A DNA stretch of 64,000 nucleotides from an uncultured Acidiferrobacterales bacterium. GTDB lineage: Bacteria; Pseudomonadota; Gammaproteobacteria; Acidiferrobacterales; UBA6901. The notes beneath the pieces were generated by a model. The model was not told the DNA's origin. It saw only the letters and a list, made by a program, of their open reading frames with translations, and searched no databases. This document shows, one piece after another, positions 1 through 64,000 of the stretch; the first letter of the stretch is position 1, and each line of letters opens with the position of its first letter. Where the stretch lies: positions 23,135 to 87,134 of the forward strand of contig CAYJBG010000001.1 of the NCBI GenBank assembly GCA_964368085.1, given 5' to 3'. The position numbers were made by a program, and so were the translations under genes.

Positions 1-1815
1 TACTACCCGGTGGGGAACACCGCAGCGGCTGAATACAACTTAGCGATGGTCAACGAGATGGGCATGCTGAATGTCGCGGCGCTGCTCATCATCATGTTGC
101 TGTTGTGGCTTATTTTCCGCTCGTTGAGTGCGGTTGTTTGGCCGGTCGTCATCGTAATATTGAGCACGATTTGGGCAGTAGGCATAACAGCCTGGATCGG
201 CTTGCCTATCACGGCCTTTGTCATGGTGACCGTCATGCTTACTTTGGCGGTTGGCGTCGCCGATACCGTTCATGTGATGTCGGCATATTTGTCTTCGCGC
301 AATGAAGGCCATGATCACCCATCTGCCCTGAAACGAGGGTTTAGAAATGTCGCCGTGGCATGCCTGCTGACGACAGTTACCAACATAGTGGCTATTACGG
401 CGTTAAGCATTACGCCTATTGTTCCTATCCAAGTCTTCGCGTTCATGTGCGCGCTGGGCGTGGGGCTTCCCTTCATATTCTCGGTTTATCTGCTTCCGCT
501 TATGCTTGATCTATGGGCGCCAAAGAAATCTGAGAATGCGGGTAGAGGCCGGTTTGGTGCGTTCTTCTCCCGTTTGACCCCCGACATTTCCTCCTATCTG
601 GGACGTCTTCTGGAAAAGGTCTTGCCCACTGTGGAAAAGAGGCCGGTGGCTATCATCGCTCTCTTCATGATCGTGCTCGCCGTCTGCATTTACGGCGCCA
701 CGCAGACGAAGGTGGATACCGATCCGGTCGGGTCTTTTCCAATCGACTCTAAGATTAGGCAAAGCGTCGCGGTCGTGGACAAAAACATGATGGGCGCACA
801 AAGCATGGAGATCTATCTGGATCTAGGAAAGGAAAATGCCTTTCACGATCCTTTCGTTTTGAATGTGGTGAACAAGCTGCAAGACACGATTGAGCGTGAG
901 CACAAAGATCTTGTCGTGCGAACCACTTCTTTGGTGGATACGGTCAAGAATTCATACAAGACTCTGAATGACGATAGGGAGGATATGTATGTCATTCCCG
1001 AAACTCAGAGCGCTATATCGCAAACGCTATTCTTGTTCAACCAGTCCAATCCGGACGATCGAAGTAAGCTGGTTTCCGACAATTACGATAGATCGCGCAT
1101 AAGCGTTCGTCTTTATAACAAGGGGTCTTACGAATATACAAAAGCTTGGAATTCGATGCGGGCTGATATCAATAAGTCCGTTGAGGAGATCAAGCAGAAG
1201 TATCCAGATGCCAAGGTTTCCATTACTGGCATGCTGGCTCTGCTGATGCAGGGCTCCGACTACCTCACGAGCAGTGAGTTGACGAGTTTCGGATTGGCTA
1301 TCGTTTTGGTCAGCGCCGTGTTGCTCGTACTTTTCGGCTCTCTAAAGGCGGGCACCATTGCGCTCATTCCCAACCTGATTCCGGCCATATTGGCGTATGG
1401 TGCTTTGGGTCTTCTAGGCAGACCCCTCGATATCACGACGATGATGATCGCGCCGATCATTATCGGTATCGCCGTCGACGATACGGTGCATTTCATCACC
1501 CACTACCGAAATCAAGTCGTCATCCACGGCGATATAAGAAGAGCGCTGCAAACGACGATAACCGAAGCCGGCCAGTCCGTTGTTTTCACCACCTTAATAC
1601 TAGGACTGGGTTTCGGCATCATGGCGTTTGCTTCCGATGCCGGTGTGGCGAACCTGGGGATCTTTGGCTCTCTGGCTATCCTTGTGGGTCTGCTCAACGA
1701 TCTATTCTTATTGCCCGCAATGATCTTGGTTTTCAAGCTGAGGTTCGAGGGCCATGGGCTGACCGAACCAGCGCTAATCAAACCGAAACTGTCTTCGTCT
1801 AACTTGGAGCCATGA
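1..1815 (+). CDS. RND-superfamily (COG1033/MMPL-like) exporter, 5'-truncated by window edge
   Basis: The frame is open from base 1; GTG at 10 is only the first start-like codon. Two hydrophobic multi-helix blocks are separated by a ~250-aa soluble loop. A paired TM4-like motif occurs in each half: LAVGVADTVHV and IGIAVDDTVHF. Stop at 1815. Confidence 0.8.
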   Translation, partial: YYPVGNTAAAEYNLAMVNEMGMLNVAALLIIMLLLWLIFRSLSAVVWPVVIVILSTIWAVGITAWIGLPITAFVMVTVMLTLAVGVADTVHVMSAYLSSRNEGHDHPSALKRGFRNVAVACLLTTVTNIVAITALSITPIVPIQVFAFMCALGVGLPFIFSVYLLPLMLDLWAPKKSENAGRGRFGAFFSRLTPDISSYLGRLLEKVLPTVEKRPVAIIALFMIVLAVCIYGATQTKVDTDPVGSFPIDSKIRQSVAVVDKNMMGAQSMEIYLDLGKENAFHDPFVLNVVNKLQDTIEREHKDLVVRTTSLVDTVKNSYKTLNDDREDMYVIPETQSAISQTLFLFNQSNPDDRSKLVSDNYDRSRISVRLYNKGSYEYTKAWNSMRADINKSVEEIKQKYPDAKVSITGMLALLMQGSDYLTSSELTSFGLAIVLVSAVLLVLFGSLKAGTIALIPNLIPAILAYGALGLLGRPLDITTMMIAPIIIGIAVDDTVHFITHYRNQVVIHGDIRRALQTTITEAGQSVVFTTLILGLGFGIMAFASDAGVANLGIFGSLAILVGLLNDLFLLPAMILVFKLRFEGHGLTEPALIKPKLSSSNLEP

Positions 1816-1888
1816 GCTAGCTTTGCTGTTGGTACTCTTGCCGTGGCGATCAAATCGCTCTATCTATTGGTCATTAAGGAAGGAAGGT

Positions 1889-2779
1889 ATGAAATCCATC
1901 AAAACGAATCTACACGTCATGTTGTTGGCTTGTGCCTTGGCGCCTTTGACGGCATTGGCAGCCAAGTCAGCCGACCAGATCATGGCGAACGTGGATCATG
2001 CAACACGCACCGCCTATTCCACCCAGCTTGCGAGTGTGAAGATCACAACGTGCAAGTACGTGCTCGCGAACGGAAGCGTGAAGTGCTCCGAAAAACCCAG
2101 GGTCGTAGTTGCCGAGAACATAAAAAAGGGTGAAGTGGTCGATGGAAAATACAACGACAAATCATTACTGATCGTCCGCGAGCCGATAAGCGACAAGGGG
2201 ACAAGCCTGCTGGTCTACGAATATGGAGAGCGTGGCAGAGACAACGATAACTGGCTATACCTGCCCGCATTGGGCAAGGTCAATCGGATCATTGCGAGCG
2301 ACGACGAGGCTGGAAGTGTGTTCGGATCCGAATTTTCCGTTGAGACCACGGAAAACCCCGAGGGCAGAAAAATTTACGAATATACGTACAAGCTTCTCGA
2401 GGAAACAACCCATCAAGGGCGCCCGGTTTGGGTCATAGAAATGCTTCCCACCCAGGTAAAAGCGAAAAAGACGAGTTATGACAAGGTCGTGGCGTGGATC
2501 GACAAAGAAACATACCTCCCCTTGAAGGAAGACCTTTACCGCAATGGAAAGATACATAAGCAGCGGACCCAGAGCGACATCAAGAAAATCGATGGCGTCT
2601 CCGTGGTGCTAAAGGTAGTGGTGAACAACCGATCGTCATCTCGCGTAAGTCAAATGGACTATATGGCGATGAGACACAATACGGACATACCCGATGAATT
2701 TTTGAGCCAAAGGGGATTGACCGACTTTGCTTTCAGGGAAAGAAATCTCGCTACGTTCCGTGACCGACTGAATAAATAG
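1889..2779 (+). CDS. LolA-like outer-membrane lipoprotein-sorting family periplasmic protein
   Basis: ATG 1889 is preceded by aaggaaggaagg. Signal peptide MKSIKTNLHVMLLACALAPLTALAAKS. The motif WLYLPALGKVNRI...GSVFGSEFS is typical of LolA-like partners of COG1033 exporters. The track ORF start at 1823 was rejected as an upstream extension. Confidence 0.7.
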   Translation: MKSIKTNLHVMLLACALAPLTALAAKSADQIMANVDHATRTAYSTQLASVKITTCKYVLANGSVKCSEKPRVVVAENIKKGEVVDGKYNDKSLLIVREPISDKGTSLLVYEYGERGRDNDNWLYLPALGKVNRIIASDDEAGSVFGSEFSVETTENPEGRKIYEYTYKLLEETTHQGRPVWVIEMLPTQVKAKKTSYDKVVAWIDKETYLPLKEDLYRNGKIHKQRTQSDIKKIDGVSVVLKVVVNNRSSSRVSQMDYMAMRHNTDIPDEFLSQRGLTDFAFRERNLATFRDRLNK

Positions 2780-2793
2780 TCGTCGAACGCTTA

Positions 2794-4185
2794 ATGAAAA
2801 AAAACTGTCGAATGGCCTGTCTTGTTTGCTGCCTTGTATTGAGCATTCCGCTCGGCGCACAGGAGAGGAAGGAGACGGTGGATCCGAAGTCACAGGTCGC
2901 GCCGGACGAAGACATCGATTTATCAAAGGCAGAGCCCTCTGCAGGGAACGCCGGGGCCTTCGAGCATATCGATCTATCCAGGATAGATAAATCCGATGCT
3001 TCTTCGAAGGCTATGCGATCTACCCTGGGCCATGAAGGCTCGTTCAGAACGCGGGGGCAGCATGGCGTCGTAAACAATCGAAGTTGGTTTCGTATCGAGT
3101 ATTCGAAATTTTTCCTCGATAGCTTTTTCGTGCAGATCGATTCCAAGCTGAACGCATTTTGGAGCAACGATCATCGCGCAAAGGCGGAAGATCAAGCGAC
3201 TCTGTTCGAGACCAACACTCAGGAAGCTTTCCTGCAATACAGCGGGACCGGTGGTTATACGAGCATCAAGACGGGTGTGCAAAGGTTGATTTGGGGGGAG
3301 TCTGAAGCTGGAGCAATCACTGATGAAGTAAGCCCGCGGAATTTTTCGGAATTGTTTTTCGCCCCCCTTGAAGAGTCCAGAATTGGTCAGTTCATGCTGA
3401 ACCTCGACCATTTCTCTTCGAGCGGCGATTGGAGCTTCTTCTTTGTGCCGAATCCAAAGTTCAATAAGTACCCGAAAAGTGGCACTGCGTATTACGTCGA
3501 CCCTTTCAATGGCCTGGCTGATATCCGAGATGAGCCATCTGACAAGAAACAATACGAATATGGCATGAGATGGAAGAAAACCTTCGGTAAAAGCGATATC
3601 AGCTTCATGGCAGCCAGCTTGGTCGACAACGACTACGTCTTTCACATGGATGGCGTAACCGATGCAGGTAGGCTGTTGATTTCGCGCCTAAAGCAGCGTT
3701 TCACTTTGACCGGAGTGACCTTCAACTATGCAAAAGGCAAGTACCTTCTCAAAGGCGAAGTGGGGTTAAAGTCCCCTAAAGGGTTTAACGATGCAGCCTT
3801 CCAGATCATAGAAAAAGACGTGATAGATAGCTCGCTGGGGTTGACGTCCTCCTTAGGACAATCGAATACCATCGGATTGGAAGTTGTAAACAGTTATGTG
3901 CGTAACTGGAATAACACTATTGTAGGTGTTCCACGGGACACAAGCTCTTTGGTGTTGAATACGACATTATTTTTCTTCAACAACACGCTGTCAGTTAATT
4001 GGTTGACGATATACAACCGGCCTTTCACTAGCTACCAGTCATCTGTAAGAACATCCTATAAGTGGAACGACAATACGACTTTCAGCGTCGACGCTCATGT
4101 CATCGACGTTCCGGACAAGAATAGTTCTCTCCGTCCATACCGCGACCAAGATCAAATCGTTTTCAGAGTCCAGTATCAATTTTGA
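2794..4185 (+). CDS. Outer-membrane beta-barrel protein (DUF1302-like context)
   Basis: Signal peptide MKKNCRMACLVCCLVLSIPLGAQE. Amphipathic alternating strands rich in Y/F/N/G. C-terminal ...FRVQYQF with a terminal Phe, as in OM barrels. It sits after the exporter and the LolA-like gene. Confidence 0.6.
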   Translation: MKKNCRMACLVCCLVLSIPLGAQERKETVDPKSQVAPDEDIDLSKAEPSAGNAGAFEHIDLSRIDKSDASSKAMRSTLGHEGSFRTRGQHGVVNNRSWFRIEYSKFFLDSFFVQIDSKLNAFWSNDHRAKAEDQATLFETNTQEAFLQYSGTGGYTSIKTGVQRLIWGESEAGAITDEVSPRNFSELFFAPLEESRIGQFMLNLDHFSSSGDWSFFFVPNPKFNKYPKSGTAYYVDPFNGLADIRDEPSDKKQYEYGMRWKKTFGKSDISFMAASLVDNDYVFHMDGVTDAGRLLISRLKQRFTLTGVTFNYAKGKYLLKGEVGLKSPKGFNDAAFQIIEKDVIDSSLGLTSSLGQSNTIGLEVVNSYVRNWNNTIVGVPRDTSSLVLNTTLFFFNNTLSVNWLTIYNRPFTSYQSSVRTSYKWNDNTTFSVDAHVIDVPDKNSSLRPYRDQDQIVFRVQYQF

Positions 4186-4219
4186 CCGGCGACAGCCCTT
4201 CAGATGGAGCATAAATAAA

Positions 4220-5494
4220 ATGTACGAAAAACATGAATTCGACGCCATCGTCATAGGCTCCGGGACGAGTGGAGCAACTATCGCTAGAGAGCTTAGCAAA
4301 CATAAGAAGAAAGTTCTTATCCTGGAACGGGGAGGCAATTCCCCTCTCAAAGAAACTTTCATGGGGATCGCTGCAATAGCGGATGAAGTCGCTCTGGGCG
4401 GTGACAAGTTGTCGACGGTGAGGGCCATAACGACAGGGGGTTCCACCGGCCTCTATTTCGGCGTAGTCAATTATCCTCAAGCGGATACTTTTCGCGCAGT
4501 CGGTATCGATCTTTCTCAAGAGCTCGAAGCGGTCAAGAAGGACTTGCCTATTGCACGTTTGACTGACGAACTTTTGGGTAACCAAGTCAAGAAATTGCGC
4601 GATAGCGCGGTTGCCCTAGGGCACGCATGGCAGAAGAACGACATGTTGGTCGATTTGTCGAAGTGCGCATCCGGGTATTCCTACGAGGCGAAATGGAAGG
4701 CGAAAAGTTATGTAGAGGAGGCCGTCCGGGAAGGAGCAATCCTAATCACTCGCGGTACCGTCCAGAGAATAATCATCGAAAACAACGTGGCCGTCGGCGT
4801 CGAGTACAAGATCAAAAAGAGCGCTGTCAGTTCTGAGCTAAAACGAGCCTTTGGAACAAAAATCATCCTCGCCGCGGGCGAACTCGCGTCTCCAAAAATC
4901 CTGCGGGATAGCGGCTTAAAAGGGGTAGGTGATCGAGGGTTTTACTGCAATCCTGGGTATGCCATATACGGCCTCGTCCCTGGACTAAAAGGTACGAGCA
5001 GTTTCGTCGGGAGCATGGGCTGTGTCTATGACGATGGTATCGAGCTGGGTGACGCCAATGTTCCTCAGCCCCTGCATCGGCCGATGATGCTTGGCGGCCT
5101 GAAGCTTAGGCATCTTTTCGCATTCCCAAACAGTATAGGAATTGGCGTAAAAGTGAAGGATAGCCTCGGAGGGGAATTGAAGGCCGATGGTCGTTTCTAC
5201 AAAACATTCGATAGAGAAGACCATTTGAAGCTGAGCAAGGGAAAACAGGAAGCCATAAAAATCCTTAAGAAAGCCGGGGCGAAGAACATAGTCAATTTTG
5301 GGCTGACTGCGGCAGGGCGCGTGGGTGGTTTGGTCAGGTTCCAAGAACACCTGGATGAAAAATTAGAAACGCAGTATCGCAATCTCCATGTCTGCGATGG
5401 ATCTGTAATCCCCGACGATATGAGAGGTACACCGACGATAACGCTCGTTTGCTTGGCAAGGTACTTATCCAAGCATCTCATCTCCTCCTTTTAA
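4220..5494 (+). CDS. GMC-family FAD-dependent oxidoreductase
   Basis: ATG at 4220 gives an N-terminal Rossmann motif FDAIVIGSGTSGATIARELSKHKKKVLILERG. The C-terminal LHVCDGSVIPDDMRGTPTITLVCLARYL resembles the GMC_oxred_C signature. The track start at 4097 overlaps the previous gene and was rejected. Confidence 0.75.
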   Translation: MYEKHEFDAIVIGSGTSGATIARELSKHKKKVLILERGGNSPLKETFMGIAAIADEVALGGDKLSTVRAITTGGSTGLYFGVVNYPQADTFRAVGIDLSQELEAVKKDLPIARLTDELLGNQVKKLRDSAVALGHAWQKNDMLVDLSKCASGYSYEAKWKAKSYVEEAVREGAILITRGTVQRIIIENNVAVGVEYKIKKSAVSSELKRAFGTKIILAAGELASPKILRDSGLKGVGDRGFYCNPGYAIYGLVPGLKGTSSFVGSMGCVYDDGIELGDANVPQPLHRPMMLGGLKLRHLFAFPNSIGIGVKVKDSLGGELKADGRFYKTFDREDHLKLSKGKQEAIKILKKAGAKNIVNFGLTAAGRVGGLVRFQEHLDEKLETQYRNLHVCDGSVIPDDMRGTPTITLVCLARYLSKHLISSF

Positions 5495-5529
5495 GTATAT
5501 TCGTTCAAGCCACACATCAATTCACTACT

Positions 5530-6294
5530 ATGGAATCCAAAATGGAAAAGTCGACACCAACAATCAGCGCCCGCTCATCCGCGGAGCCGACATCAAGACA
5601 AAAACGAAAAAAGAAGATTCTTAAGTACGTTCGATACGGCGCTCTGGCGTTTGCGGTCATTCTGTTGATCGCGCATTTTATCTGGAACGCGTCGGGTTCA
5701 AATCAATGGGAGCTGGTCAAGGACGAGAATGGGGTCAAGGTGTGGAACTTGAAAACGCCAGGTTCCAACCTAGTGAGGGTGAAAGCGACAGTGAGGGTTA
5801 AATCCAGGATGGCCGGTATGGTGAAGCTGCTGGAAGACCTCGAGAGTTGTGTTGATGCCTATTGTTACGACACAAAAGTAATACAGCAGATACCGAGTTT
5901 GCCCGGACGTTCTGCTACGTATGTCCGATTCAAGTTCGACATACCGGGCTTGAAAACGCGAGAGTACGTATTGTTTGCAGAACACTATCAGGATACCGGC
6001 AGTAAAATACTTGAAATCAACGTCATATCCGCACCGAATAAGCTACCTCGCGACGAGTGTTGCGTTCGCGTTACGCACTTACACAACAACTGGAAACTCA
6101 CGCCTCTGAAGAACAACGAGATTGACATCGAGTTCATGCAAGACACCGATCTAGGAGGTTTGCCCTATTTCTTCTCGAACATCGCTTTGACGGAGGGTAC
6201 TTACGAAGTTATGCATGACATGCAAAACCTGATGAACAAGGAAAGATATCGAAACGCAAGGGTCGACTATATACAAGAGCTACGCGAGCACTGA
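5530..6294 (+). CDS. Membrane-anchored START (StAR-related lipid-transfer, SRPBCC) domain protein
   Basis: Start MESKMEK at 5530. One TM helix (YGALAFAVILLIAHFIW) is followed by a START-like pattern: WELVKDENGVKVWNLKTPGSNLVRVKATV...REYVLFAEHY...VRVTHLHNNWKLTP...DLGGLPYFFSN. Confidence 0.6.
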   Translation: MESKMEKSTPTISARSSAEPTSRQKRKKKILKYVRYGALAFAVILLIAHFIWNASGSNQWELVKDENGVKVWNLKTPGSNLVRVKATVRVKSRMAGMVKLLEDLESCVDAYCYDTKVIQQIPSLPGRSATYVRFKFDIPGLKTREYVLFAEHYQDTGSKILEINVISAPNKLPRDECCVRVTHLHNNWKLTPLKNNEIDIEFMQDTDLGGLPYFFSNIALTEGTYEVMHDMQNLMNKERYRNARVDYIQELREH

Positions 6295-6467
6295 TTGCAG
6301 ATTAGACAAAGATGGAAGCTCAAAGTGCAAAACCTTTCGTTGACACCAGCCCGTCGGTAACCTGTGTCCAGAAACGTTCCACTAAGTTGCGGTGGATGCG
6401 ACGTCTCCCCAATTGTCAGTAGCGCCAGGCACAAGAGTCCGATCCAGTAGCACGAAGGAGGTCGGAC

Positions 6468-6698
6468 ATGAAGAAACGCTTTTCCGAAGTACAGATCATC
6501 CGCTTTCTGCGGGAGGCCGACGCGGAATCAGCAGTGCAGGATTTGTGCCGTCGGTGTTTCTTTCGTAGCGAGTTACTACCTCTGGCGTATTAAATTCGGT
6601 GAATGGCGGTGTCGGAGACAAAGTGCCTGACGACACCGGAAGCAGAGAGCAGTCGACTGAAGCGACTGCTAGTGACGTCGCTCTGTGAGGACAAGGCA
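6468..6698 (+). pseudogene. IS3-family transposase orfA relic (at least 2 frameshifts, 3'-truncated)
   Basis: ATG 6468 follows ggaggtcggac. MKKRFSEVQIIRFLREAD..QDLCRR is in one frame, ASYYLWRIKFGEW in the next, and MAVSETK..EAESSRLKRLL in the third. Together these reproduce the conserved IS3/IS407-type OrfA helix-turn-helix protein. No orfB follows. A possible left end TGAC lies at 6341 (tentative). Confidence 0.75.
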
Positions 6699-8138
6699 AT
6701 GAGATGGATAAAGGAACGCTTTCAACAGTTCGATCAACGATTCGTCGCGGTCAACGAGTCTGGCGCTGTTACTTACGCCGACTTCCTTCGAAAAGTCGAA
6801 CAGTGGCATCAAGCTATCCAGAAGTGGGGCGTCGTGTCCGGTGATCGCGTTGCTCTAGTGTCGGACTATCACATAGACGTCGTTGCCCTTCTGCAGGCAC
6901 TGATGGAAAACGCTTGCATCGTCATTCCTTTGTCGGAAGACGACCGAAGCCTGTTTGAAGAGCGCTTGCAGACGGCTTGTGCCACCAAGATCGTAACCAC
7001 CTCCGCCCGCAGGGAGATTGTTCCCAATACGACGGAATGCCGCAACTTAGTTTTCGACGATGCCGGGGTACACCCTTTGCTCGAGCCAATGGTGTCGAGC
7101 GGCAGGCCTGGTTTTGTGATCTTTACGTCGGGGAGCACAGGCAAAGGTAAGGCAGTGTTGTTGGATTATGGTCGCATGATCCAGAAGTATCGCGGAAAAA
7201 TACGGGGGGCGTTCCGCACGCTGCTGTTCCTGAAGCTCGACCATATCGGTGGTTTGAATACACTGTTTTCCGTCATCTTCAACGGCGGCACGATAGTGAC
7301 CTCTCCATCGAGGCAAGCGAAGGATATCTGTTCTTGCATAGAAACATACTCCGTGGAATTGCTACCTACCACACCGTCTTTCTTGACCATGCTGCTCATG
7401 TCGAGCGTGTACAAGAACCACGATTTGTCGTCGCTCAAGGTAATCACTTACGGAACGGAAGTGATGCCGAACTCGACGCTTGCGAGTCTCCATCAGAGCT
7501 TTCCCAAGGTAGCGTTGAAGCAGACTTATGGCTTGTCCGAGCTGGGGATTCTAGCCACGAAGTCGAAGGCCTCTTCGTCGAACTGGATGAAGATCGGTGG
7601 GGACGGTTTCGAGCTGAAGGTCATGGATGGCACGTTGTGGATCAAGAGCGAGCAGGCCATGTTGGGCTACTTGAACGCACCGAGCCCATTCGACGAGTAT
7701 GGTTGGTACAACACCGGCGATAAGGTCGAAGTCGACGGCGAGTACTTCCAGATATTGGGCCGTGAATCCGAGATCATCAATGTCGCTGGCGAGAAGGTAT
7801 TCCCCATAGAGGTCGAGAGCTTCCTGCTGACCGTCGACAACGTCAAAGACGTGGTCGTGAGGGAAAAGAGGAGTCCGGTGGTGGGACAGATGATCTGGGC
7901 CGAGTTTCTCCTAGAGCAGGAAGAAGATTCGGTGTCCTTCAAAAAACGTGTCATCGAGCAATGCCAACGTCATCTGGCGCCATTCAAGGTGCCGGGATTC
8001 ATCACCATCGCAGAGGGCGACACCCTGGTCGGTTCCCGTTTCAAGAAGATCCGCAAGGGAACAACTGACGGTGACGCACCCGGCTCGGCTGCAAGCGCTG
8101 CCGATGGTTCTGCGGCATCGGAACCTGCTATCGCCTGA
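6699..8138 (+). CDS. Acyl-AMP/acyl-CoA ligase (ANL adenylate-forming superfamily), putative starter-unit activating enzyme
   Basis: ATG 6699 follows gaggacaaggca. Core motifs: IFTSGSTGKGKAV (A3), YGLSELG (A5), WYNTGDKV (A7), GRESEIINVAGEKV (A8), SRFKKIRKG (A10 Lys). The track start at 6603 reads through the IS relic in the same frame. Confidence 0.85.
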   Translation: MRWIKERFQQFDQRFVAVNESGAVTYADFLRKVEQWHQAIQKWGVVSGDRVALVSDYHIDVVALLQALMENACIVIPLSEDDRSLFEERLQTACATKIVTTSARREIVPNTTECRNLVFDDAGVHPLLEPMVSSGRPGFVIFTSGSTGKGKAVLLDYGRMIQKYRGKIRGAFRTLLFLKLDHIGGLNTLFSVIFNGGTIVTSPSRQAKDICSCIETYSVELLPTTPSFLTMLLMSSVYKNHDLSSLKVITYGTEVMPNSTLASLHQSFPKVALKQTYGLSELGILATKSKASSSNWMKIGGDGFELKVMDGTLWIKSEQAMLGYLNAPSPFDEYGWYNTGDKVEVDGEYFQILGRESEIINVAGEKVFPIEVESFLLTVDNVKDVVVREKRSPVVGQMIWAEFLLEQEEDSVSFKKRVIEQCQRHLAPFKVPGFITIAEGDTLVGSRFKKIRKGTTDGDAPGSAASAADGSAASEPAIA

Positions 8139-8158
8139 TCAAACTACGGAGTATTTCA

Positions 8159-8899
8159 ATGTCGGGATCGAAGGAAAAAGTCGTCGTCGTCAGCGGTGGC
8201 AGCAAAGGGCTGGGCCTGGCCATCTGCAGGGCCCTGCTGGCGGAAGGCTATTGTGTTGCGACGTTCAGCCGGAAAAACACGGTCGAACTGGAAACGCTGA
8301 TGAGAGAAAGCGGGGGAAAGCTGTTCTGGGAATCAGTGGACATCACCGACGAGGCCCAGCTGACTAGATTTCTTCGCCGGGTGAGGGAGAAATTCGGACG
8401 CGTCGGCTATTTGGTCAACAGCGCCGGTATGGCCAACGAAGGTCTACTGACGATGATGAAAAGCAGGGACATCTCACGGATGATCCAAGTGAACCTGGAA
8501 GGCGCGATCACGCTGGCGCAGGCCTGCATCAAACAAATGATGGTTGGCGGCGGCTTCGGTGTCATCGTGAACGTCTCCTCGGTCGTCGGCGTGCGCGGTT
8601 TCAAAGGCGTCGCCGCTTACAGCGCGACTAAGGCTGCGCTGGACGGATTGACCAGAAGCCTCTCGAAAGAGCTAGGCTCGGTGGGTATCCGCGTCAATTC
8701 TATTGCCCCAGGTTTTATGGAAACGGAAATGACTTACGAACTCACCGATCAGCAAAAGGCAAGAATCATCCGGCAGACGCCGATGGGCAGGCTCGGCACC
8801 GTCGAAGACGTGTCGTCGGTCGTCAAGTTTCTGTTGTCCGAAGAGTCCAGTTTTATTACCGGCCACACCATCGTTGTCGATGGCGGGCTCACTGTCTGA
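8159..8899 (+). CDS. Classical short-chain dehydrogenase/reductase (FabG-like ketoreductase)
   Basis: VVVVSGGSKGLGLAI cofactor motif, NSAG, and a catalytic Ser...YSATK triad. ggag lies upstream of ATG 8159. Confidence 0.85.
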   Translation: MSGSKEKVVVVSGGSKGLGLAICRALLAEGYCVATFSRKNTVELETLMRESGGKLFWESVDITDEAQLTRFLRRVREKFGRVGYLVNSAGMANEGLLTMMKSRDISRMIQVNLEGAITLAQACIKQMMVGGGFGVIVNVSSVVGVRGFKGVAAYSATKAALDGLTRSLSKELGSVGIRVNSIAPGFMETEMTYELTDQQKARIIRQTPMGRLGTVEDVSSVVKFLLSEESSFITGHTIVVDGGLTV

Positions 8900-8915
8900 T
8901 GGGAGAGTCAACAAA

Positions 8916-9182
8916 ATGAGTAGCGATGTGAAAGTCACGATCGAGAATGTCATCCGGGCGGTGGCGGAGGAGCGCAGCCTCAGCCTGCCCGAACTCAAGG
9001 ACAACACGGAGATCGTGGACGAGCTCGGCTTCTCCTCGCTAATGGTGGCCGCGTTGATCGCGAATCTGGAAGAGGAGTTCGGCTTCGATCCGTTCCAGCA
9101 GGAGGATGTCATGATTACTGACATCAGAACCATCAAGGATCTTTGCAACGTTTACGCGAGCTGTCTGGAACGTAGCCGCTAA
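8916..9182 (+). CDS. Discrete acyl carrier protein (putative starter ACP)
   Basis: 88-aa acidic four-helix-type protein with the phosphopantetheine-site motif DELGFSSLMVAALI. It lies between the SDR and the N-terminal KS of the first PKS. The track start at 8874 overlaps the SDR and was rejected. Confidence 0.75.
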   Translation: MSSDVKVTIENVIRAVAEERSLSLPELKDNTEIVDELGFSSLMVAALIANLEEEFGFDPFQQEDVMITDIRTIKDLCNVYASCLERSR

Positions 9183-9218
9183 GCGTTCCTGTGGAAGTTT
9201 TTCAAGAGATAGAGCCGT

Positions 9219-12200
9219 ATGAACATTAAGGATAACGATATTGCTGTTATTGGGATGTCGGGAAAATTTCCTGGGGCGAATAGTGTCTCTGAATTTTGGG
9301 AGAATATCTGCGCTAAAAGGGAAAGCATCCGCTTGCTCTCCGACGAAGAACTGAGAAACGCCGAGGTCCCCGAGAAGGACATCGCCGACAGTTCCTATGT
9401 GAAAGCATCCGCGCTGCTGGACGACGTCGCTATGTTCGACCCCGGCTTTTTCAAGATATCGCCGCTGGAAGCGGAGCTGATGGACCCGCAGATCCGGCTG
9501 CTTCTGCAATGCGCCTGGGAAACCCTGGAAGACGCCGGTCATGCGAAGAAAGAAGCGCAAAACATCGGCGTTTTTGCGGGTGCGGGCGGGGTGGCGACCA
9601 GCTATTTTTCAAACTTCGTCAATGTGAACGGCCACTTCGAGAAAATTACTGCCAGTCCCACGCATCTAGGAAATGACAAGGATTTCCTGGCGACATACAT
9701 TTCGTACAAATTGAATCTAACCGGGCCGAGCATGACGGTCCAAACGGCATGCTCCACTTCTTTGGTTGCCCTGCATCAAGCACGCTTGAGCCTGCTGAGC
9801 GGCGAATGCGATATGGCACTTGCGGGAGGCGTCACCGTTCGCGTTCCTCACGGTCACGGCTACCACTACAAAGAAGGCTATATATTTTCGAAATCGGGGC
9901 GCGTCAAGACCTTCGATGAAGGCGCCGACGGCGTCGTTTTCGGTAGCGGTCTGGGACTCGTTCTGATCAAGAAGCTGTCCGATGCGATTCAAGACGGCGA
10001 CAACGTCTACGCTGTCATCAAAGGCTCGGCGATTGCGAACGATGGCAAGGGGAAGATGAGCTATGCTGCCAGCAGCGCCAAGGGGCAGATCGCATGCGTG
10101 CGTGCGGCACTTAAGAATGCCGGGGTCGAGGCGGGATCAATCGGGCTCGTCGAAGCCCACGGAACCGGCACGTCCATGGGCGATCCGGAAGAGGTCAAGG
10201 CCCTGTCGACTGCTTTCAAAGAACAGACGAGTAAGAAGACGTACTGCGCGCTGGGCGCGGTGAAAACTAACGTTGGCCATTTGGAGGCTGCTGCCGGTAT
10301 CGTTGGTTTCATCAAGGCCGTCCTGGCCGTCAAGCACGGCCTTATTCCGCCGACGGTGCACTACGCGAAGTCGAACCCCAGGATCAAGTTCGAAAATACG
10401 CCGTTTTACGTCAACGGTAAGCTGCAGAAATGGAGTGAGGGTAAGCGGCCACGGAGGGCAGCCGTCAATAGCCTGGGCGTCGGGGGCACCAATGCCTTCG
10501 TGATACTGGAAGAGTACGTTTCCGCGGAGACATCGCTGAAAAAGGCTTTGCCTACTCCTGTCGTCGTTCCGCTGTCGGCAAAATCCGAATCGAGCCTGCG
10601 CGCCTACGCGAAGAGACTCGCCGACTTCCTCGTTGCCTGTAGCGAAAAGAAGGATGCGATCAATATCGAGGATGTCGCCTACACATTGCAGGTCGGTCGC
10701 GAAACCATGGATTGCCGGGTGGCCTTCGTGCTGTCTTCTGTCGACGAGCTGAAGGCCGCATTGGACCGTTACCTGCAGGGCGCCGAGGTCTGCTCCGCGC
10801 AAGGCGAGGCATCGGGTCTCGCCACATCGTGGGTCAATAACGGCGACGTGGATTGGACGAATCTTTACGCGGATACCAAGCCGCGGCGAATCAGTCTTCC
10901 TACTTACGTCTTCGCGAGAGAGCGGTACTGGATCGAGACTGGGGGCGTTGTCCCTTCTCGCGCGGTCATCCATCCGCTCCTGCACACCAATATCTCCGAC
11001 CTGAACGAGCAAAAGTACAGTTCGTCTTTCACGGGTAACGAGTTCTTCCTCAAAGACCATCAAGTGCACACGAAGCAGCGCGCTGGCAGTGGTTCGCAGT
11101 TGCAGAAAATCCTGCCCGGGGCCGCCTATCTGGAGATGGCGCGCGTGGCGATCGAACAGGCAGCGCCGATCCATTACGACGCCAGAGTTCCAGAGTTCCG
11201 TGACATCGTGTGGTTACAGCCCATCGCAGTGTCCGGGGGAAAGCAGGTCAATATCGCACTGGTGGCCAGAGATCGGGACGGTCAGCAGCGCATCGATTTC
11301 GAAGTCTATACGCGGAATGACCATATCCATTTTCAGGGCCGGTGCGTGTTCGCCAGCGAATCGGCGCGTGATCGGCTCGATCCTGCGCGGCTAAAGGACT
11401 CTATGGCGCGGGACCAGTGGTCGGCCGACAGCGTTTACGCGGCTTTTGCCAAAATGGGTCTCGACTACGGGCCTGCGCATCGGGCGATCATTGCGATCGA
11501 TCGTGGCGAACGCGAGCTGCTCGCGCAGTTGAAACTACCGCTTACGGTGGAGGCAAGCCAGCCGGATTACGTGCTCCATCCCAGTTTGATCGACGGCGCC
11601 TTGCAGGCCGCCACCGCGCTGCTCTTCGATCTGAACAACGTCCCCAGTCATCCCATCGTCCCGTTCGCCATCGAGAGCCTGCGCGTAATCGCGCCGTGCG
11701 CCAAGGAGATGCTCGCGTGGGTCCGCTATTCACAGGGCGCTCAGCCGAGCGATAAGTCCGCGAAGCTGGATGTCGATTTGCTCGACAAGGAAGGGAACGT
11801 GGGCGTGCAAATCCGCGGATTCGTGCCTCGGTCGCTCGGTCAGGAGACCCTCGGTAGCCTGCTTGCGACGCAAGTATGGCAGCCCAGCAACCCTGCCGCG
11901 ACTCAAGCGACTTATACGGAGCGGCACGTCGTCCTATGCGACCTGCCGCATGTCGACGCGAGTAAAATCGCCCGTGATTGTTCGCTACTGCAGATTGAAA
12001 AAGGAAAAAACATTGCGGAGCGGTACAGTGATTTGGCGCTCGCATGTTTCGAAAAAGTGCAAGCGTTGGTCAAACGCAAACCTCAAAGCGAGACGTTCGT
12101 GCAGGTGGTGATACCGAACACGGACGAAAACGCGGCGTATGCCGGCTTGTCGGGCCTGTTCAAGACGGTGAGACTGGAGAACCCGCAGATCGCAGGCCAG

Positions 12201-15200
12201 CTTGTTTTCGTTGACGTCGGTGTCGGCACTGACGAACTCATGAATCTGCTGCACGCCGAGTGCAGTCATCCCCACGACACGTTGATCAAGTATGAACAGG
12301 GCGTCAGACACATCTCGAGCTGGCAATTCCTGAAGGAGGACGATGCCGACACGTTTGATGGGAATAACCCCTACAAAGACCAAGGCGTCTATCTGATCAC
12401 CGGCGGGCTCGGCGGTCTGGGCGTTGTATTCGCAAAAGAAATCCTAGCCCGAACCTCGAACGCGAAAATCGTCCTGAGCGGGCGGGCGCCGCCGTCCGAA
12501 GTCAGAAAGTCCGCAAGCAAGAAGGCGGTTCTCGAATCGCTGCAAGCCGGTGGAGCGACGGTGGAGTATCGGCAGCTCGATCTGGACGATCCGAATAAGG
12601 TCAAAAACCTGATCGCGGCGATCCAGAAGAAGTACAAGCAGCTGAACGGCATCATCCACAGCGCGGGAATGACGTCGGACGGCTTTATCTTAAAAAAGAC
12701 CGCCGCCGACGTCGGTCGCGTTCTTGCCCCGAAAGTCCTAGGCACCTTCCATCTGGATCAGGCGACGCAGGACGTCGACCTCGACTTCCTGGTCTTGTTT
12801 TCGTCGCTGACTTCTGCCGTGGGTAACCTGGGGCAGGCGGATTACGCCGCAGCCAATGGGTTCATGGACGAGTTCGCGGCTTATCGCAACCGCTTGGCGA
12901 ATGCCGGAAAACGCCGGGGTTTCACGCTCTCCATCCGCTGGCCGCTGTGGCAGGACGGCGGTATGCAGCCAGATGCCGCCGGCAGGGAGATGCTGCAGGA
13001 GACAACCGGCATCTGTCCTATGCAGACGTCGGTTGGGATTCGAATGTTCTATCGGAGTTTGGCATCCCGGTACGACCAGACCCTGGTAATGGAAGGCGAT
13101 CTGCATCTGATGCAGCGGACCTTGGGCGTTGGGGCAGCGATCCATGCGGCTACGCCGGCAGTCGACGTCCCGAAGCTCGAATTCTCGTCCGAAACCGAAG
13201 GCGAAGATAGGGGTGGGCGTAGCCTCACGGAGCTGACCGAGGCCTACCTATGCAAGCAATTGTCGGCGTCACTGAAGTTGCCGGCACACAAAGTCGATCC
13301 GCGGGCTCCCCTTGAAGACTATGGGATTGACTCGATACTGGCTTTGGGTTTGACGAGCTCGCTGGAGAAGACCTTCGGGTCTCTTCCGAAGACTCTGTTC
13401 TTCGAGTATTTGACGGTCCGCGAGCTGGCCGGTTACTTCGTCAAAGCGCATGTCGCGCGGTTGTCGAAACTCTTTTCGGTTTCGGAGAGCGGCAGCGGCC
13501 AAGAATCGATGCAAGTATCGGCGCAAGCGCTGGCCCCGGCCCAGCAGGAATCCATTTCCAGCGTTCGCTTCGGCAGCCGGCGCTTCATTGACGAGGGCGG
13601 TCAACCGGTATCCCGTGAGGTAGCACCTTCCACGAACGATCCGATTGCGATCATCGGATTGAGCGGCCGTTATCCCGAAGCGCGTAATCTGAAAGATTTC
13701 TGGCGCAATCTGCGCGAAGGCAAAGATTGCATCGTCGAAGTGCCGAAAGGCCGTTGGGATTGGCGGGATTATTACAGTGAAGATCGCTCCGAAAAGGGCC
13801 GCCACTACAGCAAATGGGGCGGCTTCATCGAGGGCGTCGACGAGTTCGACGCGAGGTTCTTCAATATTTCCCCGGTCGAGGCCGAAACGATCGATCCGCA
13901 GGAACGCTTGTTCCTGCAGCATGCTTGGATGGCGATCGAGGATGCGGGCTATACCCGCGCCGCTTTGCAGATTCCGAAGGAGAGTGACCTTGCCGGGCAG
14001 GTGGGCGTGTATGCGGGTGTGATGTACGGCGAATATCAGCTCTTCGGCGCCGAAGTCAGCTTGCAGGGCAATCGCGTGGGCTTCGCCAGCAATCTCGCCA
14101 GCATCGCCAATCGCGTTTCCTATGTTATGAATCTGCACGGTCCCAGCATGGTTGTGGACACCATGTGCTCGTCGTCGCTGACGGCGATCCACTTGGCGTG
14201 TCAGGACCTCAAGCTCGGCCGCACGTCGCTAGGTATCGCAGGCGGCGTCAATGTCACAATCCATCCCAACAAGTACCTGATGCTCAGCGCCGGACAGTTC
14301 ATTTCCAGCGACGGTCACTGTCAGAGCTTCGGCGAGGGTGGCGAAGGCTATATCCCGGGCGAGGGCGTTGGCGTCGTCGTGCTGAAACGGCGATCCGAAG
14401 CGGAGCGCGACGGCAACCACATCTACGGCATCATCCGGGGCAGCGCGCTTAGCCACGGCGGCAAGACCAACGGCTACACGGTGCCAAATCCGCAGGCGCA
14501 GGCCCGCGCTATCCGTCTGGCGCTGGCGGAAGCCGGCATTGATCCCCGCCATATCAGCTATGTCGAAGCGCATGGCACGGGCACCAAACTGGGCGATCCG
14601 ATCGAGATCGCCGCGCTGAGCAAGGTTTTTCAAGAAAGCACGCAGGACACCGGATTCTGCCTGATCGGATCGGCGAAATCGAATATCGGCCACTGCGAGG
14701 CCGCGGCGGGCATTGCGGGACTCACCAAGGTGCTGTTGCAGTTGAAGCACAAGCACATCGTGCCTTCGCTGCATTCGGCCCGACTGAATCCACACATTGA
14801 TTTCGACAGCACCCCGTTCATCGTCAATCAGGCGCTCAGGCCATGGGAGCAGCCGGTCGTTGACGGAAAGAGGTTGCCGCGTATCGCTGGCATCTCGTCC
14901 TTCGGGGCGGGCGGTGCGAACGCGCACCTGATCGTCGAGGAATATCCGCAGCCCGTGGTGGCCGTGTGTCCGCAGGCCGATGTCGAGTACATCTTCCCGC
15001 TCTCGGCGAGAACTGCGGAGCAGCTGCGTGAGAAAGCGCGCGATCTGCTCGACTTTATCCGCGGCGAAGAGCCGCCGCTGCCTCTGGCGTCGATCGCCTA
15101 CACGCTCGAGGTCGGCCGCGAGGCGATGGACGAACGCTTGGCCGTCCTCGCGGATTCCGTCGCGACGCTCGCCGACCGACTTCAGGCCTATCTCGATGGC

Positions 15201-18200
15201 CACACCACCACCGACGACGTGTATCAAGGGCAGGTCAAGGCCAACAAAGACACGCTGTCGCTGCTCACAAAGGATCCCGATCTGCACGCGACGATCGGGA
15301 AGTGGATCGCTGACAGGAAGCTGTCGAAGTTGGCGGATCTCTGGGTCAAGGGCCTGGAGCTGGATTGGCGCAAGTTCCATGTTGCGACGCCCGCGCTGAT
15401 CAGCCTGCCAACGTATCCGTTCGCGAAGCAGCGGTTCTGGATCGACGCGGCGGTCGCCGCGCGCCGCGCGCCGCAGGCGCTGTCCGCGGCGCTTCACCCA
15501 CTGCTGCACAGTAACACCTCGGATTTCAGCCAGCAGAGCTACGCTGCGACGTTCGGCGCAGACGAGTTCTTCCTGACGGGTGCGCCCGGCCGGCGTTGTC
15601 TGACGGAAGCGGCATACCTGGAGATGGCGCGCGCTGCCATCGATGCGTCGATGCCCGCGCGGAAACAGTCGAGCATTCTCGAGCTGCGCGATGTCGCATG
15701 GGCGCAGCCGGGCGTCATAGTCGACAACAGGCCGGTCATGATCGCTCTGTTCGACAAGCTCGGTGAACAAGTGACGTTCGAGATATACAGCGCCGGCGGC
15801 GTGGATGGCGCCGGGGACATCGTGCACTGCCAAGGGCGTGCGGCCCGCAGCGATCAGCCGGCGGGCGCGAGGCTCGACATCGCCGCGATCGCGGTGCAGG
15901 AAGGGCGGGCGCTGATCGAATTGCGCCTGCCGACTGGGATGGAGAATGGCCAGGACGACTACGTCCTGCATCCCGCGCTGATGCAGAGCGCGCTGCAGGC
16001 GGCGGGCCTGACCAGCAGTTTGTCGCAACCCTTCGCCATGGCGTCGCTGCGCGTTGTCTTCCCCAGCACCAAGGCGAAGTTCGCATGGGTACGTCACTCG
16101 GCGTCTGCGGAGCGTGCGATCGACATCGATCTGTGCGACGAGCACGGCCATGTCTGTGTGCAGATGCGCGGCCTGCACTATGGGGTTTCCGCGACCCACG
16201 CTGCGGAAGCGCCTGCCGAACGTGCGTCGATCGAGGAGCCGAAATCGGTCGCGATCACCGATTCCGGTTCCGCTAAGCGCACCGCCCAGCCGACCCGCGT
16301 TCGCTTTGACACCTCGTCGTCGATCATCTCCGACGCGCCGATCCTGGAAAAGCTGAACCACAGTATCGCATTGAAGGCGCCCGGCGCATCGCTGGCGATC
16401 GTCGCCGAGCACGCCAAGGCGAGCCGGATCCGGTTCGCCGCCCCGCAGGCGGCGTTCTCCGACTGCTCGATTCTCGGAAAGCCGAACGGCAGCATCTTGC
16501 TGATGGCGCCCGACGCATCGCCCGAGGTCGAGGCCGAGCGCGGCGCCTCGGCCAAGCCGCGGGTCTTGCTTTCGCCGCCGATTGCCGGGATGGAGACGCC
16601 GGAACAATCGCGCGCCGCTTCCTCCGTCGGCCTGTTCGACTATGGCAACGGCGTGTTCGCGATCCGTATCGGCGCGGCCGTGAGCCGCAATACGCTGTCG
16701 GCCGACCTGATCGAGAATGTGCTGCGCGCGATGCGAACGGTCGAAGACGCCTCGTCGGCGAAGGTACTGACGATCGAAGGCAGCGACGAGCATTTCCTGG
16801 CCGGCGGACTCGAGCAGCATCGCGATGCCGTCGCCTCGAAGCTTTATAGCGCGATCGCGGAATTCCCGTATCCGGTGATCGCCGTGGTCCGCAACGATGC
16901 CGTCGGCGCCGGTTTTCTGGCCGCCGCGGTCAGCGATTTCATGGTGTGCAGTGACTCGGCACGCTATGCGTTTGCGCTTCCGGAAGAGGGGCTGTACCCA
17001 TCGGCCGCCGAGGACATCCTGATCGAGCGTTTCGGCCGTGCACACGCGACCGACTTCCTGTATATGACGACCGGCGCCACCGGCGCCGAACTCAAGGCGA
17101 AGGGCTGGACCTGCCCGATCATGCCGCGCGATCAGGTCGCGGCGTATGCCCAGGACCTGGCCGCGAATTTGGCGAAGAAATCCCAGATCTCGCTGCGGCT
17201 GCTAAAGCAGCACCTGGCGCGCCACATCGCCAGCGCGGTGAAGGCGTTGCCGACCGTCGATGGCGCACCGTTCGCGGCGGACGCGGCCAAGCCCGGCACG
17301 ATCAAAGCGCCTTCCGTGCGCCTCCAGTTGGATGCGCACGGCGAACGCGCGCTGGTCGTAAGGATCCGCGCGCAGGCGGACGGATCTAATGCGAAGGACC
17401 TGCTGGCCGACCTGGAAGCGGTATTCGCCAAGATCGACGACGCTTCGCCGTATCGCTGCGTGGTGCTCGCGAGCGAGCTCGTGCAGTTCCTGCCGGACGT
17501 TGCCGAGGACGCCCGCGCCGATGTCGCGCAGGGCTTCAGGAAGGCGTTGCTCGCGCTGGATCGCCCGATCGTTGCCGCCTTGAACGGTGACGCGACCGGC
17601 ATCGCCTGGTACGTCGTCCAGTTCTGCGACGCCTGCGTTTACAGCGAGCAGGGCCGCTATTCCGGCGCCGATATTCTGCGCGATCCCGCGTTGGCGGGCG
17701 ATGCGGCCGCGGTGTTTTCCCTGCGATTCGACGATGAGGCCGCGAAACAGATCCTGCTGGTGGGCGCCGAGGCTTCGGGCGTCGAATTGCGGGCCGACTA
17801 CGGTGCGCTCCATGTCCTGGGCGCCGATCAGGTGTTTGCGGGCGCGCTGGAACTGGCTGATGCTCTGGCCGCATTCCCGACGCCGGTGTTGTCCGCTTGG
17901 AAACAGCGCACCGCGTCGTTCCTCACCGCTGATACCGCGAGCCTCGGCGACGAGAGCATGCGGGCGGAGGAGGGAGCCGGTGACACCGCCGATGCGGCGG
18001 TCGGCGCGCCCGTTGCGGTCGCGCTCGAATCGACAGTGATCTCGGCGATCGCGCATCCGGAAGGCGTTCTGGAAGTGCATATGGCCGACCGTGACGCGAA
18101 GAACATGTTTTCCGACGCGTTCTCGCGCGGCATGCGCGAGGTGTTCGCGCATGTGGAGGAGAACCGTGCGTACAAGGTCGTGGTCATCACCGGATACGAC

Positions 18201-21200
18201 AACTATTTCTCATCCGGCGGGACACAGGACACGCTACTGGCGATCCACGAAGGCAAGGCCAGGTTCACCGACAACAAGGTCTTCCAATTGCCACTGACTT
18301 GCACGGTGCCGGTGATCGCTGCCATGCAGGGTCATGGCGTCGGCGCCGGTTGGGCCATGGGCATGTACGCGGACTTCGCGCTGTTCAGCGATGAAAGCCG
18401 CTACCTCAGCCCGTATATGGGCTATGGCTTCACGCCGGGCGCAGGCTCGACGCTGATGTTCCCGGAAAAGACCGGTTACGACCTCGCGCGCGAGACGCTG
18501 CTGACCGCGCAGGAGTACTCCGGTGGCGAGCTCAAGGATCGGGGTTTGCGCAATCCGGTGTTGCCGCGAGAGCGCGTGCTGCCTGCCGCGATGGCGCTGG
18601 CGCGACGGATCGCGCAGGGCTCCCGCGGCCGGCTCGTTGTCCTTAAGCGGCGTTGGGCACATGTCCTGCAAGCGTCCTTGCAGGACACGTTCGATCGCGA
18701 ACTGGCGATGCACGAGCGCACCTTCGTCGGGCAGGCCGACACACTGGCGCGGATCCAGGGCGGCTTCGGCGCCGAAGCCGCCGCACAAACTGTCGCGCCG
18801 CAGCAACCGGCCTCGCTGCCGGCCCGCGAGGAAGACCTCTGTGCCATCACCGCCAGCCTCAAGCAGATGCTGGCGCACGAACTGCGCATGCAGGAACACG
18901 AGATCGGCGAGGGCGAACAGTTCGTCGATCTCGGTCTGGATTCGATTACCGGCGTTACCTGGATCCGCAGGATCAACCAGAAGTACGGGACCTCGATCGA
19001 GGCGATCAAGGTCTACAGCTATCCGACGCTGACGCAGCTCAGCCGTTATGTCCGTGAGGAAGCTGAAAAGGCAGGGGCAGTGTTCATCGCGCCGCAGGTC
19101 CACACGCCTGTCGTTCCGATCGAAGTGCCTGCCGCGCGCCCGGTCGTGACCTCGCTGGCGTCCTGGCGCGATCGAAGCAGATCGAAGGCGGTCGCCGGGA
19201 CAGCCTCGGCCGCCGGACCCATCGCCGTGATCGGCATGGCCGGTCAGTTCGCGAAGGCCAGAGACCTCGAAGAGTTCTGGCAAAACATTGCCCAGGGCAA
19301 GGACTGCATCGAAGAGATCCCGAAACACCGTTGGGATATTGACCTCTACTATCAGGAGGGCGAAGTCGTGCCCGGCAAGACCTACAGCAAGTGGATGGGC
19401 TTTCTGGAAGAATATGACCTGTTCGACGCTGCGTTCTTCAATATCTCGCCGCGAGAGGCGAGAAGCATGGACCCGCAGCAACGCTTGTTCCTGCAGGCAT
19501 GCTGGCACAGCATCGAGCACGCGGGATACAACCCCAAGTCGCTTTCCGGCAGTAAATGCGGCGTGTTCGTCGGATGTTCCGCCGGCGACTACCACCAGCT
19601 TTCGAAGCGCGAACAGCTCAGCGGTCAAGGGTTCACCGGCGCGGCGCCGTCCATCCTGGCGGCGCGCATCTCTTATTTCCTGGACCTGCACGGTCCCAGC
19701 CTGTCCATCGACTCGGCGTGCTCTTCCTCGCTGGTCGTGATCGCCAGCGCCTGCGATAGCCTGGTCTCCGGCGCCAGCGACATTGCGCTGGCAGGCGGCG
19801 TCAACGTCATGTGCGGCCCAGCCATGCAGATCATGACCGCGCAAGTAGGCATGTTGTCACCGCAGGGCAGATGCTTCACCTTTGACGAAAGGGCGAACGG
19901 CATTGCCAACGGCGAGGGCGTCGGCGTCGTGATGCTGAAGAGACTGGCCGATGCGGAAAGGGATCGCGACTGGATTTACGGCGTCGTCGAAGGCTGGGGC
20001 GTCAACCAGGACGGCAAGACCAATGGCATCACCGCGCCGAACGCGGATTCGCAGACGCGCTTGCAGCAGGAGGTCTACGACAAGTTCCGGATCGATCCCG
20101 CCGGTATCCAGCTGATCGAGGCTCACGGCACGGGTACCGCGCTGGGCGATCCGATCGAAGTGGCGGGACTCAAGGCGTCCTTTGGAAAATACACCAGGAA
20201 CAAGGACTACTGCGCGCTCGGATCGGTCAAGAGCAATATCGGCCACTGCCTGACCGCCGCGGGCGTGTCAGGATTCCTCAAGATCCTGCTCGCGCTGAAG
20301 CACGAGCAGCTGCCGCCCACGATCCACTTCAGCAAGCTGAACAAGCATATTTCGCTGCAGGATTCGCCGTTCTATGTCAACGACCGGCTGCGCGAGTGGA
20401 AGCACAACGGGACCGAACCGCGTCGGGCCGCGATCAATGCGTTCGGCTTTAGCGGAACCAATGCGCACGCCGTGATCGCCGAGTACCGCTCGCAGCAGGA
20501 CATCGCAGCGCCTCGCGGGCCGGCGATTGTGCCGCTGTCGGCCAGGACGCCCGAGCAGCTCAAGCACAAGGGGCGTGATCTGCTCGCTTTCATTCGCGCA
20601 CAAAGCGCGTCGACGCTCTACCTCGACAGGATCGCCTACACCCTACAGGTCGGCCGCGAGGCGATGAACGAGCGCGCCGCTTTCATTGCGGGCACGGTTG
20701 CCGAGCTGGAGAGCAAGCTCGAGGCCTTCGTCGAAAGTGAAGATACCGATGGCGGCCCGCAGGCGGCGCACGTATATCGCGGCCAGGTGAGCAGCAACAA
20801 GGACACCTTGCTGGCACTCAGCTCGGATACGGATTTCCAGACGATGATCGCAAAATGGATCAGCAGGAAGGAATTGCCGAGACTGGCCGATCTGTGGGCG
20901 AAGGGCCTGGCCCTGGACTGGAACGCATTCCATGCGGCCGGCGACGCGCCGCGACGCATCGGTTTGCCCGTGTATCCGTTCGCCAAGGAGCGTTACTGGA
21001 TCGACGCGGCATCCGATGAACGCATCGTGCTGACCGGTCACGCGAACGCCGCCATCCATCCCTTGCTGCACGCCAACACGTCCGACCTGAGCCGGCAGAA
21101 GTACAGCACTACGCTCAATGGCGATGAGTTCTTCCTGATCGATTGCGATATTCCGGGAGGCGGTACGAAGCGGGTGTTGCCCGCGTCCGCCTGTTTGGAA

Positions 21201-24200
21201 ATGGCCCGGGCCGCCGTTGAGAACGCGGTCCCGGGTTTGCAGCAGTCCGAAGGCATAGAGCTGTGCGATGTCGAGTGGGGGCAGCCGGTCGAAGTCGGAC
21301 AAATCTCCATCGCGCTGTCGAGCCAACGCGACGGAAGTGTGGCGTTCGAGATCTTCAGCGGGGAACAGGAGGAAGTCGTTCATTGCCAAGGCGCTGTCGC
21401 GCTGCGCGGTGAGGTTGCGCCGAGTACGTTGGATCTTGCACTTCTACAAGGCCGGATCCGGAAAGGGGGCCAGACCCCGGAGAATCTGTACGATGCCTTC
21501 GCGAAGTCCGGTGTCAGGTACGGCGTCGTGCAGCGGGCTATTCACGAAATCCATACAGGCGACGACGAACTGCTCGTCCGCTTGGTGTCGCCTGCGGCGA
21601 TGGATGGCTCCCTCGGCGATTACCGGATTCATCCCAGCCTGATGGACAGCGCGATACAAGCCGGTATCGTCCTCCTCGGTGATCCCGCAGCGCGATCCGC
21701 CAAGCCGCTCTCTCCAGCGACGATCAATTCGGTGAACGTCGTATCGGCGTGTGCCGAAGAGGTGTTCGCCTGGGTCCGTCGTAGCGCAGCCGATCGTCGG
21801 AAGGCGGACATCGACCTTTGCGATCGGCACGGAAATGTATGCGTGCAGGTCAGGGGGCTGGCACTGCAGGCGCTGACGGTCGTAACGCCTCGCCCCGCGG
21901 ATACGGAAGTCGCGCCAGCGCGCGCGCAGCCGGCGCCACCCGTCTTCCAGCAGACGCAAGCCGCCGTTCGCCCGGCGACCACCGACGCCCGGCCGTCAAT
22001 CTCGCAAGAGCAGCTGCAGCAGCAGCTCAAGGCCAGTCTGGCCGAGGCGCTGTTCATGAAGCCCTTCGACGTGGACGTGAACAAATCCTTCACAGAACTC
22101 GGTCTGGATTCGATCATCGGCGTCGAGTGGGTCAAGACCATCAACAAGCAGTACGGCACCGGCATCTCAGCCACCCGGGTCTATGACTATCCCAGCGTGA
22201 AGGAGCTTGCCGCGTATCTGCAAGTCGAAATCGGCGGTGCAGTGTCTGGTTCCCTGGCCACCGTCGCCGTCAGCGCGGTCGCGCCGATCGATGCGCCGGA
22301 AGCGCGTCCCGCCGCGGAACCGGCGATCTCCCGCGAGGCCCTGCAGCTGCAGCTGAAGGCGAGTCTGGCCGATGCGCTGTTCATGAAACCTTCCGATGTC
22401 GACGTGAATAAGTCCTTCACCGAGCTGGGGCTCGATTCGATCATCGGCGTCGAGTGGGTCAAGACCCTCAACAAGCAGTACTGCACCAACATCTCCGCGA
22501 CCCGAGTCTACGACTATCCCAGCATCAAGGAGCTGGCGTCGTTCCTGATCGGAGAGATGGCCGCAATCAAGCTGCCGCAAAGCCCTGCATCGGCCCCGCT
22601 CGCAACCGTCATCGCGCAAAGCGATAAGCCGAGTCCGCGCGCGGAGACGGCGGTGCAGGGCGTTTCTCCGCCCCCGCGGGCGAAAGCGGCATTCGCCGGA
22701 AGAACCACCAGGTTCTCGAGACTCGAACGCATCCGCTTCGAGCCCAAGTACGCCAGGAACTTCAAAGATCTGTATTTCTATAGCCCTTATTGCCACGGCG
22801 ATTTCGAGGCAGAAGGCGAGTTTTCGGTTCAATGCGCTATCAACCCGGAAACCAACGTCAGTTTGAAGGAACACGTCGTCTTCGATGAGCATCTGTTGCC
22901 GACGGATGCGTACATCGAGCTGGTCTATTCCGCGTACAGAACCTATTTCTCCGCCGAAAACGTCTGCCTGAAGAATATCGCCATCGTCAATCCTATCTTG
23001 GGCGAGAAAGGCAGGGACAACCACATCAGGGTCGTGTTCCGTCGGGCCGGCGACGATCTCCAGTTCTTCGTCAAGTCCAGCCTTTCGCCCGATTTCCTGA
23101 ACGACAAGCTGCACATGCAGGGATTCGTCTCCATCGCGGATAAATCCCCTGCGACCAGGTTCGACGACGGATTCGCGATCGAAAATGAACTCGGCAGCGC
23201 GGAGATACCGACGAATACGGGGACGTACTATGCGCCTCTGCAGGCACTGCGATTCGGCGAGTCTTCGGCGGTCGGTCTTATCAGCGTACCGGGCCACGAT
23301 TTCAAATTCCTGGCGAGCCCGTTTGTGTTGTACGGAGGGCTGTGCACCGTCATCAACTACGGTGCCTATCTGGCAGGAAGGCATCATGGGATCAGCGACG
23401 ATCAATTCCTCCCGCATAGGATCGGCAATATCGCGGTCCTGGGTTCCCTGAACGAATCCGATTACCGCTGCTACGCCGAAGTCAGGAAGCTGGAAAGGGA
23501 TTCAGTGGAGTTCTATTTCGAAATCGTCGACCGGGCGGGCAAGCCAATGCTAGTTGTCGACTCGATCAGTTTGCGCCGGGTCGCGAGAAAGACCATCCAG
23601 CAGCAAGCGGCGGCCGCGAAGACGCTCCCGGTGATCGATAAGAAGGATCCTTCGATCGAGGCGGGCGCGGCGGCCGAAAAGATTGCCATCATCGGCATGT
23701 CCTGCCGTTATCCGATGAGCGAGAACGTCGACACGTTCTGGGAGAACCTCAAAGCGGGCAAGGATTGCGTGATCGAAGTACCCGCCGACCGCTGGGGTGC
23801 CTATTCCGACTGGTATCACCCTGATCCGCGCCACCCGCACACCTCGTATTCCAAGTGGAGCGGATTCCTGGACAGCATCGACACCTTCGACGCCCTGTTC
23901 TTCGGCATCTCGCCTGCGGAGGCGGAACTCATTGATCCGCAGCAGCGCATTTTTTTGGAGGAATGCTGGAAGACCATCGAGAGCGCTGGTTACGCGCCGA
24001 GCACGCTGTCTAACAGCCCTTGTGGTGTATATGTGGGCTGCTCTATGAGCGATTACGGCAGGGTGCTGGCCACCGATGGCCAGGACACCGCCGGTGCCGC
24101 CTTCATGGGTACGTCCAGCGCGATCCTGGCCGCGCGGATTTCCTATTACCTGAACCTCAAGGGCCCGGCCTTGGCGCTGGATACTGCGTGCTCGTCGTCC

Positions 24201-26462
24201 CTGGTCGCGGTGCATCTGGCGTGTGAGAGCATACGCAGCGGTGAGAACCAGCTGGCGCTGGCAGGCGGCATCAACCTGCTGGCCACGCCATTCGGCCACA
24301 TCCTCACCTCGCAGGTTGGCATGCTGTCGCGCGATGGTCGCTGTGCGGCGTTCGACGCCACGGCGAATGGCATCGTGTTCTCCGAAGGCTGCGGCGTGCT
24401 GTTGCTCAAGGCCCTGTCCGCCGCCAAGCGCGACAACGACAATATCCTCGGTGTGATCCAGGGATCTGGCAGCAACCAGGATGGCAAGACCAACGGCATC
24501 ACCGCGCCCAGCTCGAAAGCGCAGGAACAGCTGTTGCAGCAGGTGTATACCAAGTTCGGCATCGATACTAAGCGGATCAGCTATGTCGAAGCGCACGGCA
24601 CGGCAACGCCGCTGGGCGATCCTATCGAGTTCAACGCGCTGACCTCGGTGTTTGGCAAAGCCACGACCGACAGGAAACACTGCACGTTGGGCTCGGTGAA
24701 GAGCAATATCGGCCATACCGGCTTTGCCGCTGGCGTCGCCGGGGTTGTCAAGGTTCTGCTGTGTATCAAACACAGGAAGCTCGTACCTTCTATCCATTAC
24801 AGCCAGCCCAATCCCCATATCGAGTTCGAGAAGTCGCCGTTCTACGTCAACACCGAGTACCGCGACTGGGAGAGCGAGCAGCCGCGTCTGGCGGCTGTCA
24901 GCGCGTTTGGCTTTAGTGGCACCAACGCCCATGTCGTGATCGAGGAGCATGTGCCGTCGTCCGAGCCCGTGCAGACCGGCGCCGCGCCCGACGGCAAGGT
25001 GCTCGTGCCCTTGTCGGCGAAGGCCGCAGAGCAACTGCAGCAGAAGGTCCGCGATCTTCTGGACTTCATCGGCAACCAGGAGCAGCCGGTGGACCTCGCC
25101 AGGTTGGCGTACACCCTGCAGGTCGGCCGAGACGCCATGGATCATCGCCTCGGTTTGATCGTCGGCTCGGTCGACCAGTTGGCCGAAAAGCTCCAGGCGT
25201 GGCTCGACGCCAAGGTGCATATCGAAGACGTCTATCGCGGCCAGCCGTCGCATGGCGACGACACGCTAGCCGCGTTCGCTGGCGATGCGGAGATGCGCAA
25301 CGTCATCGAGCGCTGGATCGCGCGCAAGGACCTGCCGAAGGTCGTGGATCTATGGGTCAGAGGCTTCGATCTGGACTGGAACAAGCTGCACGAGGGCACC
25401 AAACTGCGGCGTATGATCCTGCCGACCTATCCATTCGCCAGGGAGCGTTGCTGGGTAGATGGGGCCACGTCGCGCAAGCCCATCGCGACGGGCAACGCGG
25501 CCGCGTTGCTGCATCCGCTGCTGCATCGCAATACGTCCGATCTGAGCCAACAGAGCTACACCAGTACGTTCGGCGGCGACGAGTTCTTCCTCGCCGATCA
25601 CCGGGTCAACGGGCAGCCGGTGCTGCCGGCCGTCGCCTACCTGGAGATGGCGCGCGCCGCGCTGATGGATGCGATGCCCGCGGAGAAGGCATCGCTCCAT
25701 CTCGAGCTGCGCCACGTCGTCTGGGCGCAGCCGATCGTCGTTACCGACAAGAAGAGCGTCACGATCGCCGTCTTCTCTGAGAACGAAGAACAAGTCGATT
25801 TCGAGGTTTATAGTCCAGGTGTCGACGGTACCGACGAAGTTCTGCATTGCCAGGGTAGCTGCGTATTCGGCGGCCAGCCCGCAGCACCCAAGCTCGATCT
25901 TGGCAGACTCCGCACGCAAATGTCGCGGGGCAGCCTGGAGGGAGCTGTTCTCTACCCGACATTCGCGACGATGGGTCTCAATTATGGACCGGCCTTCCGG
26001 GGACTCGTCGCGATCCACCAGGGCGAGAACCAGTTGCTGGTCGAACTCAGCCTGCCCGACGCTGCGCGCAAGCGCGGCGGGAATTACGTCTTGCACCCGA
26101 GTCTGATGGACAGCGCGCTTCAAGGTTCCATCACCTTGATCGACGACGTCGTCAGGGCCTCGGGCAAGTTGTCGCTTCCTTTTGCCCTGGAATCCCTGCG
26201 CATCGTCTCGCTCTGCTCGGATCGGATGGTCGCATGGGTCCGGTATTCGCAAGGCGCGCCAGGCGCATCGTCCAATCTCATCAAAGTCGACATTGATCTC
26301 TGCGATCCGGACGGCAACGTCTGCGTGCAGATGCAAGGTTTTTCGTCGAGGCCCATGGAAAACGTCGCTTCCTTCGATGAAGCATATTACCAATCCATCA
26401 TCGCCGGCATACTCAGCAACGAGATCTCCGTCGATGAAGCCGTGGAATTAGGGAACCTATGA
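9219..26462 (+). CDS. Trans-AT polyketide synthase 1 (5747 aa): KS-DH-KR-ACP / KS-DH*-ECHx3-ACP / KS-DH*-ACP-ACP-X / KS-DH
   Basis: Uninterrupted 17.2-kb ORF. It has four KS domains with C-H-H motifs, each followed by a flanking subdomain ending LPTY(P/V)FxxxR(Y/F)W. No GHSxG AT domain is present. The C-terminal helical tail FDEAYYQSIIAGILSNEISVDEAVELGNL looks like a docking element. The stop overlaps the next start (ATGA at 26459-26462). Confidence 0.97.
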   Translation: MNIKDNDIAVIGMSGKFPGANSVSEFWENICAKRESIRLLSDEELRNAEVPEKDIADSSYVKASALLDDVAMFDPGFFKISPLEAELMDPQIRLLLQCAWETLEDAGHAKKEAQNIGVFAGAGGVATSYFSNFVNVNGHFEKITASPTHLGNDKDFLATYISYKLNLTGPSMTVQTACSTSLVALHQARLSLLSGECDMALAGGVTVRVPHGHGYHYKEGYIFSKSGRVKTFDEGADGVVFGSGLGLVLIKKLSDAIQDGDNVYAVIKGSAIANDGKGKMSYAASSAKGQIACVRAALKNAGVEAGSIGLVEAHGTGTSMGDPEEVKALSTAFKEQTSKKTYCALGAVKTNVGHLEAAAGIVGFIKAVLAVKHGLIPPTVHYAKSNPRIKFENTPFYVNGKLQKWSEGKRPRRAAVNSLGVGGTNAFVILEEYVSAETSLKKALPTPVVVPLSAKSESSLRAYAKRLADFLVACSEKKDAINIEDVAYTLQVGRETMDCRVAFVLSSVDELKAALDRYLQGAEVCSAQGEASGLATSWVNNGDVDWTNLYADTKPRRISLPTYVFARERYWIETGGVVPSRAVIHPLLHTNISDLNEQKYSSSFTGNEFFLKDHQVHTKQRAGSGSQLQKILPGAAYLEMARVAIEQAAPIHYDARVPEFRDIVWLQPIAVSGGKQVNIALVARDRDGQQRIDFEVYTRNDHIHFQGRCVFASESARDRLDPARLKDSMARDQWSADSVYAAFAKMGLDYGPAHRAIIAIDRGERELLAQLKLPLTVEASQPDYVLHPSLIDGALQAATALLFDLNNVPSHPIVPFAIESLRVIAPCAKEMLAWVRYSQGAQPSDKSAKLDVDLLDKEGNVGVQIRGFVPRSLGQETLGSLLATQVWQPSNPAATQATYTERHVVLCDLPHVDASKIARDCSLLQIEKGKNIAERYSDLALACFEKVQALVKRKPQSETFVQVVIPNTDENAAYAGLSGLFKTVRLENPQIAGQLVFVDVGVGTDELMNLLHAECSHPHDTLIKYEQGVRHISSWQFLKEDDADTFDGNNPYKDQGVYLITGGLGGLGVVFAKEILARTSNAKIVLSGRAPPSEVRKSASKKAVLESLQAGGATVEYRQLDLDDPNKVKNLIAAIQKKYKQLNGIIHSAGMTSDGFILKKTAADVGRVLAPKVLGTFHLDQATQDVDLDFLVLFSSLTSAVGNLGQADYAAANGFMDEFAAYRNRLANAGKRRGFTLSIRWPLWQDGGMQPDAAGREMLQETTGICPMQTSVGIRMFYRSLASRYDQTLVMEGDLHLMQRTLGVGAAIHAATPAVDVPKLEFSSETEGEDRGGRSLTELTEAYLCKQLSASLKLPAHKVDPRAPLEDYGIDSILALGLTSSLEKTFGSLPKTLFFEYLTVRELAGYFVKAHVARLSKLFSVSESGSGQESMQVSAQALAPAQQESISSVRFGSRRFIDEGGQPVSREVAPSTNDPIAIIGLSGRYPEARNLKDFWRNLREGKDCIVEVPKGRWDWRDYYSEDRSEKGRHYSKWGGFIEGVDEFDARFFNISPVEAETIDPQERLFLQHAWMAIEDAGYTRAALQIPKESDLAGQVGVYAGVMYGEYQLFGAEVSLQGNRVGFASNLASIANRVSYVMNLHGPSMVVDTMCSSSLTAIHLACQDLKLGRTSLGIAGGVNVTIHPNKYLMLSAGQFISSDGHCQSFGEGGEGYIPGEGVGVVVLKRRSEAERDGNHIYGIIRGSALSHGGKTNGYTVPNPQAQARAIRLALAEAGIDPRHISYVEAHGTGTKLGDPIEIAALSKVFQESTQDTGFCLIGSAKSNIGHCEAAAGIAGLTKVLLQLKHKHIVPSLHSARLNPHIDFDSTPFIVNQALRPWEQPVVDGKRLPRIAGISSFGAGGANAHLIVEEYPQPVVAVCPQADVEYIFPLSARTAEQLREKARDLLDFIRGEEPPLPLASIAYTLEVGREAMDERLAVLADSVATLADRLQAYLDGHTTTDDVYQGQVKANKDTLSLLTKDPDLHATIGKWIADRKLSKLADLWVKGLELDWRKFHVATPALISLPTYPFAKQRFWIDAAVAARRAPQALSAALHPLLHSNTSDFSQQSYAATFGADEFFLTGAPGRRCLTEAAYLEMARAAIDASMPARKQSSILELRDVAWAQPGVIVDNRPVMIALFDKLGEQVTFEIYSAGGVDGAGDIVHCQGRAARSDQPAGARLDIAAIAVQEGRALIELRLPTGMENGQDDYVLHPALMQSALQAAGLTSSLSQPFAMASLRVVFPSTKAKFAWVRHSASAERAIDIDLCDEHGHVCVQMRGLHYGVSATHAAEAPAERASIEEPKSVAITDSGSAKRTAQPTRVRFDTSSSIISDAPILEKLNHSIALKAPGASLAIVAEHAKASRIRFAAPQAAFSDCSILGKPNGSILLMAPDASPEVEAERGASAKPRVLLSPPIAGMETPEQSRAASSVGLFDYGNGVFAIRIGAAVSRNTLSADLIENVLRAMRTVEDASSAKVLTIEGSDEHFLAGGLEQHRDAVASKLYSAIAEFPYPVIAVVRNDAVGAGFLAAAVSDFMVCSDSARYAFALPEEGLYPSAAEDILIERFGRAHATDFLYMTTGATGAELKAKGWTCPIMPRDQVAAYAQDLAANLAKKSQISLRLLKQHLARHIASAVKALPTVDGAPFAADAAKPGTIKAPSVRLQLDAHGERALVVRIRAQADGSNAKDLLADLEAVFAKIDDASPYRCVVLASELVQFLPDVAEDARADVAQGFRKALLALDRPIVAALNGDATGIAWYVVQFCDACVYSEQGRYSGADILRDPALAGDAAAVFSLRFDDEAAKQILLVGAEASGVELRADYGALHVLGADQVFAGALELADALAAFPTPVLSAWKQRTASFLTADTASLGDESMRAEEGAGDTADAAVGAPVAVALESTVISAIAHPEGVLEVHMADRDAKNMFSDAFSRGMREVFAHVEENRAYKVVVITGYDNYFSSGGTQDTLLAIHEGKARFTDNKVFQLPLTCTVPVIAAMQGHGVGAGWAMGMYADFALFSDESRYLSPYMGYGFTPGAGSTLMFPEKTGYDLARETLLTAQEYSGGELKDRGLRNPVLPRERVLPAAMALARRIAQGSRGRLVVLKRRWAHVLQASLQDTFDRELAMHERTFVGQADTLARIQGGFGAEAAAQTVAPQQPASLPAREEDLCAITASLKQMLAHELRMQEHEIGEGEQFVDLGLDSITGVTWIRRINQKYGTSIEAIKVYSYPTLTQLSRYVREEAEKAGAVFIAPQVHTPVVPIEVPAARPVVTSLASWRDRSRSKAVAGTASAAGPIAVIGMAGQFAKARDLEEFWQNIAQGKDCIEEIPKHRWDIDLYYQEGEVVPGKTYSKWMGFLEEYDLFDAAFFNISPREARSMDPQQRLFLQACWHSIEHAGYNPKSLSGSKCGVFVGCSAGDYHQLSKREQLSGQGFTGAAPSILAARISYFLDLHGPSLSIDSACSSSLVVIASACDSLVSGASDIALAGGVNVMCGPAMQIMTAQVGMLSPQGRCFTFDERANGIANGEGVGVVMLKRLADAERDRDWIYGVVEGWGVNQDGKTNGITAPNADSQTRLQQEVYDKFRIDPAGIQLIEAHGTGTALGDPIEVAGLKASFGKYTRNKDYCALGSVKSNIGHCLTAAGVSGFLKILLALKHEQLPPTIHFSKLNKHISLQDSPFYVNDRLREWKHNGTEPRRAAINAFGFSGTNAHAVIAEYRSQQDIAAPRGPAIVPLSARTPEQLKHKGRDLLAFIRAQSASTLYLDRIAYTLQVGREAMNERAAFIAGTVAELESKLEAFVESEDTDGGPQAAHVYRGQVSSNKDTLLALSSDTDFQTMIAKWISRKELPRLADLWAKGLALDWNAFHAAGDAPRRIGLPVYPFAKERYWIDAASDERIVLTGHANAAIHPLLHANTSDLSRQKYSTTLNGDEFFLIDCDIPGGGTKRVLPASACLEMARAAVENAVPGLQQSEGIELCDVEWGQPVEVGQISIALSSQRDGSVAFEIFSGEQEEVVHCQGAVALRGEVAPSTLDLALLQGRIRKGGQTPENLYDAFAKSGVRYGVVQRAIHEIHTGDDELLVRLVSPAAMDGSLGDYRIHPSLMDSAIQAGIVLLGDPAARSAKPLSPATINSVNVVSACAEEVFAWVRRSAADRRKADIDLCDRHGNVCVQVRGLALQALTVVTPRPADTEVAPARAQPAPPVFQQTQAAVRPATTDARPSISQEQLQQQLKASLAEALFMKPFDVDVNKSFTELGLDSIIGVEWVKTINKQYGTGISATRVYDYPSVKELAAYLQVEIGGAVSGSLATVAVSAVAPIDAPEARPAAEPAISREALQLQLKASLADALFMKPSDVDVNKSFTELGLDSIIGVEWVKTLNKQYCTNISATRVYDYPSIKELASFLIGEMAAIKLPQSPASAPLATVIAQSDKPSPRAETAVQGVSPPPRAKAAFAGRTTRFSRLERIRFEPKYARNFKDLYFYSPYCHGDFEAEGEFSVQCAINPETNVSLKEHVVFDEHLLPTDAYIELVYSAYRTYFSAENVCLKNIAIVNPILGEKGRDNHIRVVFRRAGDDLQFFVKSSLSPDFLNDKLHMQGFVSIADKSPATRFDDGFAIENELGSAEIPTNTGTYYAPLQALRFGESSAVGLISVPGHDFKFLASPFVLYGGLCTVINYGAYLAGRHHGISDDQFLPHRIGNIAVLGSLNESDYRCYAEVRKLERDSVEFYFEIVDRAGKPMLVVDSISLRRVARKTIQQQAAAAKTLPVIDKKDPSIEAGAAAEKIAIIGMSCRYPMSENVDTFWENLKAGKDCVIEVPADRWGAYSDWYHPDPRHPHTSYSKWSGFLDSIDTFDALFFGISPAEAELIDPQQRIFLEECWKTIESAGYAPSTLSNSPCGVYVGCSMSDYGRVLATDGQDTAGAAFMGTSSAILAARISYYLNLKGPALALDTACSSSLVAVHLACESIRSGENQLALAGGINLLATPFGHILTSQVGMLSRDGRCAAFDATANGIVFSEGCGVLLLKALSAAKRDNDNILGVIQGSGSNQDGKTNGITAPSSKAQEQLLQQVYTKFGIDTKRISYVEAHGTATPLGDPIEFNALTSVFGKATTDRKHCTLGSVKSNIGHTGFAAGVAGVVKVLLCIKHRKLVPSIHYSQPNPHIEFEKSPFYVNTEYRDWESEQPRLAAVSAFGFSGTNAHVVIEEHVPSSEPVQTGAAPDGKVLVPLSAKAAEQLQQKVRDLLDFIGNQEQPVDLARLAYTLQVGRDAMDHRLGLIVGSVDQLAEKLQAWLDAKVHIEDVYRGQPSHGDDTLAAFAGDAEMRNVIERWIARKDLPKVVDLWVRGFDLDWNKLHEGTKLRRMILPTYPFARERCWVDGATSRKPIATGNAAALLHPLLHRNTSDLSQQSYTSTFGGDEFFLADHRVNGQPVLPAVAYLEMARAALMDAMPAEKASLHLELRHVVWAQPIVVTDKKSVTIAVFSENEEQVDFEVYSPGVDGTDEVLHCQGSCVFGGQPAAPKLDLGRLRTQMSRGSLEGAVLYPTFATMGLNYGPAFRGLVAIHQGENQLLVELSLPDAARKRGGNYVLHPSLMDSALQGSITLIDDVVRASGKLSLPFALESLRIVSLCSDRMVAWVRYSQGAPGASSNLIKVDIDLCDPDGNVCVQMQGFSSRPMENVASFDEAYYQSIIAGILSNEISVDEAVELGNL
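9228..13470 (+). other. PKS module 1: KS1-DH1-KR1-ACP1
   Basis: KS1 ~9228-10520 (TACSTS, Cys codon 9750; EAHGTGT; NVGHLE). DH1 ~10960-11840 (HPLL at 10971; LKDHQV...LPGAAYLEM; HPSLIDGALQ). KR1 ~11850-13130 (GVYLITGGLGGLG at ~12384; HSAGMTSD). ACP1 ~13225-13470 (GIDSIL, Ser codon 13332). Confidence 0.85.
16296..16556 (+). repeat. Degenerate 43/44-codon tandem repeat in the DH*2-ECH linker
   Basis: RVRFDTSSSIISDAPILEKLNHSIALKAPGASLAIVAEHAKAS is followed by RIRFAAPQAAFSDCSILGKPNGSILLMAPDASPEVEAERGASAK. Shared positions are R.RF......SD..IL.K.N.SI.L.AP.AS. A third partial start, PRVLL, follows. Confidence 0.7.
16620..18770 (+). other. In-line triple crotonase-fold array 1 (ECHa 16620-17250, ECHb 17315-17925, ECHc 18015-18770)
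   Basis: ECHa: GVFAIRIG...VLTIEGSDEHFLAGG...PVIAVVRNDAVGAGF. ECHb has the same fold pattern (ALVVRI...RCVVLAS...PIVAALNGDATGIAW) but lacks both glycine oxyanion motifs. ECHc: VVVITGYDNYFSSGGT...AAMQGHGVGAGW...ELAMHERTF. By eye ECHc shares roughly half its positions with the discrete ECH2 at 59234-59983. Confidence 0.8.
21999..22550 (+). repeat. Tandem ACP-coding direct repeat (period 327 nt)
   Basis: ISQEQLQQQLKASLAEALFMKPFDVDVNKSFTELGLDSIIGVEWVKTINKQYG... recurs as ISREALQLQLKASLADALFMKPSDVDVNKSFTELGLDSIIGVEWVKTLNKQYC.... The nucleotide copies are mostly identical, including the run ggattcgatcatcggcgtcgagtgggtcaagacc. Confidence 0.9.
22710..23590 (+). other. Orphan DH-like double-hotdog domain (X) between tandem ACPs and KS4
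   Basis: SLKEHVVFDEHLLPTDAYIELVYSAY mimics the DH HxxxGxxxxP/AYLEM region (His codon 22872, Gly replaced by Asp). The second half, FKFLASPFVLYGGLCTV, aligns with HPxLLDxxLQ but lacks both His and Asp. About 290 aa, flanked by Ala/Pro-rich linkers. Confidence 0.6.
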
Positions 26463-28150
26463 AGCAAAAGTTGACGAAAATCTATAGCGAGCTGTCGGCC
26501 GGAAAGCTTTCGCAGCAGGAGGCTTTGGAGAGAATCAAAGCGCTGAAACTGCCGGAACCGAACAAGCCGATCGGGACTCTATTGGCTACTCCGGTGTGGG
26601 AGCCCTCCGCGCCGCCGGCATCGCCGAAGGACGCGGCGACTACGTGGACACAACATCACATCATCGTCTGCGATTTGCCGCAAATCGCGATGGCAGAGCT
26701 CGAGTCGCTGATCCCTAAGAGCCGCTGCGCAACCGTGCAGACGGCGCAGTCGGGCAAAGTTTCGGAAGCGTATGCCGGCGTTGCGCTCGCATGCTTCGAA
26801 ACGATACGGCGCATCCTCAAGGGAAAGTCTCAAGGCCATTCGTTTGTGCAGCTGGTGGTCGCTGAGCGCGATGATACGCAGATGTTCGCCGGTCTATCCG
26901 GCCTGGTCGAAACCGCGACGTTGGAAAATCCCGGTGTCATGGGGCAGATCGTCTTCGTTCGATCCGATATCCAGTGCGTCGATCTCGCACGATGCTTACA
27001 GATAGAACGCAACAACCCGCGGGATCGCGTCGTCCGATACACCGGGGATGAGCGGCAGTCGCGGCGCTGGCGGCTCATCCATGAGGTCTCGATCCTCACC
27101 GAGGAGCGATGCGCGTTCAAGGAGCACGGCATCTACCTGATTACCGGTGGTCTCGGCGGCCTGGGCATCCTGCTGGCGAAGGAGATTCTACACAGGACGT
27201 CGGGCGCGAAGATCGTCCTGTCCGGGCGCGCCGCCGCTGCCGACGCGAAGCTCGCTGCCTTAGAATCCCTGCAAAAGACCGGTCGTGTCGAATACCGCCA
27301 GGTCGATGTCACCGGCACCGGGGAGGTCGAACGCCTGCTGTCCTCGATCGCGAAGGAATATGGGCAGCTCAACGGCATCGTCCACAGCGCCGGCATCGTG
27401 CGCGACGCCTTCATCCTGAAGAAGAGTTCCGCGCAGTTCCGCGATGTGCTGCAGCCGAAGGTCGCGGGCACTGAGCACCTGGACCTCGCCAGCCAGGCGA
27501 TGGAACTGGACTTTTTCGTGCTGTTTTCGTCGATCGCCTCGTGGGCCGGTAACGTCGGTCAGGCCGATTACGCGGCTGCGAACGGTTTCATGGAGCAGTT
27601 CGCGGGCTATCGCAACGCCTTGGTGGCCGCTGGTCAACGCATGGGTAAGACGCTCGCCATCGCCTGGCCGCATTGGCTGGAAGGTGGGATGAACATCGAC
27701 GCCACGGGCATGGCCCTGCTGGAAAAGCGCACGGGGCTGCGCTCGCTGAAGACCACCGAGGGCATGCAGGCGCTGCATCACTGTTTGGCGCTGCCGCAGA
27801 GCCATGTCATGGTGATGCGCGGCGATACGGCCGACATGCGCCGTGCGCTCGAGGCCCAGCGCACGGCCCGGCCGGAAACGTCGCCCGTCGCGAAACACGG
27901 CGCCGGAGCCGATGCGACGGGTACCGGCGATCTGTTCGGGAAGACGCGCGCATTCCTGCGCAAGGAATTCTCCGCCGTCCTGAAGATTCCCGTCCACAAG
28001 ATCGAGACCCGCGCTCCGCTGGAGAACTACGGTATCGATTCGATCCTGGCGATGAATCTGACGGGCCAGCTGGAGGCTACGTTTGGCGCGCTGGCGAAGA
28101 CCCTGTTCTTCGAGTACCAGACCATCGACGAGCTCGCGGATTATTTCGTG
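23675..28150 (+). other. PKS module 4 (split across PKS1/PKS2): KS4-DH4 | KR4-ACP4
   Basis: KS4 ~23675-24950 (TACSSS, Cys 24189; EAHGTAT variant; NIGHTG). DH4 ~25505-26355 (LADHRVNGQPVLPAVAYLEM; HPSLMDSALQ). Protein break at 26459-26462. KR4 ~26570-27870 (GIYLITGGLGGLG at ~27127). ACP4 ~27930-28150 (GIDSILAMNL). Confidence 0.85.
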
Positions 28151-31100
28151 CACTCCCATGCGGACAAGCTGAACGACCTGCTCGCGACGGCGCCGGCCAA
28201 CATCGCGAAAGCCGCGCAGGCGCAGCCCGCCACCGTGGCGTCCCCGGCGCTACAGGGGCAGCGAGCCGGCCGTCGCAACCGCCAACGCTATCCGTCCGCG
28301 CCGGCGAGCGCGCAGGCGCCGCCGCCCGCCAACGAGCCCATCGCGATAGTCGGCTTGAGCGGCCGTTATCCCGAGTCGAGGGATATCGAGGAGTTCTGGC
28401 GCAATCTGCGGGATGGCAAGGACTGCATCGTTGAGGTCCCGAAGGAACGCTGGGATTGGCGGCAGTACTACAGCGAGGACCGGACGAAGGAGGGCGCTCA
28501 CTACAGCAAGTGGGGCGGGTTCATCGAGGGCGTGGACGAATTTGATCCGCGCTTCTTCAACATCGCGCCGCGCGAGGCGCGCACGATCGATCCGCAGGAA
28601 CGCCTGTTCCTGCAGTACGCCTGGATGGCGATCGAAGACGCCGGTTACACTCGCGCCAGTCTGCAGATTCCGAACGCTAGCGGCCAGGCCGGTCAGGTCG
28701 GCGTCTACGCTGGCGTGATGTACGGCGAATACAATCTTTCGGGCAGCCTGGCGAGCATCGCCAATCGTGTTTCGTACTTCCTGAATCTGCACGGCCCCAG
28801 CCTGACGCTGGACACCATGTGCTCGTCGTCGCTGACTGCGATCCATCTCGCGTGTCAGGACCTGCGGCTGGGACGAACCAGCCTGGCGCTCGCTGGCGGC
28901 GTGAACGTCAGTATTCATCCGAACAAGTACACGATGCTGAGCGGCGGCCAGTTCATCTCCAATGATGGCCACTGCCAGAGCTTCGGCGAGGGCGGCGGCG
29001 GCTACATCCCGGGAGAGGGCGTGGGCGTGGCCGTCCTCAAACGGTTGTCCGACGCCGAGCGCGACGGCAACCATATCTACGGCGTGATCCGCGGCAGCGC
29101 GCTCAATCACGGCGGCAAGACCAACGGTTACACGGTGCCGAATCCACAGGCGCAGGCCGAGGTCATCCGCCGCGCGCTGGTCGAGGCCAGGATCGACCCG
29201 CGGCACGTCAGTTACATTGAGGCCCATGGTACGGGCACTAAGCTGGGTGATCCGATCGAGATCGCGGCTCTGACCAAGGCGTTCTACGAAGGCGCTCAGT
29301 TATCCGCGCGCGAGGTCGAGTTCTGCCTGATCGGTTCGGCCAAATCCAATATCGGCCATTGCGAATCGGCGGCGGGCATCGCCGGAGTGACCAAGGTGCT
29401 GCTACAGATGAAGCACGCCTCCATCGTACCGTCGCTGCATTCCAAGAAGCTCAACCCGCATATCGATTTTAAGACCACGCCCTTCGTCGTCAATCAGACA
29501 CTGCAAAGCTGGGAGCAGCCGGAGCTGGATGGCCAGCTCAAGCCCCGCATCGCCGGCATCTCATCGTTCGGCGCGGGCGGCTCGAACGCGCACCTGATCA
29601 TCGAGGAGTACCGCACGCCCGAGCAGCCGATCGCGACCATGCACGTACAACTCGTCGTGCCGCTGTCAGCGAGAACCGCGGAGCAACTGGAGCAACGTGT
29701 CCGCGATCTGTTGGCGTTCATCGAGCGCAGCGAGCGCCCCATCGATCTGCGCGCCATGGCCTACACCCTGCAGGTGGGACGCGAAGCGATGGAGGAGCGC
29801 GCGGCCTTCCTGGCGATCTCCATCGAGGATCTGACCGCGAAACTGAAGTCGTTCCTGAAGGGTGACGACGCGGGCGGCGATGTCCATCGCGCCCAGGTAA
29901 AGCAGCACCGAGAAGCGCTCGCGCTGCTCGCCGCGGATGCAGATTTCCAGAACTCCATCGAGCAATGGATCGAAGACAGGAAGCTGCCGAAGCTGGTGGA
30001 GCTGTGGGTCAAGGGAATGGAGCTGGACTGGTCCAGGTTGATCGACGCCGGTAGCGTGCCGCGGCTGATGAGTCTGCCGACGTATCCCTTCGCCAGGGAG
30101 CGCTACTGGGTCGAGCCGCCGGCCATGGCTGCCGTGGCGACGGTGCAGCAGACGACGGTTCTGCATCCTCTGGTGCACGCGAACACGTCGAATCTGCTGC
30201 AGCAAAGTTACGCGTCCCGCTTCGCGGGAAGCGAATCTTTCCTCGACGAAGGTCCGATGGCGGGGCAGAAAGCGCTGCCGCCGCTGCTCGTGCTGGAGAT
30301 GATCCGTGCCGCCGTCGAGCTGGCCTCGCCGCAGCGGTCGGAATCCGGCCAGTGGGAACTGCGCGATACGGTGTGGGGTGAGCCGCTGCTCATTTCAAGC
30401 GAGCGCACCGTCGGTATCGCGCTGTTCCCGCGCGCCAACGATACCGTCGATGTTGAGATCTACAGCGGGACCGGAACCGTCGATGGCGCGGACGACTGCG
30501 TCCACTGCCAGAGCCATGCGGTGTTCAGCCGCCTTCCCGCGCCGGCGCGCGTGGATATCGCGCGGCTCAAGGACGCGATGCGGGCGCAGCCGGATGCATT
30601 GCATGCCGTTTACCTGGACGACGGTCAGGCTTTGGCGCAGGTGCGCCTGCCGACGCGATCCGACAAGGATCGCGCCGAGTATACCCTGCATCCGGATCTG
30701 CTGAAGCAGTTTGCACAACTGCTGGATCGCGTTGCCGGCGCGTCGTTGTCACCCACGTCTCTCGAGTGCCTACGGTTCGTATTCGCATGCCCGGAGAACA
30801 CGGTCGTGTGGCTGCGCTATTCGTCGTCCGCAGCCGTCGACATCGACGTCTGCGACGAGCAGGGCAACGTCTGCGTGCAGATGAGCGGCCTGTGCTGCGA
30901 GTCCGTCGCGCAGGCCGCGATGATCGTGGCCGCCGACGTTCGCGCAACGGTTGCACCGGTGCTGGTCGACGCAGCGGTAATGGTCGAGCCCGCGCCGGCG
31001 ACCACACCGACACAGCCTCTGGCGCAAGCGGCCGGACCCAGGGAAATCGTTCTGACGCCGGTGACGACGCACGAGCCTGAGACCCAGTTCGAGCCGGTGA

Positions 31101-34100
31101 GCAAGAAGCCGACCGGTGTCCGCTTGCTAGCGAGCGCCGAAGTGCCGTCAAGTCCAGTCGCGGCAAAAGCGACCGTAGCGCTTTCCGTTCTCTCGGCGAA
31201 GCCCTGGTCGTCCACTTTCACGAAGGAGGCGTCCCGGCCGGTCCGCTTGTTCGAGTTGGGTGCTGGCGTGTTCTCCATTGAAATGGAAACTACCTCCTTC
31301 GAGGCGGTGATCGAACCGTTATTGCAGGGCTTGAACCGGGCCCGCAATGAAACGTCGCTCAAAGTCCTGCTGCTGATCGGCCGCCAAGCGAACTCCTGGT
31401 GCGGCGACCGGAACGCCAGCAATGCGGCGACAGAGCGCCGTTTGTTCAGTGTCGTCGCGGTTTTCCCTTGTCCGGTCATCGCCGTCGTGCAAGGCGATGC
31501 CGTGGGTGCCGGATTGTTGTTGGCTTCGGTCTGCGACCTCATGGTGTGCAGCGAGGACGGGCAGTATGGCTACACCGACATCGCATCGGGGATTTTCCCG
31601 AGCGCGGGCGAAGAGCGTTTTTTCCGTGAACGGCTGGGCGATGCCGTCGCCGACGACTTGCTCTATCGGTCCACGCGATGCAGCGGTCGGCGGCTTAACG
31701 CCAAGGGCTGGGCCTGCCGCGTCGTGCCGTCGGCACAGGTGGAGGCCGACGCCCAGCGCCTCGCCGTCGATCTGTCGCGCAAATCGCAGCTCGCGCTGGG
31801 TCTGCTCAAGACCCATCTGGGCCGCCACCTCTCCCCGCTGGTCGACCATCTGGCCGCGGTCGATGTCTTGCATGCCGCGCCCCGCGCCGCGGAACACGCG
31901 GTGGATAGCGCACTGGTGCTAAAGCTCGGCGCCGACCGGGAGGCCTACGACCTGCAGGCGCTGATCACCGATCTGAAGCTCGCCTTCGATCACGTCGGCG
32001 AGGCATTGGAATACAAGTCCGTCGTGCTCACCAGCGTGTTGGGCGGGTTCCTGCCGCAGATAGACGAGGCCAGTGACGCCGCGACCGTGGCCGAGTTGAA
32101 GCATCTTGTGCGCTGTTGCCCTGTGCCGCTGATCGCGGCATTCGAATCGAACGCCGATGGCCTGGCCTGGCTGTTTGGCTTGTTCTGCGACACCGTGGTT
32201 TACAGCAACGACGGCCGCTATTCCGCGTCCGCCCTGTGGGCGGCGCCGTCGTGCGCGCGCGAGGCCGCGGCCCTGTGCACGCAGCGCCTCGGCGCGTCGT
32301 TCGGGCAAGAAGTCTGCCTGACCGAAGGCAGCTACTCGGGTGCGGATCTGCGGGCACGTATGGGCGCGCTCGTCGCCGTCGACAGCGACGAAGTGATGCC
32401 CCAGGCGCTGCGCCTGGCCGCATTCTGGGACGCGTGGCCGCGCGCCACCGTCGTCGCCTGGAAACTGACACAAACCGCGCATCTGCAACGTCTGCTGGAG
32501 GCGTTGCCTGACGCGCAGTTATTGGAGGATGGCTCTGCCGTCGCGACGGATCCGACCACCGTCTCGGCACCCACGGCCATCGCGCTTCGCTCCACCGTTA
32601 TCAGTGCCACCGCACATCCCGAAGGCGTGGTGGTAGTCAGCATGCAGGAGCGGGACGCAAAGAATATGTTCTCCGAGGCACTGGTCAGCGGGCTGAAGGA
32701 GGCCTTCGCGCACATCGCACAGACCCCCGCCTACAAGGCGGTGGTGTTGACCGGATACGACAGCTACTTCGCGACCGGCGGCACGATGGAGACGCTGTTG
32801 GCGATCCAGCAAGGCCAGGCGCAGTTCACCGACGAAAAGGTGTTCCAGCTGCCGATGGACTGCCTGCTGCCGGTCGTCGCCGCGATCCAGGGCCACGGCA
32901 TCGGCGGCGGCTGGTCTTTCGGCATGTTCGCCGATCTCGTTGTGCTCAGCGAAGAGAGCCGCTATCTCAGCCCGTACATGGGATACGGCTTCACGCCGGG
33001 CGCGGGCTCCACGCTGATGTTCCCGGAAAAGATCGGGTACGACCTGGCGCGGGAAACGCTGCTGACCGCGCAGGAGATTTCGGGTCGCGAACTGAAGGAA
33101 CGCGGTGTGCCGCTGCCGGTGTTGCCGCGGCGCGACGTGGTTGCGGCCGCGATCGGCCTGGCCACGCGCATGGCGCGGCAGCCGCGCGCGCGACTGATCG
33201 GGCTCAAGCGGCTGTGGACGCATGCGCTGCGCCAGTCGCGCGAGGACAGCTATCGGCGCGAAGTCGAGATGCACGAGCGGACCTTCGTCAGGAACGCCGA
33301 AACACTGGGGACGATCCAGGCCAAGTTCTCTGCGGAAACCGCACAGACTCAGGTCACGGTCGCGAAGGTCGGGCAGCCGGCGTCGTCCATCGTCGGAAAA
33401 CTCAAAGCGATGCTGGCGCAGGAGCTGTTCCTGAAGCCCGAGGAGATCGACGAGGACACTCAGTTCATCGATCTCGGACTGGATTCCATCACTGGCGTGA
33501 CCTGGATCCGCAAGATCAATGCGCACTATGGCACGGACATCGAAGCGACCAAGGTCTACAGCCATCCGACACTGAAGCAACTCAGCCAGCTCGTCGCGAG
33601 CGAGGCCGTGATCGAAAACGCGCCAGCGCCCGCCGCCGCGATTGCGCAGCAGGCCGGAACGAAGGGTCAGGCCGCTTCGGCGCAGGTAGCTGGCGTGTCG
33701 TCGTCGACGGAGCGCGAGAGCCTTGACAGCGTCATCACCAAACTCAAGGCGATGCTGGCGAAGGAACTGCTGCTGCGGCCCGATGAGATCGAGGAAACCG
33801 TGCAGTTCATCGACATGGGGCTGGATTCGATCACCGGCGTCACCTGGATGCGCAAGATCAACGAGCACTACCGAACGGACATTGAGGCCACCAAGGTCTA
33901 TAGCCATCCGACGCTGCAGGAGATCGGCCGTCTGGTGCAGCAGGAAGCCGAAAAAGCCGGAACGCTGGCCAAGCCTGTGCCCGCACAGGCGGCTCCGCCC
34001 ACCGGCGTGCGGCAACCGGTCCCGTCCGCGCGTCGCGCACTCGCGTCGTGGCGCCGACAGGCGCGCGCCAATGCGCGCATCGCGCCGCAGGCAGAAGCGG

Positions 34101-37100
34101 CCGGCGGGGCGCGGCCGATCGCCGTCATCGGCATCGCCGGCCAGTTCCCGCAGGCGAAGAATCTTGACGAGTTCTGGGCGAATCTGGCCGAAGGCAGGAA
34201 CTGTATTGACGAAGTGTCTGATGCGCGTTGGAGCCTCGGCGACTGTTTCCAGGCCGGCACACCCACGCCGGGAAAGACCAACAGCAAATGGTTCGGCGCC
34301 CTGGACGAGTACGATCTGTTCGATCCGCTATTCTTTAATATATCGCCGACCGAAGCCGAATGCATGGACCCGCAGCAGCGCATGTTCCTGCAGACATGTT
34401 GGCACAGCATCGAGAACGCCGGCTACAGTCCGCAGTCCTTGTCCGGCAGCCAATGCGGTGTATTCGTCGGTTGCGGACCCAGCGACTATCACCAGATATC
34501 GCGCGAGCAGCAACTGAGTGCGCAGGGTTTCACTGGCGCGGCGAGTTCGATCCTGGCAGCACGGATCTCGTATTTCCTGAACCTGCGCGGTCCCTGCATT
34601 GCGATCGAAACCGCGTGTTCGTCGTCCCTGGTCGCGATCGCCAATGCCTGTGACAGCCTGAACACCGGCAACAGCGATCTGGCCCTGGCTGGGGGTGTCT
34701 ACGTCATGGCGGGTCCCGCCATGCACATCATGACCTCGCAGGCTGGTATGCTGTCGACCGATGGCCGCTGCTACACCTTCGACCAGCGCGCGAATGGCTT
34801 CGTACCGGGCGAGGGCGTCGGCGTGCTGATGCTGAAGCGCCTGGCGGATGCCGAGCGCGACCAAGATCGCATCCTAGGGGTGATCGAAGGCTGGGGCGTG
34901 AACCAGGACGGCAAGACCAACGGCATTACCGCACCCAACGAAGAATCGCAGACTCGGTTGTTGCAATCGGTCTACAAGAAATTCGGCATCGATCCCGCCG
35001 GCATCCAACTCATCGAAGCGCACGGCACGGGCACCAAGCTGGGCGACCCGATCGAGGTCGCCGGGCTGAAGGCCGCGTTCAAACCCTTTACCGACAAGTC
35101 CGGCTACTGCGCCCTCGGCTCGGTGAAGAGCAATATCGGCCACTGCCTCACCGCTGCGGGCGCCGCCGGGTTCATCAAGCTGATCCTGGCCTTGAAGCAT
35201 CGCTCGCTGCCGCCGACGATCAACTACGAACGTCGCAACGAACATATCCAGCTCGACGGCAGTCCGTTCTACATCAACGACACGCTCAAGCCCTGGAACG
35301 TCGCGCAGGGCGAAAAGCGCCGCGCCGCGATCAGCTCGTTCGGTTTCTCCGGTACCAATGCCCACCTCGCGATCGCCGAGCATGTGCCGAGCGTGCAGGT
35401 CAGGCCGGACGTCTCCATCGTCGCGCAAGACGGCAAGATCATCGTGCCCTTGTCGGCGAGAACCGAATCGCAGCTAAGGCAGAAGGCGCAAGATCTGTTG
35501 GCGCATATCCGCAGGAATCCGTCTCTCGATCTGGCGGAGCTCGCCTATACCCTCCAAGTCGGCCGCGATGCGATGGGCGAACGCCTGGGCTTCCTGGTCG
35601 GCTCGCTGGATGCGCTGGCCGCCAGGCTCGAGGCGTACGTGACGGGCGAGGGCGATGTTGAAGGCGCTTATCAGGGCCAGGTCAAGCGCAACAAGGAAGA
35701 GTTGAAGCTCATCACTCAGGACGACGAGATGAGAGCGACGATTGTCGGCAAATGGCTGAGCGAGTACAAACTATCCAAGCTGCTGGACCTGTGGGTCAAG
35801 GGCCTGAATCTGGACTGGCACCTGCTATACGGCGAGGCGAAGCCGCAGCGCATCGAATTGCCGAACTATCCGTTCGCGAAGGACCGCTACTGGCTCGATG
35901 CCGGCACTACGCTGCCGCTTTTGGCCCCGCTTTCCTCGCACAACTCGGCACGCGACATTCTGCATCCCTTGCTGCACAAGAACACCTCGTTGCTGAGCCA
36001 GCAACGTTACCGTTCGAATTTCAGTGGCAAGGAGTTCTTCTTCGATATGCAGATCGATGGCGTAAAAGTCCTGTCCCCGCTGTCCTTACTGGAGATGGCA
36101 CACGCGGCCGTTGCGCAGGCGACGCTCGATCTCGCTGAGCCCGCAATGATCGAACTTAGCCGAATAAGCTGGAGGAAGCCGCTGTTCGTCGCTGGCGATA
36201 CGGAGCTAGAGGTTGTCATCGATTTGTTCGCGAACGAAGATGAAAGCGTCTCCTTCGAGATCTACACGACGGCAACGAACAGCGCGGGCGAATCGGAACT
36301 CACCGTTCATGTCCAGGGTGTTGCCTGCTTCATCGAGCGGATTTCGTCTGGGCGCGTCGACATCGCTGGCCTACGCAAGCAATCGTTCGCCGAAAGATTC
36401 GATACACCGGCCTTTTATGCGGGCTTGAAACGTGCCGGAGTGGATTACGGAAATGCGCTGCAAGGCTTGCAGGCCATCCATCTCGGCCACAATCAATTGT
36501 TGGCGCATATCGGTCTGCCTGGCGCCCTCGACAGCTATGGGAAGGACTATGCGCTTCATCCGAGCTTGCTCGAAGGCGCAGTGCAGGCCTGCATGGTCTT
36601 TGTCAGCGATGCGAACGAGCTGTCGGCTCAAGCCTTGTCGCCCGTTTCGATCGATTCCTTGACGGTCGTAGCGGATTGCGAAAGAGCTTGTGAAGCTGAA
36701 ATGTTCGCCTGGATTCGGTATTCGGATCGTGTCGATGACGATGTGAGCGATGGCGACGTGCATTCCCGGAAACTGGATGTCGACATCGTGGATGCGCAAG
36801 GCGATTGTCGCGTCGCGATCCGCGGGCTCGTTCTGGGCTTGGCGACCGTGAGTGAAGTCGCCGCCGCGCTGCCGGAAACGGCGATGACGACCCCTCTGTG
36901 GGATGTGATCAAAGATTTCGACGACGCAGCCGATCCGGTTGCCGGAAAACGGATTCTGGTGATCGGTGCGAACGACGAGCAGAGATCGGCCCTTGAGCGG
37001 CACTATCGGGAATCGACGACCGCTTTCGTGAACATATTCGAGGCCGACACCGTCGCCGATATCAGCGGAAAGCTGGAAGGCGTCGAGTTCGACAAGCTGG

Positions 37101-40100
37101 TATGGATCGCCTCCGCGCACGATGTCGAAACGCTGACTGAAGAATCGATCGTCGAGGATCAAAACCGCGGCATTCTTCAGGTGCTGAGGATCATGCGATC
37201 CCTGACGGAACTGGGGTACGAAAAGCGCACCCTGGAGTGGGATCTGATCACGATCAACAGTCTGCCGGTCAGGAAGTCGGATATCGTGAATCCCACGCAT
37301 GCGGGGCTGCAAGGGTTTTCCGGCAGCATGGCGGAAATGTATCCGCGCTGGAAAATCCGTCTATTCGATCTGCAAGAGATGTCCGAAGCCATTGTCGCCG
37401 GCATGCGCAGGTTGCCTTTCAGGGTAAAGAACGCGTGCTACGCGCTCAGGGGCAATGAGTGGTTCTGCCAGAAGCTGATTCCTGTGAAAGAGCTGGCCCA
37501 AAGAAAATCGCTGTATCGATTCCAGGGCGTCTATGTCGTTATCGGCGGGAGCGGCGGGCTTGGAGAGATTTGGACTCGGCACGTCATCGAACGCCATCAA
37601 GCGAATGTCATATGGATCGGGCGGCGCAAACTCAACGACGAAATCCAACGCAAAATCGACAGCTTGTCCGTGTTCGGAAAAACGCCGGAGTACCTACAAG
37701 CCGACGCCAGCAATCTGCAAGAACTCCAAGTGGCCTACGAACGCATCAAAGAGAAATATTCGACGATTCACGGAATCGTTCACTCGGCCGTCGGCGCATT
37801 CGATCAAAGCCTGAAAACGGTGTCGGAGGACGATTTCAGGTCGATTCTTTCCGTAAAAATCGATCTCAGCGTGAGGATCGCCCAGGTCTTCAACAAGGAA
37901 GCCTTGGATTTCGTTTTGTTCTTCTCGTCGAGCGCCTCCTTCGTGAGAGGAGCGGGGATGAGCGGCTACTCCGCCGGATGCGCTTTCAAGGACGCCTTCG
38001 CGCTGCAGTTAGCCAAGCGATGGGACTGCGATATCAAGGTGGTCAATTGGGGATATTGGTCCGTGGGCGCGGGCGATGCCATGACCGATGCGATGAAGGC
38101 ATATTTCTACGAAACAGGCTACAGACCTCTTGATCCGGAAGAAGGAATGAAGGCGCTGGACCAGTTCCTTGCCAGCGGGTTCGATCAGATGTCGATCGGC
38201 AAGAATTTGCGGCCGACTGCGGAGCATCTCGATATCGATGACGAATGGATGGCCAGTTACGACGATGAATCCGGCCGCGTTGGCGCGCAACTGAATCAGT
38301 TGGACATCGACGGCATGGGCCTGTCCCCGAAATTCCATGACATCAAAAACAAAGCCGGAAAGGAGATGGAGGACCTGCTTTCCCGACTGTTGCGCGGCAT
38401 TCTGGACGCCACGCCGAATATCTTGCGCAGCTACGATCGCTGGTTGATGGAAAGCAAGAAGATCGTCGCACCCTACGTTCGCAGCGAAGACGCTGGATCG
38501 TCAGAGACTCTGGAACGGCTGTGGGGCGAATGGGGCGCGGCGATGAAAGTGTGGCTGCAAGACGGCGGCAAGAAAGCGCTGTGCTTGCTGGTCGATAAGT
38601 CCGTGCGCGCATTGCCGGACATCTTGACAGGCAAGCAAAAAGCTACAGACGTCATCTTCCCCAAATCGTCCTTGGAGTTGGTCGAAAACGTTTACAAAAC
38701 CGACACCATCGGGCTTGCCTACAACGAAAGTCTCAGCGATACGCTGATGACCGCGGTTCGGGCACGTTTGAAGGCGGAGCCCGATGCGCAAATCAGGCTC
38801 CTGGAAATCGGTGCTGGCACGGGTGCTACGACCGTCGGCATAATCGAAAAGCTCGAACCCTACCAGAGCCGGATCGCCGAGTATTGCTATACGGATCTCT
38901 CGAAGGCCTTCCTGTTCCATGCGGAGAATGTTTATGCCCCGCGTGCGCCCTATCTTCGTACGCAGATATTCAACGTTGAACAGCCGATCGCGCAGCAAAA
39001 CATCGAGGCCGGTCGCTATGATTTCGTCATAGCGGCCAACGTCTTGCATGCCACCAAAAACATCCGCAATACGCTGCGCAACGCCAAGGCGGTTCTTCGC
39101 AAGAATGGGATGCTATTGCTGAATGAAATCAGCGATAAATCGATTTGTGGCCACGTGACCTTCGGCCTGTTGGACGGCTGGTGGTTGAACGAGGACGACG
39201 AAATCAGGATTCCCGGATCGCCCGGGCTTTACCCTGAAGCCTGGAAAAACGTCCTGGAAGAAGAGGGATTCCATTCGGTGCTGTTTCCCTGCAAGGACGT
39301 TCACGCAGTGGGGCAGCAGATCGTCGTGGCGTTCAGCGACGGCGTTGTTCGGCAAAGGCAATCCGCCGTTTCGAAGCAGCCTGCTGCCAAGACCAAGCTC
39401 GTCGAAAGCCGGAAAGTCATAGCGCCGACCAATCGAATTCTGGTCAAAGGGACTCCGGCCAAAGTCGCCGCAATCGCATCGGCGTCGGCCATTGCAGGGC
39501 AGGCGTCACGCCCTCATACGCCGACGGCACAGAGTGGCAGTCGCGACCGGCTCTACACCGATGAGCTCCTAAGAGAGAAGACCGTCCAGTTCTGCAAGCA
39601 ATTGATAGGCAAGGCGCTGAAGATAAGCAGCCATCAGATCGATGCCGCGGAACCCTTGGAAAGCTACGGTATCGACTCGATCATCGTGGGTCTGGTCAAC
39701 CAGCAGTTGCTGAAATACTTCAGCGATGTCAGCGCTACGCTGCTTTACGAGTTCCAGACAGTAGATGCCTTGTCGGACCATTTGGCCAGAACGCGCAGGG
39801 CCGAACTGGAACGCTTGTTCGAGTTGGATCGCTCGGCGCCGGATACCCCGCCGCCCATCGCGGCCGCGAAGCCAACGGATGCCACACGACGTGGCGGCGC
39901 CCGCATGCCCTTGCGCGCCAGGGTGCAGCACTCGGCAGAGCCGGCCCGGCCAAGCGACTCCGGCCGTAAAGCAATCGCCATTATCGGCATCAGCGGCCTG
40001 TATCCCCTTGCGTCAAGTCTCGAAGAGTTCTGGGAGAACTTGAAGTCGGGTAAAAACTGCATCACCGAAATACCCGAGAACCGCTGGTCCCTCAACGGCT

Positions 40101-41941
40101 TCTACGAGCCGGACGAGCAGAAGGCGGTCGAGGGAGGGAAGAGCTACTGCAAGTGGGGCAGTTTCGTCGATCAGTTCGCCGAATTCGACACGCTGTTCTT
40201 CGGCATCCCTCCGAGAGAAGCGCTCAACATGGATCCGCAAGAGCGTTTGTTCATGCAGGCCTCCTGGAGCGCACTGGAGAATTCTGGATATACGCGAAGC
40301 GCACTCAAACGCAAGTTCAAGGGCAAAGTGGGCGTTTTCGCCGGCATCACCAGGACCGGCTACAACCTTTATAGGAACACCGCCCAGAGCGACGACAAAT
40401 TCTGGCCGCGTACCTCGTTCAGTTCCGTCGCGAATCGTCTGTCATACTTCCTGGATATCAACGGGCCGAGCCTGCCTGTCGATACCATGTGCTCGTCCTC
40501 GTTGACGGCAATCCACGAAGCCTGCGAGCACATCCACAACGGCGACTGCGACCTCGCCTTCGCCGGTGGAGTCAATCTGTACCTTCATCCCACGAGCTAT
40601 GTGGACATGTCGTCCCAGCACATGCTGTCGAAGGACGGCGTGTGCAAAAGCTTCGGCGAAGGGGCAAACGGATTCGTGCCGGGAGAAGGCGTGGGCGTCG
40701 TGTTGCTGAAATCGCTGGATCGTGCCGTGGATGACAATGACGTCATTCATGGCGTGATCCTGGCCACACATGTCAACCACGGCGGGAAGACCAACGGCTT
40801 TACCGTGCCCAACCCTGTCGCGCAAGCCGAGCTCGTCCGTATCGCTATCGAAAAGGCCGGCATAAGCGCGCGCGACATCAGTTACATCGAGGCGCACGGG
40901 ACCGGAACGGAGCTCGGCGATCCGATTGAAATAGCAGGCTTGCAGCAGGCTTTCGCCAAGGACACCCAGGATAAGGGGTTCTGCAGGATCGGCTCGGCGA
41001 AATCGAATCTCGGGCATCTGGAGGCGGCCGCAGGGATAGCAGCATTGACCAAGGTGCTGCTGCAGTTGAGGCACCAGCAGATCGTTCCGTCCCTGCATGC
41101 TTCAGCAGTGAATCCTCACATCAAGTTCGACAAGACGCCATTCGAAGTGAACCAGGCGCTTGTCCCCTGGGAGCAGCCCGTCGTCGAGGGGAAGGTCAAG
41201 CCCAGGATCGCCGGCATATCCTCCTTCGGCGCTGGCGGCGCGAACGCGCACGTGATCGTGCAGGAATATCAGCCGGTCGCCCAAAGGGCGCAGTCCGCCG
41301 CGTACGGTCCGGATCACCCCATGATCGTCCCCTTGTCCGCGAAGACCAGCGAGCAACTCCAGCAGAAGGCGAGCGATCTGCTCGATTTCCTGGGGATTTC
41401 CCACGGCAGCGTCGATCTCGGAGCGATCGCCTATACCCTGCAGATCGGACGGGAGCCCATGGAAATGCGGGTCGGCTTTGTGGTGGATTCCGTCGAGCAG
41501 CTCACGAAAAATCTGAGCGCATATGTTTATGGCAAGGACGATATCGAAGGCGCATACCGCGGCCAGGTCCAGCGCAACAACGATGGGCTGAGTCTCTTCA
41601 CCCAGGACGAGGATATGAGCGAGGCGATCGACAAGTGGATCGCCCGGAAGAAATATTCGAAGCTCCTGGAGCTGTGGGTCAAAGGCCTGGATTTCGACTG
41701 GAATAGGCTGTACGGCGAAGCGAAGCAGCAGCGCATTCAATTGCCGACCTATCCCTTCGCGAAGGACAAATTCTGGCTGGACAGCACGGCCATGAGCCGT
41801 CCCGCGAGCGGCGAAACGAAGATCGAGCGCAAGCCGGCGACGCCCGCCAATTTGCAAACGATCGAAGACATCATCAACAAAATCGACGAAGCCTCCATCG
41901 AGGCGACTCAGGGCGTTCGGCTGCTGAAAAAGCTCGTTTGA
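26459..41941 (+). CDS. Trans-AT polyketide synthase 2 (5160 aa): KR-ACP / KS-DH*-ECHx3-ACP-ACP / KS-DH*-KR-cMT-ACP / KS
   Basis: Uninterrupted 15.5-kb ORF. The N-terminal docking-like helix MKQKLTKIYSELSAGKLSQQEALERIKALK is followed by a KR-ACP that completes the split module begun in PKS1. It has three KS domains. The C-terminal tail is ANLQTIEDIINKIDEASIEATQGVRLLKKLV. Confidence 0.97.
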   Translation: MKQKLTKIYSELSAGKLSQQEALERIKALKLPEPNKPIGTLLATPVWEPSAPPASPKDAATTWTQHHIIVCDLPQIAMAELESLIPKSRCATVQTAQSGKVSEAYAGVALACFETIRRILKGKSQGHSFVQLVVAERDDTQMFAGLSGLVETATLENPGVMGQIVFVRSDIQCVDLARCLQIERNNPRDRVVRYTGDERQSRRWRLIHEVSILTEERCAFKEHGIYLITGGLGGLGILLAKEILHRTSGAKIVLSGRAAAADAKLAALESLQKTGRVEYRQVDVTGTGEVERLLSSIAKEYGQLNGIVHSAGIVRDAFILKKSSAQFRDVLQPKVAGTEHLDLASQAMELDFFVLFSSIASWAGNVGQADYAAANGFMEQFAGYRNALVAAGQRMGKTLAIAWPHWLEGGMNIDATGMALLEKRTGLRSLKTTEGMQALHHCLALPQSHVMVMRGDTADMRRALEAQRTARPETSPVAKHGAGADATGTGDLFGKTRAFLRKEFSAVLKIPVHKIETRAPLENYGIDSILAMNLTGQLEATFGALAKTLFFEYQTIDELADYFVHSHADKLNDLLATAPANIAKAAQAQPATVASPALQGQRAGRRNRQRYPSAPASAQAPPPANEPIAIVGLSGRYPESRDIEEFWRNLRDGKDCIVEVPKERWDWRQYYSEDRTKEGAHYSKWGGFIEGVDEFDPRFFNIAPREARTIDPQERLFLQYAWMAIEDAGYTRASLQIPNASGQAGQVGVYAGVMYGEYNLSGSLASIANRVSYFLNLHGPSLTLDTMCSSSLTAIHLACQDLRLGRTSLALAGGVNVSIHPNKYTMLSGGQFISNDGHCQSFGEGGGGYIPGEGVGVAVLKRLSDAERDGNHIYGVIRGSALNHGGKTNGYTVPNPQAQAEVIRRALVEARIDPRHVSYIEAHGTGTKLGDPIEIAALTKAFYEGAQLSAREVEFCLIGSAKSNIGHCESAAGIAGVTKVLLQMKHASIVPSLHSKKLNPHIDFKTTPFVVNQTLQSWEQPELDGQLKPRIAGISSFGAGGSNAHLIIEEYRTPEQPIATMHVQLVVPLSARTAEQLEQRVRDLLAFIERSERPIDLRAMAYTLQVGREAMEERAAFLAISIEDLTAKLKSFLKGDDAGGDVHRAQVKQHREALALLAADADFQNSIEQWIEDRKLPKLVELWVKGMELDWSRLIDAGSVPRLMSLPTYPFARERYWVEPPAMAAVATVQQTTVLHPLVHANTSNLLQQSYASRFAGSESFLDEGPMAGQKALPPLLVLEMIRAAVELASPQRSESGQWELRDTVWGEPLLISSERTVGIALFPRANDTVDVEIYSGTGTVDGADDCVHCQSHAVFSRLPAPARVDIARLKDAMRAQPDALHAVYLDDGQALAQVRLPTRSDKDRAEYTLHPDLLKQFAQLLDRVAGASLSPTSLECLRFVFACPENTVVWLRYSSSAAVDIDVCDEQGNVCVQMSGLCCESVAQAAMIVAADVRATVAPVLVDAAVMVEPAPATTPTQPLAQAAGPREIVLTPVTTHEPETQFEPVSKKPTGVRLLASAEVPSSPVAAKATVALSVLSAKPWSSTFTKEASRPVRLFELGAGVFSIEMETTSFEAVIEPLLQGLNRARNETSLKVLLLIGRQANSWCGDRNASNAATERRLFSVVAVFPCPVIAVVQGDAVGAGLLLASVCDLMVCSEDGQYGYTDIASGIFPSAGEERFFRERLGDAVADDLLYRSTRCSGRRLNAKGWACRVVPSAQVEADAQRLAVDLSRKSQLALGLLKTHLGRHLSPLVDHLAAVDVLHAAPRAAEHAVDSALVLKLGADREAYDLQALITDLKLAFDHVGEALEYKSVVLTSVLGGFLPQIDEASDAATVAELKHLVRCCPVPLIAAFESNADGLAWLFGLFCDTVVYSNDGRYSASALWAAPSCAREAAALCTQRLGASFGQEVCLTEGSYSGADLRARMGALVAVDSDEVMPQALRLAAFWDAWPRATVVAWKLTQTAHLQRLLEALPDAQLLEDGSAVATDPTTVSAPTAIALRSTVISATAHPEGVVVVSMQERDAKNMFSEALVSGLKEAFAHIAQTPAYKAVVLTGYDSYFATGGTMETLLAIQQGQAQFTDEKVFQLPMDCLLPVVAAIQGHGIGGGWSFGMFADLVVLSEESRYLSPYMGYGFTPGAGSTLMFPEKIGYDLARETLLTAQEISGRELKERGVPLPVLPRRDVVAAAIGLATRMARQPRARLIGLKRLWTHALRQSREDSYRREVEMHERTFVRNAETLGTIQAKFSAETAQTQVTVAKVGQPASSIVGKLKAMLAQELFLKPEEIDEDTQFIDLGLDSITGVTWIRKINAHYGTDIEATKVYSHPTLKQLSQLVASEAVIENAPAPAAAIAQQAGTKGQAASAQVAGVSSSTERESLDSVITKLKAMLAKELLLRPDEIEETVQFIDMGLDSITGVTWMRKINEHYRTDIEATKVYSHPTLQEIGRLVQQEAEKAGTLAKPVPAQAAPPTGVRQPVPSARRALASWRRQARANARIAPQAEAAGGARPIAVIGIAGQFPQAKNLDEFWANLAEGRNCIDEVSDARWSLGDCFQAGTPTPGKTNSKWFGALDEYDLFDPLFFNISPTEAECMDPQQRMFLQTCWHSIENAGYSPQSLSGSQCGVFVGCGPSDYHQISREQQLSAQGFTGAASSILAARISYFLNLRGPCIAIETACSSSLVAIANACDSLNTGNSDLALAGGVYVMAGPAMHIMTSQAGMLSTDGRCYTFDQRANGFVPGEGVGVLMLKRLADAERDQDRILGVIEGWGVNQDGKTNGITAPNEESQTRLLQSVYKKFGIDPAGIQLIEAHGTGTKLGDPIEVAGLKAAFKPFTDKSGYCALGSVKSNIGHCLTAAGAAGFIKLILALKHRSLPPTINYERRNEHIQLDGSPFYINDTLKPWNVAQGEKRRAAISSFGFSGTNAHLAIAEHVPSVQVRPDVSIVAQDGKIIVPLSARTESQLRQKAQDLLAHIRRNPSLDLAELAYTLQVGRDAMGERLGFLVGSLDALAARLEAYVTGEGDVEGAYQGQVKRNKEELKLITQDDEMRATIVGKWLSEYKLSKLLDLWVKGLNLDWHLLYGEAKPQRIELPNYPFAKDRYWLDAGTTLPLLAPLSSHNSARDILHPLLHKNTSLLSQQRYRSNFSGKEFFFDMQIDGVKVLSPLSLLEMAHAAVAQATLDLAEPAMIELSRISWRKPLFVAGDTELEVVIDLFANEDESVSFEIYTTATNSAGESELTVHVQGVACFIERISSGRVDIAGLRKQSFAERFDTPAFYAGLKRAGVDYGNALQGLQAIHLGHNQLLAHIGLPGALDSYGKDYALHPSLLEGAVQACMVFVSDANELSAQALSPVSIDSLTVVADCERACEAEMFAWIRYSDRVDDDVSDGDVHSRKLDVDIVDAQGDCRVAIRGLVLGLATVSEVAAALPETAMTTPLWDVIKDFDDAADPVAGKRILVIGANDEQRSALERHYRESTTAFVNIFEADTVADISGKLEGVEFDKLVWIASAHDVETLTEESIVEDQNRGILQVLRIMRSLTELGYEKRTLEWDLITINSLPVRKSDIVNPTHAGLQGFSGSMAEMYPRWKIRLFDLQEMSEAIVAGMRRLPFRVKNACYALRGNEWFCQKLIPVKELAQRKSLYRFQGVYVVIGGSGGLGEIWTRHVIERHQANVIWIGRRKLNDEIQRKIDSLSVFGKTPEYLQADASNLQELQVAYERIKEKYSTIHGIVHSAVGAFDQSLKTVSEDDFRSILSVKIDLSVRIAQVFNKEALDFVLFFSSSASFVRGAGMSGYSAGCAFKDAFALQLAKRWDCDIKVVNWGYWSVGAGDAMTDAMKAYFYETGYRPLDPEEGMKALDQFLASGFDQMSIGKNLRPTAEHLDIDDEWMASYDDESGRVGAQLNQLDIDGMGLSPKFHDIKNKAGKEMEDLLSRLLRGILDATPNILRSYDRWLMESKKIVAPYVRSEDAGSSETLERLWGEWGAAMKVWLQDGGKKALCLLVDKSVRALPDILTGKQKATDVIFPKSSLELVENVYKTDTIGLAYNESLSDTLMTAVRARLKAEPDAQIRLLEIGAGTGATTVGIIEKLEPYQSRIAEYCYTDLSKAFLFHAENVYAPRAPYLRTQIFNVEQPIAQQNIEAGRYDFVIAANVLHATKNIRNTLRNAKAVLRKNGMLLLNEISDKSICGHVTFGLLDGWWLNEDDEIRIPGSPGLYPEAWKNVLEEEGFHSVLFPCKDVHAVGQQIVVAFSDGVVRQRQSAVSKQPAAKTKLVESRKVIAPTNRILVKGTPAKVAAIASASAIAGQASRPHTPTAQSGSRDRLYTDELLREKTVQFCKQLIGKALKISSHQIDAAEPLESYGIDSIIVGLVNQQLLKYFSDVSATLLYEFQTVDALSDHLARTRRAELERLFELDRSAPDTPPPIAAAKPTDATRRGGARMPLRARVQHSAEPARPSDSGRKAIAIIGISGLYPLASSLEEFWENLKSGKNCITEIPENRWSLNGFYEPDEQKAVEGGKSYCKWGSFVDQFAEFDTLFFGIPPREALNMDPQERLFMQASWSALENSGYTRSALKRKFKGKVGVFAGITRTGYNLYRNTAQSDDKFWPRTSFSSVANRLSYFLDINGPSLPVDTMCSSSLTAIHEACEHIHNGDCDLAFAGGVNLYLHPTSYVDMSSQHMLSKDGVCKSFGEGANGFVPGEGVGVVLLKSLDRAVDDNDVIHGVILATHVNHGGKTNGFTVPNPVAQAELVRIAIEKAGISARDISYIEAHGTGTELGDPIEIAGLQQAFAKDTQDKGFCRIGSAKSNLGHLEAAAGIAALTKVLLQLRHQQIVPSLHASAVNPHIKFDKTPFEVNQALVPWEQPVVEGKVKPRIAGISSFGAGGANAHVIVQEYQPVAQRAQSAAYGPDHPMIVPLSAKTSEQLQQKASDLLDFLGISHGSVDLGAIAYTLQIGREPMEMRVGFVVDSVEQLTKNLSAYVYGKDDIEGAYRGQVQRNNDGLSLFTQDEDMSEAIDKWIARKKYSKLLELWVKGLDFDWNRLYGEAKQQRIQLPTYPFAKDKFWLDSTAMSRPASGETKIERKPATPANLQTIEDIINKIDEASIEATQGVRLLKKLV
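31240..33335 (+). other. In-line triple crotonase-fold array 2 (ECHa' 31240-31850, ECHb' 31912-32500, ECHc' 32578-33335)
   Basis: Same a/b/c order as array 1. ECHa': GVFSIEME...PVIAVVQGDAVGAGL. ECHb': SVVLTSVLGGFLPQ...PLIAAFESNADGLAW. ECHc': AVVLTGYDSYFATGGT...AAIQGHGIGGGW...EVEMHERTF. Confidence 0.8.
33383..33945 (+). repeat. Tandem ACP-coding direct repeat (period ~339 nt)
   Basis: KLKAMLAQELFLKPEEIDEDTQFIDLGLDSITGVTWIRKINAHYGTDIEATKVYSHPTL recurs as KLKAMLAKELLLRPDEIEETVQFIDMGLDSITGVTWMRKINEHYRTDIEATKVYSHPTL. Confidence 0.9.
34111..39800 (+). other. PKS module 6: KS6-DH*6-KR6-cMT-ACP6
   Basis: KS6 ~34111-35383 (TACSSS, Cys 34616; GWGVNQDGKTNGITAPN). DH*6 ~35958-36845 (FFFDMQIDGVKVLSP, with Met codon 36047 in the His position; HPSLLEGAVQ has Glu for Asp). 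KR6 ~36880-38220 (GVYVVIGGSGGLG ~37525). cMT ~38340-39360 (LLEIGAGTGATT ~38797). ACP6 ~39566-39800 (GIDSIIVGL). Confidence 0.8.
38340..39360 (+). other. C-methyltransferase domain (class I SAM-dependent) of module 6
   Basis: IRLLEIGAGTGATTVGIIEKL (motif I), YDFVIAANVLHAT, and LRKNGMLLLNE. It sits between KR6 and ACP6, as in trans-AT KR-MT-ACP modules. Confidence 0.85.
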
Positions 41942-44700
41942 GATTACAGCGGCGCAACGATCAGATGTCCCTTTTAATTCAAACGAGAGTGCCTGCTTGC
42001 AATGCGCAAGCGGGCACTCCCGCAAGAAAGAATGAATACCATGATTGACTTCATCGAATACGTCGTTTCAGAACTGAAGGGCAGAAGGCTGTCCAAAGAA
42101 AACGTTCTGAATCTGATTAGGCAGTTCTCCGGAAATTCGGCGTCTTCCGGTAAGTCGTCGGTCATACATCCGCTGCTGCAACGGAATATCTCGGATATCC
42201 ACCAGCAGCGCTATCGCTCTTCGTTCGACGGCGACGAGTTCTTCCTGAGCGATCATCAAGTCGTTGCCGACGGGGGCGATCTGCTCAGCGTGCTGCCGGG
42301 CGTCGCCTACCTGGAAATGGCCATGGTCGCGGTAGCGGACGCCTTGCCCGACGTCTCTAGCGCAGAGCGGGTTCAGCTCAAGGACGTCGTCTGGATCAAG
42401 CCCTTCGTGGTGGCCGAACGAAAGGAGCTGTTCATCGCCCTGTCCGCCGCCGGCTCGGACATGATCACGATCGAGTTCGAGGTTTTCAGCGAGGAGTTTG
42501 TAGATGAAGGGCAGGTGGACGAAGTAGTCCATTGCCGTGGCACGGCTACGTTCGGCCACTGCGAAACGCCCGAACGGCTGGATATCGAATCGCTCGAAAA
42601 GCGCGCGGCCTCCGGACAGATCAACGCGAGCGCCGTCTATCCGGCCTATCTCAAAATGGGCATGAAATTCGGACCCGCGCACCAAGCGGTCAGCCGGGTC
42701 TTCCGGGGGGAAAGAGAGGTCGTCGCGCGGCTGGCCCTGCCTTCCGCGGTCAGCGGCACATTGGAAGAGTACGCGCTTCATCCCAGTCTGATGGACGGTG
42801 CACTGCAGGCCGCGATAGGCTTGCTGGGCGACCTGCAACAATTGCCCGGCCGGCCGTCCTTGCCGTTCGCGTTGGAGTCTTTACGCGCGTTTTCCGGTTG
42901 CAAGCAGGACATGGTCGCATGGATTAGGCATGCGAAAGACTCCAGCCCTCACGACAAGGTCACCAAGCTTGACATCGATCTCTGCGACGATGAGGGGAAC
43001 ATCTGCGTTCAGCTCAGGGGATTTTCTTCGAGAACCCTGAGCGCCAGCCCCGACATCCGCAAGCGGCCGCTGTCCGAAAAAATCGGCCAACAGGTCGGTC
43101 TTATACTCGCAAACCCCGTTTGGAAGCGCAGCGAGATCGAGAATGCGGGCGCGGCAAGCGCCGCACAGCATCACGTCCCTCAGCACCACGTTCTCTTCTG
43201 CGACCTGCCGGGCGTATCCGCCGCACGGGTTCAGGAGCTGATGCCGAACATTCGCGTCCACCAAGTGTCGGCGAAATCCGCTGGCATGGCGGAACGTTTT
43301 CTCGAAACAGCTCTGAGCTGTTTCGAAACGGTACGCAAGATCATCAAAGCCAAGACTGAAGTGGGCGCTCGGTCAGGTGCTTTCATCCATATAGCGGTCC
43401 CCGATGAGCTCGACGCGAACCTGCTGATCGGGCTGTCCGGTCTGTTGAAATCGGCCGCGCTGGAAAACCCGGACGTCCAGGGGCAACTTCTGCTTGTCGA
43501 TGGGCGCGTCGCATCGGACGAGATGCTTTCCCGTCTTCGGGCCGAATCCGGGCAAGCAAAGGATGCGATAGTCCGATACCGGGAAGGCGTTCGCCAGGTG
43601 CTCGCCTTGCAGGAGTTTCACGCAAGCTCCGCCACACCTGAGATCGCGTTCAAAGAAGGCGGCGTTTATCTCGTCACGGGCGGGCTCGGTGGATTGGGCA
43701 CGCTGTTCGCCAAAGAAATCCTGCGGCAGACGGTCCATGCCAAAATCATCTTGACCGGCCGCGCCGAGCTGTCGGAAGGCGTGCGCGAAAAACTGAAAGC
43801 GTTGGCAGCTGAGGACGCCGCGGAGCGCCGAATAGAATACCGAGCCTTGGATCTGGCCAATCCGGACCAGGTCCGGCAGCTCGTCGCGGATATCGAAGCG
43901 AGGTATCGCCAGTTGAACGGGATCATCCACAGCGCGGGAATGATCGCCGACAACTTCATCGCGAAGAAGACCCCGGAAGAATTCGCGCAAGTGCTCGCGC
44001 CCAAGGTCTTCGGCGCGGTCAACCTCGACTCGGCGAGCCAGGACCTGGATCTGGATTTTCTGGTGCTGTTCTCTTCTGGCGCCTCCATTATGGGTAACGT
44101 CGGTCAGTCGGATTACGCCGTCGCCAACGGGTTCCTAGATCAGTTTGCAGACTACAGGAACCGCTTGGTCGTGACCGGACAGCGCAAAGGCAAAACGCTC
44201 TCCATCAACTGGCCGCTTTGGCAGGACGGTGGCATGCATATGCCGCAGCACGATCAGGACGCCATGCGCGAAACCACCGGAATGCATCCGATGCAAACGC
44301 ATACGGGCATCCACGCATTCTATCGGTGCCTAGAAGCGCAGCAGCAAACCGTGGTGATCGAGGGCCAACTGGAGAAAATAAGACACATACTGTTCGACGG
44401 GCACAAAGCCCCGTCCGAAAGCGCCCCGCAGGAATCCACCCCTGCGATCGGCGGTGCCGTCGAGAAGCCGCTCGGGGATCTGTCGGAGCAAACGCGGGAT
44501 TACCTGCGGAAACAATTCGCGGATCTGTTCAAGCTGCCTTACAGCAAGGTCGATTCGAGAGCGCCGTTGGAAAAATACGGCATCGACTCGATCCTGGCCA
44601 TGGATCTGACCAGGCAGTTGGAGAAAACATTCGGCTCGCTATCCAAGACGCTGTTCTTCGAGCACCAAACGATCGATGAGCTGACCGACTACTTTTTGCG
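39967..44700 (+). other. PKS module 7 (split across PKS2/PKS3): KS7 | DH7-KR7-ACP7
   Basis: KS7 ~39967-41269 (TMCSSS, Cys 40490; NLGHLE) plus a flanking subdomain and docking tail to 41941. DH7 ~42161-43048 (LSDHQVVADGGDLLSVLPGVAYLEM; HPSLMDGALQ). KR7 ~43100-44400 (GVYLVTGGLGGLG ~43660). ACP7 ~44480-44700 (GIDSILAMDL). Confidence 0.85.
41987..42019 (+). promoter_or_regulatory. Intergenic RNA stem-loop between PKS2 and PKS3 (14-bp stem, 5-nt loop)
   Basis: GAGTGCCTGCTTGC-AATGC-GCAAGCGGGCACTC. There are 13 Watson-Crick pairs plus one G.U. No U-tract follows; the next sequence is ccgcaagaaagaATG, with the start at 42032. Confidence 0.6.
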
Positions 44701-47700
44701 TTCGCACCCCTCGAAACTGACATCGATCTTCAAGGTTCCGAACCAGGCCCATGCCCAGGTTCAGGTCGCGTCTTCCAAATCGCCGGCTGACGCGCCGTCA
44801 CCAGCGGCGCTACGACTAGCGCGTACGAGCGCGACGAGAAAGCTCCGGCGCGAACATGAGCCTGCCGCTGCCGCACCCATCTACAGCGCCCGCAATGACG
44901 AGCCTATCGCCATCGTCGGCTTGAGCGGCCGGTATCCTGAGTCTACGGATATCGAGGCCTTCTGGGAGAACCTGCGAGACGGCAAGGACTGCATCGTCGA
45001 AGTGCCGAAGGATCGGTGGGACTGGCGCGAGTATTACAGCGAAGACCGTACCACAGAGGGATGCCACTACAGTAAATGGGGCGGTTTCATCACCGGCGTC
45101 GACGAGTTCGATCCGCTGTTCTTCAACATCCCACCGGTCGACGCCGAGCTGATCGATCCGCAGGAGCGTCTGTTCCTGCAGCATGCCTGGATGGCTATTG
45201 AAGATGCGGGGCACACCCGCGCGAGCCTGAAGGTCGCGCACCAAGAGGGGCAGGCGGGCCAAGTCGGCGTATATGTCGGCGTAATGTACGGCGAGTATCA
45301 GTTGTTCGGCGCCGAATCCAGCCTGCAGGGAAAACGCATGGGAATTCCGCAGAGCTATGCCAGCATCGCCAACCGCGTGTCCTATTTCCTCAATCTGCAT
45401 GGTCCCAGCATGACACTGGACAGCATGTGTTCGTCCTCGCTGACGGCGATTCACCTGGCCTGCCAGGATCTGAAGCAGGGAAGGACTAATTTGGCGATCG
45501 CCGGTGGTGTCAATGTCACCATACATCCGAACAAGTATTTTATCCTCAGCGCCGGCCAATTCATTTCCAGCGACGGCCATTGCCAGAGCTTCGGCGAGGG
45601 CGGCGATGGTTACATTGCCGGGGAAGGGGTCGGCGCTGTCGTCCTCAAGCGATTGTCCGAAGCCGAAAAAGACGGCAATCACATCTACGGCGTCATCAAA
45701 GGCAGCGCGCTCAACCACGGCGGGAAAACGAACGGCTATTCAGTCCCCAATCCCAAAGCGCAGGCCAGCGTCATCGCTTTGGCATTGCAAGAATACGGCG
45801 TAGATGCCCGCCATGTGAGTTATATCGAGGCGCACGGTACGGGTACCAAGCTAGGCGATCCGATCGAGATCGCCGCGCTGACTCAGGTTTTCAGGGAGTA
45901 CACCAAAGAACGCCAGTTTTGCGCGATCGGTTCGGCGAAGTCCAACATCGGCCATTGCGAATCGGCCGCGGGCATCGCGGGGCTGACAAAAGTACTGCTG
46001 CAGATGAAGAACCGGATGATCGTGCCGTCGCTGCACTCTGCGGTACTCAATCCATATATCGATTTCGAAGCATCCCCGTTCGTCGTGAATCAGACGCTGC
46101 GGGCCTGGGACCAGCCGGAGGTCGATGGAAAACGTGTGCCCAGGATAGCGGGTATCTCGTCTTTCGGTGCGGGCGGTTCGAACGCCCACTTGATCGTGGA
46201 GGAATACCCGGTGTACGGCAGTGCGGGCAGTGCGTCGCCGTGTAACGAACTCGAAAGCCCACATGCGCGGGCCATCATTCCGCTTTCCGCCAGAACGAAC
46301 GGACAGCTGAAGCGGAAAGTAGAAGACCTGTTGGCGTTCATCAAAAGACATGAGTACGCCATCGATTTGCATTCCATGGCTTATACGCTCCAGGTGGGCC
46401 GAGAGGCCATGGATGTGCGGCTGGCGTTCGTGGTTGGCTCGATCGCGCAATTGGTGGAGAAGCTCGAATCGTATAGCCGCGACGAGCAGGGCATCGACCA
46501 GTGTTTTTACGCACAGGTCGAGCAAGATAAGGACAGCATGTCCGTTCTCAGCCAAGACGATGACATGATGGAAGCGATCGATAAGTGGATCGCGCGCAAG
46601 AAACTGGCCAAGCTGGCTGATATATGGGTGAAAAGTCTGGACATCGACTGGCGCAAGCTCCATACCGATCGCAAACCTTCCCTGATCAGCCTACCGACGT
46701 ATCCGTTCGCGCGGGATCGGTATTGGGTGACCCGTGCCGTCGGCCGGAGCGCGACGTCCAGGCCGGGCGCGCCTGTTCTGCATCCCCTGTTGCACACCAA
46801 CACGTCCGACTTCTTCCAGCAAAGCTACTCTTCGGAATTCACCGGCGACGAGTCCTTCCTGGCCGATCATCAGATCGGCGCCGACGGCGGCGGAAAGCAG
46901 AAGATTCTTCCCGGCGTCGCCTACCTGGAAATGGTCAGAGCGGCCGTCGACCTGGCCTTGCCTGTTCGCTCCGGAACCCGGCGGCTGGAGATCAGGAACG
47001 TCGCGTGGGTGCAACCGCTCACGGTGGACGGCAAAAAGCGCGTGTCCATCACGCTGTCGCCGAATGGCGAAGGCATCGTCGATTTCGAAGTGCAGACCTC
47101 AGAAGACGATGCGCAAGATCAACTTATCCATTGCCAGGGGCAAGTCGAGGTTTCGAGCGCAGCGCGCCCGAATCCGCTGGATATCGATGCGCTCAAGGCG
47201 CGAATGACGCACGGCACGATGGCCCCGGATGGGATCTACGACGCCTTCAGGGCCATGGGCATCCATTATGGGCCATCGTTCCGATGCGTCGCGACGATAC
47301 ACCGAGGGCACGACCAATTGCTCGCCGAGCTGAACCTGCCGGGCGGATTGGACCAGAATAATAACGACTACTATATACTGCATCCCGGCCTGCTCGACAG
47401 TGCCTTGCAGGCCTCTATCGGGCTCGTCGCAGATCTCGATAGTCTGCCGAACCAACCGTCCGTTCCGTTCGCGTTGGATTCGATCGTCCTGGTCGCTCCC
47501 TGTGCGTCGCGCATGTTCGCCTGGGTACGTCAGGCAGAAGGCGGTCAGCCCGGGAACGGCATCGGAAAGGTCGATATCGATTTGTGCGACCAGGACGGCA
47601 ATCTTTGCGCCCTCCTGACAGGTCTGGCATCGCGTACAATGCATACCCGGGCGGACCAGGATAGCATCGGTCTGTTGCTCGCCTGCCCGAGCTGGGAAGA

Positions 47701-50700
47701 GGTCGCCGTCGCGAGCGACTCCTCTGCGCAGGCGATAGTCTATCGCCGCCATCAGGTGTTGCTGTGCGATCTGCCGCATCTCGATCCGGATCGCTTGCAA
47801 GCCCTTATTCCAGGCATCGAGGCGAAGCGGCTTTCGGTTGCAGGCGCGGAAAACGTCGCCGAACGCTATTGCCTCGCCGCTTTGGCATGTTTCGATGAAC
47901 TGCAATCTCTCCTGAAGAATGCACCCCAAGAGAAGACGCTGTTCCAGTTGGTCATCGGACACGAAGGAGATGATGCGCTGTTCGCCGGACTTTCCGGCCT
48001 GATCGATACGGCGAGATTGGAAAATCCCAATTTGGTCGGCCAAGTTGTTCTGACCGAACGCAACATTGATGAAAGAATGCTCGCCGTGCAGCTGCGTTCA
48101 TCGCAGGCGCGATCCGGCGATTCTCTGTTCAAGCATGTGGGAAAGGCGCAAAGCGTATTGCGTTGGAATCCCCAGGAAGTCCGAGGCGCCGGCAGCATCA
48201 CCTTCAGGAATCGGGGCGTGTATCTGATCACCGGCGGCCTCGGCGGGCTGGGCGTCCTGTTCGCCAGAGAAATCCTCGAGCGGTCCGAAGGCGCAGTCGT
48301 GGTCCTGACTGGCCGCTCCGATTTTAACGCGGAAAACCGCTCTACGCTCGAGCAATTGTCCGCACAGCTGTCCATTCCGGCCGGTCGGCTCGTTTACCGT
48401 AAACTCGATCTGAATAGGTTGAATCAGGTCGAAGCCCTGGTAGCGGGCATCGCCCTGGAGTTCGGCGGCCTCAATGGCGTCATCCACGGCGCGGGGATGA
48501 ACCGGGACAACTTCATCATCAACAAGACGCCCGCCGAATTCGCGCAGGTGCTGGAGCCGAAGGTCGTCGGCACGACCAATCTGGATTTGGCCACGCAGCA
48601 CACGGATCTCGATTTCATGGTGTTGTTTTCGTCCATCGCGTCAGCGTTGGGCAATGTCGGTCAGGCGGACTATGCGGCAGCGAATGGCTTCATGGATCAG
48701 TTTGCGGCCTACCGCAACCGTTTGGTCGGTGCCAATCGCCGGCGCGGCAAAACGCTGTCGATCAATTGGCCCTTGTGGCAGGAAGGGGGCATGCAGCTCG
48801 ATGCGGTAACGCGTGATCTGTTGACGCAGACCTCGGGAATGCTGCCCTTGAAGACGGCGAGCGGCATGCAGGCGTTCCATCGGAGCCTCGAGCTGGACTC
48901 CGGCCAGGCCTTGGTCATCGAAGGCCATCTCGACCGGCTGCGCCGCGCGCTGCAGAATCGGCACGCCCCCGTCGTCGCCGAACAGCCGGCGGTTTCCGCA
49001 ACCGCCACGCATGTCGATATGAGCAAACTTCTGGAAAAGACGCAGCGCTATCTGAGCGATCAGTTTTCGAGTCTGTTGAATATCCCTCCGCACGAAGTCG
49101 ATGCGAAAGCGCCGATGGAGAAATACGGAATGGATTCCGTATTGGCGATGAAGCTGACGAATCAATTGGAGCGCACCTTTGGCTCGCTGTCGAAGACGCT
49201 GTTCTTCGAATACCAGACGATCGCGAGCCTTGCAGGCTATCTGGTAAAGGCGTTTCCCGATATCGTCCAGGCAAAGACGGGCGCAGAGCCCAGCGATGCC
49301 ACGCGTCACGAACCGCTGCTGAAAGCTCCCGTTAGCAACAGATTGTCACCGTCGATCCGAAGCAAAGGCCGCTTCGTGGCGCCAGCGGTGCAAGGCGACG
49401 ACGAGATAGCTATCATTGGCGTCGGCGGAAGATACCCATTGGCGAAGGATCTGCGTGAATTTTGGGAAAACCTGAAGAGCGGTCGCGACTGCATCACCGA
49501 AATTCCGCAGGACCGGTGGGATCACGCGCCGTTCTACGATCCAGCGCGCAATCGGCCGGGCAAAACCTACAGCAAGTGGGGTGGATTCATATCCGGCGTC
49601 GATCAGTTCGATGCCCTGTTCTTCAACATTTCTCCGAAGGAAGCGGAACTGATCGACCCGCAAGAGCGCCTGTTCATCGAGACGGTCTGGGAAACGATCG
49701 AAGATGCGGGGTACAGTAAAGACGCGATCGCCCAGAACCGCGTCGGCGTCTATGTGGGCGTCATGTGGGGGCAATATGAGCTGTACGGGGCGATATCGGC
49801 CGGCTCCGGGGCTCCAAGCTCGTCGTTCGCGTCGATCGCCAATCGCGTCTCCTATTTCTTCAATTTTCAAGGCCCGAGCCTAGCACTCGACACGATGTGC
49901 TCTTCATCGCTCACGGCCATGCATTTGGCGAGTGAGGAGCTGCGTAAGGGAGCGATCGATGTCGCCATCGCCGGCGGCGTCAATGTGTCTATCCATCCCA
50001 GCAAATACCTCAGCCTGAGCCAGGGCAATTTCGCATCGACCGATGGCCGATGCCGTAGTTTCGGCGCAGGCGGGGACGGTTACGTGCCGGGCGAGGGCGT
50101 GGGTGCCGTTCTTCTCAAGCCGTTGGAAAAAGCCATTCGCGACGGCGATCAAATTTATGCCGTCGTGAAAGCGAGTGCCATCAATCATGGCGGTAAAACC
50201 AACGGCTATACCGTACCCAATCCCATCGCGCAGTCGGACCTGATCCTCGACGCGCTCAATAAAGCCAAGGTGGATCCCGCAACCATCGGCTATATCGAGA
50301 CCCATGGCACGGGGACGTCTTTGGGAGATCCGATCGAAATCACCGGCTTGGTGAAGGCTTTCGACGGTGCCGGCCAGCAGGGCCAGTCGCGCGGAAAACA
50401 GTTCTGCCCCATCGGATCGGTCAAGTCGAACATCGGTCACCTCGAATCCGCCGCCGGAATCGCCGCAGTCACGAAGGTTCTACTGCAGCTCAAGCACCAG
50501 CAACTCGTACCTTCGCTGCATGCCGAGCGCCTCAACCCGCACATCGATTTCCCGGATACCCCGTTCTACGTGCAGACGTCGCTCGAGGACTGGAAGCGTC
50601 CGGCGGGCCATCCGCGCCGCGTCGGCGTCAGCTCGTTCGGCGCCGGTGGTTCCAACGCGCATTTGATATTGGAGGAATTCGTTGACACCCGAGGGCCGGC

Positions 50701-53700
50701 GCCGCGCCAGGATCGTCCGGAGGCATTCGTACTTTCGGCGAAGAATCGCGAATCCCTGTTCGCCTATGCGGGGAAGATGGTCGAATTCCTCGATGAAGCG
50801 TCCGATCTGTCGCTCATGGACATCGTCTTCACCTCCCAGGTCGGCCGCACGCCGATGCAGGAGCGTCTGGTAGTCATCGCGTCGAACAAGTCGGCGCTGA
50901 AGGACAAGCTGCGGCAATGGCGGCGGGAATCCCAGACCGGCGACCTGCGGACGAAACGATCCGGCGTTCTCGCGATCGAGGATGTGATCGATGGCAGCAC
51001 CAAGGACACGCAATCGAGCGCCGGCGCACTGATCGAAGGCGATGCCGGCAAGGCGTTCTTGCAGCTGACGCTCGAGAAAAGAGATCTCGCGAAGCTGGCG
51101 AAACTGTGGGTCACCGGCCTGGAGATCGACTGGTCTGCGCTTTACCGCACGGAACATCCGAAGCGGGTGTCCCTGCCAACGTATCCGTTCGCGAGGGAGC
51201 GGTACTGGATCGATGCGCCCGTGGCGCTCGGCGCTCAGCCCGGACAAGAAGTGCGCAAGCAGATGCTGTATTACCGGACCGAATGGAGTTCGACCCAGCC
51301 CGTTGCCGCAAGCGATGGTCGAAGCGCTGCCGGTCCGCTGTTGTTCCTGGGTGCCGACGAACAACTGTTCGCGGAATTCGAGCGCCAAACCTGGGGGGCG
51401 GCGGTCGTAGCGGTGAAGTACGGAGACGGCTACCGGCAGCTCGGGCCGAACATCTATTGCGTCGACCATCAGTCGGAACGCGATTTTGTCTTGCTCATCG
51501 AGGATCTGAAATCGAAGGGCGCGATGCCCGGGACGATCGTCCACTTCGTCGACGAGACAGGCGAACTCCGACAGCAACTCGATCGAGGCGTTTTCGCACT
51601 TCACTACCTGTGCAAGGCGGTGATGAAGCAGAAGCCAAAAGACGCCGTGAGGATAGTCTCCTTGCAGAAGCAAGAAACCGCCGAACACACTGCGCTCCAT
51701 CGTGCCCTGGCCGGCTATCTCAAGAGCCTGGCGCTGGAGAATCCGAAATTCTCGTGGAAGGTCGTTTCCGTGGACGGCGAGCCTGCTGCCGAGGAAACCG
51801 CGCGCGCCGTGTCGGATGAGTTGCGCGACGCCAACTGGCGCGATGGCGAAGTGCGCTATCTCTACGAACAGCAGGGCGATCGCTTCGTTTCGCGCCGACA
51901 GGTCATGCAGATGAAGCGCTACGCGCCTCGCGCCATCGAGAAGGCGAAAGAGGCGAATGTGGCCGTCAAACAGAACGGCGTCTACATCGTCATCGGCGGC
52001 CTGGGCGGGCTGGGGTACATCTTCAGCGAGTACCTGGCGAAGCAATACGGTGCGAAATTGGTGCTGACTGGGCGCTCCGCGCTCGACGCCGATCTACACA
52101 CCAAGCTCGCTATGCTGAAGTCCTACAGCAACGACGTTATCTATGTTCAGGCGGACGTTTCTGTTCAAGAGCAAGCCGAGGCGGTCGTTAACGAGGCCAA
52201 ACGCAAGTTCTCGCGCATAAATGGCGTCATCCACAGTGCGGGCGTGAATCGGGATTCTTTCGTATTGAACAAGACGCGAGAAGAGATGGAGCCCGTGTTC
52301 GCCGCCAAGATCATGGGGACGATCAACCTCGATCGGGCGACCAAGGATGAAGACCTCGATCTGTTCGTCCTGTTCTCGTCGGTCGCCGGCGCGCTCGGAA
52401 ATATAGGGCAGTGCGACTACGCCTTCGCGAATAATTTCCTCGATGTGTACGCGGAGCAAAGGCAGGCATTAGTCTCATCGCGGGAACGATCTGGAAAAAC
52501 CCTGTCGATCAACTGGCCGTTTTGGGAAGACGGCGGGATGCGGATTTCCAAGAGCGATATCGACTTGATGGAGAGGCGTTCGGGCATCTCTCCGCTTCCA
52601 ACGGAAATCGGAATCCGGTATTGGGAAACCTTCTTGCAATCGGAGGAGACGCAAGGCATCGCCCTGTACGGCGATCCTTCGCAGATCGACGCCTACCTGT
52701 CGCGCAGCGCCACGGAACAGAAGCCTTCGGTCCGGTCTGAGATGCGAGCGGAGGATGCGCAGTCGCTGCGCGAAGCGACCGAAAACTACCTCAAAACCCT
52801 GCTGAGCGAGCAGATCAAGCTTTCTGCCGACCGCATCGACTCGCAGGAACGTTTCGAGGCCTTCGGCGTCGACTCAATGATGATCAGCCGGATCAACGCC
52901 GACCTGGAGCGCGATCTCGGCGACCTGCCAAAAACGCTGTTCTACGAGTACGCCACCATCGAGGAACTGGCCGGGTACTTGATCGAGGAGGCGCAGCCTG
53001 CATTGGTCCGGCGCTTCGACGTGCCGGCCTCCGTAAATACCGTCGTCAAGGAGGCCACAGCCACCGCCATCCCCGTCGCGAGAGCGCCGATCCACAGTCC
53101 AGAGAAAGAGTCGGAAGAAATCGCGATCATCGGCGTGCATGGCCACTTCCCCCGCTCCGAGTCCCTGGCGGAGTACTGGCGTAACCTGAGAGAAGGCCGA
53201 GACCTCATCGATCTGGTGCCGGAAAGCCGCTGGGATCTCCACGAATTCTTCGATGCCGATCCCGACAACGCCAAACAGGGAAAGATTTACTGCAAGTGGG
53301 GCGGATTCCTGGACGACTTCGACAAGTTCGACGCGGCGTTCTTCAGCGTCGCGCCGGAAGACGCGCGATTGATCGATCCCCAGGAGCGCTTGTTCATACA
53401 GTCCGTATGGGCGGCTGTCGAAGATGCGGGTTACACCAGAGACAGCCTGAAGAAGCGCTATCCCAAAGCCAAGAGCGCCGACGTCGGGGTTTTCGTCGGC
53501 GTGACGACCAACACGTACCATCTGCTGACGCCGGAAGAGTGGAATCGCGGCAACATGGTGACGCCCGGGTCGCTACCCTGGTCGATCGCCAACCGGGTGT
53601 CGTATTTCTTCGATTTCCAGGGTCCCAGCATGCCGGTCGACACCGCGTGCTCGTCGTCGCTGGCGGCGATCCATCTTGCCTGCGAAAGCCTGAAGAGGAA

Positions 53701-55876
53701 GGAATGCCAGGTGGCCGTCGCCGGCGGCGTCAATCTCTACTTGCACCCCTCGAAGTATCAATCGCTCTGCCGCAGACGCATGCTGGCGGTTGACGGCAAG
53801 TGCCGCAGTTTCGGCGATGGCGGCGACGGATTCATTCCAGGCGAGGGCGTGGGCACGTTTTTGCTCAAGCCCCTGGCAAGAGCGATCGAGGACCGCGACC
53901 ATATTTACGGCGTGGTCGCCGCCAGCGCGTGCGAACACAGCGGCCGTTCGAACGGGTATTCCGCACCCAACCCGAATTCGCAGGCGATTCTGATCGAACA
54001 AACCCTGAACAAGGCGGGTATCGACCCCGAGTCCATTGGATACGTCGAGGGGCACGGTACCGGAACGCAATTGGGCGACAGCCTCGAAATCGTTTCGTTG
54101 ACGCAAGCGTTCCGTAAGCGCACGCAGAAAAAACGCTACTGCCCACTGGGATCTGTGAAGGCGAACGTCGGCCATTCGGAATCCGCGGCGGGGATCGCCG
54201 GCGTGGCGAAAATACTGTTGCAGTTCAAGCATCGGGAGATCGCGCCGACCATTCACTCCGAAAAGGTCAATCCCAATATCGATTTCAAAAATTCTCCTTT
54301 CTATTTGCAGCACGAGCTATCGCCGTGGAACGCGCCGGCCGGGCATCCACGCCGGGCGATGATCAATTCCTTCGGCGCGGGCGGCGTCAATTCTTGTCTG
54401 ATCCTCGAAGAATACGAACGGCCCGAAAGCGATGAAATCGCCGCAGGAAAGGGGCCGTATCTCGTCGTTCTGTCGGCGAAAAACGAACGGCGGCTCAGGG
54501 AAAGCGCGACCCGCTTGCGCAATCATTTGCAGGCGAGAAATGACATCGCCCCCGGCGACATCGACCTCGGCGGGCTGTCCTATACCCTGCAGGTCGGGCG
54601 TGAAGCGATGGACGAAAGACTGGCCGTCGTCGTCACCAGCGTGGACGAGCTGTTGAACGAGTTGTCCGCGCTGGTGGCGAGCGCGGCCAGCGCTGCATCG
54701 TCGAAACTCGTCCTGGGCCGCGTCGAGCCGCACCGCAGGAAGAAGTCGCCCAAGCAAGACGAAAGAGAGCGAACGAAATCCCTGTTCGATCGCGGAGACC
54801 TCGATCCGCTCGCGCGGATGTGGGTCGAAGGGCACGCCATCGAATGGGGCGATTTCTATGGCAGAGACCGCCCTTACCGGTTGCCGCTTCCCACCTATCC
54901 GTTTGCCAGGGAACGTTACTGGGTGTCGGATTCGCCGCTCCCGGAGAAGCGGATGGCCGCCCAGCCAAAGATCACGAAGATCGCTCAATTGCATCCCTTG
55001 GTCTCCCTCAACGTATCGACCTTGAAGGAAGTGTGCTTCTCGTCTTTGTTGTCGGGCAGGGAATATTACGGGCGAGACCATCAAGTTAACGGGGAACTGT
55101 TCTTCCCCGGGGCCGGGTTCCTGGAGATTGCCTGCATCAGCGGGACGATCGCGAGCGAAAAGCCGGTGACTCGTATCGAAGATATCGTCTGGATCCAGCC
55201 GCTCAGGCTCACGACCGGGGACCATCTGGTCAAAACGTTCCTGAAGTCTAACGGCAACAGCACGGAGTATGTGATCGTCTCGTTCAACGATGACAACGAG
55301 CGGGTTTTGCATTCGGAAGGCCGGGTGCTCTACGGGACCGAGAGTAATGAGGCTCAGGCCGTCTATTCGATCCAGGAACTGAAGAATCGCGCCGGGAAGA
55401 CCGTGCAGGGATCGGATTGTTACAGGCAACTCGAAGGCTTCGGCTTGCGTTACGGCCCGTGCTTTCAGACCATCCAAAAGTTATACATCGGCGACAGTTT
55501 CGTGCTCTCCAAACTGAACCTCGCCGAAGAACTGAAAAACGACTTCGAGCAATACATCCTTCATCCATGCATCATCGATGCCGCCCTGCAGACGGTCATC
55601 GGTATGGCCGCGGAAGGGGAGCCGGATACGCCATATTTGCCTTTCGCTTTGGACGGAGTAGAGATCTTGCGGCCGTTGTCGGAGACCTGCTACGCCTATG
55701 TCGAGCATTCCGTATCGGAGCATCCTGCCAAGTCGGATATAAAGCAATTCAATATCCGGTTGCTGAGCGAAAGCGGCAGCGTGCTGGTGCGGCTGAACAA
55801 CTTCTACGTGCGGGCGCTTCGCAGCGCACGAAGCAGCGTGTGGGACGAGACTGACGGCCTTTTGTTGATGAAGTGA
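42032..55876 (+). CDS. Trans-AT polyketide synthase 3 (~4614 aa): DH-KR-ACP / KS-DH-KR-ACP / KS-KR-ACP / KS-DH (no terminal ACP or TE)
   Basis: Uninterrupted 13.8-kb ORF. The start is set at ATG 42032 (MNTMIDFIEYVV..., aagaaaga upstream) because ATG 42002 lies in the loop of a 14-bp hairpin. It has three KS domains and ends ...NNFYVRALRSARSSVWDETDGLLLMK directly after a DH. Confidence 0.95.
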   Translation: MNTMIDFIEYVVSELKGRRLSKENVLNLIRQFSGNSASSGKSSVIHPLLQRNISDIHQQRYRSSFDGDEFFLSDHQVVADGGDLLSVLPGVAYLEMAMVAVADALPDVSSAERVQLKDVVWIKPFVVAERKELFIALSAAGSDMITIEFEVFSEEFVDEGQVDEVVHCRGTATFGHCETPERLDIESLEKRAASGQINASAVYPAYLKMGMKFGPAHQAVSRVFRGEREVVARLALPSAVSGTLEEYALHPSLMDGALQAAIGLLGDLQQLPGRPSLPFALESLRAFSGCKQDMVAWIRHAKDSSPHDKVTKLDIDLCDDEGNICVQLRGFSSRTLSASPDIRKRPLSEKIGQQVGLILANPVWKRSEIENAGAASAAQHHVPQHHVLFCDLPGVSAARVQELMPNIRVHQVSAKSAGMAERFLETALSCFETVRKIIKAKTEVGARSGAFIHIAVPDELDANLLIGLSGLLKSAALENPDVQGQLLLVDGRVASDEMLSRLRAESGQAKDAIVRYREGVRQVLALQEFHASSATPEIAFKEGGVYLVTGGLGGLGTLFAKEILRQTVHAKIILTGRAELSEGVREKLKALAAEDAAERRIEYRALDLANPDQVRQLVADIEARYRQLNGIIHSAGMIADNFIAKKTPEEFAQVLAPKVFGAVNLDSASQDLDLDFLVLFSSGASIMGNVGQSDYAVANGFLDQFADYRNRLVVTGQRKGKTLSINWPLWQDGGMHMPQHDQDAMRETTGMHPMQTHTGIHAFYRCLEAQQQTVVIEGQLEKIRHILFDGHKAPSESAPQESTPAIGGAVEKPLGDLSEQTRDYLRKQFADLFKLPYSKVDSRAPLEKYGIDSILAMDLTRQLEKTFGSLSKTLFFEHQTIDELTDYFLRSHPSKLTSIFKVPNQAHAQVQVASSKSPADAPSPAALRLARTSATRKLRREHEPAAAAPIYSARNDEPIAIVGLSGRYPESTDIEAFWENLRDGKDCIVEVPKDRWDWREYYSEDRTTEGCHYSKWGGFITGVDEFDPLFFNIPPVDAELIDPQERLFLQHAWMAIEDAGHTRASLKVAHQEGQAGQVGVYVGVMYGEYQLFGAESSLQGKRMGIPQSYASIANRVSYFLNLHGPSMTLDSMCSSSLTAIHLACQDLKQGRTNLAIAGGVNVTIHPNKYFILSAGQFISSDGHCQSFGEGGDGYIAGEGVGAVVLKRLSEAEKDGNHIYGVIKGSALNHGGKTNGYSVPNPKAQASVIALALQEYGVDARHVSYIEAHGTGTKLGDPIEIAALTQVFREYTKERQFCAIGSAKSNIGHCESAAGIAGLTKVLLQMKNRMIVPSLHSAVLNPYIDFEASPFVVNQTLRAWDQPEVDGKRVPRIAGISSFGAGGSNAHLIVEEYPVYGSAGSASPCNELESPHARAIIPLSARTNGQLKRKVEDLLAFIKRHEYAIDLHSMAYTLQVGREAMDVRLAFVVGSIAQLVEKLESYSRDEQGIDQCFYAQVEQDKDSMSVLSQDDDMMEAIDKWIARKKLAKLADIWVKSLDIDWRKLHTDRKPSLISLPTYPFARDRYWVTRAVGRSATSRPGAPVLHPLLHTNTSDFFQQSYSSEFTGDESFLADHQIGADGGGKQKILPGVAYLEMVRAAVDLALPVRSGTRRLEIRNVAWVQPLTVDGKKRVSITLSPNGEGIVDFEVQTSEDDAQDQLIHCQGQVEVSSAARPNPLDIDALKARMTHGTMAPDGIYDAFRAMGIHYGPSFRCVATIHRGHDQLLAELNLPGGLDQNNNDYYILHPGLLDSALQASIGLVADLDSLPNQPSVPFALDSIVLVAPCASRMFAWVRQAEGGQPGNGIGKVDIDLCDQDGNLCALLTGLASRTMHTRADQDSIGLLLACPSWEEVAVASDSSAQAIVYRRHQVLLCDLPHLDPDRLQALIPGIEAKRLSVAGAENVAERYCLAALACFDELQSLLKNAPQEKTLFQLVIGHEGDDALFAGLSGLIDTARLENPNLVGQVVLTERNIDERMLAVQLRSSQARSGDSLFKHVGKAQSVLRWNPQEVRGAGSITFRNRGVYLITGGLGGLGVLFAREILERSEGAVVVLTGRSDFNAENRSTLEQLSAQLSIPAGRLVYRKLDLNRLNQVEALVAGIALEFGGLNGVIHGAGMNRDNFIINKTPAEFAQVLEPKVVGTTNLDLATQHTDLDFMVLFSSIASALGNVGQADYAAANGFMDQFAAYRNRLVGANRRRGKTLSINWPLWQEGGMQLDAVTRDLLTQTSGMLPLKTASGMQAFHRSLELDSGQALVIEGHLDRLRRALQNRHAPVVAEQPAVSATATHVDMSKLLEKTQRYLSDQFSSLLNIPPHEVDAKAPMEKYGMDSVLAMKLTNQLERTFGSLSKTLFFEYQTIASLAGYLVKAFPDIVQAKTGAEPSDATRHEPLLKAPVSNRLSPSIRSKGRFVAPAVQGDDEIAIIGVGGRYPLAKDLREFWENLKSGRDCITEIPQDRWDHAPFYDPARNRPGKTYSKWGGFISGVDQFDALFFNISPKEAELIDPQERLFIETVWETIEDAGYSKDAIAQNRVGVYVGVMWGQYELYGAISAGSGAPSSSFASIANRVSYFFNFQGPSLALDTMCSSSLTAMHLASEELRKGAIDVAIAGGVNVSIHPSKYLSLSQGNFASTDGRCRSFGAGGDGYVPGEGVGAVLLKPLEKAIRDGDQIYAVVKASAINHGGKTNGYTVPNPIAQSDLILDALNKAKVDPATIGYIETHGTGTSLGDPIEITGLVKAFDGAGQQGQSRGKQFCPIGSVKSNIGHLESAAGIAAVTKVLLQLKHQQLVPSLHAERLNPHIDFPDTPFYVQTSLEDWKRPAGHPRRVGVSSFGAGGSNAHLILEEFVDTRGPAPRQDRPEAFVLSAKNRESLFAYAGKMVEFLDEASDLSLMDIVFTSQVGRTPMQERLVVIASNKSALKDKLRQWRRESQTGDLRTKRSGVLAIEDVIDGSTKDTQSSAGALIEGDAGKAFLQLTLEKRDLAKLAKLWVTGLEIDWSALYRTEHPKRVSLPTYPFARERYWIDAPVALGAQPGQEVRKQMLYYRTEWSSTQPVAASDGRSAAGPLLFLGADEQLFAEFERQTWGAAVVAVKYGDGYRQLGPNIYCVDHQSERDFVLLIEDLKSKGAMPGTIVHFVDETGELRQQLDRGVFALHYLCKAVMKQKPKDAVRIVSLQKQETAEHTALHRALAGYLKSLALENPKFSWKVVSVDGEPAAEETARAVSDELRDANWRDGEVRYLYEQQGDRFVSRRQVMQMKRYAPRAIEKAKEANVAVKQNGVYIVIGGLGGLGYIFSEYLAKQYGAKLVLTGRSALDADLHTKLAMLKSYSNDVIYVQADVSVQEQAEAVVNEAKRKFSRINGVIHSAGVNRDSFVLNKTREEMEPVFAAKIMGTINLDRATKDEDLDLFVLFSSVAGALGNIGQCDYAFANNFLDVYAEQRQALVSSRERSGKTLSINWPFWEDGGMRISKSDIDLMERRSGISPLPTEIGIRYWETFLQSEETQGIALYGDPSQIDAYLSRSATEQKPSVRSEMRAEDAQSLREATENYLKTLLSEQIKLSADRIDSQERFEAFGVDSMMISRINADLERDLGDLPKTLFYEYATIEELAGYLIEEAQPALVRRFDVPASVNTVVKEATATAIPVARAPIHSPEKESEEIAIIGVHGHFPRSESLAEYWRNLREGRDLIDLVPESRWDLHEFFDADPDNAKQGKIYCKWGGFLDDFDKFDAAFFSVAPEDARLIDPQERLFIQSVWAAVEDAGYTRDSLKKRYPKAKSADVGVFVGVTTNTYHLLTPEEWNRGNMVTPGSLPWSIANRVSYFFDFQGPSMPVDTACSSSLAAIHLACESLKRKECQVAVAGGVNLYLHPSKYQSLCRRRMLAVDGKCRSFGDGGDGFIPGEGVGTFLLKPLARAIEDRDHIYGVVAASACEHSGRSNGYSAPNPNSQAILIEQTLNKAGIDPESIGYVEGHGTGTQLGDSLEIVSLTQAFRKRTQKKRYCPLGSVKANVGHSESAAGIAGVAKILLQFKHREIAPTIHSEKVNPNIDFKNSPFYLQHELSPWNAPAGHPRRAMINSFGAGGVNSCLILEEYERPESDEIAAGKGPYLVVLSAKNERRLRESATRLRNHLQARNDIAPGDIDLGGLSYTLQVGREAMDERLAVVVTSVDELLNELSALVASAASAASSKLVLGRVEPHRRKKSPKQDERERTKSLFDRGDLDPLARMWVEGHAIEWGDFYGRDRPYRLPLPTYPFARERYWVSDSPLPEKRMAAQPKITKIAQLHPLVSLNVSTLKEVCFSSLLSGREYYGRDHQVNGELFFPGAGFLEIACISGTIASEKPVTRIEDIVWIQPLRLTTGDHLVKTFLKSNGNSTEYVIVSFNDDNERVLHSEGRVLYGTESNEAQAVYSIQELKNRAGKTVQGSDCYRQLEGFGLRYGPCFQTIQKLYIGDSFVLSKLNLAEELKNDFEQYILHPCIIDAALQTVIGMAAEGEPDTPYLPFALDGVEILRPLSETCYAYVEHSVSEHPAKSDIKQFNIRLLSESGSVLVRLNNFYVRALRSARSSVWDETDGLLLMK
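44900..49250 (+). other. PKS module 8: KS8-DH8-KR8-ACP8
   Basis: KS8 ~44900-46206 (SMCSSS, Cys 45427). DH8 ~46775-47642 (LADHQIGADGGGKQKILPGVAYLEM; HPGLLDSALQ). KR8 ~47670-48960 (GVYLITGGLGGLG ~48214). ACP8 ~49028-49250 (GMDSVLAMKL). Confidence 0.85.
49399..52985 (+). other. PKS module 9: KS9-KR9-ACP9
   Basis: KS9 ~49399-50680 (TMCSSS, Cys 49898; ETHGTGT; NIGHLE). KR9 ~51260-52690 (GVYIVIGGLGGLG ~51976; HSAGVNRD). ACP9 ~52765-52985 (FGVDSMMISRI). No DH. Confidence 0.85.
53114..55825 (+). other. PKS module 10 (incomplete in this window): KS10-DH10, no carrier or release domain
   Basis: KS10 ~53114-54416 (TACSSS, Cys 53648; EGHGTGT; NVGHSE). DH10 ~54989-55825 (GRDHQVNGELFFPGAGFLEI; HPCIIDAALQ). 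The ORF stops at 55876, about 17 codons later. Confidence 0.85.
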
Positions 55877-55885
55877 TTGCCGGGG

Positions 55886-56356
55886 ATGAGTGTAATGAGC
55901 AAAGCAGCAATAAAATCCAGGATGCCACCGCCGCTCCCATTTTTATTGGGCGTGGTTGCAGGACTAGTGTGTGACTGGTTTTGGCCTTGGCGGATCACGT
56001 GCTATCCCTATGCGTTCACTGTCGGAATCTTGCTAATCGGGGCGGTAGTCGTTTTGCTGATGGCCTTGACGCGAGCGTTCAAAAAGCACGGCACGCCCGC
56101 GGATCCGGTAAAAGAAACTACAGTGATCATTGACGCTGGTCTGTTCAGGTTATCGCGCAATCCGGCTTACGTTACCGTGGCGGTTCTACAAGCGGCTGTC
56201 GGATTTATTCTCAACAACGCATGGATATTACTGTTGATATTACCGGCGATGATCGTCATTCATTATGTTGTTGTCCTTCGCGAGGAAGCTTACTTGGAGG
56301 CTACGTTCGGCAACGAGTACCTGAAGTACAAGACGCGGGTTCGGCGTTGGATATAG
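55886..56356 (+). CDS. ICMT/PEMT-family integral-membrane methyltransferase
   Basis: About 4-5 predicted TM helices. Family signature GLFRLSRNPAYV...VLREEAYLEATFGNEYLKYKTRVRRWI. Alternative starts are TTG 55877 (abutting the PKS3 stop at 55874-55876) and ATG 55895. Confidence 0.75.
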   Translation: MSVMSKAAIKSRMPPPLPFLLGVVAGLVCDWFWPWRITCYPYAFTVGILLIGAVVVLLMALTRAFKKHGTPADPVKETTVIIDAGLFRLSRNPAYVTVAVLQAAVGFILNNAWILLLILPAMIVIHYVVVLREEAYLEATFGNEYLKYKTRVRRWI

Positions 56357-56367
56357 CGGAGCAATTT

Positions 56368-57075
56368 ATGGATCGACATCACATAGGCGATGAAAAACAC
56401 AAATTCTCGCCGCAAGTATTCTTGCTTAAGGTTTCGCGCCAGATGATGAAGAACAATAATTATCTGGTCGTCGATCCTGCCAGTCATCAAGCGGTGGTCG
56501 TGGATCCAGCCTGGCAGATAGAGAAAATCCAGTCCGCATTGGCGAGCACCCGGTCGACTTTGAGCGGCATCTTGATCACGCATACCCATTTCGATCACAT
56601 AGATTTGGCGAAACCGCTGGCGGATTTCTATAACTGCCCCATATGGATGTCCAAGCAGGAGATTGAGGCTTCTGGATTCGCCGCCAGACAGTTGATCGCG
56701 ATAGACGAAAACCCATGGTCCGTAGGGGAGATGTGGATACAGCCGATACTGACTCCGGGTCATACCCCCGGCTGCATCTGCTATCTGATCGGAGACAATT
56801 TGTTTACCGGCGATGTGTTATTCGCTGAAGGCTGTGGGATTTGCAATGATATCCAAGCCGCTTACGAGATGTTCGCGAGCCTCGAACGGCTGAAGTCCCA
56901 CTTGAAACCGCATACGTACATTTTTCCCGGTCACACCTACATGAGACCACCCGGTCAGAGATTCTCGGATGTGCTGGGTAACAACATATACCTTCATTTC
57001 GACGACAAGGAATCATTCGCCGCTTTCCGTTTGAGGAAGGGGCAGAGCGAACGCAAGTTACTGGATTTCCGTTAG
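56368..57075 (+). CDS. Metallo-beta-lactamase-fold hydrolase, glyoxalase-II (thiolesterase)-like
   Basis: ggag lies before ATG 56368. Motifs: ILITHTHFDHID (HxHxDH), LTPGHTPGCICY, FTGDVLFAEGCG, FPGHTY. The track start at 56221 overlaps the methyltransferase and was rejected. Confidence 0.8.
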   Translation: MDRHHIGDEKHKFSPQVFLLKVSRQMMKNNNYLVVDPASHQAVVVDPAWQIEKIQSALASTRSTLSGILITHTHFDHIDLAKPLADFYNCPIWMSKQEIEASGFAARQLIAIDENPWSVGEMWIQPILTPGHTPGCICYLIGDNLFTGDVLFAEGCGICNDIQAAYEMFASLERLKSHLKPHTYIFPGHTYMRPPGQRFSDVLGNNIYLHFDDKESFAAFRLRKGQSERKLLDFR

Positions 57076-57201
57076 CCGGGCGGCAGTGGCGAATGCCGGT
57101 AGTCTCCCGGATTTATATTCTTGAGTTATTGTCATTCGGTCGCCTACAGCAAGCACCGCTAGGGCGTCATTTGAATTTATCTGCATCACCGGAGGTAGCA
57201 C

Positions 57202-58461
57202 ATGAACATGGTTGGAATCGAAGCGATGAACCTCTTTGCCGGTACAGGCTTTGTGGATGTAACGAAGCTTGCTAGGCATCGAAAGCTGGACATGAGTCGG
57301 TTTGAAAATTTGATGATGAAGGAGAAAAGCGTCGCCTTGCCCTATGAGGATCCCATCACTTTTGCAGTCAATGCAGCGAAGCCAATTATTGATGCATTGA
57401 TTCCCGAAGAGAAAGACCGGATCGAGATGGTGATTACTTGCACGGAATCTGCGTTCGATTTCGGAAAATCCATGAGCACCTACTGTCACGATGTGCTCGG
57501 GCTGAATCGCAACTGCCGTCTGTTTGAGCTGAAGAACGCCTGTTACTCGGGCGTTGCTGGCCTACAGATGGCGATCAATTTCGTCTTGTCCCAAACATCG
57601 CCGGGCGGCAAGGCATTGGTCATCGCCACCGACGTTTCCCGTTTCATGGTCGAAGAAGGTGGTGACGCGCTTTCGGCCGACTGGTCCTTCGCCGAGCCGA
57701 GCGGTGGATCCGGGGCTGTTGCAATGTTGATCAGTAACAAGCCCTACGTGTTCCAGATCGATGTGGGCGCGAACGGTTATTACGGTTACGAAGTGATGGA
57801 CACCTGTCGGCCTTCTGCGGACACTGATGCGGGGGACACGGATTTGTCCTTGCTTTCGTATTTGAATTGCTGCGAGAACGCCTACCTCGAGTATCAGAAG
57901 CGCGTCGACGGCGCTCATTTCGGAGAAACCTTCGGTTACTTGGCCTATCACACGCCGTTCGGCGGAATGGTCAAGGGCGCTCACCGCAACATCATGCGCA
58001 AGTTTGTCAAAGCTAAACCGGCGGACATTGAAGATGATTTCCAGCGTCGTGTGACGCCCGGTCTCATCCATTGCCAGCGGGTAGGCAATATCATGGGCGC
58101 GACCGCCGCGCTCGCCCTTGCCAGCACCATCGATAACGGAGAATTCGAAACGCCTAAACGCGTCGGGGTCTTCTCCTACGGTTCGGGCTGTTGTTCGGAA
58201 TTCTTTAGCGGCGTTGTCAGAAAAGAAGGCCAGGAACGTCTGCGAGCGCTCAAGATCAAGGAAAGACTGGACTACAGGTATGAGCTGTCGATGGAGCAGT
58301 ACGACCGCCTGCTCGAGAAGAGTCGGGAACTGAAATTTGGTACGCGCAACATGGTTCCAGACATGGAATTTATCCCGAAGGCCAGAACGACCCTTAACCA
58401 ACCAACCTTGCTACTGAAACAGATCAAAGAGTTTCATCGAGAGTACGAATGGGTATGCTGA
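57202..58461 (+). CDS. HMG-CoA synthase-like beta-branching enzyme (HMGS; PksG/CurD/MupH type)
   Basis: ggagg lies before ATG 57202. Active-site motif ELKNACYSGVAG (Cys codon 57541), plus YHTPFGGMVKGAH and GNIMGA. 419 aa. Confidence 0.92.
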   Translation: MNMVGIEAMNLFAGTGFVDVTKLARHRKLDMSRFENLMMKEKSVALPYEDPITFAVNAAKPIIDALIPEEKDRIEMVITCTESAFDFGKSMSTYCHDVLGLNRNCRLFELKNACYSGVAGLQMAINFVLSQTSPGGKALVIATDVSRFMVEEGGDALSADWSFAEPSGGSGAVAMLISNKPYVFQIDVGANGYYGYEVMDTCRPSADTDAGDTDLSLLSYLNCCENAYLEYQKRVDGAHFGETFGYLAYHTPFGGMVKGAHRNIMRKFVKAKPADIEDDFQRRVTPGLIHCQRVGNIMGATAALALASTIDNGEFETPKRVGVFSYGSGCCSEFFSGVVRKEGQERLRALKIKERLDYRYELSMEQYDRLLEKSRELKFGTRNMVPDMEFIPKARTTLNQPTLLLKQIKEFHREYEWVC

Positions 58462-59234
58462 ATAGCGCCTACGAAACGATCCGAGTGAAGTTTGAAGACG
58501 ACATTTGTTTCGTTCAAATCCATCGACCGGAATTCAACAACGCGATCAACAATCGCCTAATCGAAGAGTTCGGCGACGCCCTTCATGTGTGTGAAGGGCC
58601 CGCGAAAGTCGTGGTGGTGGAGGGGCTACCGGACGTTTTTTGCTCCGGTGCGGATTTCAAAGAGATTCAAACGAGATTCGACGATGAAAGCCCAAGCCAG
58701 GAGCAGGATCCAGAACCACTGTACGACTTATGGCATCGGCTCGCTTCGGGACCCTATATCACCATCGCCCATGTACGGGGCAGGGCCAATGCCGGCGGCA
58801 TCGGCTTCGTAGCCGCGTGTGATATCGTTCTTAGCGAGAACAAGGCGGCATTCAGCTTGTCCGAACTGCTGTTCGGCTTGATGCCGGCATGTGTTCTGCC
58901 ATTCCTTATTCGTCGGATTGGATTCGCGAAGGCCAATTATATGACGCTGACGACTCAGCCGATTCCCGCGAGTCAAGCGCGGGAGTGGGGATTGGTCGAT
59001 GCCTGCGAAGATAACAGCGAGAATCTGTTACGCAAGCAACTGTTGAGGCTCAGGCGTCTCGGTCTGGACGGAATCGCGCGATACAAGCGCTATGCCAACA
59101 GTCTGGACGACGCGCTTAGTGCATCCAAGCTGAAAGCGCTTGAAGCTAACGTGGAAGTGTTTTCCGATCCGGACAATCTTCAGAAGATCGCCCGCTACGC
59201 AAGGACAGGAAAATTCCCCTGGGAGGCCGATTGA
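58449..59234 (+). CDS. Discrete enoyl-CoA hydratase-like ECH1 (dehydratase, PksH/CurE type)
   Basis: Crotonase fold with VVVVEGLPDVFCSGADF and HVRGRANAGGIGFVAACD. It overlaps the HMGS stop by 13 nt. Confidence 0.85.
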   Translation: MGMLNSAYETIRVKFEDDICFVQIHRPEFNNAINNRLIEEFGDALHVCEGPAKVVVVEGLPDVFCSGADFKEIQTRFDDESPSQEQDPEPLYDLWHRLASGPYITIAHVRGRANAGGIGFVAACDIVLSENKAAFSLSELLFGLMPACVLPFLIRRIGFAKANYMTLTTQPIPASQAREWGLVDACEDNSENLLRKQLLRLRRLGLDGIARYKRYANSLDDALSASKLKALEANVEVFSDPDNLQKIARYARTGKFPWEAD

Positions 59235-59983
59235 TGTCAGACCAGATCATCGAAACCAAGGGGCTGGGCTCCGGGATCGTCCAAGTGAAGATGCAGGATC
59301 GTGTCAATAAGAACGCGTTCACCAACGAACTGATTGATGGTCTGACCGAGGCGTTCGAGGACATCAAGGCCCGCACCGACTATAAAGTCGTGATCCTGAC
59401 GGGCTACGATAATTATTTCTCCAGCGGTGGCACGCAGGAAGGACTGCGCGATCTATTCGAGGGGAAGATCAAGTTTACGGACAAAGACCTGTACAGCCTA
59501 GCGCTGAACTGCCCGATTCCTGTGATCGCGGCCATGCAGGGCCATGGTATCGGCGGCGGCTTCGTCATGGGGATGTTCGCCGATTTCGTGATTCTGGCGA
59601 GGCAAAGTATCTACACGACCAACTTCATGAAGTATGGCTTCACGCCAGGCATGGGGTCGACCTTTATCCTGCCAAAAAAGCTGGGGTTCAGTCTGGCCGA
59701 GGAGATGATGCTGACCGCGTCGACCTATCGCGGAGAAGAGCTTCAAAATCGTGGCGTTCCTTTCCCCGTTATTCCTCGAGAAAATGTGCTAGAGCACGCC
59801 TTCGAGCTGGCCAAGAGCCTAGCTGAAAAACCTAGGGTGTCGCTGGTCACGCTGAAAGATCATCTGGTCACGCCGCTTAGGGAGCAACTACCAAAGTTTA
59901 TCGAGCAAGAGATCGCCATGCACGAGCTCACGTTCCACCAGCTGGAGGTCAAGGATCGCATTGAGGCCTTCTTCGGAAAGTGA
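59234..59983 (+). CDS. Discrete enoyl-CoA hydratase-like ECH2 (decarboxylase, PksI/CurF-ECH2 type)
   Basis: The ATG overlaps the ECH1 stop (TGATG). Motifs: VVILTGYDNYFSSGGT, AAMQGHGIGGGF, EIAMHELTF. Confidence 0.88.
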   Translation: MSDQIIETKGLGSGIVQVKMQDRVNKNAFTNELIDGLTEAFEDIKARTDYKVVILTGYDNYFSSGGTQEGLRDLFEGKIKFTDKDLYSLALNCPIPVIAAMQGHGIGGGFVMGMFADFVILARQSIYTTNFMKYGFTPGMGSTFILPKKLGFSLAEEMMLTASTYRGEELQNRGVPFPVIPRENVLEHAFELAKSLAEKPRVSLVTLKDHLVTPLREQLPKFIEQEIAMHELTFHQLEVKDRIEAFFGK

Positions 59984-60020
59984 TTCATCAGATGTTCATA
60001 TCTGTTAGGAGAAAATTACT

Positions 60021-60260
60021 ATGAGTAAAGAGAAAATCTTTGAGATCATCGTTCGCCATACCCGTGAGGTGGTTCCGAGATTGGAAGATCATCAGTTTCA
60101 GCCGAGCGATTCACTGAGGGCGCTGGGCGCCAATTCGGTCGACCGTGCCGACATCATCATGATGACTTTGGAGTCCTTGGCTCTGAACATTCCTTTGATT
60201 GAAATAGCCAAAGCCGACAACATCGGGGAATTGGCCGGTATTTTCCATGAGAAGTCCTAG
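60021..60260 (+). CDS. Discrete donor ACP of the HMGS cassette (AcpK/MacpC type)
   Basis: 79-aa acidic protein with LRALGANSVDRADIIMM (Ser attachment site). ggag lies upstream. It sits between ECH2 and the decarboxylating KS. Confidence 0.8.
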   Translation: MSKEKIFEIIVRHTREVVPRLEDHQFQPSDSLRALGANSVDRADIIMMTLESLALNIPLIEIAKADNIGELAGIFHEKS

Positions 60261-61515
60261 TTGCTTCGACATCGTGATCACTGGTGTCGGCGTCACCTCG
60301 GCCATCGGTCAGGGAAAGGCAGAATTTCTCCCGGCGTTATTAGAGGGTCGGCATCGTTTCGATGCGATGCGTCGCCCTGGCCGGCAACTCCCTGCCTTAT
60401 CGCGCGATGAAATGCCGGAAGCGGGACAGGCCTTTGGCTTCATAGGCGCCGAGATTCCTGCGTTGCCAATACCGGAGTCGATTCCCAGGAGCTTGCTGCG
60501 GACGGCGTCGTTTTCAGGCCAGGTTGCCCTTGCAACCTTGCACGAGGCTTGCGAAGACGCGAGGTTGGATAAGGTCGCGCCTGAGCGCATCGGCTTGGTT
60601 GTCGGCGGCTCCAACGTCCAGCAAAGGGAGTTGATACAGGTCCACGACGCCTATCGGGGCCGTGAGCAATTCCTGCGTCCAACGTACGGAATGTCCTTTA
60701 TGGACAGCGACCTGTGCGGGCTGTGTACGGAGGCGTTCGGCATACGGGGATTCGCCTACACGGTCGGTGGGGCTTCCGCCAGCGGGCAAGTCGCCGTTCT
60801 TGAGGCCATCCATGCAGTCGAATCCGGGAGAGTGGAGGTTTGTATCGCGATGGGTGCGCTCATGGATATCTCCTACTGGGAGTGCCAAGGATTGCGCTCT
60901 CTGGGCGCCATGGGATCGGACCGTTACGCCAATGAACCCGCGTTAGCGAGCCGCCCTTTTGACCGTGATCGCGATGGGTTCATTTTTGGCGAGTCGTGCG
61001 GCGTCGTGGTGATAGAACGACTGGAGTCTGCGCAAAGATTGGAGCGACCGCCGTATGCTCGCTTGTCCGGCTGGGCGATGGGCATGGATGCAAACAGGAA
61101 TCCCAATCCTTCTATCGGGGGCGAGGTCGCCGCGATCAAGGCGGCTCTGGAACGCGCTGGGCTTTCGTCGATGGACATCGACTACATCAACCCTCATGGC
61201 ACAGGCTCGACGATCGGAGATGTTACGGAACTCGAAAGCATTCGTCAGTGCGGACTTGGTCACGCCTATCTCAACGCGACGAAATCTATTATCGGGCACG
61301 GCCTCAGCGCTGCAGGTGTCGTCGAGATGATCGCAATCCTGCTTCAAATGAAAGAGGGCAGACTACACCCGACGAGGAACCTGGAGAACCCTATCGACTC
61401 TTCGTTCAAGTGGGTTGGGCGCCAGGCGGTCTCTCACACGATAGAAAACGCGCTTAACCTCAGCATGGGGTTCGGCGGGGTCAATACTGCGGTTTGTATA
61501 CAAAAGTATTCTTGA
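60247..61515 (+). CDS. Non-elongating decarboxylating ketosynthase (KS-DC; PksF/MupG/CurC type)
   Basis: Discrete (FabF-type) KS fold in which the active-site Cys is replaced by Ser (VGGASASG, Ser codon 60775). Both His residues are retained (NPHGTGS; KSIIGHGLSAAG). It overlaps the ACP by 14 nt. Confidence 0.88.
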   Translation: MRSPSCFDIVITGVGVTSAIGQGKAEFLPALLEGRHRFDAMRRPGRQLPALSRDEMPEAGQAFGFIGAEIPALPIPESIPRSLLRTASFSGQVALATLHEACEDARLDKVAPERIGLVVGGSNVQQRELIQVHDAYRGREQFLRPTYGMSFMDSDLCGLCTEAFGIRGFAYTVGGASASGQVAVLEAIHAVESGRVEVCIAMGALMDISYWECQGLRSLGAMGSDRYANEPALASRPFDRDRDGFIFGESCGVVVIERLESAQRLERPPYARLSGWAMGMDANRNPNPSIGGEVAAIKAALERAGLSSMDIDYINPHGTGSTIGDVTELESIRQCGLGHAYLNATKSIIGHGLSAAGVVEMIAILLQMKEGRLHPTRNLENPIDSSFKWVGRQAVSHTIENALNLSMGFGGVNTAVCIQKYS

Positions 61516-61652
61516 TCTCGTTGACCGTGCTGACGCACGACGCGAATCAGGAAGGTGTCAACTAGATGCGACGCGGTTCCGTCCCCGGATGGTTTGGCGG
61601 TCGCGCGCGTTATGTCCCTGTGTTGCGGAAGCGCGTTTTCTCGGTTTACCTA

Positions 61653-61674
61653 AATCTCAATTCAATCTCAATTC
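61653..61674 (+). repeat. Perfect tandem 11-mer (AATCTCAATTC x2) upstream of the AT RBS
   Basis: aatctcaattc at 61653-61663 is repeated exactly at 61664-61674, 6 nt before ggagg and 17 nt before ATG 61691. Confidence 0.8.
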
Positions 61675-61690
61675 CAATGGAGGTACACTC

Positions 61691-62842
61691 ATGAAGGCGT
61701 ATATGTTCCCCGGCCAGGGTTCACAGTTCAAAGGTATGGGCGGTGACCTGTTCGACCGCTTCAAAGAATTGACCAAGAAGGCCAACAGTATCCTGGGCTA
61801 CTCCATCAAGCAGCTTTGTGTGGAAGACCCGAGGAACGAACTCAGCAAGACCCAGTTCACCCAGCCTGCTCTTTACGTCGTGAACGCCTTGTCATATTTA
61901 AAGAAGATCGAAGAAACCGGGCAGACTCCGGACTTCGTGATTGGACACAGCCTGGGCGAGTTCAATGCTCTTCTGGCGGCTGAATGCTTCGATTTCGAAA
62001 CCGGTTTGAAGTTGGTCCAGAAGCGTGGCGAACTGATGCGTCAGGTGTCCAATGGGGGAATGGCGGCTGTACTGAATGCCACGAAAGATGAAATCGAAGA
62101 AGTACTAAAGGAAAACGGGTTGGCCAACGTCTACTTGGCCAATTACAACACGCCATCACAGATTGTGCTCTCGGGCCCGGCGGACGAGATCGCCAAAGCG
62201 GAGAAATTCTTCCAGGAGGGAAAGAGACGTTATTACCCGCTCGCCACGAGCGGCGCGTTCCACTCCGCCTTCATGCAAGAGGCGATGGAGAAGTTCAGAG
62301 AGTACCTCAAGGGATTCGATTTTGCTGATCAGAAAATTCCGGTCATTGCCAACGTTACCGCAAGGCCCTATCAGAACAACGCCGTTTTGGAGACGTTGTC
62401 GAGCCAGATAGCGAGTACAGTCCGATGGTCCGAGAGCATCCAGTACCTGTTGGCGCTCGGCGTCAGCCACGGCGAGGCGGTGGAGTTTGAGGAGTTTGGC
62501 CCTGGGGATGTTCTGACGAAACTGGTCTACACGATTAAGGTGCAGACTCCGGAATCTGTACTTCATCAGATTATCAAGGAAGAACAGCCGGATGAAAAGG
62601 TCGCGCATGAGGTTGGGAATAAGGTCGAGAACGACGTGCCAGGCAAACTCACCGACGCCGAAGAGAGGGTGATCGCCTGGAACAAGATGTATCCGATTGG
62701 GAAGAAAGTTAGATCTACGATCGCGGATTACGATGATCTTGAAACTAGGACCGAGGCCGTCTTACTGTTCGGGCACAGGGCCGCAGTTTATGTGAAGGGA
62801 TACAATGGCTACTTCGATTTGAACGAGTTAACACCGGTCTGA
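61691..62842 (+). CDS. Discrete trans-acting acyltransferase (malonyl-CoA:ACP transacylase type) with ~95-aa C-terminal extension
   Basis: ggagg lies before ATG 61691. Motifs: FPGQGSQ, GHSLGEF (Ser codon 61949), TSGAFHS (malonyl-type). The AT fold ends near GPGDVLTKLV (~62540). The remainder has no motif I recognise. The track start at 61589 was rejected. Confidence 0.9.
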   Translation: MKAYMFPGQGSQFKGMGGDLFDRFKELTKKANSILGYSIKQLCVEDPRNELSKTQFTQPALYVVNALSYLKKIEETGQTPDFVIGHSLGEFNALLAAECFDFETGLKLVQKRGELMRQVSNGGMAAVLNATKDEIEEVLKENGLANVYLANYNTPSQIVLSGPADEIAKAEKFFQEGKRRYYPLATSGAFHSAFMQEAMEKFREYLKGFDFADQKIPVIANVTARPYQNNAVLETLSSQIASTVRWSESIQYLLALGVSHGEAVEFEEFGPGDVLTKLVYTIKVQTPESVLHQIIKEEQPDEKVAHEVGNKVENDVPGKLTDAEERVIAWNKMYPIGKKVRSTIADYDDLETRTEAVLLFGHRAAVYVKGYNGYFDLNELTPV

Positions 62843-62917
62843 GATCCGAATCTTCCACGTTCCGTCTCCACAGGTTTGCAACGTCAGAAACGTGTAACTC
62901 ATTGAACGGGTGATAAA

Positions 62918-63211
62918 ATGAAAAGCGCCCATTACTATATCTTTGGAGTAGGGTCAGGCCCTGATGACCTTCACTATATAGGGTGGACGCAAAAGTCCCT
63001 CAGTGAAGAGAAAGAGCAAATCTTTTCCAACTTGGCAGATAGTAGCAGTCATGACATTGCACGCTGGGTTAAAGAGGCACTTTATTGCGACAAGATAAGT
63101 ATTTTCGAAATTGAAACGGCACCGTCAATGGAAGATGCTAAAGACTCTGTCATGTTTTGGTGCCAGTACTATCATTCACTCGGGCTAGATGTGGTCGCGG
63201 TCCACTGTTGA
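62918..63211 (+). CDS. Small hypothetical protein, weak GIY-YIG-like N-terminus
   Basis: 97-aa ORF in a low-GC segment. YYIFGVGSGPDDLHYIGWT fits the GIY-(x10-11)-YIG spacing. The downstream catalytic Arg/Glu positions are not convincing. Confidence 0.3.
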   Translation: MKSAHYYIFGVGSGPDDLHYIGWTQKSLSEEKEQIFSNLADSSSHDIARWVKEALYCDKISIFEIETAPSMEDAKDSVMFWCQYYHSLGLDVVAVHC

Positions 63212-63228
63212 AGATATCTTTGTGATGA

Positions 63229-64000
63229 ATGTCTTCAATCAATAAGAACCGTACTGTCAATGAAGTTTCGGCCGAGCCGAATGTTCCGATCAAAGTCGCG
63301 AGCGAGCTGCCTCCCCCGGCGGTCATCGATGGCATCCAGTCGGACGCCCTCAATGCGGCGACCAATGTCGCAACACGTGAACCGGTTGCTGCAGCCACTT
63401 ATGCAAAAGCTGGTGTTCGAGAGGTCGTCGCTGGTTGTTGCGATCGCCGCGGTTCTATCCGACCGGTTGGCTTCGGCGGACATATGACAGCCCTCACTGC
63501 ATGCGTTCAAAGGCGGTGATCCCGCTTGCCTGAACCGTTCACATAGACTGCTCAACATGAAGGATCTTCACGCGCTGCAAATTTACCGGATCGAGCAATC
63601 GTTGTGGCAGCGGGACCGCAAGGGACTTGATCTTGCTCTGTCGAACAAGGGAACGGTCGCTTTCTGTATCGACGTTCATCCTGTTGCCCGCATCGGCGCA
63701 CGTGTGATGCTCGATCACGTCAGCGGAATTGCGAACGGCAAAACAGCGATCGTCGACGACAACGTCTCCATTCTCCAAGACGTTACTTCGGGAAGGACAG
63801 GAAACGAACGGGGCAATCGCCACCCGAAAGTCCGCTGCGGCGCCATGACCGTTGCCAGCAAATATATACTCGGCAAGGTCGAGATCGGCGAGATGAGAAA
63901 AATCGCTGCAGGAAATGTTGTTCCAGAGGCAGTGCCGATACGTTGCACCGTCGACGGCGTGCCTGCAAGGATTGTTCAGCAGCATCAGCATAGCTGTTTG
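63229..64000 (+). pseudogene. cysE: Serine O-acetyltransferase (cysE) pseudogene, runs off window
   Basis: From 63557, frame 2 (absent from the track, which lists only ORFs that end in a stop codon, and this frame has none before the window end) reads MKDLHALQIYRIEQSLWQRDRKGLDLALSNKGTVAFCIDVHPVARIGARVMLDH...NVSILQDVTSGRTGNERGNRHPKVR...DGVPARIV. This is colinear with E. coli CysE LKGFHALQAYRIGHWLW...VDIHPAAKIGRGIMLDH...DRHPKI...GVPARIV. N-terminal homology is split between frame 1 (REPVAAATY) and frame 2 (LMQKLVFERSSLVVAIAAVLSDRLAS). An in-frame TGA lies at 63485-63487. Conserved hexapeptide Gly residues are substituted. Confidence 0.6.

What the first reader, a model, noticed from the sequence alone, without database searches (positions are those of the whole stretch)
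6699..62842. Orphan ~56-kb trans-AT PKS cluster: 10 KS modules, pure polyketide, three beta-branches
Seen: three contiguous ORFs (17.2, 15.5 and 13.8 kb) contain 10 KS domains with intact Cys/His/His motifs. Each KS is followed by a flanking subdomain ending LPTYPFxxxRYW, and none is followed by an AT. One discrete AT (GHSLGE/GAFHS) and a full HMGS cassette lie downstream. I found no NRPS C or A domains, no GNAT or FkbH loader, no ER and no P450. Established: this is the trans-AT architecture, and trans-AT KS sequence type tracks the incoming intermediate. Here KS2, KS5 and KS8, each downstream of a DH-KR-ACP module, have near-identical N-termini (PIAI(I/V)GLSGRYPE...DGKDCIVEVPK.RWDWR.YYSEDR). 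KS3, KS4 and KS6, each downstream of a beta-branching module, share NQDGKTNGITAP. That supports a colinear reading. Inference: a starter acyl plus 9-10 malonyl units would give enoyl units from modules 1, 4, 7 and 8 (and 10), beta-branches from modules 2, 3 and 5, an alpha-methyl-beta-hydroxy unit from module 6, and a beta-hydroxyl from module 9. The product would be a branched polyene acid or ester. From memory the domain string does not match pederin, bacillaene, mupirocin, kalimantacin, bongkrekic acid, bryostatin or similar pathways. That is recollection, not a search.
Basis: partly seen in the sequence, partly recalled or inferred. Interest (0 to 1): 0.75.

Follow-up and report, generated by a model that had tools for sequence, protein, structure and literature searches.

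The report
Part of widespread sulfur-installing polyketide cluster
The window holds the middle of a larger (about 85-90 kb) trans-AT polyketide gene cluster from a groundwater bacterium; it is not a one-off orphan, because many cultured and uncultured bacteria carry the same cluster, and its final product, probably a sulfur- and nitrogen-bearing branched polyene lipid, has not been described in the papers I could search.

Summary
The sequence observations hold. There are three contiguous megasynthase genes with 10 KS domains (all Cys/His/His), no cis-AT, three beta-branching modules, a discrete AT and a full HMGS cassette.

PKS3 ends in KS-DH with no ACP or TE. On the parent groundwater contig, just upstream of the window, lie three more genes:
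- a 3510-aa PKS with DUF2156 and a tyrosine-phenol-lyase-like PLP domain, followed by KS-DH-KR-ACP-KS-DH (its relatives start with an ACP);
- a class-III aminotransferase;
- an ACP-KS0-ACP-TE protein.

DUF2156-PLP is the leinamycin-type "DUF-SH" sulfur-installing didomain. A second AT, a CysE-like gene, a methyltransferase-like protein and a PPTase lie downstream. The cluster is therefore neither 56 kb, nor 10 modules, nor pure polyketide.

The same organisation, at 60-67% identity where tested (PKS1), occurs in Massilia violaceinigra and Chitiniphilus purpureus. Its conserved tail or back-end synteny occurs in Lysobacter enzymogenes, Chromobacterium vaccinii, Kordia, Aquimarina and dozens more. 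Aquimarina sp. Aq78, the source of the pantetheine-bound intermediate cuniculene, shares the back-end synteny.

Verdict: a new member of a known but functionally unsolved family.

The parts
1..1815 (+). MMPL/RND-type exporter (860 aa in full; the 5' end lies outside the window)
   Evidence: Pfam MMPL, Patched and sterol-sensing. The full gene is seen in L085. It is conserved next to the PKS in Aquimarina, Chitiniphilus and Massilia.
1889..2779 (+). LolA-like / DUF1329 periplasmic lipid-carrier-like protein
   Evidence: Pfam LolA_like 9.7e-43 and DUF1329. An exact match was found on groundwater contigs.
2812..4185 (+). Probable outer-membrane protein, DUF1302-like
   Evidence: No Pfam hit for the window protein itself. 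The gene at the same position in Massilia carries PF06980 DUF1302. The window protein was not compared with it directly. Family relatives at 36-42% identity are seen in other loci.
4220..5494 (+). GMC-type FAD oxidoreductase
   Evidence: Pfam GMC_oxred_N. Conserved at the same position in relatives.
5542..6294 (+). Conserved 250-aa protein of unknown function. Relatives carry two paralogues; the window carries one.
   Evidence: 66-67% identical to the Chitiniphilus and Massilia proteins. No Pfam or NCBIfam hit.
6699..8138 (+). Stand-alone AMP-binding (ANL) acyl ligase, the probable starter-unit loader
   Evidence: Pfam AMP-binding 1.5e-36. Homologues at 60-81% identity in Massilia, Telluria, Chitiniphilus, Caballeronia and Bordetella.
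8159..8899 (+). FabG-like SDR, either a starter-processing reductase or a trans-acting ketoreductase
   Evidence: Pfam adh_short_C2 4.7e-61. NCBIfam 3-oxoacyl-ACP reductase, 231 bits.
8916..9182 (+). Stand-alone 88-aa ACP (ELGFSSL) for the loader
   Evidence: ORF translation. Called gene with a weak PP-binding hit.
9219..26462 (+). PKS1: KS1-DH-KR-ACP / KS2-DH*-ECH-ECH-ECH-ACPb / KS3-DH0-ACPb-ACPb-EI-like / KS4-DH
   Evidence: Pfam, in-house HMMs, motif checks. The first 3100 aa are 60-67% identical to Chitiniphilus and Massilia PKS1.
26459..41941 (+). PKS2: KR-ACP / KS5-DH*-ECH-ECH-ECH-ACPb-ACPb / KS6-DH0-KR-cMT-ACP / KS7
   Evidence: Pfam, HMMs, DH motifs.
42002..55876 (+). PKS3: DH-KR-ACP / KS8-DH-KR-ACP / KS9-KR-ACP / KS10-DH. 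It ends without an ACP or TE.
   Evidence: Pfam, HMMs. The tail ...KS-KR-ACP-KS-DH recurs before the HMGS gene in at least 60 of 80 related loci.
55895..56356 (+). Membrane methyltransferase of the PEMT / isoprenylcysteine carboxyl-MT type
   Evidence: Pfam PEMT 2.2e-12. NCBIfam isoprenylcysteine O-MT, weak. Present in only 7 of 80 related loci.
56368..57075 (+). MBL-fold hydrolase (SolJ-like)
   Evidence: Pfam Lactamase_B. NCBIfam SolJ 275 bits, below the 350-bit cutoff. Present in 45 of 80 loci.
57202..58461 (+). HMG-CoA-synthase-like beta-branching enzyme (HMGS)
   Evidence: Pfam. Relatives at 72-91% identity in 80 GTDB genomes.
58449..59234 (+). Stand-alone ECH1 (dehydratase type)
   Evidence: Pfam ECH_1. 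Only 22% identical to ECH2.
59234..59983 (+). Stand-alone ECH2 (decarboxylase type)
   Evidence: Pfam ECH_1 6.8e-70. 47-48% identical to the third in-line ECH of modules 2 and 5.
60021..60260 (+). Donor ACP of the HMGS cassette
   Evidence: 79-aa ORF. Conserved at this position in relatives.
60247..61515 (+). Decarboxylating KS with the active-site Cys replaced by Ser (GGASASG)
   Evidence: Pfam KS. Motif.
61691..62842 (+). Discrete malonyl-CoA:ACP acyltransferase AT1 (GHSLGE, GAFHS)
   Evidence: Pfam Acyl_transf_1. NCBIfam FabD 335 bits, above the cutoff.
62918..63211 (+). Conserved 97-aa protein of unknown function
   Evidence: 52-65% identical copies in Telluria, Rhizobacter, Bordetella and Pseudoduganella loci.
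63557..64000 (+). 5' part of a CysE-like serine O-acetyltransferase (175 aa in full). The cluster continues past the window end.
   Evidence: Full gene in L001. NCBIfam serine O-acetyltransferase 1.2e-50.

Best explanation
The window is the central 64 kb of a trans-AT polyketide synthase cluster of about 85-90 kb, carried by an uncultured bacterium from Hainich groundwater. The cluster belongs to a widespread, architecturally conserved family.

Proposed pathway:
1. A stand-alone AMP-ligase loads an unknown acid onto a stand-alone ACP. The adjacent FabG-like SDR may process it.
2. PKS1, PKS2 and PKS3 (KS1-KS10) build the chain, with malonyl units supplied by the discrete AT.
   - Modules 1, 4, 7 and 8 give enoyl units.
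   - Modules 2 and 5 (in-line ECH2-type domains) and module 3 (trans ECH1/ECH2 plus an isomerase-like domain) give three HMGS-derived beta-branches.
   - Module 6 gives an alpha-methyl-beta-hydroxy unit.
   - Module 9 gives a beta-hydroxy unit.
3. PKS3 ends in KS10-DH. It hands the chain to the N-terminal ACP of the PKS encoded just upstream of the window.
4. On that PKS a DUF2156/PLP 'DUF-SH' didomain, as in leinamycin LnmJ, adds (thio)cysteine to an unsaturated intermediate and cleaves the C-S bond. This leaves an -SH or -SSH group.
5. Two more elongations follow (KSa, KSb).
6. The class-III aminotransferase probably aminates the last beta-keto group.
7. An ACP-KS0-ACP-TE protein releases the product.
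8. The MMPL exporter, the LolA-like protein and the DUF1302-like protein probably move the lipophilic product into the cell envelope.

Shown: gene and domain content, active-site motifs, synteny and its conservation. Inferred: the order PKS3 to upstream PKS, the sulfur and amine chemistry, export, and the product.
For: End of the line inside the window:
- PKS3 ends in KS-DH with no ACP or TE.

Upstream genes on the same contigs:
- They encode DUF2156-PLP-KS-DH-KR-ACP-KS-DH, then Aminotran_3, then ACP-KS-ACP-TE.
- The full-length orthologues of the upstream PKS start with PP-binding.
- The last KS lacks both His residues, so it is a KS0.

Identity of the PLP didomain:
- The best solved-structure match is a PKS protein, 9cen_A, at E 1.6e-51. 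Tyrosine phenol-lyases follow. The lysine in SLVKDF aligns with SLSKDF of 9cen_A.
- The whole didomain is 39-43% identical to Streptomyces and Kitasatospora PKSs over 88-98% of its length.
- PMC3870968 lists LnmJ, Kordia A9ECY5 and Lysobacter F8TUA6 with the same CP-DUF2156-PLP3 string.
- PMC8479088 shows that SH domains are thiocysteine lyases. It lists Lysobacter, Chromobacterium vaccinii and Tahibacter proteins as non-leinamycin DUF-SH PKSs.
- A CysE-like gene sits beside the ATs.

Conservation of the whole organisation:
- Chitiniphilus and Massilia have the same gene order, and their PKS1 begins with the same domain order and is 60-67% identical.
- The PKS3 tail plus the MBL-HMGS cassette is conserved in dozens of genomes.
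- In the Chitinophaga and Lysobacter ISL-50 loci the DUF-SH PKS lies downstream of the HMGS cassette and the ATs. The two parts therefore travel together in different arrangements.
- MMPL, LolA-like and the 463-aa (DUF1302-like) protein lie next to the HMGS cassette in Fulvivirga, Sporocytophaga and Steroidobacter.
Against: - The first 181 aa of the upstream PKS from this organism were not retrievable. Its N-terminal ACP is inferred from orthologues.
- Module 10 (KS10-DH|ACP) has no KR, and KS10 keeps Cys/His/His. How the Michael acceptor for sulfur addition arises is therefore unclear.
- No KS clade assignment (TransATor) could be run.
- The role of the aminotransferase, the export and the product are inferred only from gene content.
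- No mature sulfur- or nitrogen-containing product has been reported for any member. The only compound tied to the family, cuniculene, contains neither feature in its acyl chain.
Confidence: 0.7

Rival explanations
1. The cluster is self-contained at 6699-62842, about 56 kb. Its 10 modules make a pure polyketide, a branched polyene acid or ester. That product is released without a TE, for example by the MBL-fold hydrolase, and methyl-esterified by the PEMT-like enzyme.
For: An MBL-fold hydrolase and a carboxyl-MT-like gene directly follow PKS3. All 10 KS look elongating.
Against: - Module 10 has no ACP at all.
- An ACP-first PKS and an ACP-KS0-ACP-TE protein are encoded on the same strand about 2-15 kb upstream of the window start. 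They co-occur with this PKS across genera and in permuted gene orders.
- The PEMT-like gene is absent from 73 of 80 related loci and the MBL gene from 35 of 80.
Confidence: 0.05
2. The components are the same but the order differs: PKS1 to the upstream DUF-SH PKS, then PKS2, PKS3 and the ACP-KS0-ACP-TE protein. Sulfur would then be installed after module 4 rather than after module 10.
For: PKS1, PKS3 and the upstream PKS all end in KS-DH. PKS2 (KR-ACP), the upstream PKS (ACP) and the TE protein (ACP) could each accept any of them.
Against: - The PKS1 stop codon overlaps the PKS2 start codon (26459-26462), and PKS3 follows 60 nt later.
- The upstream PKS, the aminotransferase and the TE protein are likewise contiguous.
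- In the Chitinophaga and Lysobacter ISL-50 loci the DUF-SH PKS follows the whole PKS block and the HMGS cassette.
- KS5 groups with KS2 and KS8. This is expected for either order, so it does not discriminate.
Confidence: 0.1
3. A mechanistic variant. KS10 does not elongate. KS9-KR-ACP-KS10-DH|ACP would then act as a 'dehydrating bimodule'. It would place an alpha,beta-enoyl thioester on the DUF-SH ACP, the same kind of Michael acceptor as in leinamycin. The chain would be one C2 unit shorter.
For: The domain string KS-KR-ACP-KS-DH-ACP is that of the type-B dehydrating bimodules of trans-AT PKSs (established knowledge, not tested here). There is no KR in module 10. KS10 is the most divergent of KS2-KS10, at 41-54% identity.
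Against: KS10 and all its orthologues that were checked keep Cys, EGHGTGT and N(I/V)GH. Typical KS0 domains, such as KSc here, lose the His residues.
Confidence: 0.35
4. Two unrelated clusters happen to lie side by side. One is a DUF-SH/aminotransferase/TE PKS with the export genes. The other is the 10-KS PKS with the HMGS cassette.
For: About 6.5 kb of transport and oxidoreductase genes separate the two PKS blocks in this organism.
Against: - Neither block is complete alone. One lacks a loader and the other lacks a terminal ACP and TE.
- The linkage is kept in Beta- and Gammaproteobacteria and in Bacteroidota, despite rearrangement.
Confidence: 0.03

Closest known systems
Orthologous uncharacterised clusters in Massilia violaceinigra (CP024608.1), Chitiniphilus purpureus (CP106753.1), Lysobacter enzymogenes ATCC 29487, Chromobacterium vaccinii MWU205, Pseudoduganella flava, Caballeronia udeis, Bordetella tumulicola, and a Telluria MAG
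   Same: - Same gene order in Massilia and Chitiniphilus: TE-PKS, MMPL, LolA-like, a 441-456-aa protein (DUF1302 in Massilia), GMC, unknown protein, AMP-ligase, SDR, ACP, PKS1.
- Same first modules in those two genomes: KS-DH-KR-ACP-KS-DH*-ECH-ECH-ECH, plus ACPb in Massilia (the Chitiniphilus locus ends before it).
- Same tail, ...DH-KR-ACP-KS-KR-ACP-KS-DH | MBL | HMGS | ECH | ECH | ACP | KS | AT, in the genomes sampled around the HMGS gene.
- Identities: PKS1 60-67%, HMGS 79-91%, AMP-ligase 64-76%.
   Different: - Sequence identity is only 50-90%.
- PKS1 length differs (5011 and 5588 aa against 5747 aa).
- The window lacks one of two paralogous 250-aa genes.
- The window has a PEMT-like gene that most relatives lack.
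- No product is known for any of them in the literature I could search.
Cuniculene cluster of Aquimarina sp. Aq78/Aq349 (Helfrich et al. 2019, Nat Chem Biol 15:813; primary paper not readable here)
   Same: - Aq78 carries the same back end in the same order: ACP-DUF2156-PLP-KS-DH-KR-ACP-KS-DH, aminotransferase (54% identical), ACP-KS-ACP-TE, MMPL, LolA-like, GMC and the unknown protein.
- Cuniculene 6b is a pantetheine thioester of a C17 chain (C21 with its branch carbons) with three exomethylene beta-branches, enoyl, hydroxy and alpha-methyl-hydroxy units (PMC9323603 supplement). These are the same unit types as predicted here.
   Different: - Identity is about 50%.
- The unit order in cuniculene (branch, OH, Me/OH, ene, branch, ene, branch) does not match modules 1-9 here (ene, branch, branch, ene, branch, Me/OH, ene, ene, OH). 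The front of the assembly line therefore differs.
- I could not verify from the primary paper that locus L091 is the published cun cluster.
- Cuniculene looks like an off-loaded intermediate without the sulfur and amine steps.
Leinamycin-family AT-less PKSs (LnmJ, GnmT, WsmR) with the DUF-SH didomain
   Same: - The ACP-DUF2156-PLP (tyrosine-phenol-lyase-like) didomain is 39-43% identical to PKSs of Streptomyces and Kitasatospora plasmids, taken to be of the leinamycin type.
- HMGS-type beta-branching occurs in the same pathway.
- It is a trans-AT system.
   Different: - In the leinamycin family the didomain sits in the last module, before the TE, of a hybrid NRPS-PKS that makes an 18-membered macrolactam. 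Here it is internal, followed by two more KS modules.
- There is no NRPS, thiazole or LnmK/L-type propionyl branch machinery here.
- The hosts are Gram-negative.
Bacillaene/pederin-type trans-AT PKSs with HMGS cassettes
   Same: - Discrete AT.
- MBL-fold accessory gene.
- Cassette of HMGS, ECH1, ECH2, ACP and KS(Ser).
- W-flagged tandem acceptor ACPs.
- In-line crotonase domains and an isomerase-like domain after the ACPs.
(The comparison with these pathways rests on my knowledge of them, not on a test here.)
   Different: The domain string differs, there are no NRPS modules, and this cluster has an AMP-ligase loader, a DUF-SH step, an aminotransferase and an MMPL/LolA export set.

Membership tests
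trans-AT (AT-less) modular PKS | KS-containing modules without an integrated AT; a KS-flanking (AT-docking) subdomain instead | tested here: met
   No Acyl_transf_1 hit in 15.5 thousand aa of PKS. A RhiE-like linker and an LPTYPF...RYW-type motif follow each of the 10 KS.
trans-AT (AT-less) modular PKS | Free-standing malonyl-specific AT encoded in the cluster | tested here: met
   AT1 at 61691-62842 has GHSLGE and GAFHS and scores 335 bits against FabD, above the cutoff. A second AT (GASLG) lies just past the window.
HMGS beta-branching cassette | HMGS, ECH1, ECH2, donor ACP and a decarboxylating KS (Cys->Ser) | tested here: met
   All five genes lie at 57202-61515. The KS motif is GGASASG.
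HMGS beta-branching cassette | Acceptor ACPs carrying the conserved Trp flag (DSxxxxxW) | tested here: met
   Five ACPs in modules 2, 3 and 5 read GLDSI(T/I)GV(T/E)W. The other ACPs do not.
DUF-SH sulfur-installing PKS module (leinamycin type) | DUF2156 (aaPGS-like) domain fused to a tyrosine-phenol-lyase-like PLP domain, next to an ACP | tested here: met
   Pfam LPG_synthase_C plus Beta_elim_lyase in the upstream PKS. PDB match 9cen_A, a PKS protein, at E 1.6e-51, with the lysine aligned. 39-43% identity to Streptomyces PKSs over both domains. The didomain lies outside the window. The preceding ACP is seen only in orthologues.
DUF-SH sulfur-installing PKS module (leinamycin type) | Thiocysteine or cysteine lyase activity that leaves -SSH or -SH on the chain | not testable with these tools
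   This needs an enzyme assay or the product structure.
Leinamycin family of natural-product clusters | [quoted passage not shown] | tested here: not met
   No C or A domains are present. The DUF-SH didomain is followed by KS-DH-KR-ACP-KS-DH and a separate ACP-KS0-ACP-TE protein.
Cuniculene-type cluster (Aquimarina) | Shared back-end synteny: DUF-SH PKS, aminotransferase, TE-PKS, MMPL, LolA-like, GMC | tested here: met
   L091 from Aquimarina sp. Aq78 has the same order. Its aminotransferase is 54% identical.
Cuniculene-type cluster (Aquimarina) | Module order that reproduces the cuniculene acyl chain | tested here: not met
   The cuniculene unit order read from its SMILES differs from the order of modules 1-9 here.
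Cuniculene-type cluster (Aquimarina) | Identity of locus L091 with the published cun cluster | tested here: inconclusive
   The primary paper is not held. Secondary papers state only that Aq78 carries the trans-AT cluster for cuniculene.

The most novel reading that the evidence does not exclude
This family makes a class of natural products not yet described: long, triply beta-branched polyenes carrying a thiol or hydropersulfide and a terminal amine. A dedicated MMPL/LolA-like/DUF1302 system delivers them to the outer membrane. The family is conserved in at least Beta- and Gammaproteobacteria and Bacteroidota, and markers of it also occur in MAGs assigned to other phyla. Cuniculene would then be only a shunt intermediate, and the mature product would serve a general envelope function, such as redox or stress protection, rather than act as a niche antibiotic.
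Probability: 0.35. Interest if true: 0.7.

Novelty: new member of a known kind. Interest (0 to 1): 0.5.

Why it matters
If the model is right, this groundwater cluster and its many orthologues in culturable Massilia, Chitiniphilus, Lysobacter, Chromobacterium, Kordia and Aquimarina encode an unsolved polyketide. That polyketide would combine three chemistries rarely seen together: multiple HMGS branches, mid-chain DUF-SH sulfur installation, and amination. It also comes with a lipid-type export system.

This gives a concrete, testable target for finding the mature product of a family known so far only through a pantetheine-bound intermediate. It would also show that the leinamycin-type sulfur module works mid-chain in Gram-negative assembly lines.

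For the scan itself, the lesson is that the boundaries and the 'pure polyketide' call made from a 64-kb window were wrong, because the gene order is circularly permuted relative to biosynthesis.

Tried and rejected
- The search for homologous proteins with the C-terminus of the upstream PKS returned only fragments shorter than 1000 aa. The full 3510-aa protein and its first 181 aa could not be fetched.
- An exact look-up of the 463-aa ORF failed because of a wrong start codon.
- The TransATor paper that describes cuniculene is not in the library. Supplements of PMC9860996 held nothing useful.
- Literature searches found no paper on the product. The term sets were trans-AT + LolA/MMPL, Aquimarina + TransATor, Massilia/Chromobacterium/Lysobacter + trans-AT, and thiocysteine + trans-AT.
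- A tblastn search of the DUF-SH didomain against plasmids found only actinomycete leinamycin-type PKSs. No Gram-negative plasmid copy could be read in full.
- I first thought that the 'type II' relatives (KS-DH | DH-KR-ACP-KS before the HMGS gene) proved KS10 to be non-elongating. I rejected this. The small PKS is a split-off piece of the DUF-SH PKS (its KS carries the ECHGTGT motif of KSb), and all these KS keep Cys/His/His.
- Solanimycin was considered because of the SolJ hit. It was rejected because the score is below the cutoff and there is no NRPS here.
- The host taxon could not be named.

Full report
**1. What is in the window**

All genes of interest lie on the + strand. Pfam gives the following upstream genes:
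- a 5'-truncated MMPL exporter (1-1815);
- a LolA-like/DUF1329 protein (1889-2779);
- a 457-aa protein; the gene at the same position in Massilia is DUF1302 (2812-4185);
- a GMC oxidoreductase (4220-5494);
- a conserved unknown protein (5542-6294);
- an AMP-binding ligase (6699-8138);
- a FabG-like SDR (8159-8899);
- an 88-aa ACP (8916-9182).

Three megasynthases follow. Their domain strings come from Pfam on 1000-aa slices and from HMMs built on the window's own domains:
- PKS1 (9219-26462): KS1-DH-KR-ACP-KS2-DH*-ECH-ECH-ECH-ACP-KS3-DH-ACP-ACP-DHx-KS4-DH.
- PKS2 (26459-41941): KR-ACP-KS5-DH*-ECH-ECH-ECH-ACP-ACP-KS6-DH-KR-MT-ACP-KS7.
- PKS3 (42002-55876): DH-KR-ACP-KS8-DH-KR-ACP-KS9-KR-ACP-KS10-DH.

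Downstream lie a PEMT/ICMT-like methyltransferase, an MBL-fold hydrolase, HMGS, ECH1, ECH2, an ACP, a KS with Cys->Ser, and a FabD-like AT.

**2.

- All ten KS have the Cys/His/His residues.
- Each KS is followed by a linker ending in an LPTYPF...RYW-type motif.
- There is no cis-AT, C, A, ER or P450 domain in the PKSs.
- KS2, KS5 and KS8 are 76-79% identical, and each follows a DH-KR-ACP module.
- KS3 and KS6 (68% identical) and KS4 follow beta-branching modules and share NQDGKTNGITAP.
- The acceptor ACPs of modules 2, 3 and 5 carry the DSxxxxxW flag.

Refinements:
- The DH-like domains of modules 2 and 5 are truncated and lack both His and Asp.
- The module 3 DH has Cys in place of His.
- The module 6 DH lacks His.
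- The extra double-hotdog domain after the module 3 ACPs keeps His but not Asp, like enoyl-isomerase-type domains (the comparison with isomerase domains is from established knowledge).
- Modules 2 and 5 contain three crotonase-fold stretches. All three are closer to ECH2 than to ECH1. Only the third is a good ECH2, 47-48% identical to the stand-alone one.

**3.

PKS3 stops at KS10-DH with no ACP and no TE.

Exact-sequence look-ups place the window on contigs from Hainich groundwater metagenomes (ENA ERZ1292623 and ERZ1292627; Logan ERR3858113-115 and SRR32696702/05).

Upstream of the MMPL gene, on the same strand, lie three genes:
- A 3510-aa PKS, here called PKS0. Its Pfam string is LPG_synthase_C (DUF2156), Beta_elim_lyase, then KS-DH-KR-ACP-KS-DH. 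The full-length orthologues start with an ACP.
- A 585-aa class-III aminotransferase.
- A 1239-aa ACP-KS-ACP-TE protein. Its KS has lost both His residues (EVDGYAS, NIGN), so it is a transfer KS0.

Downstream of the window lie a CysE-like serine acetyltransferase (its start is at 63557), a second AT (GASLG), an 879-aa TPR/methyltransferase-like protein and a PPTase.

Every inter-protein junction then makes sense as a split module:
- PKS1 (KS4-DH) | PKS2 (KR-ACP...);
- PKS2 (KS7) | PKS3 (DH-KR-ACP...);
- PKS3 (KS10-DH) | PKS0 (ACP-DUF-PLP...);
- PKS0 (KSb-DH) | ACP-KS0-ACP-TE.

The gene order is thus circularly permuted relative to the likely biosynthetic order. The full line has 12 KS with a full catalytic set plus one KS0.

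**4. The DUF2156-PLP didomain**

- Its best solved-structure match is a 'Polyketide Synthase Protein', 9cen_A, at E 1.6e-51. Tyrosine phenol-lyases and tryptophanases follow.
- The DUF part matches the aminoacyl-phosphatidylglycerol synthase domains LpiA and MprF.
- The lysine in SLVKDF aligns with SLSKDF of 9cen_A. From my knowledge of tyrosine phenol-lyase, this is the PLP-binding lysine.
- Across both domains it is 39-43% identical to PKSs on Streptomyces and Kitasatospora plasmids.
- Milano et al. 2013 list the string CP-DUF2156-PLP3 for leinamycin LnmJ and also for Kordia algicida A9ECY5 and Lysobacter sp. ATCC 53042 F8TUA6 (PMC3870968).
- Meng et al. 2021 showed that the SH domains of the leinamycin family are thiocysteine lyases that install -SSH. 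They noted three further families of DUF-SH PKSs outside the leinamycin type. Their representatives include Lysobacter, Chromobacterium vaccinii and Tahibacter aquaticus (PMC8479088).
- C. vaccinii and T. aquaticus are among my related loci (L027, L072).

So 'pure polyketide' is unlikely. Sulfur incorporation is predicted, and the CysE-like gene fits a need for cysteine or thiocysteine.

The aminotransferase sits between PKS0 and the TE protein, and its long N-terminal extension might serve docking (a guess). It probably aminates the unreduced beta-keto group of the last elongation. The DH there has a damaged His motif and is absent from split relatives. This step is inference.

**5. It is a family, not an orphan**

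- The HMGS has relatives at 72-91% identity in 80 GTDB species representatives.
- In at least 60 of these loci the PKS gene before the HMGS cassette carries the same ...KS-KR-ACP-KS-DH tail, with or without an extra split-off DH-KR-ACP-KS protein. In 45 loci the MBL gene is present.
- The aminotransferase has homologues at 48-81% identity in Chitiniphilus, Lysobacter, Chitinophaga, Fulvivirga, Aquimarina, Kordia, Aliikangiella and Colwelliaceae.
- The AMP-ligase has homologues at 60-81% identity in Massilia, Telluria, Chitiniphilus, Caballeronia, Paraburkholderia, Bordetella and Trinickia.
- Massilia violaceinigra and Chitiniphilus purpureus, both with complete genomes, show the identical gene order from the TE protein to PKS1. 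Their PKS1 shows the same first nine or ten domains and is 60-67% identical over 3100 aa.
- In a Chitinophaga MAG and in Lysobacter sp. ISL-50 the DUF-SH PKS lies after the HMGS cassette and the ATs. The two halves therefore stay linked through rearrangements.
- MMPL, LolA-like and the 463-aa (DUF1302-like) protein sit next to the HMGS cassette in Fulvivirga, Sporocytophaga and Steroidobacter. This supports a role in handling the product.

**6. Link to cuniculene**

Aquimarina sp. Aq78 has the same back end in the same order. Secondary papers say that Aq78, Aq349, EL33 and A. muelleri carry the trans-AT cluster for cuniculene (PMC9323603, PMC9860996).

The supplement of PMC9323603 gives 'cuniculene 6b' as C32H52N2O7S with a SMILES string. 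It is a pantetheine thioester of a C17 acyl chain (C21 with its branch carbons) with three exomethylene branches.

Read from the starter, its units are: C3 starter, branch, OH, Me/OH, ene, branch, ene, branch. These are the same unit types as predicted here. The order differs from modules 1-9 of the window, which read ene, branch, branch, ene, branch, Me/OH, ene, ene, OH.

The Bacteroidota loci Fulvivirga and Sporocytophaga have a triple-ACP branching module directly before the conserved KS-KR-ACP-KS-DH tail. This fits cuniculene being an intermediate stalled before the conserved back end.

I could not read the primary paper. The identity of L091 with the published cluster is therefore likely but unproven. 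In the papers I could search, no mature product with sulfur or nitrogen is described for any member.

**7. Open mechanistic point**

Module 10 (KS10-DH|ACP-DUF-SH) has no KR, and KS10 and its orthologues keep Cys/His/His. There are three options:
- KS10 is in practice a transfer KS, and KS9-KR-ACP-KS10-DH-ACP acts as a dehydrating bimodule that gives an enoyl-ACP.
- The FabG-like SDR serves as a trans-KR.
- The DH dehydrates the delta-hydroxy-beta-keto intermediate to an enone.

I cannot decide between them with these tools.

**8. Verdict**

The cluster is larger, is not purely polyketide, and belongs to a widespread family that has already been noticed but whose end product is unknown. It is a new member of a known kind. 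Its interest is moderate as a mining target and as an example of a mid-line DUF-SH module combined with lipid-type export.

Noticed in passing
window 6295-6602: Relatives (Chitiniphilus, Massilia) have a second 256-259-aa paralogue of the unknown 250-aa gene here. The window has only a spacer of about 310 nt with a 41-aa ORF (6468-6593, MKKRFSEVQIIRFLREADAES...). From memory, this ORF resembles the N-terminus of an IS3-family transposase OrfA.
   Followed up: partly
window 63557-64000 (continues in L001 16356-16883): A CysE-like serine O-acetyltransferase (NCBIfam E 1e-50) is encoded between the two AT genes. This fits a supply of cysteine or thiocysteine for the DUF-SH step.
   Followed up: partly
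window 16626-18761 and 31244-33328: Modules 2 and 5 each contain three consecutive crotonase-fold stretches, all ECH2-like. The middle one lacks the GG oxyanion motif. Only the last is close (47-48%) to the stand-alone ECH2.
   Followed up: partly
window 1-64000: G+C is 58-66% in the three PKS genes but 49-55% in the export, loader and HMGS-cassette genes of the same cluster. The host taxon could not be named. The nearest cluster relatives are high-G+C Oxalobacteraceae.
   Followed up: no
window 56368-57075: The best NCBIfam match of the MBL-fold protein is SolJ of the solanimycin pathway (275 bits, below the 350-bit cutoff). Its role here is unknown.
   Followed up: no
L001 17883-20522 (about 1 kb past the window end): An 879-aa protein with N-terminal TPR repeats and a PRMT/PrmA-like methyltransferase core. 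It is conserved in the Telluria, Bordetella and Aquimonas loci. It is a candidate S- or N-methyltransferase.
   Followed up: no
L020, L026, L047, L061 (Chitinophaga MAG, Lysobacter ISL-50, Kordia): In these relatives the DUF-SH PKS is split. A small DH-KR-ACP-KS protein, whose KS has the ECHGTGT motif of KSb, sits before the HMGS gene. In the Chitinophaga MAG and Lysobacter ISL-50 loci, ACP-DUF-SH-KS is seen after the ATs; the Kordia loci do not reach it. This is a gene-order variant of the same assembly line.
   Followed up: partly
window 22023-22559: The two tandem ACPs of module 3 are nearly identical over about 70 aa (…NKSFTELGLDSIIGVEWVKT…), which points to a recent internal duplication.
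   Followed up: no

What the first reader, a model, noticed from the sequence alone, without database searches (positions are those of the whole stretch)
13636..35383. About 7-kb module-block duplication inside the assembly line (KS-DH*-ECHx3-ACPn-KS)
Seen: the block 13636-20486 (KS2, DH*2, ECH triad, ACP, KS3) is paralogous, domain for domain, to 28334-35383 (KS5, DH*5, ECH triad, ACP-ACP, KS6). Long stretches of protein are identical, for example GVMYGEY, VDTMCSSSLTAIHLACQDL.LGRTSL, RYLSPYMGYGFTPGAGSTLMFPEK.GYDLARETLLTAQE and GWGVNQDGKTNGITAPN. The copies differ in ACP number and in the linker between DH* and the ECH triad: a 43-aa tandem repeat occurs only in copy 1. Inference: the cluster grew by duplicating a whole branching block together with its downstream gatekeeper KS. 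This is a natural example of block-wise module evolution.
Basis: seen in the sequence. Interest (0 to 1): 0.55.

Follow-up and report, generated by a model that had tools for sequence, protein, structure and literature searches.

The report
Two old copies of branching unit
The two ~6-7 kb stretches inside this giant polyketide synthase really are relatives with the same domain order, but they are ancient copies of a building block shared by many bacteria, not a duplication that happened in this gene cluster, which is ordinary for this enzyme class.

Summary
The window holds a trans-AT polyketide synthase: three ORFs, 10 KS domains and no in-line AT. The two blocks exist at the stated coordinates with the same domain order (KS, His-less DH*, three ECH domains, ACP(s), KS).

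Similarity is patchy. Amino-acid identity is 82% for the upstream KS, 46% for DH* (background level), 43/32/65% for ECHa/b/c, 68% for ACP and 71% for the downstream KS.

- A third KS (KS8), outside any branching block, is 78-81% identical to both upstream KSs.
- Four-fold degenerate sites are saturated (54-55%, like unrelated KS pairs). The longest shared DNA word is 28 nt.
- A syntenic orthologous cluster (L015) holds both blocks. Every domain there pairs with its positional orthologue (77-96%), not its paralogue (34-79%).
- Among about 90 homologous blocks from four phyla, the in-window paralogue ranks 2nd to 62nd.
- An exclusive block1+block2 clade appears in 0-2% of bootstraps.

The true unit is DH*-ECH3-ACPn-KS, which ends at an LPxYPFx5W motif. 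It follows a second recurrent unit, DH-KR-ACP-KS.

Verdict: real but ancient paralogy of a widespread beta-branching exchange unit. This is ordinary for trans-AT PKSs. The only young duplications are the tandem ACPs.

The parts
13629..15440 (+). KS2 and its flanking subdomain, ending in LPTYPFAKQRFW (15405-15440). This is the last part of exchange unit 1 (DH-KR-ACP-KS, 10935-15440).
   Evidence: Located. C-H-H catalytic residues are intact. Identity is 82% to KS5 and 78% to KS8.
15441..20999 (+). Exchange unit 2 (block 1): DH* 15483-16172, degenerate 42-aa linker repeat 16284-16538, ECHa 16629-17258, ECHb 17334-17987, ECHc 18045-18749, ACP2 18858-19061, KS3 19206-20351, LPVYPFAKERYW 20964-20999.
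   Evidence: The whole unit is 50% identical to unit 5, against a background of 30-40%.
22014..22547 (+). Tandem ACP3a/ACP3b, 87% aa and 84% nt identical. Both carry the DSxxxxxW beta-branching flag. This is a genuinely young duplication.
28331..30109 (+). KS5 and its flanking subdomain, ending in LPTYPFARERYW (30074-30109). This is the last part of exchange unit 4 (DH | KR-ACP-KS, split over ORFs A and B).
30110..35893 (+). Exchange unit 5 (block 2): DH* 30158-30919, ECHa 31247-31861, ECHb 31904-32521, ECHc 32606-33307, ACP5a 33398-33604, ACP5b 33740-33946, KS6 34115-35248, LPNYPFAKDRYW 35858-35893.
   Evidence: The blastn similarity to block 1 stops at 35906/21011, just past the motif.
44897..46060 (+). 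KS8, a third member of the KS2/KS5 clade. It follows DH-KR-ACP but is followed by DH-KR, not by a branching unit.
   Evidence: Identity is 78% to KS2 and 81% to KS5. At the nucleotide level it is 75.9% identical to KS2, the highest for any KS pair.
57202..61515 (+). Trans-acting beta-branching cassette: HMGS 57202-58461, ECH1 58449-59234, ECH2 59231-59983, donor ACP 60021-60260, and decarboxylating KS 60247-61515 (active-site Cys replaced, GGASASG).
61589..62842 (+). Free-standing acyltransferase (trans-AT).
   Evidence: No Acyl_transf_1 hit was found in ORFs A, B or C.

Best explanation
The two stretches are old paralogous copies of one widely distributed trans-AT PKS exchange unit: His-less DH*, truncated ECHa, truncated ECHb, ECH2-type ECHc, one or more Trp-flagged ACPs, a KS and its flanking subdomain. 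Each copy ends at an LPxYPFx5W motif.

Each copy sits behind a copy of a second recurrent unit, DH-KR-ACP-KS. That unit occurs three to four times in this assembly line (ending in KS2, KS5 and KS8, and more distantly KS9).

How it works (inferred from the families involved):
- KS2 or KS5 extends an enoyl intermediate to a beta-keto thioester on the flagged ACP(s).
- The trans-acting HMGS, with its donor ACP and decarboxylating KS, adds acetate.
- ECH1 dehydrates the adduct.
- The in-line ECHc decarboxylates it to give the beta-branch. By analogy with modules that have a truncated ECH in front of ECH2, the branch is probably an exomethylene.
- KS3 or KS6, which belong to a KS clade found after all such triads, takes the branched chain on.

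The high KS identities reflect substrate-linked KS clades under strong purifying selection, not recency. The split between the two copies predates the spread of this cluster across several bacterial orders. Whether the second copy arose by a very old in-line duplication or by block exchange between assembly lines is unresolved; the evidence leans towards exchange.
For: - Domain order and boundaries.
- Exchange-unit identity matrix: EU2/EU5 50%, EU1/EU4/EU7 53-55%, all other pairs 30-48%.
- The blastn similarity ends at 21011/35906, next to the LPxYPFx5W motifs at 20964-20999 and 35858-35893.
- Orthologous clusters with copy-specific orthologues occur in Telluria, Massilia, Rhizobacter, Thermomonas, Lysobacter and Desulfobulbus genomes and in metagenome loci L011 and L015. 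L015 holds both copies.
- Four-fold sites are saturated between the copies (54-55%, against 36-58% for unrelated KS pairs and 35% expected from composition). The orthologue comparison gives 70-89%.
- 76 of 156 representative proteins carry the a-b-c triad, nearly always as (KR-ACP-)KS-DH-a-b-c-ACPn-KS. They come from Bacteroidota, Pseudomonadota, Acidobacteriota and Desulfobacterota.
- Rank of the in-window paralogue among 61-93 blocks: upstream KS 9/2, DH* 11/4, ECHa 57/30, ECHb 62/58, ECHc 13/8, ACP 21/14, downstream KS 31/50.
- In the concatenated tree the block-1 group has 100% support and the block-2 group 99-100%. An exclusive union of the two appears in 0-2% of bootstraps.
- Post-triad KSs form one clade (100%). 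KS6 groups with the Kordia and Aliikangiella KSs rather than with KS3 (78%).
- L012 carries a block-2-type unit behind an unrelated KS.
- ECHc matches PksI (E 3e-64) and CurF ECH2 (E 6e-52) and keeps the MHERTF His.
- ACP2, ACP5a and ACP5b carry DSxxxxxW.
- The HMGS cassette is present.
- Published framework: KS phylogeny follows substrate and module blocks are swapped (PMC7930024). The LPTYPFx5W motif bounds exchange units (PMC11260071). A truncated ECH in front of ECH2, with tandem flagged ACPs, marks exomethylene modules (bioRxiv 10.1101/2022.05.23.493085 and 10.1101/2020.09.18.303172).
Against: - The trees are neighbour-joining on simple corrected distances, and the deep nodes have 1-44% support. 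'Not sister' therefore means 'no support for sister', not a demonstrated separate origin.
- The block-1 lineage sits on a longer branch for ECHa and ECHb. Faster divergence after an in-line duplication could mimic separate origins.
- Within the window, the pair is clearly more similar than any other pair of units of different type.
- The chemistry (an exomethylene, the role of ECHc as opposed to the free ECH2) is inferred by analogy. The product is unknown.
Confidence: 0.78

Rival explanations
1. At some point in its history, this cluster lineage duplicated one contiguous piece, KS-DH*-ECH3-ACP-KS (or the larger DH-KR-ACP-KS-DH*-ECH3-ACP-KS), in line. The copies then diverged, faster in DH*, ECHa and ECHb.
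For: - The order of seven domains is the same, and it extends upstream into KR-ACP.
- EU1+EU2 and EU4+EU5 form the same two-unit series.
- The upstream KS paralogue ranks 2nd of 61 for KS5.
- Deep nodes are unresolved, so an ancient duplication is not excluded.
Against: - An exclusive block1+block2 clade appears in 0-2% of bootstraps.
- The paralogue ranks 30th to 62nd for ECHa, ECHb and the downstream KS.
- KS6 groups with Kordia and Aliikangiella KSs rather than with KS3 (78%). The ECHc of one Aliikangiella block groups with block-1 ECHc to the exclusion of block 2 (86%).
- KS8 is as close to the upstream KSs as they are to each other.
- The block-2 type occurs in another assembly line behind a different KS (L012).
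- Both copies were already fully diverged in all orthologous clusters.
Confidence: 0.18
2. Concerted evolution. Gene conversion between modules of the same cluster keeps the KS, ECHc and ACP segments similar, while the rest drifts.
For: The identity profile is patchy, with peaks at the KS, ECHc and ACP segments. Gene conversion is discussed for cis-AT PKSs (PMC7930024).
Against: - Four-fold sites in the most conserved segments are no more alike than in unrelated KS pairs.
- The longest identical DNA word is 28 nt.
- The KS2 and KS5 orthogroups are each monophyletic across genera (100% and 94%). Within-genome and between-genome paralogue identities are about equal (76-79%).
Confidence: 0.03
3. 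A recent segmental duplication, or an assembly artefact that repeats one module block.
For: None beyond the shared domain order.
Against: Nucleotide identity is only 69-72%. Linkers and ACP numbers differ. Both copies are independently present in other assemblies.
Confidence: 0.01

Closest known systems
Exomethylene-type beta-branching modules of trans-AT PKSs (pederin/onnamide, sesbanimide, oocydin, lasonolide): tandem ECH domains plus tandem flagged ACPs, served by a trans HMGS cassette
   Same: - An in-line ECH2-type domain is preceded by truncated, probably inactive ECH.
- The ACPs carry DSxxxxxW.
- HMGS, ECH1, a donor ACP and a decarboxylating KS are encoded separately.
- A degenerate region or DH lies between the KS and the ECHs.

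   Different: - Here three crotonase-fold domains are recognisable, not two. The middle one is so diverged that Pfam misses it in copy 1.
- A free-standing ECH2 is also present.
- The product and the branch type are unknown.
trans-AT PKS exchange units and conserved module blocks (Helfrich et al. 2021, PMC7930024; Mabesoone et al. 2024, PMC11260071)
   Same: - The unit runs from behind one LPxYPFx5W motif to the next.
- The KS travels with the modifying domains upstream of it.
- The same unit appears in different assembly lines and phyla.

   Different: Those papers stress exchange between different clusters. Here the same unit type is used twice (and DH-KR-ACP-KS three to four times) within one assembly line. 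The route, duplication or exchange, is unresolved.
Module duplication followed by divergence in cis-AT PKSs
   Same: Homologous multi-domain units are repeated within one synthase.
   Different: In cis-AT systems the KSs of one cluster are usually monophyletic (PMC7930024). Here they are not: KS3 and KS6, and KS2, KS5 and KS8, group with KSs of other phyla.
CurF ECH2 and PksI (solved ECH2 decarboxylases)
   Same: ECHc is about 40-44% identical to them and keeps the C-terminal His. The AF2 model superposes on single chains with target-normalised TM 0.80-0.89.
   Different: Those proteins are separate chains that form homotrimers (my own knowledge of the crotonase family). Here ECHc is fused behind two truncated crotonase domains in one chain.

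Membership tests
trans-AT polyketide synthase | Multimodular KS-containing megasynthase without in-line AT domains; AT supplied by a separate gene | tested here: met
   No Acyl_transf_1 hit in ORFs A, B or C. A free-standing AT lies at 61589-62842.
HMGS (HCS) beta-branching system | Cassette of HMGS, ECH1, ECH2, donor ACP and a Cys-less KS | tested here: met
   All five genes lie at 57202-61515. The KS has GGASASG in place of the active-site Cys.
HMGS (HCS) beta-branching system | Acceptor ACPs carry the DSxxxxxW flag | tested here: met
   ACP2, ACP5a and ACP5b (and ACP3a/3b) have GLDSIxGVxW. The other six ACPs lack the Trp. The motif is as described in bioRxiv 10.1101/2020.09.18.303172.
Exomethylene-type module (truncated ECH + ECH2 + tandem ACP) | In-line ECH2-type domain with catalytic His, preceded by truncated ECH | tested here: met
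   ECHc matches PksI and CurF and keeps MHERTF. ECHa and ECHb end before that helix and give only weak PDB hits.
Exomethylene-type module (truncated ECH + ECH2 + tandem ACP) | The product carries a beta,gamma-unsaturated exomethylene at that position | not testable with these tools
   The product is unknown. The lasonolide preprint reports the same architecture giving an endo-methyl branch.
trans-AT exchange unit | Bounded by LPTYPFx5W-type motifs at the end of the KS flanking subdomain | tested here: met
   Motifs lie at 15405-15440, 20964-20999, 30074-30109 and 35858-35893. Similarity between the copies ends at 21011/35906.
trans-AT exchange unit | The KS co-evolves with the upstream modifying domains and the unit recurs in other assembly lines | tested here: met
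   All post-triad KSs form one clade (100%). L012, Kordia, Aliikangiella and 76 representative proteins carry the unit.
Recent or cluster-specific segmental duplication | The copies are each other's nearest relatives | tested here: not met
   The paralogue ranks 2nd to 62nd among 61-93 blocks. An exclusive clade appears in 0-2% of bootstraps.
Recent or cluster-specific segmental duplication | Synonymous sites are not saturated between the copies | tested here: not met
   Four-fold-site identity is 54-55%, equal to unrelated KS pairs. Orthologues give 70-89%.
Recent or cluster-specific segmental duplication | Close relatives of the cluster lack one copy | tested here: not met
   L015 and L011 hold the second copy with positional orthology. 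L001, L003 and L004 continue into a KS5 orthologue.
cis-AT-style evolution by module duplication | The KS domains of one cluster are monophyletic | tested here: not met
   Window KSs fall into several clades shared with other phyla.

The most novel reading that the evidence does not exclude
The conserved ECHa-ECHb-ECHc triad may be a single-chain pseudo-trimer of the crotonase fold in which only ECHc is catalytic. That would fit a normally trimeric enzyme into a dimeric assembly line.

The triad marks a large, uncharacterised family of trans-AT PKSs spread over at least four phyla. In this window the family is linked to an MMPL / LolA-like / DUF1302-type export set, which suggests a beta-branched lipophilic product sent to the outer membrane.

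Support so far:
- The three position-specific clades are conserved in about 90 blocks.
- ECHa and ECHb are truncated.
- AF2 gives pTM 0.80 for the 707-aa triad from a six-sequence alignment.

The geometry could not be inspected. The papers found describe only tandem or paired in-line ECH domains. Searches for three in-line ECH domains or a crotonase pseudo-trimer found no such description.
Probability: 0.35. Interest if true: 0.55.

Novelty: new member of a known kind. Interest (0 to 1): 0.25.

Why it matters
For the finding as stated, it matters little. Repeated use of conserved exchange units, KS clades that follow substrate, and motif-bounded unit borders are the established picture of trans-AT PKS evolution.

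The case is a clean worked example of three points:
- High within-cluster KS identity (82%) is not evidence of recent duplication.
- The natural unit starts after the KS, not at it.
- ACP copy number is the only part that changes quickly.

What could matter more is the by-product: a three-crotonase unit conserved across phyla in an orphan PKS family.

Tried and rejected
- Tandem Repeats Finder on 9-56 kb found nothing. The linker repeat only appears at the protein level.
- The search for homologous proteins with triad 2 gave only four short hits. The representative search and the contig scans were needed instead.
- A strict HxxxGxxxxP regular expression missed active DHs, so the alignment was read directly.
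- The first concatenated tree run timed out and was redone with my own neighbour-joining code.
- Literature searches for the product or for this cluster family found nothing. Terms tried were Kordia, Massilia, Lysobacter, Fulvivirga, 'three ECH' and DUF1302/DUF1329. One search was wasted on word-start matches.
- Foldseek against the PDB can only match single crotonase chains, so it does not test the pseudo-trimer idea. The model coordinates were not readable in the sandbox.
- GC3 was tried as a sign of separate origin. Units 2, 4b and 5 are at 81% and the others at 72-78%, but the orthologue L015 is uniform at about 81%. The mosaic therefore says more about this genome's recent history than about the origin of the blocks.
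- Gene conversion, assembly artefact and recent duplication were considered and rejected.

Full report
WHAT IS THERE

The window is a trans-AT polyketide synthase cluster. Three large ORFs (9219-26462, 26459-41941, 42002-55876) hold ten KS domains, all with intact Cys-His-His. None holds an acyltransferase domain. A free-standing AT lies at 61589-62842.

Upstream genes:
- an MMPL transporter and a LolA-like protein;
- a GMC oxidoreductase;
- an acyl-AMP ligase and an SDR;
- a small starter ACP at about 8916-9182.

Downstream genes:
- a PEMT-like methyltransferase and an MBL-fold protein;
- a complete beta-branching cassette: HMGS 57202-58461, ECH1 58449-59234, ECH2 59231-59983, donor ACP 60021-60260 and a Cys-less KS 60247-61515.

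CHECK OF THE OBSERVATION

Domain mapping by blastp confirms the two blocks at the stated coordinates and in the same order.
- Block 1: KS2, DH*, ECHa, ECHb, ECHc, ACP, KS3.
- Block 2: KS5, DH*, ECHa, ECHb, ECHc, ACP, ACP, KS6.

Other points that hold:
- Both DH* domains lack the catalytic His.
- The quoted peptides are present in both copies.
- The linker repeat in copy 1 is real but degenerate: 19 of 42 residues, score 76 against a shuffle maximum of 45. Tandem Repeats Finder does not see it. It is also present in an orthologue.

The similarity is uneven. Identities between the two blocks:

| Domain | Identity | Comment |
|---|---|---|
| KS2 / KS5 | 82% | KS8 is equally close |
| DH* / DH* | 46% | background level; DH2* vs DH4 is 53% |
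| ECHa | 43% | |
| ECHb | 32% | |
| ECHc | 65% | |
| ACP | 68% | |
| KS3 / KS6 | 71% | other KS pairs are 44-55% |

KS8 in ORF C belongs to no branching block, yet it is 78-81% identical to KS2 and KS5. At the nucleotide level it is the closest match of KS2, at 75.9%. So the upstream KS is not a specific part of a duplicated pair.

Nucleotide identity between the blocks is 69-72%. The longest shared exact word is 28 nt, the same as in a control against the KS8 region.

THE NATURAL UNITS

LPxYPFx5W motifs follow every KS. Published work proposes that these motifs bound the evolutionarily autonomous 'exchange units' of trans-AT PKSs (PMC11260071).

The nucleotide similarity between the blocks ends at 21011/35906. 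That is within about a dozen bases of the motifs at 20964-20999 and 35858-35893.

Cutting the synthase at these motifs gives nine units:
- Units 2 and 5 (DH*-ECH3-ACPn-KS) are 50% identical.
- Units 1, 4 and 7 (DH-KR-ACP-KS) are 53-55% identical to each other and 46-48% to unit 8.
- All remaining pairs (units of different type) are 30-42%.

AGE OF THE SPLIT

At four-fold degenerate sites under identical residues, identity is as follows:

| Comparison | Four-fold-site identity |
|---|---|
| KS2 / KS5 | 54% |
| KS3 / KS6 | 55% |
| ECHc / ECHc | 56% |
| Unrelated KS pairs | 36-58% |
| Expected from base composition | 35% |

The same measure between the window and its syntenic orthologue L015 is 70-89% across both blocks. 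The measure therefore has resolving power, and the copies are far older than that split. The sliding profile shows no tract of raised synonymous identity, which argues against gene conversion.

RELATIVES ELSEWHERE

A scan of one genome per species with triad 1 found two kinds of relatives:
- Module-for-module orthologous clusters in Telluria, Massilia atriviolacea, Rhizobacter, Thermomonas, Lysobacter and Desulfobulbus.
- Different assembly lines in Aliikangiella and three Kordia genomes. These carry several KS-DH*-ECH3-ACP2-KS blocks in series.

A metagenome scan with triad 2 found L011, an orthologue, and L012. L012 carries a block-2-type unit in a different assembly line (DH* 52%, ECHa 60%, ECHb 51%, ECHc 75%, KS 75%). 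It sits behind a KS only 51% identical to KS5.

L015 is a 96-kb metagenome contig with full synteny. It holds both blocks. Every domain there is 77-96% identical to its positional orthologue in the window and only 34-79% to the paralogue.

An exhaustive profile search found the whole triad in one stretch in dozens of representative giant proteins. Of the 156 proteins held after that search and the later look-ups, 76 carry a-b-c, almost always in the context (KR-ACP-)KS-DH-a-b-c-ACPn-KS. Named sources include Thermoanaerobaculia, Steroidobacter, Fulvivirga and Sporocytophaga.

PHYLOGENY

All trees are neighbour-joining with bootstraps. No maximum-likelihood software was available.

ECH tree:
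- The ECH domains fall into three position-specific clades: a 97%, b 86%, and c together with the free ECH2 99%.
- ECHa is nearer to the ECH2 type (100%).
- The triad therefore arose once, and all blocks share ancestry.

KS tree:
- All post-triad KSs form one clade (100%).
- Within it, KS6 groups with the Kordia and Aliikangiella KSs rather than with the KS3 orthogroup (78%).
- The pre-triad KSs, KS8 and the Kordia and Aliikangiella KSs form a star-like clade.

Ranks among 61-93 blocks. The first number is the rank of the copy-2 domain among homologues of the copy-1 domain; the second is the reverse.

| Domain | Rank of in-window paralogue |
|---|---|
| Upstream KS | 9 / 2 |
| DH* | 11 / 4 |
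| ECHa | 57 / 30 |
| ECHb | 62 / 58 |
| ECHc | 13 / 8 |
| ACP | 21 / 14 |
| Downstream KS | 31 / 50 |

Concatenated tree of a+b+c+downstream KS, 982 columns and 79 blocks:
- The block-1 orthogroup (9 members) has 100% support.
- The block-2 group (window, L011, L012, Steroidobacter) has 99-100% support.
- The two form an exclusive clade in 0-2% of replicates.
- Deeper nodes are unresolved.

Other assembly lines with two triads show sibling ranks of 5-11 of 78, so deep divergence between in-line copies is general in this family.

MECHANISM

Shown by sequence:
- ECHc is an ECH2-type decarboxylase domain. It matches PksI at 3e-64 and CurF at 6e-52, and the His of MHERTF is kept in both copies.
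- ECHa is a weak ECH2 relative and ECHb a very diverged crotonase. Both end before the His-bearing helix.
- ACP2, ACP5a and ACP5b carry the DSxxxxxW flag.

Inferred from the families:
- KS2 or KS5 makes a beta-keto intermediate on these ACPs.
- The trans-acting HMGS, ECH1 and in-line ECHc convert it to a beta-branch.
- By analogy with modules that have a truncated ECH before ECH2 and tandem flagged ACPs, the branch is probably an exomethylene. The lasonolide preprint reports an endo-methyl branch from the same layout, so this is not certain.
- KS3 or KS6 accepts the branched chain.

COMPARISON WITH WHAT IS KNOWN

In trans-AT PKSs, KS phylogeny tracks the incoming substrate and conserved module blocks are shared between clusters. 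Evolution by module duplication with monophyletic KSs is typical of cis-AT PKSs (PMC7930024).

The present case fits the trans-AT picture. It is an uncharacterised member of a known kind. The only young duplications in the region are the tandem ACPs:
- ACP3a/3b are 84% identical at the nucleotide level.
- ACP5a/5b are 81% identical.
- The ACP count after the triad varies from 1 to 6 among the 79 blocks that have a downstream KS, and it differs between close orthologues.

VERDICT

Interest is low for the finding as stated.

The most novel reading left open concerns the three-crotonase unit itself. AF2 gives pTM 0.80, and Foldseek finds only single-chain crotonases in the PDB.

Noticed in passing
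window 9219-35900 compared with L015: Against the syntenic orthologue L015, four-fold-site identity is about 50-68% from 9219 to about 13.7 kb (KS1-DH1-KR1-ACP1). The upstream genes are only 34-79% identical at the protein level. From about 13755 (start of KS2) to at least 35.9 kb, most 150-codon windows rise to 70-89% (a few dip to 59-69%).
   Followed up: partly
window 16629-18800 and 31247-33360: The ECH triad is one conserved a-b-c unit in about 90 blocks from four phyla. Only ECHc keeps the ECH2 His; ECHa and ECHb are truncated. AF2 gives pTM 0.80 for the 707-aa triad. The idea is a single-chain pseudo-trimer of the crotonase fold. The geometry was not checked.
   Followed up: partly
window 21000-25454 (unit 3; ACP3a/3b at 22014-22229 and 22341-22547): There appears to be a third beta-branching site. 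The tandem ACPs after KS3 carry the DSxxxxxW flag, but this unit has no in-line ECH. It has a His-less DH before the ACPs and a weak DH-like stretch after them (ORF A residues 4549-4691).
   Followed up: no
window 9219-55873: GC3 is a mosaic. Units 2, 4b and 5 are at about 81%, unit 3 at 78%, unit 1 at 74%, units 6-9 at 72-76% and the tailoring genes at 56-72%. The orthologue L015 is uniform at about 81% across units 1-5. This is unexplained. It may be linked to the recombination breakpoint above.
   Followed up: partly
window 54983-57075: ORF C ends in a DH domain, with no ACP or thioesterase in the window. A PEMT-like methyltransferase (55877-56356) and an MBL-fold protein (56221-57075) follow. 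How the chain is released is unclear.
   Followed up: no
window 10-5494; L015 1-5913: An MMPL transporter, a LolA/DUF1329-like protein, a DUF1302 protein (annotated in L015) and a GMC oxidoreductase precede the PKS in both clusters. A similar DUF1302/DUF1329/efflux set has been proposed to transport hydrophobic substrates in Pseudomonas putida (PMC10866462). This suggests export of a lipophilic product.
   Followed up: partly
window 8874-9182: A small stand-alone ACP (…ELGFSSLMVAAL…) lies between the SDR and ORF A, behind the acyl-AMP ligase. It is probably the starter-loading ACP. An 89-aa PP-binding gene occupies the same position in L015.
   Followed up: no
L006 (Aliikangiella), L007-L009 (Kordia): These other assembly lines use the same DH*-ECH3-ACP2-KS unit two or more times in series. 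In Kordia the two sampled copies are each other's sisters for ECHb and ECHc (100% in the small tree). In-line duplication of this unit therefore does seem to occur in some lineages.
   Followed up: partly

Follow-up and report, generated by a model that had tools for sequence, protein, structure and literature searches.

The window analysed here, a stretch of 64,000 nucleotides from an uncultured groundwater bacterium, carries a giant, antibiotic-type 10-KS trans-AT polyketide synthase assembly line; its PKS parts and HMGS-cassette genes, as located below, lie on the forward strand. PKS gene A (9219-26462), a single ORF of 5747 amino acids, encodes modules 1 to 3 and the KS4-DH portion of the split module 4, as seen in the ORF list, Pfam matches and a domain map. 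Module 3 had been placed at 19215-22550 (amino acids 3333-4444 of gene A) in an earlier, sequence-only reading. When this region was mapped by phmmer, KS3 (19218-20498; Cys-His-His triad intact) was found to be followed by a vestigial DH domain (21057-21875) and two acceptor ACPs, ACP3a (22020-22220; Ser at 22110, Trp at 22128) and ACP3b (22350-22547; Ser at 22437, Trp at 22455). The two are 79% identical, and both contain the motif GLDSIIGVEW exactly as first quoted. The absence of a KR from the module also held, none being matched between KS3 and KS4, and the map places no ECH domain within it. Module 3 does come immediately after module 2, which ends with ACP2 (18858-19049). The listed domains are thus in place, but the end of the module is not at 22550, since a further, conserved DH-fold domain, here called DHpost (22701-23663), precedes KS4 (23679-24953).

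A Trp six residues after the ACP serine flags acceptor ACPs and is a strong predictor of branching sites (PMC10006238). Besides ACP3a and ACP3b, it is found in ACP2 (Ser at 18942, Trp at 18960) and in ACP5a and ACP5b (33398-33586 and 33740-33928), which all three read GLDSITGVTW. In the comparison of all 13 ACPs, Trp was absent at this position from the six other embedded ACPs, as had been claimed, and likewise from the starter and donor ACPs. The residue divides the ACPs 5 versus 8 in agreement with module type, one of 1287 possible 5-of-13 splits by simple counting. In the alignment, the five Trp ACPs form a separate group, with 35-79% mutual identity and 12-27% identity to the rest. Within this group, ACP2, ACP5a and ACP5b share 58-68% identity among themselves and just 35-44% with ACP3a and ACP3b. 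Module 3 bears all the sequence hallmarks of an HMGS-cassette acceptor module.

The DH-like domain between KS3 and the ACPs had been described as carrying Cys in place of the catalytic His, and alignment to other DH domains confirms it: Cys3976 (nt 21144-21146) falls on the His of HxxxGxxxxP (FFLIDCDIPG versus FFLADHRVNG), and YGP has become YGV. At the equivalent position the Caballeronia orthologue has Glu, and five related clusters have a variety of residues, none of them His. The domain is deleted, and the remainder of the module retained, in Telluria, Massilia, P0003 and L009. Because orthologues show other residues at this site or have lost the entire domain, the Cys-for-His substitution has no special meaning, and the domain would be a decaying, non-catalytic spacer. 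Within the PDB it comes closest to ordinary trans-AT DHs (1e-47).

DHpost is a double hotdog (Pfam PKS_DH_N, 1.4e-9), whose AF2 model matches the CurJ DH in Foldseek with a TM score of 0.83. It was absent from the first description of module 3. The catalytic His is retained (His4552, nt 22872), and Tyr4705 (nt 23331) stands in place of the catalytic Asp. The family is rare; in relatives it always lies behind Trp-flag ACPs, in clusters with a discrete ECH2. Across their alignment the His is invariant and the residue replacing Asp varies (Y, F, S, N, G). Enoyl-isomerase or shift-type DH* domains are known from trans-AT PKSs, such as PksEI14 of bacillaene and the CorJ DH* of corallopyronin. Like them, DHpost is a double hotdog that has kept the catalytic His and lost the catalytic Asp; unlike them, it lies behind the ACPs of a beta-branching module rather than within a KS-DH*-ACP shift module, and it has its own signature, HxVFGxxxxPTDAY. 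A PDB profile search detected no similarity to a solved enoyl-isomerase. The branched intermediate is probably the substrate of DHpost, in cis and ahead of transfer to KS4, and an enoyl-isomerase-type double-bond shift is its most likely activity.

Two other modules carry the Trp flag, and both contain in-line ECH domains. Module 2 (13638-19049) consists of KS2, a truncated DH relic without His (15495-16175), an ECH triad (16647-17237, 17358-17957 and 18057-18758) and ACP2. Module 5 (28334-33928), in gene B, consists of KS5, a DH relic, an ECH triad (31286-31834, 31931-32500 and 32618-33313), ACP5a and ACP5b. The best NCBIfam match of all six in-line ECH domains is the ECH2 model NF005496, whose cut-off of 215 bits is exceeded by the third domains (278 and 286 bits), the first domains scoring 124 and 100 and the middle ones 49 and 74. 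The ECH1 model was missing from the best 25 matches of four domains and from all matches of the two middle domains. The equivalent of PksI His230 and both oxyanion motifs were present, in an alignment using the ECH2 residue roles of PMC7501309, only in the third triad domains (His at nt 18711 in module 2, the sole catalytic His of that triad, and at nt 33272 in module 5) and in the discrete ECH2. Superposition of the third domain on PksI and the CurF ECH2 gives TM scores of 0.92-0.95; the domain is 42-44% identical to PksI (1.5 Å rmsd) and is conserved across phyla. By these assignments, the triads are not self-sufficient sets of ECH1 and ECH2. Conservation across phyla also holds for the first ECH of the triads, which might have an unseen activity, such as dehydration in cis; the triads would then be more self-sufficient than we propose.

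The discrete cassette is complete. It comprises an HMG-CoA-synthase homologue (HMGS, 57202-58461; Pfam, TIGR01835), ECH1 (the dehydratase, 58449-59234; NF005498, 394 bits), ECH2 (the decarboxylase, 59231-59983; NF005496, 386 bits, with the aligned catalytic motif AMHELTFH), a donor ACP (60021-60260), a decarboxylating KS in which the active-site Cys reads Ser (60247-61515) and a trans-acting acyltransferase (61589-62842). A PEMT-type gene of the carboxyl-methyltransferase family (55877-56356) adjoins it. The window encodes no other ECH1-type protein and, since no in-line ECH is of this type, ECH1 most likely serves all three branching modules. Outside the modules the cluster has exactly one ECH2, predicted to be the only ECH2 available to module 3. 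The sequence-only reading had tentatively assigned the discrete ECH1 and ECH2 to module 3 and left modules 2 and 5 to their own triads; the lone non-modular ECH2 supports its first half, and the second needs revision, the triads being of ECH2 type only and ECH1 being likely shared.

The entire layout is collinear in Caballeronia udeis, a Telluria sp. and Massilia atriviolacea, and the Caballeronia cassette has the same order (HMGS, ECH1, ECH2, ACP, KS, AT). Tandem Trp-flag ACPs are kept in every relative. Wherever a Trp-ACP/DHpost module and the cassette were both visible, a discrete ECH2 was present (8 of 8 clusters), and six of these eight also retain ECH1; in the other two, L009 and L012, HMGS and ECH2 lie beside the DHpost module, with no ECH1 detected within the 27-37 kb seen. 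In loci L012 to L016 the module-3-type module is most likely the branching site, because no other Trp-flag acceptor module was recovered in their PKS sequence (27-37 kb) beside the adjoining HMGS cassette, which is complete or short of ECH1 only.

Among the KS domains, identity tracks upstream chemistry. KS2, KS5 and KS8, which all follow DH-KR modules, are 76-80% identical to each other; KS3 and KS6, which both follow triad modules, share 70% identity. KS4, which would take over the product of module 3, shares 53-55% identity with KS3 and KS6 and 39-48% with the other KSs. Its distance from the KS3/KS6 pair fits a different branch type in module 3 than in modules 2 and 5. To this extent the KSs agree with the earlier suggestion that different ECH sets could yield different branch types; a dependence of branch type on cis versus trans ECH2 is already established for kalimantacin (PMC12560621).

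With moderate confidence, we read module 3 as KS3, a dead DH relic, ACP3a, ACP3b and DHpost, forming a second HMGS-type beta-branching module right behind the first, and probably adding a methyl side branch through free-standing helper enzymes. In the scheme that we infer from domain anatomy, residue states, conservation and ECH2 co-occurrence, KS3 would elongate the branched product of module 2, and the beta-keto group would remain on the Trp-flagged ACP doublet because the module has no KR. The common cassette would then act in trans: the donor ACP and the Cys-to-Ser KS would provide acetyl, HMGS would attach it to the beta-keto group, and the discrete ECH1 would dehydrate the adduct. Decarboxylation would fall to the discrete ECH2, as module 3 itself contains none. 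HMGS and ECH1 would be common to modules 2 and 5 as well, where the third triad domain, their sole intact ECH2, would decarboxylate in cis. By analogy with the modular ECH and BatE of kalimantacin, the branches would probably be exo-methylene in modules 2 and 5 and endo beta-methyl in module 3. Towards ACPs, ECH1 and ECH2 can show promiscuity in vitro (PMC12560621). The site of action of each is unreadable from sequence alone.

HMGS could also branch module 3 with another finish, DHpost in place of ECH1 dehydrating the HMG-type adduct in cis before the discrete ECH2 acts, or the carboxymethyl group being kept and possibly methyl-esterified by the PEMT-type protein. The dehydratase fold of DHpost, its invariant His and its place directly behind the acceptor ACPs speak for dehydration, and L009 and L012, having HMGS and ECH2 and no detectable ECH1, an enzyme counted in the minimal cassette (PMC12560621), hint at a dehydratase rather than an isomerase. 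Yet ECH1 is present in most DHpost clusters and could lie beyond the sequence seen in these two, and a missing catalytic Asp with so variable a replacement is unusual for a dehydratase. As for a retained carboxylate, the methyltransferase-family gene does adjoin the cassette, but it is missing from the Caballeronia orthologue, and the universal retention of the discrete ECH2 speaks against it; we regard either finish as unlikely. It is improbable that the triads act as catalytically dead scaffolds and leave all three modules to the discrete ECH1 and ECH2, with one branch type as the result: two domains per triad do lack the catalytic His and oxyanion motifs, and some in-line ECH domains of pederin-family PKSs are thought non-functional (PMC6855096), but the third domain has every catalytic feature, its score, its resemblance to PksI and its conservation all tell against decay, and KS3 and KS6 are unlike KS4.

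Module 3 might instead be unbranched, a plain KS-ACP-ACP module leaving a beta-keto group (or an enol or pyrone precursor), with inherited Trp flags and a discrete ECH2 that backs up modules 2 and 5 redundantly. HMGS action on ACP3a and ACP3b is indeed a prediction, and the Trp flag is neither necessary nor mechanistically decisive (PMC10006238). We give this little credence, as the tandem flagged ACPs persist in every relative, L012 to L016 offer no other flagged acceptor in the recovered sequence, and KS4 sorts with KS3 and KS6, which follow branching modules, and not with other KSs. Least probable is rhizoxin-type vinylogous branching, in which the His-less DH-like domain would be the B domain of a KS-B-ACP module. 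The order of KS, His-less double hotdog and ACP resembles it, but RhiE is not among the PDB matches of this domain, which four relatives have lost, KS3 scores 329 bits to the RhiE KS against 450 to the PksL KS, and the ACPs bear the HMGS flag.

Consecutive branching modules and cis/trans ECH2 control of the branch are already known from kalimantacin/batumin (bat). There, a single HMGS cassette serves several modules, namely module 5 and the consecutive modules 9, 10 and 11 (PMC5089993), and one branching module has an in-line ECH2 while its neighbours use a discrete one. The modular ECH2 (mECH) competes with the trans-acting BatE, and cis channelling versus trans recruitment was proposed to give exo-methylene versus endo-methyl (PMC12560621). 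The present cluster shows no sequence-level orthology to it; here the in-line unit is an ECH-fold triad with one predicted active member, occurring twice, and the trans-served module has an additional His-only DH-fold domain behind its ACPs. Two unreported domain arrangements accompany an otherwise known branching logic.

Multiple in-line ECH-fold domains ahead of tandem ACPs also occur in the pederin family (PedI, OnnB, PsyA, labrenzin PKS4), in the exomethylene-forming module and with a discrete ECH in the cassette. Degeneration of the first ECH copy is common, and a single functional domain is thought enough (PMC6855096); some members have an inactive DH without HxxxGxxxxP. These PKSs differ in having one or two in-line ECH domains rather than three, a single branching module rather than two adjacent ones, and no described post-ACP DH-fold domain. 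In bacillaene, PksH/PksI and the tandem acceptor ACPs of PksL form the canonical trans-served beta-branching module, with only one branch and without in-line ECH domains. As there, a discrete ECH1 and ECH2 would serve a KS-ACP-ACP module here, and AMHELTFH reproduces the His230/Phe234/His235 motif of PksI (PMC7501309). Both KS3 and KS4 have a PksL KS (5erf) as top PDB entry when ranking covers single-KS entries, a two-KS bimodule entry outscoring it overall, and the control KS2 ranks 5erf 12th.

We established a domain map of PKS gene A (9219-26462) with in-window queries and Pfam. It reads KS1-DH-KR-ACP1 for module 1, followed by module 2 with KS2, a DH relic, three ECH domains in a row and ACP2. 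Module 3 consists of KS3, a DH-like domain bearing a Cys (DH*), the doublet ACP3a and ACP3b, and a further DH-fold domain (DHpost). Module 4 then starts with KS4-DH. The segment 19215-22550 begins with KS3 and closes with ACP3b. A reading of the sequence alone had described module 3 as devoid of KR and directly following module 2, and the map bears this out: neither Pfam nor the in-window domain queries matched a KR between KS3 and KS4. The Cys-His-His catalytic triad of KS3 is intact. Module 3 therefore has the features expected for retention of the beta-keto group, namely an elongating KS, no KR or other reductive domain, and a DH* (21057-21875) without catalytic His. The Cys noticed in place of this His at codon 21144 was confirmed as Cys3976, aligned with the His of the other DH domains.

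A Trp at position Ser+6 (the Trp flag) predicts beta-branching acceptor ACPs (PMC10006238), and both ACP3a and ACP3b, with the sequence GLDSIIGVEW, carry it. The ACP motifs are exactly as first quoted, and the Trp is confined to five ACPs, ACP2, ACP3a, ACP3b, ACP5a and ACP5b; it is found neither in the six other embedded ACPs nor in the starter ACP (8874-9182) or the donor ACP. Upon alignment, the Trp-flag ACPs separated from all of these and formed a group of their own with two subtypes. ACP3a and ACP3b, 79% identical, make up the first, and ACP2, ACP5a and ACP5b, mutually 58-68% identical, the second; identity between the two subtypes is just 35-44%. The partners that such acceptors need are all encoded at 57202-61515: HMGS (57202-58461), discrete ECH1 (58449-59234), the donor ACP (60021-60260) and a decarboxylating KS in which the active-site Cys is changed to Ser (60247-61515). 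The discrete ECH2 gene (59231-59983) lies among them.

DH* lacks the signature of a canonical dehydratase, as Cys3976 occupies the position of the His in HxxxGxxxxP. Caballeronia udeis, whose orthologue is collinear, has a Glu at this position and has lost the YGP segment. DH* is wholly missing from the orthologues of Telluria sp. and Massilia atriviolacea, in which the KS linker leads straight into the ACPs. Five more distant clusters share this module type; their relic has varied residues at the Cys position, and never His. On such sequence comparisons, DH* is a vestigial relic. Two other explanations for this domain were considered and rejected. A functional role for Cys3976 was discarded, because the position is conserved in no relative. 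DH* could also have been a rhizoxin-type B domain, within a KS-B-ACP module. The PDB search, however, gave no RhiE match, the nearest solved relatives being ordinary trans-AT dehydratases (about 1e-47), and the deletion of DH* in orthologues contradicts an essential role.

The sequence-only reading had also attributed discrete ECH1 and ECH2 to module 3, and let modules 2 and 5 use their own triads of in-line ECH domains. Discrete ECH1 matches the NCBIfam model NF005498 (394 bits) and discrete ECH2 matches NF005496 (386 bits). For all six in-line domains (6/6), the best NCBIfam match was the ECH2 model NF005496; the ECH1 model is absent from the matches listed for them (the best 25 for four domains, all matches for the two middle ones), which leaves discrete ECH1 as the sole in-window protein assigned to it. 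Identity of the six to discrete ECH1 is 13-21%. The third domains of the two triads score 278 and 286 bits against NF005496 (cut-off 215), the first ones 124 and 100 bits, and the middle ones 49 and 74. All decarboxylases of this kind are described as having the equivalent of PksI His230, which is essential to them (PMC7501309). In our alignment it is present, together with both oxyanion-hole Gly motifs, only in the third triad domains and in discrete ECH2; the first and second triad domains are deprived of this catalytic set and have a shortened C-terminus. From family scores and catalytic residues, we conclude that each triad contributes a single ECH2 active site but lacks an ECH1. Self-sufficient triads combining ECH1 and ECH2 were rejected on the same grounds. 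Discrete ECH1, the cluster's only dehydratase of the ECH1 type, is presumed from these sequence assignments to serve modules 2, 3 and 5 alike. The earlier proposal is supported for the free ECH2 serving module 3, by the co-occurrence in 8/8 clusters detailed below, and falls for the triads as full sets dispensing with discrete ECH1, since all six in-line domains are ECH2-type.

In modules 2 and 5 alike, the KS and the triad are separated by a shortened DH-like relic (15495-16175 and 30164-30913), whose segment for the catalytic His has been lost or replaced. This relic is kept in orthologues.

DHpost is a domain of 320 residues (22701-23663) located between ACP3b and KS4. Its Pfam match to PKS DH is weak (1.4e-9). 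An AF2 model (pLDDT 69.8, pTM 0.69) shows a PKS double hotdog, with a TM of 0.83 to CurJ DH and matches to the MlnB, difficidin and PksL DH domains as well. The family is rare, with 14 clusters at E < 1e-30 among 1.84 billion representatives, and the plasmid collection yielded one distant DHpost-like match only, at 21% identity, in Nostoc. In members of the close subgroup with upstream context, DHpost is always found after Trp-flag ACPs: either DHpost comes directly after one to four such ACPs and before a KS, or it opens a PKS protein whose predecessor has Trp-flag ACPs at its end. The signature HxVFGxxxxPTDAY has an invariant His (His4552, nt 22872 in the window). The catalytic Asp is replaced by Tyr4705 in the window (nt 23331), and by Phe, Ser, Asn or Gly in relatives located after Trp-flag ACPs, whereas distant members placed after non-Trp ACPs retain it. 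Of the two residues of a canonical dehydratase, the His and the Asp of the DxxxQ/H helix, DHpost thus has the His only. Such a His-only pattern has been described for enoyl-isomerase-type DH folds, such as PksEI14. The residues of DHpost fit this pattern, His kept and Asp lost, yet a PDB profile search gave no match to the solved enoyl-isomerase.

DHpost is probably catalytic. It may define a new type of module, KS-(dead DH)-ACP(Trp)n-DHpost, whose His-only domain would act in cis to finish the branch. Such a domain might move the double bond that remains after the action of the trans ECH2, or else replace ECH1 as HMG-ACP dehydratase in cassettes from which ECH1 has been lost. A limited literature search found no account of a His-only DH-fold domain that regularly accompanies trans-served branching modules in a post-ACP position.

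Which enzymes serve module 3 was examined in the eight clusters that contain a Trp-ACP/DHpost module together with a visible cassette, namely the window, Caballeronia (L008), L009 and L012 to L016. Two further contexts, P0055 and P0059, stop short of the cassette and are outside this count. A discrete ECH2 is present in 8/8 clusters, which supports the action of a free ECH2 on a module without in-line ECH. ECH1 is present too in six of the eight, L013 to L016 having kept it. In the remaining two, L009 (29130-31245) and L012 (17783-22694), HMGS is directly followed by ECH2, and no ECH1 was detected by tblastn in 27-37 kb; L012 has donor ACP, KS, HMGS and ECH2. A limited search of the literature for cassettes without ECH1 found none. 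These two clusters keep alive the alternative that dehydration is performed by DHpost. The reading we prefer is that module 3 would be a trans-served HMGS branching module, with HMGS and ECH1 common to modules 2, 3 and 5, and with decarboxylation presumably ensured by discrete ECH2. Taken as a whole, with shared HMGS and ECH1, discrete ECH2, a DH reduced to a relic and a DHpost that is probably catalytic, this description of module 3 is one in which we have moderate confidence.

Within the window, identity among KS domains follows the chemistry of the preceding module. KS2, KS5 and KS8, which come after DH-KR modules, are 76-80% identical, and KS3 and KS6, which come after triad modules, are 70% identical. 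KS4, which receives the product of module 3, is nearest to KS3 and KS6, yet at just 53-55%. Among single-KS PDB entries, the PksL KS structure ranked first for KS3 and KS4 and twelfth for the control KS2, a two-KS bimodule entry from Brevibacillus scoring higher overall than PksL KS in the KS3 and KS4 ranking. At the level of sequence, this pattern would agree with module 3 releasing an intermediate that is branched, but of another kind. For kalimantacin, the exo-methylene is ascribed to the modular ECH2 acting in cis, and the endo-methyl to the trans-acting BatE (PMC12560621). We infer the assignment of exo and endo branches to modules by analogy with kalimantacin only.

The triad is conserved as a unit, with about 47% identity over its full length, in MAGs labelled Thermoanaerobaculia and Bacteroidales. 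The AF2 model of the 746-residue triad has a mean pLDDT of 82.7 and a pTM of 0.84, a level that would be expected of a single packed body rather than of beads on a string. Its closest structural matches by Foldseek are the PksI and CurF ECH2, with target-normalised TM values of 0.92-0.95. PksI, like crotonase-fold enzymes in general, is a trimer (PMC7501309). Given such trimers and one live site per triad, a covalent pseudo-trimer is an attractive reading. Our hypothesis, prompted by the model, is that the triad may be a fused pseudo-trimer in which two subunits act as scaffold and one holds the active ECH2 site. If true, this would be a way of embedding a trimeric enzyme in a dimeric megasynthase. 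A limited literature search found no description of a three-domain ECH unit. The joint reading, in which the pseudo-trimeric triad and the DHpost-defined module type are two undescribed beta-branching parts, is offered as a tentative one, less likely than not to hold.

Consecutive branching modules, as modules 2 and 3 here, are known in kalimantacin (modules 9, 10 and 11; PMC5089993), and the pederin family has in-line ECH domains in tandem, of which the first is degenerate (PMC6855096). In view of these precedents, the central idea of the sequence-only reading is a new instance of an established principle. Mixed use of cis and trans ECH2 has been proposed for phormidolide, leptolyngbyalide and oocydin (PMC12560621). 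Work on polyketide engineering is actively asking what directs one HMGS cassette to different branches at different positions, adjacent ones included. Here both solutions are found in one protein, a built-in ECH2 on the one hand, and a trans ECH2 with a post-ACP DH-fold domain on the other. Orthologues in culturable Massilia and Caballeronia strains, such as M. atriviolacea SOD and C. udeis LMG 27134, offer a convenient system for the study of cis-versus-trans control. Should the triad be a fused pseudo-trimer and DHpost a branch finisher, two new portable parts for defined beta-branches would be available.

The cluster occurs widely among bacteria of soil and groundwater. The exact cluster was found in metagenome assemblies only, including a Hainich groundwater sample, so that the producer is uncultured, and a genome scan gave relatives only about 53-57% identical. 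Literature on Massilia or trans-AT revealed no known product or producer matching it. Orthologues of discrete ECH2, at 70-90% identity, are present in Massilia, Telluria, Caballeronia, Chitiniphilus and Lysobacter enzymogenes, and also in Sporocytophaga, Aliikangiella, Bacteroidales MAGs and many metagenomes. The cassette is widespread, and perhaps the cluster family too.

This trans-AT PKS cluster is on the + strand. G+C content is 58-66% in the PKS genes (10000-55000), versus 49-55% in the flanks and accessory genes (1-9000 and 56000-64000) and 49-52% in the flanks by themselves, a step that would fit horizontal acquisition or a mosaic make-up of the cluster. Genes for an MMPL transporter, a LolA-like protein and a GMC oxidoreductase come first, followed by an acyl-AMP ligase (6603-8138) and an SDR (8159-8899) ahead of the starter ACP. 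After PKS gene A come gene B (26459-41941) and gene C (42002-55876), and the trans-AT (61589-62842) is the last gene of the cassette. Module 6 is KS-DH-KR-MT-ACP, and its DH has a Met for the catalytic His (FFFDMQIDG; nt 36047, amino acid 3197 of gene B). With this DH probably inactive, an alpha-methyl-beta-hydroxy unit is predicted. The end of PKS C (53117 onward) is KS10-DH, without terminal ACP or thioesterase. Next to it are the genes for a PEMT/ICMT-family methyltransferase (55877-56356), absent from the Caballeronia orthologue, and for a metallo-beta-lactamase-fold protein (56221-57075), which may be the chain-release enzyme. The cluster goes on just beyond the 3' end of the window (15646-20251 of the L004 locus), where another acyltransferase, a protein of 879 residues faintly matching methyltransferases, and a phosphopantetheinyl transferase are encoded. 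At the other border, the MMPL transporter and the LolA-like/DUF1329 lipoprotein-sorting gene (10-2779) form a pair that also borders distant clusters with the same module (L015, 22309-25548; L009, 33748-36159). Judging from these flanking genes, the product might be lipid-like and exported to the outer membrane.
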